Source: Candidatus Gottesmanbacteria bacterium
Lineage (GTDB): Bacteria; Patescibacteriota; Microgenomatia; UBA10105; UBA927
NCBI GenBank assembly: GCA_963790805.1
Contig: CAWBPL010000002.1
Location: 576,696 to 640,695, forward strand
Length of the DNA stretch: 64,000 nt
Direction: 5' to 3'
Part shown: positions 1 through 64,000 of the stretch, piece after piece
Layout: each line of letters starts with the position of its first letter
How positions within the stretch are numbered: the stretch's first letter is position 1
Program-made: the position numbers and the translations under genes
Notes under the pieces: generated by a model
The model's database searches: none
What the model was told of the DNA's origin: nothing
Seen by the model: only the letters and a program-made list of their open reading frames with translations

Positions 1-1
1 T

Positions 2-754
2 AAAAAGCTTAATGCTCTTGGTTTTACGCAGGATGAAGCGGACGTGTATGTAGCCTTATATAACAGGGCTCCTGTGTCACCATTGTCGCTATCGCGGGAA
101 ACCGGCATTAACCGATCAACCGTCTATCGGATAGTCGAACGTCTGGAGCAGTCGGGATTCGTCAAGCGGACGGTGGAATATAAAACAACGCGGTATGTTG
201 CCAATTCAGCCGAAAGCCTCACATTATTCGTATCACAGAAAGAGGCAGAGGTTCAAAAGCTGAAGCAGGAGATGGCGCCGTTGTTGCGGGAACTTGATGC
301 TTTGCCACCAGAAGCGGATAACGGTCCGACCCACGTGTATTATTACAAAGGAGTTAGTGGTCTTCGACAGTTATTGTGGCATACGCTTGAAGCAGAAAAT
401 GAAGTTGTGGGATTTGGGTATACGGATTGGAATGCTGGGATTGGTAAGCGTTTTGCCGAAAAAATCCGCGCGCAGTACGTTGAGCGCAATCTTCATGCAA
501 AAGAATTATTAAATCAAGACCCCCTAAATTTTACCGATATCAAAGAATATCTGCGCATCTGTTATGAACATCGGGTAATTCAGAAAAATATATTGCCCAT
601 CCAGCACGATACGTACATTTATAACGATGTGTTTGCGTTTTACCATATATACAAAGGCGAATTATTCGGTGTGGAAATCCATAATGCAGAAATTGTTAAT
701 ACCCAGCGGCGGCTGTTTTATCTTCTTTGGAAACAAGCAAAGAAAGCAAAATAG
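2..754 (+). CDS. TrmB-family HTH transcriptional regulator (probably 5'-partial)
   Basis: The frame is open from nt 2 (KKLNALGFTQDEADVYVALY...), so the true start probably lies left of the window. The ORF-track start is GTG at 44. The N-terminal winged-helix motif is typical of TrmB regulators (GFTQDEADVYVALYNRAPVSPLSLSRETGINRSTVYRIVERLEQSGFV). A C-terminal domain of about 150 aa follows. Confidence 0.7.
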   Translation, partial: KKLNALGFTQDEADVYVALYNRAPVSPLSLSRETGINRSTVYRIVERLEQSGFVKRTVEYKTTRYVANSAESLTLFVSQKEAEVQKLKQEMAPLLRELDALPPEADNGPTHVYYYKGVSGLRQLLWHTLEAENEVVGFGYTDWNAGIGKRFAEKIRAQYVERNLHAKELLNQDPLNFTDIKEYLRICYEHRVIQKNILPIQHDTYIYNDVFAFYHIYKGELFGVEIHNAEIVNTQRRLFYLLWKQAKKAK

Positions 755-3078
755 GACTTCGCTATTTTGTCAATTCGTTATATGATTCCAGTATGGGTTC
801 TGATTTTTGGCTGGTTGTTCGCTGGTGGGGAACATTGTTTTTGATCGGTACCATCGCATATCCACTCACAAAGCGGTTATTTTCTTCATGGTTTGACAAC
901 GGATATCTTTTTGCCAAAGCCGTCGGCATGCTTCTTGTGACATACCTCGTCTATCTATCAGGAATGTTTCATCTTTTTCCTTTCACGACAGCAACGATAT
1001 TCGGTTCAATTGTCGCGGTATTTGTCTTCGGCATGGCGATTAACGTTGTGGTTCCCGATGGAGTTATCCGGCACGAAAAGGGGGCTGTCAATGACTACAT
1101 GAAAAAAATACTTATAGCAGGTCTTGAAGAGCTATTCTTCTTCGGTGCGCTTCTTTTTTGGGCATGGATCAAAGGGCATGAACCGAGTATCCATAATCTT
1201 GAGAAATTCATGGATTACGGATTCACGAAATCGATATTAAACAGCACATTTTTTCCGCCGAATGATATGTGGTATGCGGGATTTCCCGTCAATTATTATT
1301 ACTTCGGCCACACGGTCATGGCGATGCTCACCAAACTCTCAGGTATCGATTTAGCCTATACCTTCAACATTATGCTCGCGACATTATTTGCCTTTACTTT
1401 AACCATGAGCTTCAGCATTGCGTACCAACTTTTCGGACACATTGAACGCGTGACGTTTCGCGTGCGGCTCGTGGGCGCGATTGTTACGTCCTATATCGTG
1501 ACGCTTGGCGGGAATCTGCAGACGATTTATGCATTTACCAAAGGATATATCGGGGACAATCCGCCGCCGTTTTGGACCTTACTTTGGAATTTCAATGAAC
1601 TCGGGCGCTTAAGCGAGGGGCTGGAGCGCTATTGGTATGCAAATGCCACACGTTTTATCCCGTTTACGATCCATGAATTTCCAAGTTACTCGTTTGTCGT
1701 CTCCGATGTCCATGGGCACGTGTTGAGTTTGCCGTTTGTGCTTCTGGCAATCGCAATGCTCATAAGTATTTTTGGACTGGTCAAACGAACGAAAGAAACG
1801 GGAGGATTGTTTGTTTTTTCACGCGGACAAACGGGAGCGACACAGGTACAGAAATTCTTTGCCGTCGGTCCGTATGTATTTTATGGACTGTTGGCATCGG
1901 TTCTTCTTATGACCAATGCGCTTGACGGGCCGATATACGCAGGTCTTTTTTGTATACTTATTCTCTTTTTTCACTCCCAGCGCGCCTCCGAACTCAATCA
2001 GTCTTTTTGGGACGACTGGCCGCAGTTTGTTTTTCCCATAGGAATTGTGAGCGCGGTGGCAGGTATAGCCAGCATTCCGTTTTTATTGCATTTCAGTTCG
2101 TTCGTGAACGGACTTGCCATAAACTGTCCGCCGGCGTTTTTAGCAAATCACCGGTTCGGGCCATTTCTTTTTGAAGGAGTAGAGAAGTGTCAGCATTCGC
2201 CGCTCTGGATGATGGCGCTTTTGTGGGGGTTTTTTATCTACTGCGGATTATGGTTTTGCTGGAGATTTTTGAAACAATCCAATAAGCTGGAAAAGAATAC
2301 AAAAGATACCCGTATACAATGGCTTCTCGTTGTCATGTTTATTTTTTGCTGTCTTCTTATTATTTTCCCAGAATTTTTCTATTTTAAGGACATCTATCCG
2401 CAGCATTTCCGCTCCAATACCATGTTTAAGCTCGGGTATCAGGCATTTATCATGTTTGGTCTTATTTCCGGCTACGCGATTACGTGGCTCCTTACACGGC
2501 TTCGGACGCTGAGGGGAAAAGGGAAAGGTGCTGATGTGCTGTTTTTCATTGTCCTCTTGCCGCTTTTATTTCTCGTTGTTATCTATCCCATTTTCAGCGT
2601 GCGATCGTATTTTGACAGCTTACGAACCTATGAGGGATTGTATGGTTTAACGTGGCTGAACGAGCAGTATCCCAGCGATTTTGCGGGTATTCAATTTCTT
2701 AATGCCCGAATTACTGCCGGTGACCCCAAAAATTTGCCGGTTATCGTCGAAGCGGATGGCGACAGTTACACCGATTATGCGCGCTATAGTGCATTTACGG
2801 GACTTCCCGCGGTCGTCGGCTGGCCGGTCCACGAGTGGCTTTGGCGCGGTTCGTATGATGTCGTAGCGCCGCGACGGGACGATGTTTCTAAAATTTATAC
2901 ATCCGATGACCTTGAAGAAACGCGTGCAATTCTTCAAAAATATCATGTACGCTACATAATTGTGGGAACGCTTGAATGGCAAAAGTATCCGAATCTGCGC
3001 GCTGAGAAATTTATCCTTCTCGGGCGTCAAGTATTTTATGACGGAGTAACGAGTATTTACGAGGTCACGTCCCCGTAA
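727..3078 (+). CDS. DUF2298 / YYY-motif polytopic membrane protein (GT-C-like)
   Basis: This 783-aa ORF has many hydrophobic helices. It carries the signature FPVNYYYFGH of the DUF2298 (chlor_Arch_YYY) family and has a soluble C-terminal domain. The ORF-track start is TTG at 727, which overlaps the upstream gene. ATG at 793 (MGSDFWLVV...) is the more plausible start. Confidence 0.75.
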   Translation: METSKESKIGLRYFVNSLYDSSMGSDFWLVVRWWGTLFLIGTIAYPLTKRLFSSWFDNGYLFAKAVGMLLVTYLVYLSGMFHLFPFTTATIFGSIVAVFVFGMAINVVVPDGVIRHEKGAVNDYMKKILIAGLEELFFFGALLFWAWIKGHEPSIHNLEKFMDYGFTKSILNSTFFPPNDMWYAGFPVNYYYFGHTVMAMLTKLSGIDLAYTFNIMLATLFAFTLTMSFSIAYQLFGHIERVTFRVRLVGAIVTSYIVTLGGNLQTIYAFTKGYIGDNPPPFWTLLWNFNELGRLSEGLERYWYANATRFIPFTIHEFPSYSFVVSDVHGHVLSLPFVLLAIAMLISIFGLVKRTKETGGLFVFSRGQTGATQVQKFFAVGPYVFYGLLASVLLMTNALDGPIYAGLFCILILFFHSQRASELNQSFWDDWPQFVFPIGIVSAVAGIASIPFLLHFSSFVNGLAINCPPAFLANHRFGPFLFEGVEKCQHSPLWMMALLWGFFIYCGLWFCWRFLKQSNKLEKNTKDTRIQWLLVVMFIFCCLLIIFPEFFYFKDIYPQHFRSNTMFKLGYQAFIMFGLISGYAITWLLTRLRTLRGKGKGADVLFFIVLLPLLFLVVIYPIFSVRSYFDSLRTYEGLYGLTWLNEQYPSDFAGIQFLNARITAGDPKNLPVIVEADGDSYTDYARYSAFTGLPAVVGWPVHEWLWRGSYDVVAPRRDDVSKIYTSDDLEETRAILQKYHVRYIIVGTLEWQKYPNLRAEKFILLGRQVFYDGVTSIYEVTSP

Positions 3079-3291
3079 ATTTTGAGGTTGCAACATCTGT
3101 CGCGGGTGATTCCTTCGGGGTGCTTCGCATCTTCTCACCATCACCGGAGATGATCTCTTTTCTTTGTTTTTTGTCAAATGTAACCACTGGGGGAGTATAT
3201 TTTCGTCTTTTGGCTCCGGTTTGTGATGGTTGCGAATATGCGAGACAACCCTTAGAAAAAATCCACATCGCTCGCGCGCGGCAGGACCAAG

Positions 3292-4197
3292 TTAAAACCC
3301 ATACGCCGACAAACCGGCATTTCCTATTCGAATCCTCGGGAGAAAAAAACGCTGTCCCCTGCACAGTGTTGATCCGGGGTACGTAGTAAAGGCAAGCTTA
3401 TACCCGAGACGCTCGAGTACCGAAACGGCGTAATTGTTGGGGAACCCATAGGGATACGAAAATACTTTAAACGCATTCAGTCCGTGCTGCGCCAGCTGTG
3501 TGTCGGCGGTTGTAATCTCGCGATCATCAATAGCGTCGCCTGCGCTCACGCTTCTATGGCTCCATGTGTGGTTTCCAAAGTAAAAATTGCCTGATCCGAG
3601 TTGGCTTAATGTATTCCACGACATAAAACCGGGATTGTTCAAAAGTCCGGTTGCAATAAAAGAAGTTGCCTGAAACCCAAATTCGCGGATAATAGGGGCC
3701 GCGTCAGTACCAAAATCATCGTATCCATCGTCTATAGTCAAAAGCACCGGTTTTGGAGGAAGTAGCGCGCCGCTGTCAAAAAACGCGATAAGCTGTTGGG
3801 GGCTAATGGTCGTATATCCATGATCTTTAAGGTATTGCATCTGACTTCTGAAGATATTGACGTCTACGGTGAGCTGGGCGTGGCCTAACGTTTTGGCGGT
3901 TGCCAGATCCTGAATATGATGCCAGAACAATACCGGCACAGAGGCGCACGGACCATACATCTGGTTCATCTCTTCAAACGTCAAAGGACGGGGAGTGGGA
4001 GTGGGAGTGGGTTTTGGCGTTGGCGTTGGCGTTGAGGTTGGAGTCGCCGTGGGGGTGGCAAGAATTGGTGAGAGGGCGGTGAATGTTATGATTGCTTTTT
4101 GATTGATTTTTTGAGGGACATGAATGGGGAGGATTCCTAACCCTGTCAATCCGATGGTGAGAAATGCAGCCGGAAGAAAATAGAAAAACTTAATCAT
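3292..4197 (-). CDS. polysaccharide deacetylase (NodB/CE4 family) with N-terminal signal anchor and Pro/Thr linker
   Basis: NodB motif 1 is LLTIDDGYDDF and motif 2 is GNHTWSH. The N-terminal hydrophobic segment is FFYFLPAAFLTIGLTGLGIL. The PT linker TPTATPTSTPTPTPKPTPTPTPRP is encoded by short tandem hexamers at about 3989-4060. Confidence 0.85.
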   Translation of the reverse strand: MIKFFYFLPAAFLTIGLTGLGILPIHVPQKINQKAIITFTALSPILATPTATPTSTPTPTPKPTPTPTPRPLTFEEMNQMYGPCASVPVLFWHHIQDLATAKTLGHAQLTVDVNIFRSQMQYLKDHGYTTISPQQLIAFFDSGALLPPKPVLLTIDDGYDDFGTDAAPIIREFGFQATSFIATGLLNNPGFMSWNTLSQLGSGNFYFGNHTWSHRSVSAGDAIDDREITTADTQLAQHGLNAFKVFSYPYGFPNNYAVSVLERLGYKLAFTTYPGSTLCRGQRFFLPRIRIGNAGLSAYGF

Positions 4198-4246
4198 GAT
4201 TTCTATTGTTCACGAAACACCGGAAGGTTGCAATATGGGTATGGTA

Positions 4247-4275
4247 TTGACAAGGAGGGGAGAACATGATTAAAT
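4247..4275 (+). promoter_or_regulatory. candidate sigma70-type promoter upstream of rho
   Basis: TTGACA (4247-4252), a 17-nt spacer, then TTAAAT (4270-4275, 4/6 match to TATAAT). This would give a leader of about 150-160 nt. It rests on the sequence pattern only. Confidence 0.3.
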
Positions 4276-4430
4276 ACGGCCTAGTACGTAGAGTTTCCTC
4301 GTTCTGGAGCATTATACCAATGAATTCCCAAGAGTATTGATTTTCGTTGACCAGCAAGGTTTTTTTGTGGAAACACGATAGACTACCGTACAAACATACT
4401 ATATATCCATACGAAATGTGATCTCATTTT

Positions 4431-6113
4431 TTGAGCGAACCTATGGCTTTTCGAGCCTCCCATAAATCAGCAGTAAAACCATCGACTACCAAAGCGAAAC
4501 CAGCCGAGCCTCTGGCACCGGTTGAACAAACTCAGGTAACAGCGAAGCCGTTAAGTGTTGAAGACCTTGTTGGCGCACCGGTGGATTCTTCAATCGCGGA
4601 TACCGGCGCACAAACTGAAGTACCTGAAAAGACAGAAAAATCAGAAGAAACAGTAACTCCTCCAGCCGTACAGACTCCCTCGGATACACCGGTAACCTCA
4701 ACGGCAGAACCAAACCGATATTCACGATCTCCCGTAGGAAGAATGGATCGTCCTCGGATGAGCTCTCCTCGATTCGGCGAAACGGGGTTTGATCGAGGCT
4801 ACAATCGGGGCTATCAAGGCGGCGGATACAGACCGCGGCCGTTTACACGCGGCGGACGGTTCGGCCGAAGCAATTTTGACAACGGCGGATACAGAAGGGA
4901 TTGGGGAAATCCCAGCGGGGAACCAGTCGCTCACACGCAGGATATCAATGTTCCCACTGAAACGGTTCATGGCATTCTGGACATCATGCCGGAAGGTCAC
5001 GGATTTTTGCGCCCGAAATTTACGCCGAGTGATCGAGACGTCTACATTTCCCAGTCGCAGATCCGGCGCTTCATGCTTCGAAACGGCGATATGGTTGAAG
5101 GACAGGCAAGGCAACCCAAAGAAAATGAACGGTATTGGGGGCTTCTTAAAGTTGAAAAAATAAACAATCAGCCGGCAGAAGGCATGACGGAGCGACCGCG
5201 ATTTGAAGATTTAACGCCCATATATCCCAACAAATTTTTGCGACTGGAAACCGGTCAGACGCCGCTTTCTACACGGATGATCGATCTTGTCGCGCCCATC
5301 GGGTTTGGTCAGCGGGGCATGATCGTCTCTCCTCCGAAGGCAGGGAAAACCACGATTCTCAAAGAAATCGCAGCAGGAATCTCAGCGAATTACCCAGAAG
5401 TTCATCTTATGGCCGCGCTTATCGGTGAGCGGCCGGAAGAGGTTACGGACTTGACGCGCAGTATCAAAGGCGAAGTACTGGCAAGCAATTTTGATGAATC
5501 GCCGCCAGAGCAAACCCGCGTTGCCGAAGTTGCGCTTGACCGCGCAAAGCGGCTTGTTGAAATGGGCAAGGACGTTGTCGTACTTTTGGATTCGATTACC
5601 CGTTTGGCCCGTGCATATAATCTGGTTGTTAACCCGTCAGGCCGTACGCTTTCCGGTGGATTTGATCCGGCAGCGCTCTATCCGGCCAAAAAGTTTTTAG
5701 GAGCCGCGCGATGTGTTGAAAAAAAGGCGCCGGAAGCAGGGGCAGCGCCCGAAGATCAATCAAAAGAACCGGAAACCGATGGATCGCTTACGGTCATTGG
5801 CACCGCACTTATTGAAACAGGAAGCCGGATGGATGACCTTATTTACGAAGAATTCAAAGGAACCGGCAACATGGAGCTTACGCTTTCCCGTGCGCTTCAG
5901 GAGCGGCGTATTTTCCCGGCCATCGATGTCGGCAAATCCGGAACACGCCACGACGAGCTACTGGTTGGCGAGGAAAAGATGAAAAAAGTCACGACCCTTC
6001 GCCATATGCTGTCGCTTCTTGGTGACGAAGAGCGGACCATGATGTTGGTTGAGCGCTTAGGCAAAACAAAAAGCAACGATGAATTCCTCGAGAGTCTTTC
6101 AAAAGGGGATTAA
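4431..6113 (+). CDS. rho: transcription termination factor Rho with long low-complexity N-terminal extension
   Basis: The ORF is collinear with E. coli Rho from the RNA-binding domain onward: GFLRP...YISQSQIRRFMLRNGD, Walker A GQRGMIVSPPKAGKTT, LIGERPEEVT, DSITRLARAYN, EEFKGTGNMEL, IFPAIDVGKSGTR. The ORF-track start is TTG at 4431. ATG at 4443 (MAFRAS) is an alternative start. Confidence 0.95.
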   Translation: MSEPMAFRASHKSAVKPSTTKAKPAEPLAPVEQTQVTAKPLSVEDLVGAPVDSSIADTGAQTEVPEKTEKSEETVTPPAVQTPSDTPVTSTAEPNRYSRSPVGRMDRPRMSSPRFGETGFDRGYNRGYQGGGYRPRPFTRGGRFGRSNFDNGGYRRDWGNPSGEPVAHTQDINVPTETVHGILDIMPEGHGFLRPKFTPSDRDVYISQSQIRRFMLRNGDMVEGQARQPKENERYWGLLKVEKINNQPAEGMTERPRFEDLTPIYPNKFLRLETGQTPLSTRMIDLVAPIGFGQRGMIVSPPKAGKTTILKEIAAGISANYPEVHLMAALIGERPEEVTDLTRSIKGEVLASNFDESPPEQTRVAEVALDRAKRLVEMGKDVVVLLDSITRLARAYNLVVNPSGRTLSGGFDPAALYPAKKFLGAARCVEKKAPEAGAAPEDQSKEPETDGSLTVIGTALIETGSRMDDLIYEEFKGTGNMELTLSRALQERRIFPAIDVGKSGTRHDELLVGEEKMKKVTTLRHMLSLLGDEERTMMLVERLGKTKSNDEFLESLSKGD

Positions 6114-7652
6114 TTAGTTAACTTTATAAATGCTTGCCGCCCCTTGCGCGTAAACTTTGGTTAAAAAAGGCTTTGTTTCCGGCTTAAACCCATACGTCAG
6201 CATCGTGTCTCCGGCGCCGAAATAGAGATAGGTAATCCCATTCTGTTTGAGAAACGACACAGCTTTGGTGTTGTCGGTTTCTCGCAAAAATCTGTTGATG
6301 TTTTCTATTTTTTTGTCAAAATCAATAGTCTGAATTTTGTGGCCGATATACACAGTCCGGCCGGTTAGCCCCGGTATAAGGTTTCCGAAAAACCAGTTAC
6401 TGAGTATTACGTCGCGGGAATCAGTTTGGCGGCCCAGCCAGATGATCGCATCGAATTCCTCGCGTGAAAGGTGGTAATAATAACTGTCTGTTGAGTCGGT
6501 TTGTATTTGTTTCATATCTTCATTGACCATAAACAACGATGAGAGCGAAAGAATGGCTATTGTTGTATAAATGGCGATGGTTTTTGTTTTTGGTTTATAT
6601 CGACCAAAAATTGTATACATTCCATACAATGCAGCTATAGATAACGGTATTTGTGCGGCTTCAATAAATCTTCGTTGTATACCAACCGGTGCATACAGAA
6701 GAAGGGCCGTGACGCATATCCACGAGACGACTAATGTTTGTTCCCTTTTTTGTTCGTTCAGGAATACTTCCAAACCCACAAGCGCAAACGGCAAGAGAAG
6801 TCCAAAACCGGTGATATATGAGATAGGTTGCGGCGACGGGAGCACATTTTGAATTTGCCACGACCCAAGAATTGGGTTTGTAATTACGGCAAAGACCTGA
6901 TACAGAAGCCCGATGCCACCCAAAATACTTACGGTCAGTGCCTTCTTTATAGGAAGTTTATTCCATAACGCTGTAATAAAAAGAGTCGGTACTATAACGC
7001 CGAGATCAAACGGATGCTCAAATGAAAGAAACAAAAACGCCACTGATACCCAGATCAACGAGTTTGCCTTATTATCTTTCAGATAGTTGAGGAAAAAGTG
7101 AAAGCCGGTAAGTAGTAATATGAGGGATAAAATGAAATGCGGAGCTTCAAACAGAGTCAAAAAAGGTATGGCCTCGGGAACCCACAGATCAATCGAATTT
7201 GGCACCCATTGGGAGATGAGAAATCCGATTCCAGAGGCTGTGGTAATGAGGGCGAAGGCTGCAAGTCGCTTCTGTTTATCCGTAAAAAAGTGGGTAAGAA
7301 AGAGAAAGAGAACTCCGAAAAATATTCCCGAAAGTACGATTCGCGCCGCATGATACGCGACAATTGATGACATACCCGTGACGGCGGCAATTTTTCCGAT
7401 AACGAGATACGATGGACGCAACAGTGAAGGAGTCTGCGGCTCGCTCGTGTAAAGGTTTTTAAACAAAAACGCCCCTTGTCGTGACTGTTCGATAAATGAT
7501 ACATACGTATAGACGTCTTGCGAATTGATGGTTCTTCGGCCTAAAAACACCAGATGGTCGAGCGGCATAATCACGGGGAGAAGAACCGATACATTGGTTA
7601 GTATCAGAACGATTACGGCAATAATGATACTGAAAACGGTTTGTTTGTTCAT
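6114..7652 (-). CDS. polytopic membrane protein, putative GT-C-type glycosyltransferase (family unresolved)
   Basis: In this 512-aa ORF the first 370 aa or so are hydrophobic helices, followed by a soluble C-terminal domain of about 140 aa. The first loop has an acidic/aromatic motif (SQDVYTYVSFIEQ). Its start overlaps the upstream stop by 4 nt (7649-7652), which suggests translational coupling. Confidence 0.5.
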   Translation of the reverse strand: MNKQTVFSIIIAVIVLILTNVSVLLPVIMPLDHLVFLGRRTINSQDVYTYVSFIEQSRQGAFLFKNLYTSEPQTPSLLRPSYLVIGKIAAVTGMSSIVAYHAARIVLSGIFFGVLFLFLTHFFTDKQKRLAAFALITTASGIGFLISQWVPNSIDLWVPEAIPFLTLFEAPHFILSLILLLTGFHFFLNYLKDNKANSLIWVSVAFLFLSFEHPFDLGVIVPTLFITALWNKLPIKKALTVSILGGIGLLYQVFAVITNPILGSWQIQNVLPSPQPISYITGFGLLLPFALVGLEVFLNEQKREQTLVVSWICVTALLLYAPVGIQRRFIEAAQIPLSIAALYGMYTIFGRYKPKTKTIAIYTTIAILSLSSLFMVNEDMKQIQTDSTDSYYYHLSREEFDAIIWLGRQTDSRDVILSNWFFGNLIPGLTGRTVYIGHKIQTIDFDKKIENINRFLRETDNTKAVSFLKQNGITYLYFGAGDTMLTYGFKPETKPFLTKVYAQGAASIYKVN

Positions 7653-9085
7653 TGAATTCGTACAAAATATATTGCTTGATTATCCTGATATTGAATGCTC
7701 CATAGGCCGACTGTTTTACCTGATTCGATTGCCGTTGCAAGATCTGATTTGGGTGGTATGGCGACCCAACGGAAATCGTAGCTATTAAATTTTGCCATAT
7801 CACCGTGATAATAGAATGCCACAAGATCGGCAAAAGGCATGTAACCGTCGGATGCTTCCCATAAATGCATGCGTCCATCGATAAACAGCTGGGCGGGGAC
7901 CCGTTTTCCGATAAAATACCCGCCCCAGTCATACATGTTAAATCCATGTCCGGCGGGCGGGTGAGCAATGAGATATTGCGCTAATCCCGGTGAGCAACTT
8001 GGTCCGAACAGGCAGTAATCGTTTTCGTTATAGGTATAAAAGTGAAAGCTCGGTAAGCGATTCACGAGATTGTATTCTATGGTGATAAGAAGAACGAGCG
8101 CGCTTATCAATGGCGTTAGTTTAAAACGCGAGAGGTCTATCCGGAGTTTTGTAAGGTACATAAAAAGGAGGGGAATTGTAGCGATCCCGAAAACCGGTAG
8201 GTTACGCCGTTCATTTATAGCCGGATATACGAGAATGAGCGCAATAATGATAAACGGGAAGGATTCTGTAAGATTGATCGTGAAGCTTGCAATGACTAAT
8301 AGAATTATGTAGACGGTGACCGTGGGTACATTGCAATACTGGCAATTGGTATAAATCGGCAGCCATTCCGTAATATTCTGCAGATACGGGCTGTTGGTGT
8401 GTTTTAGTATTTCGTGATAGACACTCAGACCAAACGGCGTTATCAGTGTCACGACAAGTGTGGTGAGACCAATCCAGATGTATTGTTTGCGTAACTTTGG
8501 GTAGAGGAAGAAATAATAGGCAAAAAATACGGCAACAATGACGAGCCCGAATGCAAATGTTCCGTGAAGATTTGCCCAGACAAGAAATAATGGCGGGAGC
8601 CAATAAAGGAGTTTACTGTTTTGTTTTGCTTTTACTAACAGCGTCATAAGGAGGGTGAGCGGCAGGTAGGCGACAACCTGCGACCGGAGCGCCTGCCAGA
8701 CGCCTTCTTCGACCAGTTGGGAGAAAAAAAATCCCGCGATAATGAGGTACCAATACTTGAGTTTGTATGGTTTTATAAGAATGAGAAAACAGATAAAACA
8801 GACAAGGGCGCCGACAAGAGATGATCCGATGTAGCCGGTGGCCGTAAATACGATGTAGAGTATCGGATCATAGAGCCACTCATGGTTGACCCAAGGGAAT
8901 CCCGGCATGGTCCATGAATAGGCATCCGTCCATAGTAAATGACCGTGGGTGAGTAAATACCGTCCGTATTGAAAGTGCCAACCCCAGTCGTAGTCGCTAT
9001 AGGGATAGATAAATGATACGAATACCGCGACATAGAGGAGTGCGATGAATATTTTTTCTTTCTGTTTAACCAGTGCGGCAATCAT
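7649..9085 (-). CDS. polytopic membrane protein, putative GT-C-type glycosyltransferase (family unresolved)
   Basis: This 478-aa ORF starts with ATG at 9085, only 26 nt downstream of the stop of the 3,060-aa gene. The first loop is YPYSDYDWGWHFQYG. It has about 11 hydrophobic helices and a C-terminal soluble domain. Confidence 0.5.
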   Translation of the reverse strand: MIAALVKQKEKIFIALLYVAVFVSFIYPYSDYDWGWHFQYGRYLLTHGHLLWTDAYSWTMPGFPWVNHEWLYDPILYIVFTATGYIGSSLVGALVCFICFLILIKPYKLKYWYLIIAGFFFSQLVEEGVWQALRSQVVAYLPLTLLMTLLVKAKQNSKLLYWLPPLFLVWANLHGTFAFGLVIVAVFFAYYFFLYPKLRKQYIWIGLTTLVVTLITPFGLSVYHEILKHTNSPYLQNITEWLPIYTNCQYCNVPTVTVYIILLVIASFTINLTESFPFIIIALILVYPAINERRNLPVFGIATIPLLFMYLTKLRIDLSRFKLTPLISALVLLITIEYNLVNRLPSFHFYTYNENDYCLFGPSCSPGLAQYLIAHPPAGHGFNMYDWGGYFIGKRVPAQLFIDGRMHLWEASDGYMPFADLVAFYYHGDMAKFNSYDFRWVAIPPKSDLATAIESGKTVGLWSIQYQDNQAIYFVRIQ

Positions 9086-9111
9086 TGATAGAAATATAGC
9101 ACAAACAGATA

Positions 9112-18306
<9,195 letters not shown>

Positions 18307-18396
18307 CTATTTCTGCACGGTAATTCCGAATTCGGATAAAAACCTGAAGCTGTGGTTGCATAGGGTTTGCGGGTGTTTGCGAAGCAAAAAATTGTA

Positions 18397-18425
18397 TCAT
18401 GCATTTATTAAAATGGTAGCGAAAA
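18397..18425 (-). promoter_or_regulatory. candidate promoter of the 3,060-aa gene operon
   Basis: On the - strand: TTGACA (18425-18420), a 17-nt spacer, then TTTAAT (18402-18397, 5/6). An extended -10, TGATACAAT, lies just downstream at 18389-18381. The leader would be about 90 nt and contains the palindrome TCCGAATTCGGA (18325-18336). Confidence 0.45.
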
Positions 18426-18501
18426 TATGTGTCAAATATGATGCGGGAATAGATGCGTAACAAAGCTAAACTATGGGGTGTAATAAAATGATGGGGAGTG
18501 A

Positions 18502-18531
18502 TTGACTATAAGATAAAAATGACATTATGAT
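18502..18531 (+). promoter_or_regulatory. candidate promoter of the LysM/M23 peptidase gene
   Basis: TTGACT (18502-18507), an 18-nt spacer, then TATGAT (18526-18531, 5/6). It sits in an AT-rich divergent intergenic region. Confidence 0.35.
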
Positions 18532-18705
18532 TAATACGCTGTTGAATTTAGATTGTTTTAGAGCCAAAATTCATGCAATTTATATTGCTGGAATAAATGT
18601 ATTTTTATTAATCCGCTTGAGATGTCAAAATATGTTATTTAAGCCCATAAATATTTTACATCGTCCGGAATTTGCCATCATCAAATTCATCTGGTATGCT
18701 TTGAG

Positions 18706-29700: not shown

Positions 29701-32700
29701 AGCAAAAGCGTATGGCGTGTCGGGAGACAAAATTAATCAGGTTCTTGATCTTGTCGACACAGTCAACCGGTTTGCAAACGGCCTGACGCTTTCAATGGAA
29801 GATAACTTTTTCCGCGCAAAAGATACGAATGGCCGGCAGTCGACGATTCCGGGAAACGGCGGACAGGCGAGTACCGGTCAGACATATAACTCCCGCATGC
29901 AGGCGGTTATGGAGGCGGTTGGCGCAACAGCATACGGAGAAACACCGGACTTTAACGACCTGAGCGTCGCGCCGGATCAGGCGTACCGGTCAGGATTTCA
30001 TGATGTCGTTGCTGATGTATTGGGGTATGCCAACGGGGCGGTGCGCGCTGTTACCGGTAACATTGCTGAACAGGTGGGCGTTATAACCAACTCATACCAG
30101 ATGGGCGCTTCGCGCGATACGACGGGGACGCTCGCTAAAATTTTCGACGGCACCAACGGCAATCCGCCACGGCTTGCGGCAGACCGGTCATACCATGCTG
30201 CTTCTGACGATTATCTCAAAGTTATTTCCGACATGAAATCAAAGGGACTTTTGGATAAAAGCGGTACGTCGGGTTCGTATGATTCCCACGGAAATGCCAA
30301 GTTTGTCCTTGCCGGAGCCCTCAATATCAGTCCCATGGAATTTGCCCGTCAGCAGCAGTTATCCGGTCATTATGATGCCAACACGACGTGGTTTGTGCAG
30401 CAGGGCGGAACGGATTATTATGCAGTAAAATTCAACGCTGACGGATCCGTTGCCTCTAATGAAGTAGTACAAAATGCAACCGGCAATTCAGGTACCATTG
30501 CCTCTCGCTATCGAAGCGGTGAAGAAAATCTCGTTACCGTAATCGGACTTGGAGGCGCAACGGGAGACAATATTCCGACGCCGGAAAATGTACCGGGTAT
30601 CACGGTTACGACTCCAACGACGGCGCAAGGCGTCGTGCTGCAGGCGGCAAGCCGGCTTGATAGAAGCGATTGGGTGGCAACGCAATATCTTGTGGTTGTT
30701 GATGATGGCGTCCCCTCATATACCGGTAAGCTGGCAAATGCCAAGATGAGTACAGCGGATTTTGCAGGTTTCAGAACGTCTATCGAAGACACGCAGCATA
30801 ATCTGGAACTTCTCAATACCGCGCAGGCCAATACCTTAGGTCTTCAATCGGCGGCAGCCCGCCCGCTTGCCGATATCGTTACGCGGTTTGGCTCGATGAG
30901 CGATCCGGCGGCGCAAAGAGTTGCCGACTGGGCGTCACAACAGCTTCTGGAGCTTTCCTCGTCGAATCAGGGAAGGGATTTGCGGCTGGATGAGGGATCA
31001 GGAAGTCAGACGCTTGATGCGAGAAACCGGCAGTTTGAAGGTTTGGTGCAGCAGTACCAAAAACTTTTCAGCGATCCTGCCAATGAGCAATATTTATCTC
31101 TTATTCAAAAAACCAGTCCGGATTTGTATGCGCGTCTTACCAATAACCGCGATGCAATGAACGGTGCGACACCCGGCCGTGCCTTAACGTATGCAGATGA
31201 TAACGCAACGATTTCAAATACCGCTAAAGATGCGCCGCTTCTTGCGACGGATCTTTCTGATTATCGCCGTATCCACAATACAGTCGTTCAGGCGAAATCT
31301 GAAGCGCAAACGCTTGCCGGAGACGGCAGTCCTGATATACATCCGGTGGTTCAGGCGGCGCAAGCGCAAACCCAAGCTCCCGCGACGGGATTGAAAGGTT
31401 TCATCTCGCGCATCCCCGGCATCGGACAATCGCTTGCAAACACCCTGTTCCCGACAAAGTTTGTGCTTTCCGCCGTGCCATCGCTTGACGATGACATGAG
31501 CTCATCCGCCCTGCCGACACTCAATATCGTGCGTTCCTATGCTTCCACCCAAGTTCGTACGCAGGCAATTACGGCGGCCATCCCGATTATGACTCAAATA
31601 ATAAAAGGGACGACGCCGATTACCGCTCAACAGCGTGCAACATTTATAAGCGGTCTTGCAGCCGCAAAAGTAGGTTTGGATGCAGCGCAGCAATCGCTTG
31701 CACGGGCCCAGCAAGCTGCTGCCGGCACGCAAACATTGACGGGAGCTGATTTAGCCGGAAAACCACTGGCAGCAGGGGACCAGATCGGCGGCGTTAAAGT
31801 ATCAAGCCGCGGGAAAGTGATCCGCGTGTATGCCGACGGCCGTGTAGATCAGGGAGGCGTCACTAATTTGCCGGTTGGTGATCCAACCCAGTGGCAGACA
31901 TTTTATGTCCAGCCGACAGCAACGATACCGAAGCTCACGGGCCGAAAACAGACTGTTCTCAACCGTCTGCAAAATGCCGATAACATTATTGAGATTACTC
32001 CGACAACCACCGTCGCCCGCGCAAAAGCGGTAACTGCACAATCGCAACAGGACCTCGCCGTCGCATCCGAGGCAAGCAGTCGTGCAAACGCACAATACCA
32101 ACAATTTGTTAATGCGATGGGTGATGATATATCAAAACGGATCGTTGGCGTTTTCGGACAGACATCAGTTGATCTGACGCCCCTTCACAGCGCGGTGTCT
32201 GATTATGAAACGGCTCTATTAAATGCTGCGACAGACAACAGCAATCCGCAGGTTACCACGGCAATGCTTCAGGCAAATATTTCGGCTGGAGTGCTTGATA
32301 CGATGAATCAGGCATTGGCAAGTGCGAAAGCGCAGGTTCCTGCGGTTGCCGCAAAGAGCGTTGACGATCTGCGTCAGGAAATATTGGGGGATTCGACAGA
32401 CGCGATGCTTGCCGTTGCCCGAGCGGCTGCGACGCAGGTTTCCAACATACCGACGCCGGACTTAAGCGGCATCGACCGATCCGGCAGCGTGACACCGAAA
32501 TATACATTTAGATCTGTTTTGATAAATTATGTTCTCTTCCCGTCTCCATGGAATCCGAAGTGGTCGCCGGCGGAGAAAGGCAGACAGGTTGCGGCCATGG
32601 TGACGCGATGGGTGGCAACCGGCGGAATAGGTATGGTTGTCGATATGTCCCATTATGTGATTGATGGAGTATTCTTGGGTAACACAGCGTCATCGCAAAT

Positions 32701-35700
32701 GAGAGGAATATTAAACGATTCGCGAATAGGGGGCGTTTCTTCAAAGGGTACAACTCCCGCCGTCGTATCGCCGGATGCGGCACTGGCAAAACTCAAAGAT
32801 TCGCTCGCAGCAGGCAATAGTCCCGCACAGGCAATCCAAGCAGCCGGAGGATACAAAGCGGTCTACAGTGCGCTCCGGTATATGGAAAATGCAAATAGAG
32901 ATGCTGACCGCGCAGTTATTATGGACCTCCTTCGAAAAGACGTTGCCAACCGGTTTGCACAAGCTACCACCAAGACAGTCAAAGCCAACGTTAAAGGCCA
33001 ACGGATGATTGATGCGTTTATAGCCTATGAACTTGATTCGTTCGCACCAATTTCGACGACCGTGGCGCCGGTGCAGCCCGCATTTTTCGCACGCGTCGCT
33101 GCCACAGTAAGTAATTTTCTCGCAAGAGCGCCTCCTGTACGGTGGGTTTTGGGAGTCATAGGTACAATCGTAATAATCGTAGGAATACTTCTCGTCAGTC
33201 TGCCCATATTTGGTCATCACGCGCCTGTAATACAGGGAACCAATCAGACAACGACTCTCGTAGCAGAAAAGACGGTGACGCAATCTCCGCAAGACGCCCT
33301 TACCGCGCAACTGAATTTCGCCAATCAAACGTATACTCTAAACGGCGTATCTCAAGCACCGGAAGCGAAAGCTCCGACAAGCGCGACAGCATCCCAAATT
33401 TCTTTGGCAGGAGTCCCTGATGCGGCAACTGCTGCGTACGTGGAATCCGTTCTGAACGGGCCGGGCGGTACGGTTGACCCCAGCCAAATTCCGCCGCTCA
33501 CGTACGTAAACGGTGCGGGAGACACAATAACCGTACACTTTTCAGCAGACAGCGAGCCGATTGAAGCCTACGAGATTATTGATTTTCAAAATGCGCTCAT
33601 TAAAGCCGGTCCGCTCTATAAAGATTTAAGCGACGCCGACGAGATACGGCTTACCAAAGTTCTTAAAAATACATTATCAGGGGTCAAAGGTACCTATGCC
33701 GATTCGGGCGTGGATTTAATAAGCGGTAAAGAAGTAAAAAGCATAAGATTTACGAGCGATTATGCAACAAATATTTCCCAACTGAACGACCCGCTGAGCC
33801 GTCAGGACGAGGCAAATTTGTCTCCGGTTGCATCGCTTGTTCATGAAATTATTCATTTGACCCAGACGGTAAGAGGCAGCGACGGAAAACTCCACGATTC
33901 CGACAGGTTTGCCAAGTTTCAGGAAATATTTTACGGACCCAATGCTGTTGCCGAACTGCCGCCGACTGCATACGACCGTACGTGGACGGGAGATCAGCAT
34001 CGGATGGCTATGGAAGATGAAGCCGATACGTTTGCTCTCGATGCGGCAGATCCCTCGCTATTGCAATCGATTGCGCCGAATCGATCTGAATTTGCCCAAT
34101 ATATTATGAATGGCGGGGATCCGAGCACGTTTACGTTAAGTGCCGTCGCGCCGGCGGCACCGGAAGCTCAGGTCAACGCACCGGTTGCTGCGAATCCTTC
34201 GGCCGTATCCGATTTAGATTTCACGCACGTTCAAACTCCTGACCAGCTACAGGGTGCACCACAACAGTTTTATGGCGGGATAGGCAATTTCGCAACTTAC
34301 GTTTCTCCATCAAACGCGAACATACAATATCACGTCATGAAAGTGGACATGCATCAGAGCGGAGTGAGTGTTTTGGTTACCCCTGAAACCATGCTCGGTA
34401 TGAAAACTTCGGTATTTGTCGATACGTACGCGCAAAACGGAGTTAAAATCGCCGTCAACGGCGACCAGTGGGTCCGCGGCAGTAATCCGATTGTCATAGG
34501 CGGATACGCAGCATCATACGGAAAGACGTACGGAACACGCGGTAAAGAGGGTACATTGTACATAGACCAGCATAATAATTTTTCCCTTGATTATCCCGGC
34601 AAAGGAAATGAATGGATGGCGATTTCGTTTAACCATCTCCTCATAAAAGACGGGCAGGCGCAACCTGTTAGTAATATTGACACAGAACCGCGGACACTTA
34701 TTGGTGTGACGAAAGATGGGAACATTATCCTTATTGCGGTTGACGGACAGGAGCAGGTGAGCGGGATGACCTATACAGAGGCTCAAAGAATTCTTCTTGA
34801 GCAGGGGGCGTGGATAGGGGTTATGGTTGATGGCGGGTCTTCAACAGCTATGGCGGCACTGGGTGACAACGGAAAAGCGGAACTCCTGAACACTCCAAAT
34901 AATGACGGTGTAACCGAGGAGTCATACGTCGCAAATCAATTTGGCATCGTCATTAATTCGCCGCTCGCAAACGTTTCTTCAAACAATTCAGCCCAAACGG
35001 GGACGGCGGCTACCGGCCAGAGCGAGCCTGCCAATCAGGCTGCACCCGTGTCACAACCCGCACAGACACAACCCCTTATCGCCAATCCGAAAACACCGGC
35101 CGATCGGGCGGTGAACGTATTTGGTGGCGCTCTCAATAATTGGGAAGATTCGCCAGACTGGAAAACCACACCGCCCAGCACCGTCATTAAACAGGTATTA
35201 CAAACTCCATCTGGTCAGGAATTTGCCGGTGCTCTCAATGATCCGGAGTTTGTCTCTGCACTCAACGCGCTTGATAATCAGTATTTGGCCAAACCCGGCA
35301 GAAAAATAGAGTGTGTAGGGTTTGCACAGTTTCTTGCCAGTACATTATTTCCGCCCAAAGCGATGAATATCGGCGGAGCAAATAACGGGGCGGGAATTGC
35401 GAAACAGCTTGTCGGTAATCTGGGAAATAGCGCAAGCGATATCATAAGCGAGAGCGATTATCAGGTGGCGCGCGTTACAAAACCCTCCGACCTCGTTCCC
35501 GGACATTTTTACGTTGTCTATAACAACGGGACAGATGGCCATGTAGGATATATTTTGGATAATGACGGAACAGAGGTTACGGAGGTAAGTGCGAATTTTG
35601 ACCTCGACGGCAAAATAGAAGTGCATACGTTAACGTACGATCAGTTCGTCGCCCGCTATGGTGCGATGAGCAGTAATCCCGCACAATCGCAATTAGCTCT

Positions 35701-38700
35701 CCTTATACCATTCAGCGAGAATGCCCAACAAATCCTTGCAAATAGCGCCGCCGCTTTAGGGTCGGCTTCCAATGCATCGTCACCCATTTCTCCTGCTGTC
35801 CTTTCTCTCCCGTCAACGCCTGTTACCCACACCGTAAACATGGACATAAGTATTCCCGCGCAGTATGCGTCAGCGCGTCAGGTTGCCCGAAGCGAAGCAC
35901 CGAAAGACGGATCCGAGGGAATTGTTCTTACCGATCACGATGAGTGGGCGCCGCTTGCGCCGGCGGACACCCCGTCATGGGCGTTAAGCCGAAATGCGCA
36001 GACGACACGGCGCGTATTGGAATATCTCCATATTAACCAGTCGACGCGATATCAGCCGGCTTCAGGCGAGACATTTTGCAATATATGGGCAGGGGATGTG
36101 ATGCAAATGCTGGGCGTCCCGCTCCCGCGATGGTATTTCAACCCTGATACAAACCAGAAAGAAAAGACGACTGCCAACTGGCTCTACGCATGGCTTCAGG
36201 ATCAGGGCCCGACAGGTGGCAAGGCGGCCGGATGGGAAGAGGTAACGGATCCCGTGTTATTCCAGCAATTGGTAGATGAGGGAGTTCCGGGTTTAGTTGC
36301 AGCTCCGGATAGTCCGCACGGGCACATAACACCCGGCGCACCGACAACCGCTACGGCGAAAGGTGAAACAGTTGGCGGAGTATTTTACCCCAACGTGTGG
36401 TCCGCAGGTGAAACGATTCAAACGGACGTGAGCGCATATCAGGCGTTCCAGAATTCGCGCGGTCTTACGTCAATGAAATTTTTTGTCAACAAAGGATATA
36501 CAAAATATGTAACACCAGTTCAGGGTTCCTCCGTCGGCCCCATTGCGGCGTTAGGCGGATTACTGCAGGGATTGGGTGCAAAACTCGGCGGTAAGAAAGC
36601 GGGAGGACAACAGGCGACAACGGGTACAACCGGTACGACAGGAACCACAACTCCTCCGGCTCCAACGACGGGCGGTGCTGCGGGTACAACCGGTCCTGCC
36701 GACCTTTCGAAAGAATTAGAGCAGGCCATTGTTGACTACCTTATGACCTATGATCGCAGCGTCCTTCGGACATTTTACCACGGAACGACGGAGGAAAAGA
36801 GACAGGTGGCTCGTGACGTCACCAAACAGATAACGGCAGCGCAAAATATCATTTTTGCTGTAGAACAGGTCGCTGATAATATTGAACGGACGATCCGTCC
36901 CGGTGCTCCTTTACCCAGAACTCCTATTAATCCGAATCCTCAGCCCGGTCCAGTCAATAATCCGAATCCGTTTAGGCCGCCGCCCGGTCCGCGTAATCCG
37001 CCGCCTGCTCCCGGTCCGGTGACCGCCTCTGTGGCGCAGGCGCAGAAAGAACTGAATGCCGCAAAACAGCAGCTTATAGCGCTGCAAAAGCAGCAGGCCC
37101 TGCTTCTGACACAACAAAAACAACAGATTGCAGATGTGAAGGCAAAAGATGCGGCTCTAAGATCCGTCAATGACGATCTCGTAAACAAACAGAACGCTTT
37201 TGGCGGATATGTTCCCACGCTTGCCCAGCTCCAAACAAAAATTGATGATCTTAGTGCGCGAAGCGCAGATCTTAGCCAGCAGATTGTACTTGCAGAGAAG
37301 GGCGCAGCAAACACGAAAAATCCTATTCCGCCGGTGAAAGGTAAAGAAGTGCCGGAAGGATCACAGCTGACGCTTCCGCCCCGCGGTACCACATGGGTTT
37401 TCGGGTCCGGTACTGATGCGGATGTGGGTATAGCAGCCGATCAGGATGTTTCTCCCCGACACGGAAGGATTGTGAATGACGACGGCATTTATTACGTTAT
37501 CGATGGTGACGGTAAAAAAGCATCAACGTACGGAACGAGCGTTTACCGTTACGGAGAAATTATCGATGTTAGTTCCAACGCGCGCACACAGCTTCATGCC
37601 GGCGACATTATCTACATGGGAGATAATGGCGTTCAGATGCTCTTCACCGGCACATCGCTCAAGGGTCCGTATTATAACAACGGATTGCCGATGGAAGGAG
37701 CACTGCCTCCTAACAGTCAACTGGTTTCGCTCGACGGGAAAGTGCTGCTTGCTAACCCCGCCAGTTATGAGGATGTTGTTGCGTATCTCCATTCGATTAA
37801 TCCTGAAGATGGGATGACGTTTACCCTTACGTTAAACGGGGCAGATGTATTCCACATTACGTTTGACGGAGCAGTCCGGCTTCTTGCCTTACCCAAGCGG
37901 CTCGACAAAAATCCCTATAGGCCGGATGAGTCTTTTGCGGTAAGCGGTGAGGGGTATATCGGCCGCGAAAACTTGAAGATTGATCTCGCGTATAAAGGTG
38001 AAGTTTCCGTTGAGCATGTGCACTTCACATTGACCCGCAACGGAATTATGACGGTGAGGGATGATAAATCTACAAACGGTACGTGGCTGAATAATGTGAA
38101 AATGCCCAAAGGTACGGTGCAGGTGCTTTCTGCGGGCGATATTTTACAGCTCGGACGGCAGGGGAAGATTCAGTATGTCGGCGTGACCAAAGACGGAAAA
38201 GCAATTTTTCTTGACCTTGTCAAACATAATAATACGCAAAACAGCGGATCGGAAGATGAGACTGACGGGAAAGCAATCAGAACGATTAAAACGGATAATG
38301 ATGCGGTCAAAATGATGAAATCCGTCCTTCACTTCACCGACCCGATGGTGGAAGAAGCAGCACTACAGCAACAGGCGACAGTGATATCAATACGAAGTGG
38401 AATTTTATCCAGCGCGCAACAGAGTGCCCTGCAGGCACGTTTGCAGGCCATGCAGGAAAGCTATCCCTCTGATGTGCGGCTTCAGGCGTTAACAGTATCC
38501 AGTCTTATCAAGCCGGAATATCAGCCGATACTTTTGTATCTCGTCGGCCGTGACGTCTGGCGCAGGTCTACAATTGCCGATCGCATTTTAACAAAACAAA
38601 AAGGCAGGCCCGCACGCGTTTCGGATGCGCAAACCAGAGCCGAAGTCCACGATATGTTAAATAGCGCACAAAAGCTCATAACCGACAAGGTGAATGAGAT

Positions 38701-41700
38701 GGCCGGCAAAAATACAGATATGGCGAAAAAAGCCGGTGTCAATTACGCATACGCAACGCCGACGAATGTCGCGTACGTGGGTTTTGAGACTATGGCGATA
38801 GGGTATAACGAAGAAGCAAATGTTCAGGGATTCGCGATGCGCGACTATAACATACTCAAAGTAACCGATCTGCCGACAAACGATCCCGCACGTGCGCTTC
38901 AACGGATTGCAGAAGTACAGGCGCATGAGGCAGGACATCTGGATCAGGATAAAAAGAACAAAATGAGGCCGAACGTATCTCCGGATGATCAGCAGTTTTT
39001 GGGAAGGAGTCCTTCGTATTGGGAGATTACTAATCAGTGGTGGCGGGTCCTTAAAGTCGTCGGTATGAACAATGACGTTATGCATAGTTCGTATGATGAA
39101 GGCGCGCGGGCATTTGAACAGCTGGTAAACGATTTGACAAGACGAATGGCGCAGGCGGGCCAGAACAATCAACAGGCGCTTAAAGCCGCTATTTTGTCTG
39201 CCACCTACGGGGATGTCATTAAGCCAAACGGGCAGACAGGAATCCGGACGCTGTATGATCAATATTTCGGACGCGGCGCATTCGATGTGCGCATAAGCCA
39301 GTATGCAGATTATTATTACTACAACAAAAAGGGCAGGGCGAAGGTAAGTGCCGAAAGTACCGGTTCGACGGCACCGCCTCCTGCCGCTGCCAGCGCGCAA
39401 CAACCGCCGATCGTCAATGCCGATGATCTTCGTGCGGCGAAAAAAGCGGTGGATAACGAATTAGCTCAAACGAAAGCTCTTTTTACACAAACACAGCAGG
39501 AACAGACTCTGGCGAATGACGCAGTAACTGCGGCACAAAAAGTTAAAGATAAAGCACTAAAGCTCTTTAATGATGCCGCTGCCCTCCATAATCAGACCGT
39601 CACGGATCTTGAAGCGATAAATGCGTCTATTGAAGATTTACAAACAAATACCATACCGCTTCTTACCACCCGCCTTTCACAGGCAGTCGCCCGTCAGGAT
39701 GCCATTACCGCATGGCAGGATGTGTGGAATGATATTAAAAAACTGGATCGGAATGCCAAACCGGCTATTGTTCTTGCAAACGCCGGTGCCGCCGAGATTC
39801 GGGCTGACATTCTGACTCTTCAGGCACAGCTGGAGCAGCTGAAAAATCCGACACATGAGCCCGCTTGGCGAACCAATGTTCTTTCCGGAATGAGTCCTCA
39901 TGATCAGGCAGCTATAACGACGCTGAGGGGTATCTTTGGCGCCAAGACGGGTCGTCAAACGTGGTATTACGCAGGATCCGGAGCAGATATTGCCCCCATA
40001 TTTATTGCTCCAGCCAACACAGAACATCGGTTTGTAGATATTGTTTATGATTCAAATCAACCTTTGTTTCATACTCCCTCAGCTCAGGAATTTACCGAGC
40101 CGTTTAGTAAAATTGGCGCAACTGAAACGGTGTCATCGAATTGGGTTGATGCATGGAAAAATAAGAAACAAACCATCAGCTTAGACGGCGGAACAACAAT
40201 TCAACTTGTCGGAGGTAACGTTCAGGATAAAGCGACATCACCAGACTCTATCGATGTTATTTATACAAATGATCTTTCGGCATCGCAAGGTCCTGACGCA
40301 TTGATCGCTCTTAAAACGGACGGGTACTATGTTGAAACAGATACATTCGATATGGGTTCTTCGAAGATCAAGTTGCTGGGCCTTGGTGTTAATATTGAAG
40401 ATTTAGGATTTAAGAAAGTGAAGACGGTAAAAATAGATGAGTTGAGCTTTCCGTCGATAGGGAAGATACGAGCCACAACAGACGGAAAACCGGTGTGGGT
40501 TCAGGTATATCAAAAATCCCGGTCATTCACTCCAGAAGAGGAAGACATAATTCAGCTTGACGCTTCGGTAAGAGATATAAATGCTGCACTTAGTAATTTG
40601 GTTTTCGTCACTGCATCTCCTAACACTGCTCCTGCTGCCATAAAAGATGCGGAACAAAGTTTAACAAACGCATTTCAACGGTATTTGTCTCGTGTACAAA
40701 ATTTGAAAGGGAATAGCGCCGCGGTTGCACAAAAAGTTCAGGCAAAAATGGACGAATATTTCCCTGCCAGCGGATCGATGCCGGATATTATAAAAAATAA
40801 TACTGGTTCCGCAGGTCGACCGGCAGCAACGATACTTGCCCGCTATAAACGCGCGTGGGAAATTTATAACGCGACATATGTGACCCCCAGTAAAACACCG
40901 TTAACAGCCGACGCGGCAGTTAACGCGGCCGTTGTGAACATCGAAAATAACTCGGACCAGAGTAATGCGGCGGCGATTATTACAGCGATTAATGCGAAGC
41001 TTCCGAAAGGCGGGAAACTTACAGACGTGCAGGAGAAACAAATAAAAGCAGAAGTCGCATGGGCTATTGCGGCACGCCGCTGGGCGAAGATTCCAGATGA
41101 CATCCAAAAGCTTGCCGGTACGCCGAACAAAGATTTGTCCGACGCAGGGATTGCGACATTTGAAGCGCTGGTTGCCAACGGGGAGCAGCTTTTAGCCCAG
41201 CAGAATGCAAAACCCGTACAAACCGGTAAATATCAGGTTGTGCTGACGGCAGATGCGCCGAAAGTGAAAGATAAAATTCACCTCTTTACCTTCGGGATAG
41301 AGAACGACGGGATAATCATCTCAAGTCCGGCCAAGGGGAGTACGGTGTGGACAGTTGCGAATACAAAAACTCCCAATAATCCGATATATGTTGATCAATC
41401 CCAATTGCTGCCGAAAACCAGTATTCCGCCGGTTCCCTCGCTTGCCGGTATTCCGGTTGATGCGTTGGGGAACACGAACCCGATCACCAAAGGCTCGGTT
41501 GTGACGCTTAAAAAATATCGCGGACAGGCCAATGTTAAAGTACAACTCGGCGATATATATAAAAACCTAGCGAATTTTACGGTTATCGAAGGACCTCTTA
41601 AAGGCGACTGGTCAAGTGCGAATTTCAAAGACATGACCATCGTATCGTATGCGCCGCGCGAGAGTGTCGCAAAGGCGTTTACGGATACGATGAATACTGC

Positions 41701-44700
41701 TGATGTGAAAAAAGCATACGTCCGTATCGCCAAAGCAAGTATAGCGCTCGGTGACACGGATGCAGTAACCCGTGCGAAACTTGCGGTGTTGTTTTTTAAT
41801 GATATAGATCTTCTTACGGCCATAAATACAGCCGCAAAGAAACCGCTTTACGCCGTCGAGCGGGTAGCACTTCTTCCTGCGGCGCTTGATTCCATCATGA
41901 CGGCTGCCCGGGCGACTCCCTCTGGTCCTGCCTCCATAACCGCTCCGGCAACTATTCAATTGCGTGGCAGTACGTATAACAAAGGATCGGCTATTCATGA
42001 TGCCACCACGCTTGCGTATTCATTGTTGACTGCACTGAATCTGAATAGTGCGCCGGCAACCCTTCAGGTCGATCATTTCCAGACTGTTGGCGCAGCGCTT
42101 ACTCTTGATTCATTCTTATCCCACACAGAGCCGTTTACCGCCGGAGAGATTCAGCAAAATATAGCCTTTAAGGCGGTTATTGAAGAATACGGTGCCGGAG
42201 ACGTTGCGCGCTTCAGTGCGCCGGACCGGCAGAATGAGTTTATCGTCATGGTTACGGCGCGGGACGCAAGCGGAAATGCAACGGCGTGGCAGGTCTATAT
42301 AAAATCTTCAACGCCGAGCGGCGGAGGTACTGGCGCAGGGGTGGGTGGGGGAACTACCGGCGGGGGTACAGGAAAGAGCGCACCCGCGGCGAAGAAAGCT
42401 CCGGCAAAACCCGCTGCCCCGAAAGCCAAACCCGCCCAGCCGGTTATTTCATCCGGCGGCAGGATGACGGCGCTGGGCGTTGGGATGATATTGGTGAATC
42501 GGGATGACGGAACGCAGTATTTGGTAACAGATACCGATTCACAAAATACTCATTTGCAAAATACTGAAGTCGGAAAACCCACGACATTTAATACCGCCTC
42601 GCTTCTAACATCTTTGAACACAGAGGGCGGCACGTGGTTTGTCGAGCAACCCATAGCGAGTAAATTCATAACAAGTCCAGCGAAGAAGGCGTCGTTGAAT
42701 GAGTTGCGAACATTAACAGATAGTATGATATCTTTTGGATTAGAAAGTAATAGTGGATTAAAACCATTCACCGCAACGCTTGCAAAGGCTCAAAAAACAG
42801 GCGCGACTGAAGGAGAAGTTCAGGTAAAACTGCAGGCGCTCCGTCAAAAATTGATATCCAAGAGAAACAGCATTCTGAACGGATTGACTCCCAACACGCT
42901 GAAAAGTCCGCGAGCGAAAAAGCTCTACCAAACATTCCTGTTTGCGCTTATTTCCCAACAGCCGGCGCTGGGTACGCTCCTCGGGATTGATGACTCGCTT
43001 CCTGATATCGTGTCGTTGTTGCCGAAGATCAAAGCGCTATCCGGTGACGCGGCTTTGATGGCGCAGGCGGCGCAAACAGTGATCAGCGCTCATCCCAATG
43101 AAGTTTCCCAGTGGATAGACTTATGGAAAAAAGAAGTAGATACGCTTCAAAATCCTCCGGCCGCCAAGCCCGCGGCGCCGCAATTACCGCTTAAACCCAC
43201 AATGAGTTTAACGGATTTTGAAGCCGCGATGACCAAGCGGATAGACGCGTTGGCTCTTCAGTATGCCGATAGTGAAACAGGAAAACCGGTTTCAGGAGCA
43301 GAGCTTAAAACGTGGTTTTCATCCAACGTATTTCAAAGTCGCGGGAGCACTCTGGGAACGGAATTTGATGCGCAATTTGGGGCTGATACGCCGAAGAAGA
43401 CGAAACAATCAAATCTCTATCAAAGCCGGTTTGTTGACGCAGTCGTGAAGTATCGGCAGATACCGGTAGACCAACAGAAAGCGTTAGACATGAGACAGGC
43501 GCTTAATACAATGATTCAGGGTCTTGAAACTACTGTGCCCGATGCAAAGAAATATTCCTCTACGGGAGTAAAAACGTCAGCCTATCAACTGACCGCCATT
43601 CTGCAGTATGTGAATGCGATTGTCGGAAATGCGACGCTTCGTAGCACACAATTGCTCTTTCATGATGACGTTATTAATCCCAATAGCGCCCTCTCTAATG
43701 ATACGAAAGCAGAGCTTCGGGGTCTTAACATGATCCAGACGATTCAGGATATGTCGGTGTTAATCAATAAAAAGACAATTACGCAGAAACGGAGCCAAAA
43801 GGCAATCGTTGATCTGGATATCGGCAGCCATACCGGAAATTCTGGTTTAGATGTATTTTCAGAATTTCTCAGTGTGCCGGTACCGTTTATTAATTCAAAT
43901 GACACTGATGTTCAGAATGTCGTAAATTTCTGGAATAAAAGAGCGGCGTTTATTCAGAGTCTTCAACAGGCAAGTAATGCGATTGGCCGTGATGTTGCCG
44001 CTTCCAAGGCAGATCTTGCCGCCAAACGGCGCAGTGTGGCGGGCAATCAAACGGCGCGGGCAAACAGAGCCGTCTTTCCCTTCCTGACCAGTTTGGACAT
44101 GGAGACTCCGAATCCGACAGCTTTTGCAACTCAGGCAGTCAGGGATTTTGATATACATAATTCCCCGTGGGCATATCTTTTGACGGAAGCCGAGCGGCTG
44201 GCGGAATACCAAAAGGCGGCGCCTATCGTTGCCCAGATTATTGCGGTCAGAACAACCGGTATCGGGGACGTCGGGGCTCTCAATCAACTGCTGTTTGGAA
44301 CGCTCGCGAATTCACCGGTGAAAGGATATTATGTGCACGCGATTCTGGATCCCGAGCATTACCATCTGGATGTGAATGGTGACGGAACGCTGACGACGGC
44401 GACCGAGGAGGATTTGCTGCGCTGGCTGGCGCTTCAGGATAGCCTGTATGACGTTGTGAATGAAGCAAAGCAGCGCGTGTCCGCATTTTTTACCTCTCAC
44501 GGTTTAACAGTTCCACAGGAAGAATTTGATCCTTCGAATCTTTCATTTTCAGTCGGCGATGATGCGGTGTTTGATGAGCAATTCATACATGATCATCCCG
44601 AAGAAGTTTCTGCAATGTATAGCGAAAACACCGGCGCCAAAATATTCCGCCAGAGTCTGGTCGCGGCCGCAAGAACTGATCCGCAGGCTTGGGAATATCT

Positions 44701-47700
44701 TATCGACGACTACGTCCATGAATTGGTGCATAGTTCATTGATGCGCAATTACGCTCCGTGGCTGACTGAACAGGCCAATGAGGGTATGGCAATTCTTCTC
44801 ACTGTCGCGCGCCGCGCTGATGATCTGTGGACGCAGGGGAAGCATGACGATGGACAGAACGGTTCCGTCTGGCAACAGGCCGAGCGGGAAGTTTTGGGAT
44901 TACCCGATTCCGATTCGCCGTATCCTGAGACAGTCGTATCTTCTTATATCAACGCATACTTTGCCTTACGATCGAGCACGTTTGGTATGCTTTTTAATAA
45001 CTCTTGGAGTACCTCCGACCGGATTAATGCAGTTATTACGTTTTTTAATGCCACAGACCAGTACCGACCGGATCAGATGGGTGCAGAAGCGGTCAGAACC
45101 GCTCTTCAAAATGCATTTATGACAGGGCTGACGTCGCATGGATTGGTGCTCGCTGAAAATGTTGCGAATACCTATTTCCACGGCGATCAGTTTGCGCAGG
45201 ACACCCCCGATACCGACACGATGTTCCGGCCTGATCGCGCCTCAACTCAAACACCGTTGCCCTATAGACAGGCTTCATCCGTCGCAGGACCTGCGACGCA
45301 GGAAATAGTGACACAGTTTCCCGGTACGAGCGGTTCGCTGAATTGGGATCAGGTCTCATTTGCCGGCGGGCAGACGAGTGTTGCACTGCGGGCGAAAACA
45401 AACATATCCGGAGATAACCGTATGCGTATGCTTGCCGCGTCAAAGATCATCTATGACGCTATGGATCAGGCGTTTGCTTCAAAAGACTGGGAAGGATTTC
45501 CGCTGACCGGTTTGGAGCATTCTCTTCTTGATGTATTTAATTCTCAGGTAGCTCCCGGTATTTTGGCGAATCTGAACGTGAGCTCAGTTACTGATTTGTT
45601 GAACAAGTATGAAATCACCGTTACGCGGCAGATGCAAACCGGCGGGAATTCCATGCAGGAAGTGGTGATTTCGTCCGTACCGACGGCGGCATATGTTGCA
45701 CGCGGCGGCACGCTGACACCGCTTCCGACAAATGCTGATATTACCCAGTGGAAAGCAAAAGTGTATGATGTGCCGTCTGACGGATGGCTCATTGTAAATA
45801 ACGTTGTACCCGCGACGACTCCTTCTGATGCCGATCAACTAGCTCGGGCGCTTAATAGTGTCGAATCGCCGCAGGATGCCGCACGTATCGTATATCCGAT
45901 GATGGAGGAGTGGTCGCCGCTGGTAACGTCATTTTTCTCAGTCGCAAGGGCGCCAGCAGCAACAGCACCAGCACCCGTCGCATCAAGCGCACCAAGTGCG
46001 TTTAGGATCGGAAATAATACGCCGGTTCGCGGAGGGAATCAATCGACGTTAGGGAGTATTTCTCCGGCCCACGCCATTCAGACAAATCACGCAACGCTTA
46101 CCATACGTGACGGCAGCCTGTTTATTACTCAAACAGGTGTATATGGCGTGTGGGTAAACGGCAAGCCGGTTGTCCCGAATGAACAGACCCCGATTGCGGT
46201 TGGCGATGAGCTGACCTTCGGCGAAGATCCGCAAACCGAAACAAACCCGCGAACCTATCGGGTTGCGATGGGGGGAGATCAAACCATTATTTTAGCATCT
46301 CAAAGTGATACGTACTACATACCGACAGCGCTGCCGATCCCTGATGAAGCGCGGTTTAATGACGGCCTTTTCAAAGGAGTCGGCTCTATTCAAAATCCGT
46401 CTGACTGGGCGAGATTTGTCTGGCTTATGCTTTCTGCAAATGGCGAAGCGGGATCTTCCGTGACACTTCAGGGAACCACCATCGGCGGAAATACATTTGC
46501 CGTGACGTATCCTGCCAGTCAACTTATCGAAAAAGCTGCAGAAATCGCCCAGACGTTTCAGCGGGGTACGGAGATTGAAATAGACGGTCCCCAAGGGCGC
46601 CTGGGCGTTATGACCATATCAGCCGGTGGCATGGTTGACATGAGCCTTGATGACGCGGCGTCGCGGCTGGGGCCGGCAAAGATGAGTATCAGCGATTTTG
46701 TTTTGAATGCAGAAGCTCCTGCCGAGGTTCATGCGATGCGCAAAACTCCATCCGCTCAGCTGCCGAAAAATACGGTTCAATCCACTCCGGCAGTAAATCC
46801 GCAAGGTGAACCGCTGTTTCGCCGGATCATAAACGCGATAAAACAGGGTAGTTGGTTCGCGCGGAAAAAGACAAGTATCACTATCGGAAGATTACAAGTG
46901 GATCCGACGAATGGATATGTTTCCGCCAAACACATCCGCTTAAATATCCAAAATAATCGTTTGTACATAACTGATTTATCGACGAACGGAACTGTCATTG
47001 AAGGAAAAAAGCGGTTAAGTACTCAAACGGGACCGGTTCCATTGGTATTGGGAGATGTTTTGGATTTATCAAATAAGGGTCAGGCGTCGAGACTGCGCGT
47101 TGATCAGTTGCCAAATGGCGAAGTACTGCTTATTAATTTAGCGACAAAATATGTCATATCAACCGGTTTAATTCTTCCTCCCATCCGGCAACAGGCCGAC
47201 GGTTCATTTATTGTGAGGACGTACGAACAAATGGGCAAAGCAGGTGATATTACGCTAGGGAGCGGTGCACCGGATACCCTGTCAAGGCTGCAGGCACAGT
47301 TTACTCGGGATGATGATGGAGCCTTGGCCATTGAAGATTTAAATTCCTCCAATGGTACATTTGTAAACGGAAAACAGATAGGGACCCGGCAGAAAATACG
47401 AAGCGGTGACACCATACGGTTTGGCGATGATCCGGATGAAAATATTTTTGAGGTTGTCGCGACTGACAATCAGTCAGGCTACGTGACGCTTCGGCCCGTC
47501 GGAGATTCCACCATTGCCGCGACAGGCAAAATTCAGGATCATTATATGTTTGAGTTGGCGATTTTACATAACCAGACAATCGGTACCAAAGGGGATGTAC
47601 ATATCGGATATGAGAAATATGTTGCACCGGTACAGGCAAAAATAACAATACAGGGCGATAACGCATTTATTGATAACGGATCATCCCAGACTCCGACATC

Positions 47701-50700
47701 GGTAAATGGTTTGGCATTTAACCGGCGACAGTTGGCTGCCGGTGACGTGGTGAATCTGGGAGGGAACGATGTAACAATACGTTTTCTCAGGGTTCAAAAC
47801 GGGGCGGCAATTTTTACCGACTCTTCAGGGTACGTATCAAATTCCAATCCGCAGGCTGAGGGGCGAAACATCCTTTCCTATAGCGAGTCTGATATTGCAC
47901 GTCGCCGGAAAGAGGGTTTAAGTGAGCAGGAGGCAGAGGATGCCCTCCGGTATGGTCTCAATTTGAGTACAGCCAGTATCACGCGCGCTGAGGAACTGGC
48001 AAAATATTTGAAAGACCGCATGGAGGAAGGTTTGTCGACCTCTGAGAAGGCTGCTCTGACGAGCCGGTTGAATTTGCCGCTCCTTCTGCGATCGCGTTCA
48101 AACGGCATTGACAGCCTTACCAGTCCTGAATTGCTCTATATAGCCGGACGAATGGTGAAACACGAAGTGGATATAGAACGTTTAACCGGTAAAACGACTC
48201 AGGAAATTATGGATGCGGCGATGAATATTGTTGAGAAACGCAACAGCGTAGCCAGTACGGTGGGCGTTGATTTGCCCGATGATTATGAAGTAGGGAATCT
48301 GGTGGGGCTGGGGACGCGTATAGCTTCAGGGAAAAAGGATACATGGTGGGGTTTGCAGGTCGGGTCAGGAGATGAATATTATCTTGCGATTGATAAAATA
48401 GCAGATTCAAAAGATCCGTTTGCAACAGCGGTTGAAATACTGGTGCACGAATGGGGTCACAGGGATCAGGCTCCGATAAATAAATCACCCAAGGGTGCGC
48501 CAACATATGATGAAGCAGGAACGCAGGCGATGCTTCTTATGGTGAAAGCGCGTATAAATCAACAGACAATGGCATTTAATTCCTATGCCGATGCTCCGGC
48601 AAACGCGTATCTGGATCTTGTAACCGAGCTGTCAGGTCTTATTCAAAGTCAGGGTAAAGACGGTCATCTGGCACTGCAGGCGGGTATCATCTCGGCGATT
48701 ACCGGACGATTTGACGGGAACATCCAATGGGAGGGACATACGTACACCGGTATACGTGCCCTCTATGACAGCTATTTTGGTGCGGGGTCGTTTGATCTTG
48801 CGATGAAGGGGAAAACGGATGCCGATCTGTATACGAAAAAGCCCGGATTGGCAACGGCTGCATATAGCCAAAATGTTCCTGTAGGAACGGTAGAACAGGT
48901 ACCCGTGAATCCGCTGGAAGCTGTTGGCATGAGCTGGATGCAACGATTCGGGAGCTGGTTTAAGATGAAGTTTTTAAACAGTTGCGGAATTGGCTTTCAC
49001 TTCCTCCCGCAGGTATTTGCCGCCGGATCGTGTACGCCAAATACTCAAAAAGCAGCACACGCTGTTGATGAGGTAACGCAAACGGCAGGGGAAACGCCGA
49101 ACCGGTATTGGTGGAACAGAATCTTGGGCAGATTCTTCGGGTATTGGGTGGCTACTGCTGAAAATTCACCAGCCCAGACAGCGCAAAATACAGCTGGCTC
49201 CACTGCGCTGGTAAATAATGCAGCTACTGTCGAATCCATTTCCCGTGACGATATCAACAATTTACTCGATCATTTTAATGATACAAACTATGTTGAAGCT
49301 CACACGGCATTGTGGACCCCGTCGGTTCAAGCAAATGTAGTTCAACTTTATCAGACGAACCCTGATGCTCTGAAATTTGCACTCACATACTATAAAGATT
49401 CTGTCGAGCTTCGTGTTGGTAATTCTGTTTTGGTAAAAAATATAGAGGACCTTGCCAACACATATACGCAACATACGGAAGTGATTCGCGAGATGGTCAA
49501 TTCCGGAGCCGGTTATTCACCGTTGATTTTAAACTGGTATTTGAATCAGACTGCTCAGGAAACAGGATTTGATTCTGAACGGTTTTTTGCATTCTTACAT
49601 GTATTAGGACCAAGGGCTCATATCATTAAAGTAAGTCAGGATCAAACAGAATCATCCGTTTGGCCTACTGCACAAAACGAAGATATTTCCTTATTTTCGA
49701 AATTGTGGACATTGTATCTTCAAAATCCGGTTGAAGTAGAAACGCTATTAAACTTATCGCCGACCGAGTTTTATGTCAAACGATCAAACATGCCGAACAT
49801 TGATATAGTTCCCGGTCAGTATTACAGCGCAAACTGGTTATTTGAGTATCTCGCGACTGATTTATCCAACGTCCCATGGAGCTTTGTGCAAGATCACATG
49901 AATTCTGGAGAAAATATAACATATCGAGATTTGGTTCGTTTAAACAAGATATACGCCAATAAAGATGATAGTTATCTTCTGGTTCAGGATGGCATTGCCG
50001 CGGGAATGCATGTATCTGCCGTTGCGGCACTTCCGAATGTTGTGGGCGGCGACCCGTATAATGGGGATAATTTTTCCGTAAAATTTGGGCCGGTTTTAAC
50101 GGATCAAATCAGTAATTTTCTAAATAATGCAGACGCATGGAATCGTTCTGATTTTTTGACCATTTTTCGGGATCCGAATTCGTACAAACTCGTCCATAAT
50201 CCAGTGGAGTCAGATCAGTGGCGTCGGATGGCGACATTGCCTACAGATGACGATGTGCTTTTTGCTGCGGCATATCCACGTCTGTACTTTCTAAAAGATT
50301 ATGAGGCGGATTTAATTGCAAAATATGGTGAAGATGGACCCATAATAAATATCCTTCAGGTGTTAGAAGAAGATCCGTCGCTCCGTTTGGATACGCATCC
50401 CGCATGGAAACTTCGCGCATTATCATACATGGATGCCTATGGCAATGAACTATCAGGAAAAGCACTCACTTTTTACAAAATGCTGCGGAAAGCCGAATTG
50501 CCACTTAGCATGTGGCCGGTATTTATCGCATACAGAAACGAGTTGTCTCAGGTGCCAATCAATTCAAAGAAGGATGCGCTCTCAGCACTTCTGCACGTCT
50601 GGGATTCGAGTGAATCCATTAAAAGATTAAAAGAATTGAACTTTACCCCGCCATGGAACGGTTTCGGAGACGATTTAACCATACAGGTAGAGACGCTCAG

Positions 50701-53700
50701 TCAGAGCGACCAAATAGCAATTGTTCGGGATACCGGTATAACCAAATATGTTCGATCTCAAGTATTTAACGATACACTATCCAAAATAGATAGTGATGAA
50801 ATGTTACAGTTCGCGAGAGATAGTATAGACTCCCGCGATGTGCCGGTGATTTTCGTGAGTTTTCAGTATTTAGCCCGAAGAAATCCGGAAGAAGCGGCAA
50901 CAAAATTATTCTCATATCTTGAAGAAAGCGACAGCAGAGTTTCCTCTGATTTAATAGGCACATTATCCAATACTATTAAGGGTAAACCTGCGATCGATTT
51001 CGGACTCAACGTATTTAACTCCAAAGTACTGAGGGCAAAAAATAGTCCCTATTACACTTCTGCAGTGCTCTTTTTAGAGAACAATCTTTCACTTCTGACG
51101 ACGCAAAAGCTTGAGGATATCATCCCCGAGGTCGTCTCGATACAAGATAACGGACAGATACCATTAATAAATCTTGCCGCAGCCATATTGAAAAAGGCTT
51201 CCGAAGGTGATGCGGATGGAAAACGGTTAGCTCCCATAGCCCGAAAGATTCTGCTTACTCGCATGGTTGTGGATAATGACGCGGTGCAAAAGAGGGCGGC
51301 AACGGAGATCATTAATTATCTCGTTGACGGAAAGCTGTTTTCTTCCGATGAAATTCAGGCAGTCTCTTGGTATTACAGAAGAACGACCGCAAATGACAAT
51401 AAGATTAGTTTGCTTATTGCATTATTTAATCACTACGGTCTATCCAATAATGAAGGTGTAAATGAACTGTTTAGCAGTATTTTGCCGCAGCAGGTTATCG
51501 GCGTAATACGTACAGATAGAGAATTTGTTAATACTCAAACTGAATTATTTTTTGATTCCGTAGTTTCCCACCCTGAAGACATACCTGATCTTGTTGCTTT
51601 ATCAGAGAGTTATAAAAAGGGGATATATGGGAAAGACAAAGATTGGTTGAGCGGGTACACACCCACACTGTTAAATCGAATTATCAATCAACGCGCATAT
51701 GCATACCGCAGTGCTATAGAACAGGCATTGACAAGCCCTGTTGTAAAACGATTCGGATCCCAGTCATCGGAGAATGCGGGAATGGTAGTAAATTTTGTTG
51801 TACAGGCAATAGAACGACCGATCTACTATCCATATGGTATAACTGCAACGAGAGAAGCCTTACCCTCTGTGCCTCAGGGAAGGTTCGGACCGATAAACGA
51901 GCGCATACTGCTGCTCAACATACTGCAATCGTATCCGGCAATTGCTACACATAAACGTTTTGATCTCTACTATGAAATAGCCAAGAGCAGGGGAGTATTT
52001 CATGGAAATGAAAACGATGTATCCAGCTTTGCAGATCTCACGAAAGAAATAAATGGTAAATTTAATCAATTTTTTACGAAAATTACCCATGGTCAGGTGT
52101 TAACCAGCGAAGAATATCAGTATTATGATTATTTTCTTTCGACAATTGACGAAAACTACCTTGATAATAGCGGATCCTTTACAGAATTAGCAAACGAATA
52201 CGGTTTACCGTCAAATACAGCTGGAAACAGGGCAGATATTTTGCAAAAAGTCGATGCACAGTTACAATCCATTCCCGTAAAAGAAACCGATTATACGTTT
52301 AATTTTCAAGCCGAAGACATAAGCGTAAGCCTGTCCGATAAGGTCAAAAAACAATTTTTGAGTTTGGTGAACGGGATATTGGCATATAACGGTGGAGACA
52401 GAACAGAGTCAATCCGCCAGAAGTTGGCAGCTGTCGATTGGACGCAAGTGGGCAAAGTTAACAGTGGTGACGCGCAGCAAAGTCAGACAGCTAAGGCGTA
52501 TCTGGTGCAAACCTTACAGGTGCCGCAGAGTATGGTGACAAGCAATCTGCCTGCGGACCAAAAAGTAACAGCCATACAAAATTATATCGCGAGATCTCTT
52601 CTTGATGATCAGGATATATTATTTATTATCAGGCAATCCTTCACTATACCTATTCCCGTCGATGTTTTTGACCGCTATAAAGACGGATTATTGACGAACG
52701 ATGAAACGTCAACATTTCTGGAGCAAATGTTACAGGCGGATACGTATGTGGATGATGGATTGAGTCAATTGGGATTGCCTGCCGAAGTCGGAGTAGCAGT
52801 AAAACGTTCAACTACGTGGTTACCGCTGGTTGCGCTTCGTAATCAGATGACGAATCAAGGACTACTAGCTCAACAGCGAGCCGAGCGAAAAAATCACAAA
52901 ATTGAGCTTGTTTTCCAGAAGAAAAACCTGCTGGACGTATGGCAGGGGAAATGTTCGGGCACATGTTTCGGAGATAAGCCCGTGTGGCTGGCGAGAAAAA
53001 ATAACCTCTTCACGATGAGGATACTGGAAGATGGCGAACTGGTGGGGAATTTATTATTTGTTGTGCAGGGGAACCGCATGATCCTCATCGGTTTTGACCC
53101 CAACGAAGCGTTTACCAAGAAGCTTACGCTGGAAAAGAAACAGGAATTTGTTGATTTAGTCATGAATCATGTTTGGGCTACGGCGCAAACAAACGGCTGG
53201 GATCTGGTTCTTGCTGAGCCCACGCAGGTCGGCGGGTTATCCAATAAAAGTGATCTGAACAATTATCTGATTAATACCTATGTGAACAGCGAGATTTCGG
53301 AAACGGTGAATGCAGAAGGGCCTTTCCATCCCGTGCACGGATATACGTTAACAACGGTTCACCCGATTATGCCAAACATGGTAACTCGTATGGAGCAGGT
53401 ATATGCGCAGGAATTTGCTCCAAAACCTGCGATAACACAGGAAAATGTTCAACCGTCGGTGAGTATAGAACTGGCGACTCCTGCGATGTGGAATTCTATA
53501 CGAAATGATGTTGTGCGGGTGGAAAATGTGACGTTTCCCGGACAGGCATTCGATGAGGGATTATTACAAGATGAGTTTACTAATCCCGATAGTATAGTGA
53601 TTATCGCCCGAAACAGTTCCGGCAACGTGATCGGGTATTTATATGCAGAGACAACCAATCAGGCGAACACGATGTATATTCCCAATCTGGCTTTGGATCC

Positions 53701-56700
53701 TGATTATCGGGGCGGAAATACGTTTGCGTCGATGACGCTTCGTCTCATTCGGGAATTGCGAAGAAGAGGTGTTGAATTCGTTGAGACAGATGCTGCTGCG
53801 TACAATGGGCTCGCGGACACTATGGAATTCATGGTGGGTCCCTATATTATTGAAAAATATGACCACGACAGTGAATGGGGTCCCCAGCGGTTTTTCCGGA
53901 TAAGAGTAACGAAGTTTACCCAAGCAGAACTTGCTGCACGGCAGCTTATTAACGATCAGACGAATTGTCCTCCCGCTGAACAGGCTTTGATTCCCTTTGT
54001 AAGTCATGTATATGCTCAGGATGGTCAGGTGCTCGGCGCTGCGAGCAAATGTGCGGTTTGGGCAAAAACGATTGGAGCAAAGGGGCGGGAATTGGCAAAT
54101 AAATATCTCTGGTGGATGCCAAACAGAATATTTTTAAATAATGTGCCAATTACGGCACCTAATACCGTGCAAACTCAGGCGCAATCCGCTCTCCAAACCC
54201 AAATCCAAACGCTCCAGACGGCAGTATTAACAAATCCAAACGGAGAAATTAATCGTGTTAATTTTGCGTCTTCAGATGCGCCTCAAGCAGTTCGGCAGAT
54301 TGTTGAGGATCAGTATGGACGTATGACTGACGCAGAACGCGGCCCGCCTGAGCAAAAAGAAACCGTTATTTCCTCCGTCGTTTCCAATATCCTCGGCGAA
54401 CACATACAGGCAAATACATTGCAAAGTGCTCAATCATCCGTTACAAAATCAAAGGCAAATAAAGAGTATCAAGTTCCACAAAACCTACAGGATCGTAATT
54501 TTATTGCGGTCACGTTAGGAATGGTATTATATGGCCTTGGTGAAGCATTAAGTTGGATACGCGGTCCAGTATATAAGGGATATATTCAGGTGGTAACGAA
54601 TAAGTTGCCAATACTCTCCCATTTAAATTTTTACTTTTTACGCCAAAATTTGGGTTGGTTGGGTACTGGGTTAGTGACCGGTGCAGCTCTGGTCGTTCTT
54701 TTAGATGCGATGCGGGTTGATTGGATAAAAAAACGTTGGGTATTGTTGGTTTCGTTAGTGCCCATAACAGGTCTATTTTTCCTTCAAAAGCTGTTTATTC
54801 TTTATACAAAACGAAGCTTTACCAACATATATGATAAGGGGGATTTTGTCACATTCGTCGTTGGCTCCGGTGTTCCGTTTCTTGCGGAATGGATATTTGG
54901 TTTGGTGAAACCAACTGGTTGGACGCTGTGGGGAAATATTATGAAGCCCGCATGGCGAGGGGCGGTGTCTTGGAGCCACACAGTGAGGAATATACGGATT
55001 TCAAATATCATAGACGGCGCAAGAAGATACGTTCAATTCCTGCAATTAAGCAGAGTCTCACTCAGCCCCTCGGAAATTATTACACTACTTAATAATCCGT
55101 CTTTTGTTAAGCCTGCGGATATAATTGGCCTTTCATATAGTATTCGGGACCCCGCCGGCGCAATCATTCATACTGGTTCAATCAATAACAACAACTTTAT
55201 TACTCTTCCCGCGACTGACGATTACAGTCTTACCATTAATGATGTGACCGTCGTTGGTAGCGATATTCTTGCAAAGCATCCGGAGTTTCAGACATGGACA
55301 GGACTCGAAAAAGCGCTTCTTCAAGGAATATTTTATACGTCGATCGCTGCATTTGTCTTGGGAACAATTACTGAATTTTGGAATGTTCAGGATGCACTAC
55401 ATGGCACTCATACATCAATCTATTGGCTTATCAGACAAGTGTTTGGGAGAAATGTTGCCGTCATGGTTGCGGGTCAATTTAGAGATCTTGGCTCATATAT
55501 CGGTGCCTTTTCAGGCTCTTTTCTCATATTTGAAAAAGATGTGAGAAAAAGAGGAATACAACTGTCGATGTTTGTAATGAGTCTTGTGCCGTTTATTTCC
55601 GTTTGGTTAACGTTTGTTAAAAGCAATGGAGGAATAATAGATAGGAATGACTTGTTAGTTTATAGCATTATGCCGGTTGCAATGTGTATTTATGGAATAC
55701 CAAAGCTTATAAAATATATTAAAACCCATCCAATAACAAAATCAATACAGCCGGTTGCACCGAGCGTTGAATCGGATAGCAGTACGTTTTTGCCGTTAGT
55801 TTTTGCAGGAGTTTTTGGTAGTCTGGGCATTGCAGGAGCTGTGTGGTTCAGCAAGTTGATTCAAAATAATCATATTTCAAATGTAGCGTATGTTGTGCCC
55901 GCTGGTGTATTGTTTCCTCTTTTTGGTGCCATTTTCAACATAATGAGGGAGTATTTTACGTTACCAAAACTTAAATTATATTACCAAGCTATATCTCGAT
56001 CGGTCGCCAGAGCAGTGAGTATAGTACAATCGTTGCTTCCGATTCTTATTGTCGGCTTGATTGCCGGATCGCAATTTTTCTATCGTTCGTCAGTATCGGT
56101 GCCCACTTCCCAAAATTTGGAAAGTACTGTCAATTCAAGCTCGGTAACTCAGACCACAGAGAATACTAATCCTTGTGGCGGGGGATTGGGTCTTATTCCC
56201 TCCGTCTTTGCGCAGGGATTTGGTGTACCTACGTGTGTTATTTTGCGGGCCGGACAAACATATAAAGTAACATCGGGTACAGGAGTTACCCGATCCATCA
56301 CCGTTCCGCGTATCGGGTGGTACAGGGTAAACGGCAAGTTTGCCGGCATATTCGTGAACCGGATTATCTATCCTCTGGGGGCTAACGTGGAGATCCATCC
56401 GCTCCTTAGCCGTCAGGCGATTCCTATTGCTGCATTGGATCAAATTCCATCGGCGGTTACCACTCAAACGGCGCGATCAAACCCGTTGGGTGGCTTTTTC
56501 ACCTTTGGCTGGCTTTCGGGTGGACTGGGTCAGGGGAATAAAACACCGGTAACCTCGCGGCCGCAGGCTGGCGTGGGAGTAAGTAATGCAACGCCGTTAG
56601 TCCATTTCCCTGCTATGCATATGCCTGCGGTTCATCTGCCGAAAGTGAATACAAATGTCTTTTTCGGATGGATTCAGAGCCATATGCCGAAATTTTCTCC

Positions 56701-57763: not shown

Positions 57764-57772
57764 CGTGATCGT

Positions 57773-58429
57773 ATGGAACAACAAACAACATCATCGGCAG
57801 TTATGCGCATAAGCGAAGGGCAGATTCGCGGGGTGAATGTGGGAGATTCGCAGCAGTCGGTCGTACATAGACTTGGCCAGCCGATATCGCTTGTCGCGCA
57901 ACCATCCGGCATATCCATACTGCAATACGGATCGACGGCGCCATCGATGGCGCAGTATGTGTATGTCTCCGGCGGCGTTGTGGTTCAGCGATCAATCAGT
58001 TATTTCGGTTTAACGAGAGAGCTGCAGGAATATATACAAAATTTCGGCGTTCCCAATCGCTCGCTCTACGTATCAGATACCCCCTTGCGGGACTCATTTC
58101 GCCTCGTTATCAATATCTGGCCGGATAAAGGATTGGCGGTGACATCTGAAGGCTCCTCAGCCACAAGTATCGTGATGCGAGAAGATACGTTCCGGCCCAT
58201 GACGCTGAGTGCGTATCTCTCTTCATGGGGGAGTAGTCTGGCAGGTCATGAGATGTCGACTGTGTCAGCGGTTGTCGTGGCAAAGCCGCAGACAGCTTCT
58301 ACCTTAGCGGCAAATAACAGAGCATCTATGGAAACGGGAATCGGAGTAGTCGGCTTGGTTTTTGTTATCGTATTGATGGTTTTTGTCATCCGGCGCAGGT
58401 CTATTTCTTCTTCCGCAGAGAAACGATAA
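57773..58429 (+). CDS. hypothetical tail-anchored membrane protein immediately downstream of the giant gene
   Basis: This 218-aa ORF starts 9 nt after the giant-gene stop. It has no signal peptide. A single C-terminal TM helix (GIGVVGLVFVIVLMVFVIRRR) is followed by a short basic tail. Its 3' end overlaps the convergent gene by 29 nt. I recognise no family. Confidence 0.55.
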   Translation: MEQQTTSSAVMRISEGQIRGVNVGDSQQSVVHRLGQPISLVAQPSGISILQYGSTAPSMAQYVYVSGGVVVQRSISYFGLTRELQEYIQNFGVPNRSLYVSDTPLRDSFRLVINIWPDKGLAVTSEGSSATSIVMREDTFRPMTLSAYLSSWGSSLAGHEMSTVSAVVVAKPQTASTLAANNRASMETGIGVVGLVFVIVLMVFVIRRRSISSSAEKR

Positions 58430-61034
58430 ACGGGAGAGCGCAGATAACTACCGCAAGGATAGTCACCCACAACAAGAATACTTTTTGCTTCGATGGTTCG
58501 TACCACGCTACGATCGTATGTGTGCCGGCAGCTACCGGTATGCCGATGAAGAAGGGGAATACGATAAAGGGTTTAACGGATTTTCCGTCGACGGTCACGC
58601 GCCAGTTAGGATGAAAGGTTTCCTTTAGAACGACGATACAGTCAGGGCAATTGGCGCCAACCTCCACGTTTGTTTTGAAGATCATGTCCGTGTCGTCAAC
58701 TTCCGGGCCCAAAAGCTTCATGTCGTTGTATTGTTCGCGTTTCACCTTCGCTAATTGTTGTACGGATTCAAATCCCGGCGGTAAATACACCGGAGGTTCC
58801 GAGAACAGGCCATGCGTTTTGCCGTCTGGGGTTATGTAATCGGCTTCATCGGTCATTTTGAAGTTCGGAAGTCCGGTTGCATGCGGATAACTTGTATCAA
58901 ACGTCATTTCGGGGTACAGGCCATAGGCGGAATCGTTCGATTGAATCCACAGATGTACGAGGTTCATAAATGATTGTCTCCCGATCGATACAATTGCCGG
59001 TCGCACGCCGACGGTAAAATAGCCGCTTGTCGGGATTTCGTAGAGTTTCCATGTCGGTGATTGATCGATAAGCTTCCAGAAAGACTTCGGCGGTTCATCG
59101 GGGGGCGCTGCAGCCCAGCGGATGTTGTAGAGATCATAATCCTTGAGCGCGTCCTCGCTGAAATCCTGTTCGGTATCGGAGTTCATCGACCACGTCTCAG
59201 GGAGCCACATCGTCGTCTGGAGGCCGTAGGTGGAAAGATTCATAAAGTACGGGGTTTCCGCGACTTTAAAGTTTTTTCCATAGCTTCCTCCGCGTCCGGC
59301 ATAAATTCGCCCCGGCGCAAGCGATCGCAGCTTGGCAAACAGTGCCTGCTCGTCGGATGCGACCGCCGCATGACTGGTATTGGCGCGAAGAATAAGCTGT
59401 TCATTGAGCTGGTTATACGTGACTGACCACTGATAGATGCGCGGGATTATGATGACTATCATAAATAAATAGACAGATAAACGGATAAAGACATAGTTCA
59501 GACGCGTGTGAGCAACTTTTCGAAGAACCGCGTCGACAAAGCCTGACAGATATTCCGCCAACCATGCAAATCCGATGGGGGATAACAACATTCCGGCCAC
59601 GTGGACGCCGACCAAAAATCGGGAAAGGTGGAAGTCTTTCATGCCGGGAATCATGTCAATAAGACTTCCCCACGTGGTTCTGCCGAAGTAGAAGAGGAGC
59701 CAGAAGATAAACAAGAATGATAATGGGGAAAGGGTTGGCGTATTAGGTATTATGGCTAGCTGTTTGTTGTCTTTTGTTTTTTCCGTAATACCTAATACCG
59801 ATCCCACAATACGTTTTGTAACTGTTGGTAATAGACAAACAAGAACTCCAAGAAGGGTAAGTAATGTGATGTACGGTCCGCGGCCGAAGTCAAAGAGGTC
59901 GCCGTCAAACAGGCGGATCATTGTTTCCTTAATGCCGTAGGAATTAAATTTCCATACGGGATCCCAGAAGGAAATGTTATGGTAATTGCCCTGCAGAAAT
60001 ACCGGTACGATCCAATAACTTAATAGGAAAATAGAGATACCGACAACAAGGATAAGGCGGATGATCTGATCGACGAGAGAATCCCAGACGTCGCGAAGTG
60101 GCTCCTGCCGTAAAAATTTCACTACGGGAATGCCGATGGCAAGAAATCCGATCGACAGCATGGCGATCATGCCGATTCCTAAGTGGCCAGCTGTGGTGGC
60201 GGTAACGTAGAAAATTGCCCAGAGAAGATCGCGCGTTGGTCGGCGCGCTGTGGTTCTCGCATCGTCAAGGACCGGACCATTTTTGCTCCATAAATTCTTT
60301 TTTGCCAAGGCCGTGACGATAGCTCGAAACAGCGCGCCTCCCCGAGCGATAGTTATAAAAGTGGTTTTTAGTTTCTCTATGAATTGTTTTCCGGATACGA
60401 CTACCTCTTCTTTGGGGAGCATAAAAAACCGGTATGAATACGCGATAGCCAGCGGCAGCCAGATCATGGCAAAAAGCTGGCTTGACAGGCCGTAGCCCCG
60501 CCAGAGAAAGGACGAGGGGTCCAGTCCGTAAAGTCCGTCGGTCGAGAGGTTTGAAGCTATAAGCGCCCCGATTCCTGCCGTCAGCCACGGGAGGTCCATA
60601 AGAAGGAGGGCCCAGAAGACCGCCGCGGGGAATATACATAATAATATGTAGATAACTATGTGATAGTAGTGAAAAAGGGTGAGTTGTGGGGCAAAAAGAG
60701 CCAAAAACCGCCATGAGCCGACGATCAGTATCTGGGGCACATGGGAGTAGTAGAATGGCAGGTTATAGCCTTCGGCCCAGTTGGGCACCCAGTGGTCGGC
60801 TAAATACAGGAAATGGCAGACAGGGAAGGTAATTATGCCGGTAAAAGATGATGAACACTTTTTGGTTGCGAAATCCCACATTGTGTTTGTCCTGTCGACC
60901 AATCCGAATTGGAATGCATTGTCATTCGGATCGACCGTCGCGGTGGGCTCCAGACGATAGAGCCAGAAGTTAAACCCGACGGCAAAAAGAAGCATCGCTA
61001 TACCTAAAATTTTTTCAATCGTTGTTTTTTTCAT
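58401..61034 (-). CDS. large (877 aa) polytopic membrane protein, GT-C/YfhO-like (family unresolved)
   Basis: It has more than 15 hydrophobic helices. An acidic first loop (TVDPNDNAFQFGLVDR) follows TM1. A soluble domain of about 300 aa is followed by a terminal TM helix (FLLWVTILAVVICALPFIVSLRKKK), as in YfhO-type proteins. Confidence 0.55.
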   Translation of the reverse strand: MKKTTIEKILGIAMLLFAVGFNFWLYRLEPTATVDPNDNAFQFGLVDRTNTMWDFATKKCSSSFTGIITFPVCHFLYLADHWVPNWAEGYNLPFYYSHVPQILIVGSWRFLALFAPQLTLFHYYHIVIYILLCIFPAAVFWALLLMDLPWLTAGIGALIASNLSTDGLYGLDPSSFLWRGYGLSSQLFAMIWLPLAIAYSYRFFMLPKEEVVVSGKQFIEKLKTTFITIARGGALFRAIVTALAKKNLWSKNGPVLDDARTTARRPTRDLLWAIFYVTATTAGHLGIGMIAMLSIGFLAIGIPVVKFLRQEPLRDVWDSLVDQIIRLILVVGISIFLLSYWIVPVFLQGNYHNISFWDPVWKFNSYGIKETMIRLFDGDLFDFGRGPYITLLTLLGVLVCLLPTVTKRIVGSVLGITEKTKDNKQLAIIPNTPTLSPLSFLFIFWLLFYFGRTTWGSLIDMIPGMKDFHLSRFLVGVHVAGMLLSPIGFAWLAEYLSGFVDAVLRKVAHTRLNYVFIRLSVYLFMIVIIIPRIYQWSVTYNQLNEQLILRANTSHAAVASDEQALFAKLRSLAPGRIYAGRGGSYGKNFKVAETPYFMNLSTYGLQTTMWLPETWSMNSDTEQDFSEDALKDYDLYNIRWAAAPPDEPPKSFWKLIDQSPTWKLYEIPTSGYFTVGVRPAIVSIGRQSFMNLVHLWIQSNDSAYGLYPEMTFDTSYPHATGLPNFKMTDEADYITPDGKTHGLFSEPPVYLPPGFESVQQLAKVKREQYNDMKLLGPEVDDTDMIFKTNVEVGANCPDCIVVLKETFHPNWRVTVDGKSVKPFIVFPFFIGIPVAAGTHTIVAWYEPSKQKVFLLWVTILAVVICALPFIVSLRKKK

Positions 61035-61239
61035 ATATTCTCTACAAAATTATGTGTTCACTCGTGACAAAATTTTCTTGATCCGCTACTCGCAATAGTC
61101 TGTCTCTTAATATATCAAGATCGTTCTAAGCTCGGGAAGTGATCTGCGAAAATTTTATCACCTCGTTCGCGCTTATATTCTTCGAAAAATTTACTACTTC
61201 GCGTCCTCACTTCACCCGCTTCACTTTGCCAAACTGTGC

Positions 61240-63141
61240 TTACGGAATAAGATACGTATTCAACCAGTCTGCATGATCATCCGTAATGCCGTTCCCGCCG
61301 TCGTTGACGATAAGCTCCAATGTCTTTACACCGGTGACGTTAACGACAACATGATGCGGAGGGTCGTAGCGCCGTACAATATCGGATGCAAAGAGTTTTT
61401 TGCCGTCACCATACACGGCAAACTGGACGCTCCCTTGCGGACCGCCGTTAGTATCGACGCCATAGTCTGTGGTAAGTTTGCTGAATTTTTTATTGATATC
61501 AAATACTTCCTGCGATACGGCGTGGGTACCAAGCCCGTGCCGGTAAAAGAAATACTGGTCAGATAAAAAGCCCCATTTTGCGAATCCGAAACTTGCCATA
61601 ACCGGCATGTCCACCTGCCGTTGACCGTATCCGGTGATGCTGATGATAGGAGTAAATTGGGTTATGGCAACAGGACGTTTGGTAATAAGCGGCATATTTT
61701 TTATAGTGAGAAGTAGTACAAAACTTCCGATCCAGATAAACCATGCAAATGCCGGTATGTGCCGCCTGAGAATGTAGAGAAACCAGAAAAATAATCCGAT
61801 CTGAATGAAAGATGCGCCGATCGTCATTGTTGTCGTGTTGAGAGGATTTAAAAACGGGATGCCGTTTTTCGGATAATTTTGAATCATGGCGTTATGGATG
61901 TTGTAGAAAAAGACAGTGCAGAATATGCCGTAGCCGATCAGGAATTGTTTTAATATTTTGCTGTCGATAATGTGTTCGAGATTTTTGGGGTTTACGATCG
62001 CGAAAAAATACGGAGCCCACAACAAAAGGAATACACAAATGGGGAAGGCGTACCGGTCATGCGATTCTGTCTGGAAGAGAAAAAATCCGGCAGCTGCGAC
62101 AATAAGCGCTGAAAGATACCGGAAAACGAGGGACCGCTCTTCAATGGGATCAGAATTGATGGTGATTTTGACGCCTGATTTTGTCCTCCAGAGCTTGGTT
62201 AACGTTTGACTGACCATGATAAAAACGGACAGGAGATACGTTGCGGAAAACATATAGAGTCCGACGGTTTTTGCATTGGCAATCCCGATCCCCGCGATTT
62301 TATCGGAGATTTTCATTCCGTGGCCTCCGGCGACGATCCACCACACATTATATGCGTTGAGAGAAAGCCACGGAAAATAGTCGTAATTTCCCGTCAAGTC
62401 GCTTGCGACCCGCGCCATGTTTCGCGCCCGAATAAATTCAAAATTCGTGGCGAGAAATGCGCCGAGCGCGCCGCCGACTGCCTGCAATAATCCTTCAAAC
62501 CCGAGATATTGCCAGACGAATACGAAAAAAATCGGACCGTAAATCATATTTTGCAGCTTTGTCATCATGGAAATCATATATATGACACCGCCCAAGAGCG
62601 GTTTTTTTGACAATACGAAGCAGTTGGCGATAAGAAATAGAAGGACCCCCACGCTATCCACTTGGCCCCAGAGAGCTCCGTCAAAAAATGACAGTGGGTT
62701 GAGTATATAAAGAAGTGCCAGAAATACAAAAAAAATATACGGAAATGTCGGAAACCCAATCTTTTTGGCGTGTTTCCCGATCCACAAAAAGACTGCAAAT
62801 ATGCCGAAATCAGCGAGTATCGACGGGGCTTTGGAGATTGCCAAGAATAATATGTTTACGTTGCTCCAATATTCATTAAAATTGTGCGGATCCGCGAACC
62901 AGCCGTAGATTGTCGCCATAAGAGATAGCACATAGGCAAACGGCGTGGGGTAGTTGAAGTTGGTGAGTGGCAGGCCCTTGACGATGCCAAAGTCACGTAC
63001 TGCCAGCCCCCATGATTTCCAGAACGCAATATCCGCTTCAAAGCTGGGGTTAGGAATAAGAACCAATCGAAAAAGGAGAGCAAAAAGAAGCAGAAATTTC
63101 AGATTATTGGCATTTTCTATGTATGCAAAAACTTTCTTCAT
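61240..63141 (-). CDS. GT-C-like polytopic membrane protein fused to a C-terminal NPCBM carbohydrate-binding module
   Basis: The N-terminal 480 aa or so are multi-TM, with the first-loop motif FEADIAFWKSWG. The C-terminus reads GLGTHAVSQEVFDINKKFSKLTTDYGVDTNGGPQGSVQFAVYGDGKKLFASDIV...VNVTGVKTLELIVNDGGNGITDDHADWLNTYL. This matches the NPCBM pattern (G.HA.S...y.l...y..F...vGvDd......sV.F.V..DGk.l..S......V.v.G...L.LvV.d.gdg...DHAdWa.a.l). Confidence 0.7.
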   Translation of the reverse strand: MKKVFAYIENANNLKFLLLFALLFRLVLIPNPSFEADIAFWKSWGLAVRDFGIVKGLPLTNFNYPTPFAYVLSLMATIYGWFADPHNFNEYWSNVNILFLAISKAPSILADFGIFAVFLWIGKHAKKIGFPTFPYIFFVFLALLYILNPLSFFDGALWGQVDSVGVLLFLIANCFVLSKKPLLGGVIYMISMMTKLQNMIYGPIFFVFVWQYLGFEGLLQAVGGALGAFLATNFEFIRARNMARVASDLTGNYDYFPWLSLNAYNVWWIVAGGHGMKISDKIAGIGIANAKTVGLYMFSATYLLSVFIMVSQTLTKLWRTKSGVKITINSDPIEERSLVFRYLSALIVAAAGFFLFQTESHDRYAFPICVFLLLWAPYFFAIVNPKNLEHIIDSKILKQFLIGYGIFCTVFFYNIHNAMIQNYPKNGIPFLNPLNTTTMTIGASFIQIGLFFWFLYILRRHIPAFAWFIWIGSFVLLLTIKNMPLITKRPVAITQFTPIISITGYGQRQVDMPVMASFGFAKWGFLSDQYFFYRHGLGTHAVSQEVFDINKKFSKLTTDYGVDTNGGPQGSVQFAVYGDGKKLFASDIVRRYDPPHHVVVNVTGVKTLELIVNDGGNGITDDHADWLNTYLIP

Positions 63142-63146
63142 ATCGG

Positions 63147-63899
63147 TTATTTTGTTGACCAGCTGACGCTGTCGACGATGTGATTGAATGCGGATGCGTC
63201 AAGAATTCCACTTGCCAGATGAATAACGTATTGCGGATTGGGTACTTCAAAAAACACATCATCGTTCGGCGTCCGGCCAGCGCTATCGATGTATTTTGCC
63301 CGATAGCCCTTAAGCCCTTTGCTATTGGTAAATTCGGTAATTGATGCGACGCCCTTGAGTCCGAATTGCTTATACCATGTTTCAACGTACGAGCGTTTTG
63401 CGACGTTGATATATTGTTTTGCCGAATCCCTGCTTTCAAGGTTATCAACGCCGATAAGAACATTTTGATCGGGAGGAGTGTTGTTCCACGCAATTGCATA
63501 AATATCGTATGTATCGTTGGGAAACGTAACGAGTTTGAGCGTTTTGGGAGATTCGAATGCGTATGGATATATACGGCCTCTGACAGTCACCCATACGGCA
63601 TCGCGGGTTACGGCAAATTTACCCTGTCCGGTTATGTATGTACCGTCTTTAGTTGAACTAGGCGGGGTGCTTACCGGCGTGTCGGTCGGAATTACGGCAA
63701 CTGGTGGCGGTTGTATGCCGCCGTTTGCTCCTGCGTTCGGACCTAAATAGGTGCCGCCTGCCGGAATGACGATCGTGCCGTGTTGTTGAAATGAAAGATT
63801 ATGTTGAAGAATGAGAAGTAATAGAGCGGTTAAAACGATGCCAACAATGAAATTGGATGAAATTTTTATTTTAGGTAGTTCTATTGTTTCTTCATCCAT
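63147..63899 (-). CDS. hypothetical signal-anchored extracytoplasmic protein
   Basis: This 250-aa ORF has an N-terminal TM helix (FIVGIVLTALLLLILQ), a Pro/Thr linker and then a beta-rich domain. It ends 5 nt upstream of the next gene in the same orientation, suggesting an operon. Confidence 0.55.
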   Translation of the reverse strand: MDEETIELPKIKISSNFIVGIVLTALLLLILQHNLSFQQHGTIVIPAGGTYLGPNAGANGGIQPPPVAVIPTDTPVSTPPSSTKDGTYITGQGKFAVTRDAVWVTVRGRIYPYAFESPKTLKLVTFPNDTYDIYAIAWNNTPPDQNVLIGVDNLESRDSAKQYINVAKRSYVETWYKQFGLKGVASITEFTNSKGLKGYRAKYIDSAGRTPNDDVFFEVPNPQYVIHLASGILDASAFNHIVDSVSWSTK

Positions 63900-63908
63900 A
63901 ATTCGCCC

Positions 63909-63917
63909 ATTGTAGCA
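63909..63917 (-). promoter_or_regulatory. extended -10 element (TGCTACAAT on the - strand) only 9 nt upstream of the ATG at 63899
   Basis: The - strand reads ...TTTTTTCTGCTACAATGGGCGAATTATG. The spacing implies a leaderless or nearly leaderless transcript for the three-gene operon 63899->58401. Confidence 0.4.
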
Positions 63918-64000
63918 GAAAAAATAAAATTGTGTGAAGGGGTTTTTGCGCTTTGGGCGGTATACATTTTGTGCGCATCCGTCAAGAAGGCTTGAGGTTG

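What the first reader, a model, noticed from the sequence alone, without database searches (positions are those of the whole stretch)
1..64000. Locus-level view: an envelope/attack island built around two giant surface proteins
The two giant genes fill 46,155 of 64,000 nt. Almost every other gene in the window acts on the cell envelope: a NodB deacetylase, a LysM-M23 endopeptidase, five GT-C-like or DUF2298 membrane proteins and an NPCBM module. The only informational genes are rho, a TrmB regulator and two tRNAs. Giant adhesin-like and multi-hydrolase proteins concentrated together with glycan-building enzymes is what one would expect of the contact interface of an obligate epibiont or predator. 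No integrase or transposase is visible, so I cannot tell from this window whether the region is accessory.
Basis: inference. Interest (0 to 1): 0.55.

Follow-up and report, generated by a model that had tools for sequence, protein, structure and literature searches.

The report
Hypervariable giant-gene slots in Gottesmanbacteria
A stretch of chromosome from an ultra-small, probably host-dependent bacterium (Candidatus Gottesmanbacteria) carries a 3,060-residue collagen-stalked fibre gene and a 12,323-residue non-repetitive membrane megaprotein gene at two fixed positions in an otherwise conserved housekeeping and envelope neighbourhood, and related genomes hold very different, mosaic or no giant genes at those same positions.

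Summary
The counts and gene list are correct. ORFs 9112-18294(-) and 20792-57763(+) total 46,155 nt, and all the named small genes are there. The organism is a Candidatus Gottesmanbacteria (CPR/Patescibacteria).

It is not an acquired island. DUF2298-rho-LysM/M23-tRNA-Ala x2-YfhO-like-NPCBM-p250 is a backbone conserved across relatives. The giants sit in two variable slots:
- **Slot A (rho|M23):** filled in some relatives, empty in others.
- **Slot B (tRNA-Ala|YfhO-like):** holds a giant ORF in about two thirds of relatives and is empty in the rest, including a complete 1.09-Mb chromosome.

Slot-B giants share an N-terminal anchor and a Cys-rich ectodomain. Otherwise they are mostly unalignable or share patchwork blocks.

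G1 is a membrane-anchored fibre. It has two cytoplasmic MerR/BldC-like HTHs, one TM, about 121 collagen triplets, a LamG domain and a phage tail-fibre-like tip.

G2 is not a repeat adhesin. It carries an intact HINT self-cleavage module, NAGPA, five HExxH motifs (0.07 expected), 5-6 FHA domains, a tandem GNAT-fold module, a C-terminal polytopic domain and a Cys-rich tail. Much of it is probably cytoplasmic. An Omnitrophota 6,400-aa protein shares FHA, domain X and HExxH motifs; a 6,078-aa protein labelled Nanoarchaeota shares part of domain X and carries two HExxH.

Host contact is plausible but inferred. Verdict: partly supported; new variant of a known kind.

The parts
44..754 (+). TrmB/MarR-type winged-HTH regulator (236 aa). 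It was not found in the rho or m877 neighbourhoods of relatives.
   Evidence: Pfam TrmB 37.5 bits; no tblastn or blastp hit in 150 loci
727..3078 (+). DUF2298 / chlor_Arch_YYY polytopic membrane protein (backbone gene, 44-57% identical in relatives)
   Evidence: Pfam DUF2298 298.8 bits; TIGR03662 456.8 bits; 11 TM-like segments
3292..4197 (-). NodB-type polysaccharide deacetylase (PgaB/IcaB-like) with an N-terminal TM and a Pro/Thr linker. It is specific to this genome at this position.
   Evidence: Polysacc_deac_1 62.9 bits; PgaB/IcaB partial hits; absent from relatives' loci
4431..6113 (+). Transcription termination factor Rho (backbone gene, used for taxonomy)
   Evidence: Rho_RNA_bind + ATP-synt_ab; best relatives are Candidatus Gottesmanbacteria at 68-69% over the full length
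6114..9085 (-). Two polytopic membrane proteins: m512 (6114-7652) and m478 (7649-9085). m512 belongs to a paralogous 500-580-aa family that recurs in this neighbourhood in relatives. The function of both is unassigned.
   Evidence: 7 and 8 TM-like segments; no Pfam, NCBIfam or PDB hit; 43 m512-like ORFs in related loci
9112..18294 (-). G1, 3,060 aa: membrane-anchored collagen-stalk fibre (occupant of slot A)
17935..18270 (-). G1 aa 9-120: two MerR/BldC/excisionase-type HTH domains, cytoplasmic side
   Evidence: MerR 71 bits, MerR_1 63 bits, HTH_17 49 bits, two stretches each; PDB 6ama/6amk 'putative DNA-binding protein'
17563..17619 (-). G1 aa 226-244: single transmembrane anchor
   Evidence: Kyte-Doolittle 2.44 over 19 aa; the only such segment in G1
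16354..17448 (-). G1 aa 283-647: collagen-like Gly-X-Y region, 121 triplets in two runs (about 100 nm if it forms a triple helix)
   Evidence: Pfam Collagen 136.6 bits; PDB collagen and BclA hits; 9-nt periodic DNA repeats
11815..12279 (-). G1 aa 2006-2160: Laminin_G_3 / concanavalin-A-like lectin domain
   Evidence: Pfam 77.6 bits
9115..10494 (-). G1 aa 2601-3060: phage tail-fibre/tailspike-like distal part. The last ~70 aa form a confidently modelled beta domain that is conserved in Microgenomates fibres.
   Evidence: 17 homologues, some with K1-lyase_C and one with Peptidase_S74; AF2 pLDDT >90 for the last 70 aa; Foldseek PDB tailspike and R-pyocin fibre; BFVD 64 hits at E<=1e-3, those with informative names being phage tail-fibre or tailspike proteins
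18706..19842 (+). LysM x2 + M23 peptidoglycan endopeptidase (DipM/NlpD-like). Backbone gene, adjacent to rho across Microgenomates.
   Evidence: found in 69 of 80 rho loci
19920..20198 (+). tRNA-Ala(GGC) + tRNA-Ala(CGC) pair. It is present after M23 in all relatives checked, but in all four order/orientation arrangements.
20792..57763 (+). G2, 12,323 aa: non-repetitive multi-domain membrane megaprotein (occupant of slot B)
20948..21004 (+). G2 aa 53-71: N-terminal signal-anchor TM. The first ~110 aa are conserved in slot-B giants of relatives.
   Evidence: KD 2.56; phmmer and BLAST hits in L001, L004, L012, L014, L015, L017, L018, L019, L020
21152..26395 (+). G2 aa 121-1868: Cys-paired ectodomain (46 Cys, nearly all in closely spaced pairs), including two 99-nt Cys-loop module repeats at 21103-21300 with a partial third unit
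   Evidence: the same layout occurs in relatives
21680..22159 (+). G2 aa 297-456: HINT / bacterial-intein-like self-cleavage domain with intact motifs (S299-FVAGT, TGRH367, VHN454)
   Evidence: PT-HINT 26.8 bits, Hint_2, Intein_splicing, Hint; PDB 2lwy BIL domain; motifs read from the sequence
25679..25801 (+). G2 aa 1630-1670: 41-aa hydrophobic stretch (hairpin or single span). Some relatives have TM-like segments at comparable depth (aa ~1,260-2,050), near where Cys density declines.
33146..33202 (+). G2 aa 4119-4137: the strongest TM segment in G2
   Evidence: KD 2.95
34436..34948 (+). G2 aa 4549-4719: NAGPA phosphodiester glycosidase domain
   Evidence: Pfam 92 bits; PDB 6pki and related entries
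37892..38176 (+). G2 aa 5701-5795: FHA domain
38405..39331 (+). G2 aa 5872-6180: HExxH-bearing domain (HEAGHLDQ at 6045). It is the only internal duplicate, paired with aa 9081-9350.
   Evidence: self-BLAST 29% over 320 aa, E 3e-15
45974..47764 (+). G2 aa 8395-8991: cluster of four FHA domains
   Evidence: Pfam FHA 130.8 bits, 4 stretches; positions; FhaB/TagH-type hits
48032..48841 (+). G2 aa 9081-9350: second copy of the HExxH-bearing domain (HEWGHRDQ at 9219)
49484..54436 (+). G2 aa 9565-11215: mosaic block. It is 48.6% identical over 1,680 aligned positions to a giant in the distant relative L112, and its first ~1,000 aa (aa ~9,500-10,500) are low in GC3 in both genomes.
51989..53416 (+). 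G2 aa 10400-10875: 'domain X', an unannotated ~470-aa module with a helical N-half and a GNAT-fold C-half
   Evidence: exhaustive search hits in large and standalone proteins; AF2 pLDDT 81; Foldseek hits are almost all GNAT acetyltransferases
53444..53917 (+). G2 aa 10885-11042: canonical GNAT acetyltransferase domain
   Evidence: Acetyltransf_1 22.1 bits, above the 20.7 cut-off; about 100 standalone GNAT homologues down to E 1e-24
54503..56242 (+). G2 aa 11238-11817: polytopic membrane domain (about 9-11 TM-like segments)
   Evidence: no homologue found by the word-indexed search
56174..57760 (+). G2 aa 11795-12323: Cys-paired, Pro-rich C-terminal ectodomain with HEMLHQ at 12184
   Evidence: the last ~200 aa are similar to L091, L135 and P0021
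57773..58429 (+). p218: small protein with a C-terminal TM, 10 nt after G2. No homologue found.
58401..61034 (-). m877: large polytopic membrane protein, weakly YfhO-like (backbone gene bounding slot B)
   Evidence: YfhO 22.1 bits, below cut-off; 41-65% identical in 70 metagenome loci
61240..63141 (-). Polytopic membrane protein (9 TM-like segments) with a C-terminal NPCBM glycan-binding module (backbone gene)
   Evidence: NPCBM 109 bits
63147..63899 (-). p250: single-TM protein of unknown function (backbone gene)

Best explanation
The window is ordinary chromosome of a Candidatus Gottesmanbacteria (Microgenomates, CPR/Patescibacteria). Its backbone is a conserved housekeeping and envelope gene order: polytopic membrane proteins, DUF2298, rho, LysM-M23, a tRNA-Ala pair, a YfhO-like membrane protein, an NPCBM membrane protein and p250. 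This backbone contains two fixed 'slots' that hold fast-evolving giant envelope genes.

**Slot A (between rho and M23) holds G1.** The domain layout is shown. An N-terminal pair of MerR/BldC-type HTH domains sits in the cytoplasm. One transmembrane helix follows. The rest is an extracellular fibre made of about 121 collagen triplets, about 1,350 residues of Gly/Thr/Ser/Asn-rich sequence, a LamG lectin domain and a distal part that resembles phage tail fibres. Inferred: G1 trimerises and acts as a roughly 100-nm-plus binding fibre.

**Slot B (between the tRNA-Ala pair and the YfhO-like gene) holds G2, a single non-repetitive 12,323-residue protein.** Shown, in order along the protein:
1. A signal-anchor TM.
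2. A ~1,800-residue ectodomain full of paired cysteines, containing a HINT self-cleavage module with intact catalytic motifs.
3. A ~2,250-residue cysteine-free charged region.
4. One strong TM.
5. A ~7,100-residue segment carrying NAGPA, four HExxH motifs, 5-6 FHA domains and a tandem GNAT-fold module.
6. A polytopic membrane domain.
7. A Cys-paired C-terminal ectodomain with a fifth HExxH.

Inferred for G2:
- The protein is inserted via Sec and spans the membrane several times.
- The N- and C-terminal Cys-rich parts are outside.
- The FHA/GNAT segment is cytoplasmic.
- HINT, and possibly the zincin-like modules, cut the precursor into pieces.
- G2 would then couple a variable outward-facing recognition or hydrolase surface to phospho-threonine-reading and acyl-transfer modules inside the cell.

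**Evolution.** The slot-B gene keeps its position, its N-terminal anchor and its general layout in relatives. The body is replaced, lost or recombined block by block. That pattern is expected of a determinant under diversifying pressure, most plausibly contact with hosts or phages. The host-contact step is inferred.
For: **Taxonomy.** Rho's best matches are Gottesmanbacteria MAGs.

**Backbone and slots.** tblastn and ORF maps of 80 genome loci and 70 metagenome loci were used.
- L003 (complete 1.09-Mb chromosome), L006, L021 and L022 have M23 and the tRNA-Ala pair followed directly by m877-NPCBM-p250. L088 and L095 also have M23 next to m877. L013 has slot B empty but three ORFs of 257-738 aa in slot A.
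- L001, L005, L012, L014, L015, L017 and L018 have an ORF of 1,760-2,800 aa or more running off the locus after the tRNAs.
- 21 metagenome loci have an ORF of 1,344-3,281 aa converging on m877; 19 of these run off the locus.
- G1-like genes occupy slot A in L019, L020 and L011, and lie directly downstream of rho in L007, L009 and L010, whose loci end before any M23.
- The tRNA-Ala pair is always present but occurs in four arrangements.

**Common origin with divergence.**
- The G2 N-terminal ~110 aa are found in slot-B giants.
- All seven N-terminal fragments checked are Cys-rich over the first 1,000-2,000 aa and then Cys-free, and six of the seven show a TM at aa ~24-70.
- 13 of 21 C-terminal fragments have no BLAST match to G2, although the flanking genes are 41-69% identical.

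**Mosaicism.**
- The L112 block is 48.6% identical over 1,680 aligned positions, while its m877 is only 43% identical and its termini are unrelated.
- The first ~1,000 aa of that block show a GC3 dip in both genomes.
- Other blocks match L005, L085, L119, L107/L120 and L091/L135.

**G1 anatomy.**

**G2 anatomy.**

**Cytoplasmic assignment of the FHA/GNAT segment.**
- FHA and GNAT biology is established knowledge.
- Standalone domain X proteins, and 104 of 109 small GNAT homologues, have no TM or signal-like segment.
- A 2026 preprint reads TM-only Omnitrophota giants as membrane-anchored with cytoplasmic bulk.
Against: - Topology is not resolved. NAGPA lies in the same inter-TM segment as FHA and GNAT, and NAGPA is usually extracytoplasmic.
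- The charge bias around TM 4119-4137 (two Arg on the N side) points the other way. Only a Kyte-Doolittle scan was available.
- The HExxH modules have no family support in Pfam, NCBIfam or PHROGs.
- The PT-HINT score is just below Pfam's cut-off (26.8 against 27.7).
- No expression, processing or localisation data exist, and no close strain was found to test intactness within a population.
- Loci reach only 10 kb from the anchor gene, so no relative's slot-B giant was seen whole. 'Unalignable' therefore compares only the first or last ~2,000-3,300 residues.
- In L005 the G2-like gene, and in L011 the G1-like gene, are split into overlapping ORFs. This is either decay or sequencing error.
- No host is known for Gottesmanbacteria.
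Confidence: 0.6

Rival explanations
1. One reading: the whole window is an accessory 'envelope/attack island', co-inherited or acquired as a unit. In this view both giants are surface adhesin or hydrolase proteins forming the contact interface with a host or prey.
For: The giants take 72% of the window. The small genes are envelope-related. The region lies next to tRNA genes. The organism is a CPR bacterium. G1 is fibre-like. G2 has NAGPA and HExxH motifs.
Against: The small genes keep the same order in relatives that lack both giants (L003, L006, L021, L022, L088, L095), and rho-M23 adjacency extends across Microgenomates. There is no integrase, no flanking direct repeats and no inverted repeats. 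The GC of the giants equals that of the flanks except for one internal block. G2 carries FHA and GNAT modules of cytoplasmic type.
Confidence: 0.08
2. G2 is a self-processing multi-effector polyprotein, working like a MARTX toxin or a polymorphic toxin. The Cys-rich ends and hydrophobic segments bind and insert into the host envelope. HINT and zincin-like modules cut the chain. The cytoplasm-type modules (FHA, GNAT, zincins, NAGPA) act inside the host cell, not inside the symbiont.
For: There is a pretoxin-HINT-type domain with intact motifs. Five HExxH motifs occur, three of them as HExxHxxQ. Enzymatic modules that need cytoplasmic substrates share one inter-TM segment with an 'extracellular-type' NAGPA. 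Blocks are shuffled among lineages as in polymorphic toxins. An Omnitrophota giant shares FHA, domain X and HExxH motifs; a large protein labelled Nanoarchaeota shares part of domain X and has two HExxH.
Against: HINT sits near the N-terminus, not before a C-terminal toxin. No immunity-like gene array follows G2; only p218 does. There are no MARTX repeats, no cysteine protease domain and no T1SS, T6SS or T7SS genes in the window. No toxin family was detected. Translocating thousands of residues into another bacterium has no precedent.
Confidence: 0.15
3. G2 is a housekeeping envelope-biogenesis or division scaffold of the symbiont itself. It would be membrane-anchored and mostly cytoplasmic. 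Its FHA domains would read Ser/Thr-kinase signals, as FhaA and FipA do in actinobacterial wall synthesis. It sits beside the DipM/NlpD-like M23 gene and glycan-handling membrane proteins, and would have no direct role in host contact.
For: FHA hits to FhaB/FipA-type models. The neighbouring M23 is DipM/NlpD-like. The GNAT modules are cytoplasm-type. Omnitrophota TM-only giants have been interpreted as cytoplasmic bulk.
Against: A housekeeping scaffold should be conserved. The slot is empty in about one third of relatives, including a complete genome, and the occupants are mostly unalignable. About 2,300 residues carry paired cysteines typical of exported domains.
Confidence: 0.14
4. Artefact or relic: the 37-kb ORF is an assembly chimera of several strains' genes, or a decaying gene that is no longer expressed.
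For: One block has a different GC3. Relatives show split ORFs (L005, L011). The word-indexed search found no homologue for two tested regions of about 1,100-1,200 aa each.
Against: There is no stop codon in 12,323 codons, while every other frame is broken within 248 aa. The layout (anchor, Cys-rich region, hydrophobic segment, Cys-free region) is conserved in independent assemblies. Catalytic motifs of HINT, and the GNAT and FHA domains, are preserved. The same GC3 dip occurs in the L112 copy, so the block boundary is biological.
Confidence: 0.03

Closest known systems
Large and giant membrane proteins of Omnitrophota ('Archaeovorin' and 'Dockerin' types; West-Roberts et al. 2023, bioRxiv 10.1101/2023.11.21.568195; 2026 preprint 10.64898/2026.06.07.730766)
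   Same: Both come from an ultra-small bacterium with a small genome. Both are single ORFs over 10,000 aa with several TM segments, mostly unannotated sequence with scattered divergent enzymatic domains, suspected self-processing and ambiguous topology. One Omnitrophota protein (P0030, 6,400 aa, named 'FHA domain-containing protein') shares domain X, three FHA domains and three HExxH motifs with G2.
   Different: G2 comes from a different phylum (Patescibacteria). No SecA_DEAD, C39 or S8 domain was detected. At 12,323 aa it falls in that paper's 'large' class, not its 'giant' class (>=30,000 aa). Here the gene has a fixed chromosomal slot, a conserved N-terminal anchor and a mosaic body; the passages of those two papers that I read did not mention this.
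Giant membrane proteins of the CPR predator Vampirococcus lugosii (Moreira et al. 2021, PMC8080830)
   Same: Both are CPR bacteria. In both, the membrane proteome is enriched in very large proteins thought to form a fibrous surface and mediate host recognition.
   Different: The ten longest Vampirococcus proteins are 1,392-4,163 aa and carry WD40, TPR and PKD interaction domains. G2 is three times longer and carries FHA, GNAT, HINT and NAGPA instead. No homology between them was tested.
Bacterial collagen-like surface fibres (Bacillus BclA, streptococcal Scl) and phage tail fibres or tailspikes
   Same: G1 has a long Gly-X-Y region matching collagen and BclA. Its C-terminal part matches tailspike, R-pyocin-fibre and K1-lyase C-terminal domains by fold, and family members carry K1-lyase_C or Peptidase_S74.
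   Different: G1 is anchored by an N-terminal TM preceded by two cytoplasmic DNA-binding-type HTH domains. It is 3,060 aa long and has a LamG domain. There is no sequence match in the phage collection, and no S74 chaperone domain was found in G1 itself.
Polymorphic toxins with pretoxin-HINT, and MARTX multi-effector toxins
   Same: Shared features are a HINT self-cleavage module with S, TxxH and HN motifs, modular blocks exchanged between lineages, and several enzyme-like modules in one chain.
   Different: HINT lies 300 residues from the N-terminus, not before a C-terminal toxin. There is no recognised toxin domain, no immunity gene, no RTX or MARTX repeats, no CPD and no dedicated secretion genes nearby.
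Repeat-built giant adhesins (Ebh, Bap/RTX adhesins, SiiE-type)
   Same: Size class and membrane or surface association.
   Different: G2 has essentially no internal repeats: one diverged 300-aa pair and two to three small Cys-loop modules. It has no LPXTG motif.

Membership tests
Omnitrophota-type large/giant membrane proteins (West-Roberts et al. 2023) | Single ORF of >=10,000 aa ('large') or >=30,000 aa ('giant') | tested here: met
   12,323 aa. This meets the 'large' class only (definition read).
Omnitrophota-type large/giant membrane proteins (West-Roberts et al. 2023) | Numerous transmembrane regions | tested here: met
   13 segments at KD >=1.6, including a C-terminal cluster. This is a hydropathy scan only.
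Omnitrophota-type large/giant membrane proteins (West-Roberts et al. 2023) | Divergent SecA DEAD helicase / preprotein-binding domains (in most members) | tested here: not met
   No SecA_DEAD hit in Pfam scans of the whole protein in 1,000-aa and 4,900-aa pieces. No Walker A motif.
Omnitrophota-type large/giant membrane proteins (West-Roberts et al. 2023) | Encoded in Omnitrophota | tested here: not met
   Rho places the window in Candidatus Gottesmanbacteria.
Repeat-built giant adhesins (Ebh/Bap/RTX type) | Tens of tandem Ig-like or other repeats making up most of the length | tested here: not met
   Self-BLAST finds one diverged pair only. DNA repeat finders find nothing in G2 beyond the 99-nt modules.
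Repeat-built giant adhesins (Ebh/Bap/RTX type) | LPXTG sortase signal or RTX nonapeptide/T1SS signal | tested here: not met
   No LPxTG and no GGxGxD in G2.
Polymorphic toxin with pretoxin-HINT | PT-HINT domain above family threshold | tested here: inconclusive
   PT-HINT scores 26.8 bits against a cut-off of 27.7. Hint_2, Intein_splicing, Hint and PDB 2lwy also hit. The S299, TGRH367 and HN454 motifs are present.
Polymorphic toxin with pretoxin-HINT | HINT immediately precedes a C-terminal toxin domain, followed by an immunity gene | tested here: not met
   HINT is at aa 297-456 of 12,323. No toxin family was detected. The only downstream gene is p218, which has no homologue.
MARTX toxins | N- and C-terminal glycine-rich repeat regions, a cysteine protease domain and T1SS export | tested here: not met
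   No repeats, no CPD or RTX hit, and no T1SS genes in the window.
Bacterial collagen-like proteins (BclA/Scl type) | Uninterrupted Gly-X-Y region | tested here: met
   121 triplets at aa 283-414 and 417-647. Pfam Collagen 136.6 bits. PDB BclA E 5e-9.
Bacterial collagen-like proteins (BclA/Scl type) | Trimeric assembly nucleated by a globular terminal domain | not testable with these tools
   Only a monomer model was made. The C-terminal ~70 aa are confidently folded and resemble trimeric tailspike C-terminal domains.
Phage tail fibre / tailspike C-terminal domain (K1-lyase_C, Peptidase_S74) | Pfam K1-lyase_C or Peptidase_S74 hit in the protein itself | tested here: not met
   No such hit in G1 at E<=0.05. 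Homologues P0004, P0002 (weak) and P0017 have them. The fold-level resemblance is supported.
Genomic island | Integrase or other mobility gene | tested here: not met
   None in the window.
Genomic island | Insertion next to a tRNA gene with flanking direct repeats | tested here: inconclusive
   Slot B abuts the tRNA-Ala pair, but no direct repeat of a tRNA 3' end flanks G2.
Genomic island | Presence/absence among relatives with a conserved flanking order | tested here: met
   This holds for each giant gene separately, not for the window as a whole.
Diversity-generating retroelement target | Reverse transcriptase plus template/variable repeat pair | tested here: not met
   No RT gene or space for one, and no matching repeat pair.
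GT-C glycosyltransferases (for m512, m478, m877 and the NPCBM protein) | Significant match to a GT-C family profile or structure | tested here: inconclusive
   m877 has YfhO at 22.1 bits against a cut-off of 28.5. m512 and m478 have no hit. Profiles of the m512 and m877 families find nothing in PDB sequences, and hhalign between them gives probability 9.8%. No structure model was made.

The most novel reading that the evidence does not exclude
G2 and its slot-mates are trans-envelope 'contact polyproteins'. In this reading the hypervariable Cys-rich ends recognise a particular host surface. HINT and zincin-like modules cut the chain. The cytoplasm-type cargo (FHA, tandem GNAT, zincins, NAGPA) is delivered into, or acts at the junction with, the host cell. 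The same toolkit (FHA + domain X/GNAT + HExxH in proteins over 6,000 aa) is used by unrelated ultra-small lineages (CPR and Omnitrophota, possibly DPANN), which would make it a shared molecular basis of the episymbiotic lifestyle.
Probability: 0.12. Interest if true: 0.85.

Novelty: new variant of a known kind. Interest (0 to 1): 0.58.

Why it matters
How CPR bacteria recognise and exploit hosts is an open question, and no host is known for Gottesmanbacteria.

This locus offers a concrete genomic handle. It has two fixed chromosomal positions, easy to find next to rho, M23 and the tRNA-Ala pair. There the genome spends about 4% of its roughly 1 Mb on giant envelope proteins that differ radically between relatives.

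If those proteins set host or phage specificity, then:
- slot content should track host range;
- the slots could serve as markers in co-occurrence studies.

The mix of exported Cys-rich domains with FHA and GNAT modules in one chain also bears on how giant proteins of nanobacteria are laid out across the membrane. The Omnitrophota papers leave that point ambiguous. In addition, an unannotated ~470-aa helical + GNAT-fold module ('domain X') is defined here and occurs in many very large proteins.

Tried and rejected
**Searches that failed or returned nothing**
- Exact look-up of the window's Rho in the gene-position index: not on record, so the sample of origin is unknown.
- The search for homologous proteins with G2 aa 11200-12323 and aa 1001-2200: nothing. 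tblastn does find a 37-38% relative of aa 1216-1995 in L005, so the word-index candidate cap or database coverage limits that tool here. Absence of hits is not evidence of orphan status.
- PDB sequence searches of G2: only BIL, NAGPA and FHA fragments.
- NCBIfam on G2 pieces: FHA only.
- PHROGs on HExxH regions, G1, p218 and p250: nothing.
- Pfam at E<=10 on 300-aa windows around each HExxH: nothing meaningful; the best was ATLF at E 0.15.
- PDB profile searches for domain X and for the m512 and m877 families: nothing. hhalign of m512 against m877 profiles: no relation.
- tblastn of the G1 tip against 50,697 phage records: no match.
- Rfam: only the two tRNAs.

**Ideas considered and rejected**
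- DGR-type hypervariation: no RT and no template/variable repeats.
- Integrase-mediated island: no mobility genes.
- Repeat adhesin: no repeats.
- Alternative genetic code: all genes are well formed under table 11.

**Not resolved**
- Whether G2 aa 1630-1670 is one span or a hairpin.
- The parity of the C-terminal TM cluster.

Full report
**1. The observation**

ORF listing gives 9112..18294 (-) at 3,060 aa and 20792..57763 (+) at 12,323 aa. Inside G2 the longest ORF in any other frame is 248 aa, so the 12,323-codon frame is not chance.

The small genes are as described:
- TrmB-type HTH at 44-754.
- DUF2298 at 727-3078, which is also TIGR03662 'chlor_Arch_YYY' at 456.8 bits.
- A NodB/PgaB-like deacetylase at 3292-4197(-).
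- rho at 4431-6113.
- LysM x2 + M23 at 18706-19842.
- tRNA-Ala(GGC) and tRNA-Ala(CGC) at 19920-20198.
- A polytopic protein with a C-terminal NPCBM at 61240-63141(-).

These rest.

Five proteins are polytopic by hydropathy: DUF2298 (11 segments), m512 (7), m478 (8), m877 (9) and the NPCBM protein (9). Calling the last four 'GT-C-like' is not verified. m877 has a sub-threshold YfhO hit. m512 and m478 hit nothing in Pfam, NCBIfam or PDB, and profiles of the m512 and m877 families do not match each other.

There is no integrase or transposase, and no room for one.

**2. Whose genome**

Rho's best full-length matches (68-69%) are MAGs labelled Candidatus Gottesmanbacteria or mislabelled TPA bins. 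Woesebacteria, Beckwithbacteria and other Microgenomates follow. One relative, OY970230.1, is a complete 1,088,247-bp chromosome.

On that scale G2 alone is about 3.4% of a genome, and G1 + G2 about 4.2%. The exact Rho protein is not in the gene-position index, so the sample of origin is unknown.

**3. The locus is a conserved backbone with two variable slots**

I ran tblastn of all window proteins against the 80 rho-anchored loci. I also built ORF maps of the 23 closest loci, and a second set of 70 metagenome loci anchored on m877.

These show a recurrent order: [two ~550-aa membrane proteins] DUF2298, rho, (slot A), LysM-M23, tRNA-Ala pair, (slot B), m877, NPCBM protein, p250, m512-like.

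*Loci without giants.* In L003 (the complete chromosome), L006, L021 and L022, M23 and the tRNAs are followed within 0.6-2 kb by m877, so neither slot holds a giant. L088 and L095 also have M23 next to m877. L013 has slot B empty, but three ORFs of 257-738 aa lie between rho and M23.

*Slot B occupied.* In L001, L005, L012, L014, L015, L017 and L018 an ORF of at least 1,760-2,800 aa starts after the tRNAs and runs off the 10-kb flank. L004, L019 and L020 show its first residues. On the other side, 21 metagenome loci have an ORF of 1,344-3,281 aa converging on m877, and 19 of these run off the locus.

*Slot A occupied.* It holds a G1-like gene of 1,300-1,750 aa in L019, L020 and L011. G1-like genes also lie directly downstream of rho in L007, L009 and L010, whose loci end before any M23.

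TrmB, NodB, m478 and p218 have no counterpart in any of the 150 loci, so they are placements specific to this genome.

The backbone is core. Each giant gene is individually variable.

The tRNA-Ala pair is always present, but it occurs in all four combinations of order and strand. In L151 the slot-B genes lie inverted next to M23 and rho. This is a rearrangement-prone spot.

**4. Slot-B giants are one gene lineage with a replaceable body**

The first ~110 residues of G2 (cytoplasmic stub plus TM 53-71) are recognisable in L001, L004, L012, L014, L015, L017, L018, L019 and L020. All seven N-terminal fragments checked are Cys-rich for 1,000-2,000 residues and then Cys-free. Six of the seven show a TM-like segment at aa ~24-70, and some show another hydrophobic segment near where Cys density declines.

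Beyond that, similarity to G2 is patchy:
- L005: 38% over aa 1216-1995.
- L012: 26-42% over about 1,100 aa.
- L017: 24% over 743 aa.
- L001, L014, L018: under 10% of the fragment aligned.
- L015: N-terminal anchor only.

Of the 21 C-terminal fragments, 13 have no BLAST match to G2 at E 1e-4. This includes L117, whose m877 and NPCBM proteins are the closest found (65% and 69%).

Conversely L112, whose m877 is only 43% identical, shares a block that is 48.6% identical over 1,680 aligned positions (G2 aa 9565-11215). That block is flanked on both sides by unrelated sequence. Its first ~1,000 aa (G2 aa ~9,500-10,500) have GC 0.41 and GC3 0.38, against about 0.50 and 0.48 in the rest of G2. The L112 copy shows the same dip.

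Smaller shared blocks link G2 to L085, L119, L107/L120 and L091/L135 at different relative positions. This is a mosaic built by block exchange or differential replacement.

One limit applies. Loci reach only 10 kb from the anchor gene, so no relative's giant was seen whole.

**5. G1**

Read from the N-terminus, G1 contains:
1. Two MerR/HTH_17-type HTH domains (aa 9-52 and 75-120). The second resembles the small DNA-binding proteins of PDB 6ama/6amk.
2. A single strong TM at aa 226-244.
3. 121 Gly-X-Y triplets in two runs (aa 283-414 and 417-647), matching collagens and BclA.
4. About 1,350 residues of Gly/Thr/Ser/Asn-rich sequence with no family hit.
5. A Laminin_G_3 domain at aa 2006-2160.
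6. A C-terminal 460-aa part.

These rest.

Of the 17 homologues of the C-terminal part that were found, those carrying a source name are from Gottesmanbacteria, Shapirobacteria or other Patescibacteria. They include members with K1-lyase_C and one with Peptidase_S74.

The AF2 model of that part is poor overall (pLDDT 60), as expected for a monomer cut from a fibre. Its last ~70 residues are confident, above 90. Foldseek places them with the C-terminal domains of phage tailspikes and R-pyocin fibres (7eea, 6ct8, 9k4a; E about 3e-3, probability 1.0). The viral library gives 64 hits at E<=1e-3; those with informative names are phage tail-fibre, tailspike, tail or virion proteins, or proteins with K1-lyase_C domains, many others are unnamed phage proteins, and two are from Marseillevirus.

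The HTH-TM-collagen-conserved-tip layout recurs in L019, L020 and L011. The tip alone recurs in large proteins of other Microgenomates.

I read G1 as an N-in, membrane-anchored, probably trimeric binding fibre. Its collagen stalk would be about 100 nm long (363 residues x ~0.29 nm, from general knowledge of collagen). What the cytoplasmic HTH pair does is unknown; it could be a membrane-tethered regulator or a DNA tether.

**6. G2**

G2 is not built from repeats. Self-BLAST finds a single diverged pair (aa 5872-6180 against 9081-9350, 29% identical). DNA repeat finders find only two 99-nt Cys-loop modules (with a partial third unit) near the 5' end. Family libraries annotate only about 6% of its length.

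Along the chain:

(i) *TM 53-71.*

(ii) *aa 121-1868.* This region holds 46 cysteines, nearly all in closely spaced pairs. That pattern is typical of exported disulfide-bonded modules.

(iii) *HINT.* Within that region, aa 297-456 form a HINT/bacterial-intein-like domain. It hits PT-HINT (26.8 bits), Hint_2, Intein_splicing, Hint and PDB 2lwy. All three catalytic signatures can be read directly: S299-F-V-A-G-T, T-G-R-H367 and V-H-N454. Self-cleavage near aa 299 and/or 454 is therefore likely, and it would separate the N-terminal anchor from the rest.

(iv) *aa 1630-1670.* A 41-aa hydrophobic stretch.

(v) *aa 1869-4840.* No cysteine at all. The sequence is charged and low in proline.

(vi) *TM 4119-4137.* The most hydrophobic segment in the protein (KD 2.95).

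(vii) *aa 4138-11237.* No hydrophobic segment above 1.6. This stretch contains:
- NAGPA at aa 4549-4719 (92 bits).
- FHA domains at aa 5701-5795, 8395-8481, 8701-8764, 8781-8885 and 8928-8991. Pfam counts 5-6.
- Domain X at aa ~10400-10875.
- A canonical GNAT at aa 10885-11042 (22.1 bits, above cut-off, with about 100 standalone GNAT homologues down to E 1e-24).

These rest.

(viii) *aa 11238-11817.* A cluster of about 9-11 TM-like segments.

(ix) *aa 11795-12323.* A Pro-rich tail with paired cysteines again.

*HExxH motifs.* Five occur, at aa 4351, 6045, 7976, 9219 and 12184, where composition predicts 0.07. The Poisson probability is about 1e-8. Each follows a hydrophobic stretch, as in zincin active-site helices. 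Three read HExxHxxQ, and two lie in the duplicated domain. No library recognises them, so 'zincin-like' is a motif-level inference. The same excess appears in the C-terminal fragments of relatives' giants, 17 observed against about 0.5 expected, and not in the N-terminal fragments.

**7. Domain X and the wider family**

The exhaustive profile-free search with G2 aa 10016-11215 found 238 proteins. The ~470-aa domain X occurs in many proteins of 1,500-6,400 aa and in standalone proteins of 440-550 aa, none with a Pfam assignment.

With eight sequences in the alignment, AF2 gives pLDDT 81 and pTM 0.60. The model has a helical N-half and an alpha/beta C-half. Foldseek matches the C-half almost exclusively to GNAT acetyltransferases (probability ~1.0, E 3e-3 to 6e-2, TM-score normalised to target 0.4-0.55). 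G2 therefore carries a tandem GNAT-fold module.

Standalone domain X proteins, and 104 of 109 small GNAT homologues, have no TM or signal-like segment. These modules are therefore of cytoplasmic type.

Two large homologues carry source names:
- A 6,400-aa 'FHA domain-containing protein' from an Omnitrophota MAG (MFA5146512.1). It also has three FHA domains and three HExxH motifs.
- A 6,078-aa partial 'GNAT family N-acetyltransferase' labelled Nanoarchaeota (MFC1704729.1). It aligns to the GNAT-fold half of domain X and into the adjacent GNAT domain (G2 aa 10,624-11,030) and has two HExxH motifs; my FHA profile found no FHA domain in it.

These rest. The FHA + domain X + HExxH repertoire thus recurs in an Omnitrophota giant, and part of it in a large protein labelled Nanoarchaeota. 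The taxonomic labels are the depositors' and were not checked.

**8. Topology and mechanism**

Two models fit the hydropathy.

*Model A.* aa 1630-1670 form a hairpin. aa 72-4118 are outside and aa 4138-11237 are inside. This puts the FHA and GNAT modules where phospho-threonine and acyl-CoA exist, but puts NAGPA inside.

*Model B.* There is a single crossing near aa 1640. aa 1671-4118 are inside and aa 4138-11237 are outside. This suits NAGPA and the charge bias at TM 4119, but strands six FHA and two GNAT-fold domains outside. It also contradicts the three Cys pairs at aa 1682-1868.

I favour Model A, at roughly 55:30, with the remainder for a delivered-effector reading. The reason is that two independent domain classes in many copies argue for it, against one domain for B. 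A recent preprint also reads TM-only Omnitrophota giants as cytoplasmic bulk anchored in the membrane.

On Model A, G2 would be a self-processing trans-membrane assembly. Its variable Cys-rich recognition and hydrolase parts face outward. A very large scaffold faces inward, reading Ser/Thr phosphorylation and transferring acyl groups. Everything beyond the domain map is inference.

**9. Comparison with what is known**

*Omnitrophota giants.* West-Roberts et al. define proteins of >=10,000 aa as 'large' and >=30,000 aa as 'giant'. They find them mainly in Omnitrophota and other PVC phyla, Actinobacteriota, Myxococcota and Margulisbacteria. They note many TM segments, SecA_DEAD domains, possible self-cleavage and unreliable topology. 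CPR are mentioned only as predators, and FHA is not mentioned. G2 fits the 'large' class and the general description. It lacks SecA_DEAD and belongs to another phylum.

*Vampirococcus.* Its largest proteins reach 4,163 aa.

*Gracilibacteria.* Hypervariation of a surface-protein gene has been described there, but as a PTD repeat array. That mechanism is absent here.

*This locus.* In the library searches I ran I found no description of a position-conserved, anchor-conserved, body-mosaic giant gene next to rho-M23-tRNA-Ala in Microgenomates. That is not proof of absence.

**10. Verdict**

This is a CPR bacterium. G1 is a credible binding fibre, and G2 has exported and hydrolase-type parts. But the window is not an island. 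G2 is not an adhesin-like repeat protein, and much of it is probably not on the surface.

What is really there is a pair of hypervariable giant-gene slots in a conserved neighbourhood. One occupant is a 12,323-aa mosaic megaprotein. An Omnitrophota giant shares FHA, domain X and HExxH motifs; a large protein labelled Nanoarchaeota shares part of domain X.

Novelty: new variant of a known kind. Interest: 0.58.

Noticed in passing
window 19920-20198; L001-L022, L088, L095: The tRNA-Ala(GGC)/tRNA-Ala(CGC) pair follows M23 in every relative checked. It appears in all four order/strand arrangements, and in L020 the two genes are split and divergent. This points to repeated small inversions or rearrangements at the edge of slot B.
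   Followed up: partly
window 20245-20345: Three GC-rich hairpins lie just downstream of tRNA-Ala(CGC): GTCGCG-TAAT-CGCGAC, and GCCGAG-TACT-CTCGGC twice. Each is followed by GCCACA(G/A) and they are spaced ~40 nt apart. Two more hairpins lie between the tRNAs. There is no Rfam match, and the function is unknown (terminators, processing sites or recombination sites).
   Followed up: partly
window ~20400-20609 (-): An unannotated 70-aa ORF with an Arg/His-rich N-terminus and one TM segment (MKKKVLRRTHHRASVRRTH...), divergent from G2. It lies upstream of a sigma-70-like promoter match for G2 at 20684-20713.
   Followed up: no
window 49300-52300 (G2 aa ~9500-10500); L112 14374-22632: A GC/GC3 dip (0.41/0.38 against about 0.50/0.48) covers the first ~1,000 aa of the block shared with L112, and the L112 copy shows the same dip. 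This suggests a cassette of lower-GC origin moving between lineages.
   Followed up: partly
L151 1-19921 (ENA ERZ27247363 k141_2995130): In this relative the slot next to M23-rho holds three large genes in inverted orientation: 3,306 aa with domain X and a G2-like C-terminal block, a 677-aa TPR protein, and 3,285 aa with the G1-type tip. The 3,285-aa protein has precomputed Phage_int_SAM_1 hits, so it may be a second kind of DNA-binding-type domain attached to a G1-like fibre.
   Followed up: no
L005 8559-16351; L011 7194-13761: The G2-like gene of L005 and the G1-like gene of L011 are split into overlapping ORFs (897 + >=1,761 aa; 1,302 + 362 + 488 aa). This is either gene decay in those populations or frameshift errors in the assemblies. 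In L011 the breaks are in or near the collagen repeats.
   Followed up: no
window 6114-7652 (-); 43 ORFs in L081-L146, L003, L006: m512 belongs to a family of 500-580-aa polytopic proteins present in 1-3 copies per neighbourhood in relatives (20-27% identical to m512). It has invariant D46, Y50, P171-H172 and R328 and no match in Pfam, NCBIfam or PDB.
   Followed up: partly
G2 aa 10400-10875 (window 51989-53416); P0018-P0043, P0118: 'Domain X' is a widespread unannotated module with a helical N-half and a GNAT-fold C-half. It has an invariant GxxxGTCxGxxP...R motif including a conserved Cys (G2 C10725), and it is sometimes fused to HEAT repeats (P0024).
   Followed up: partly
L024-L080: rho-M23 adjacency is conserved across Woesebacteria, Beckwithbacteria and other Microgenomates. 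Large ORFs (1,300-2,470 aa), often carrying LamG repeats or the G1-type C-terminal tip, commonly lie just downstream of M23 there as well.
   Followed up: partly
record titles: Many of the closest genome records are titled 'uncultured Gammaproteobacteria', 'Pseudomonadales', 'Clostridia', 'Nanoarchaeia' or 'Bathyarchaeia', although their rho, M23 and DUF2298 genes are clearly of Microgenomates type. These look like taxonomic mislabels in third-party MAG submissions.
   Followed up: no
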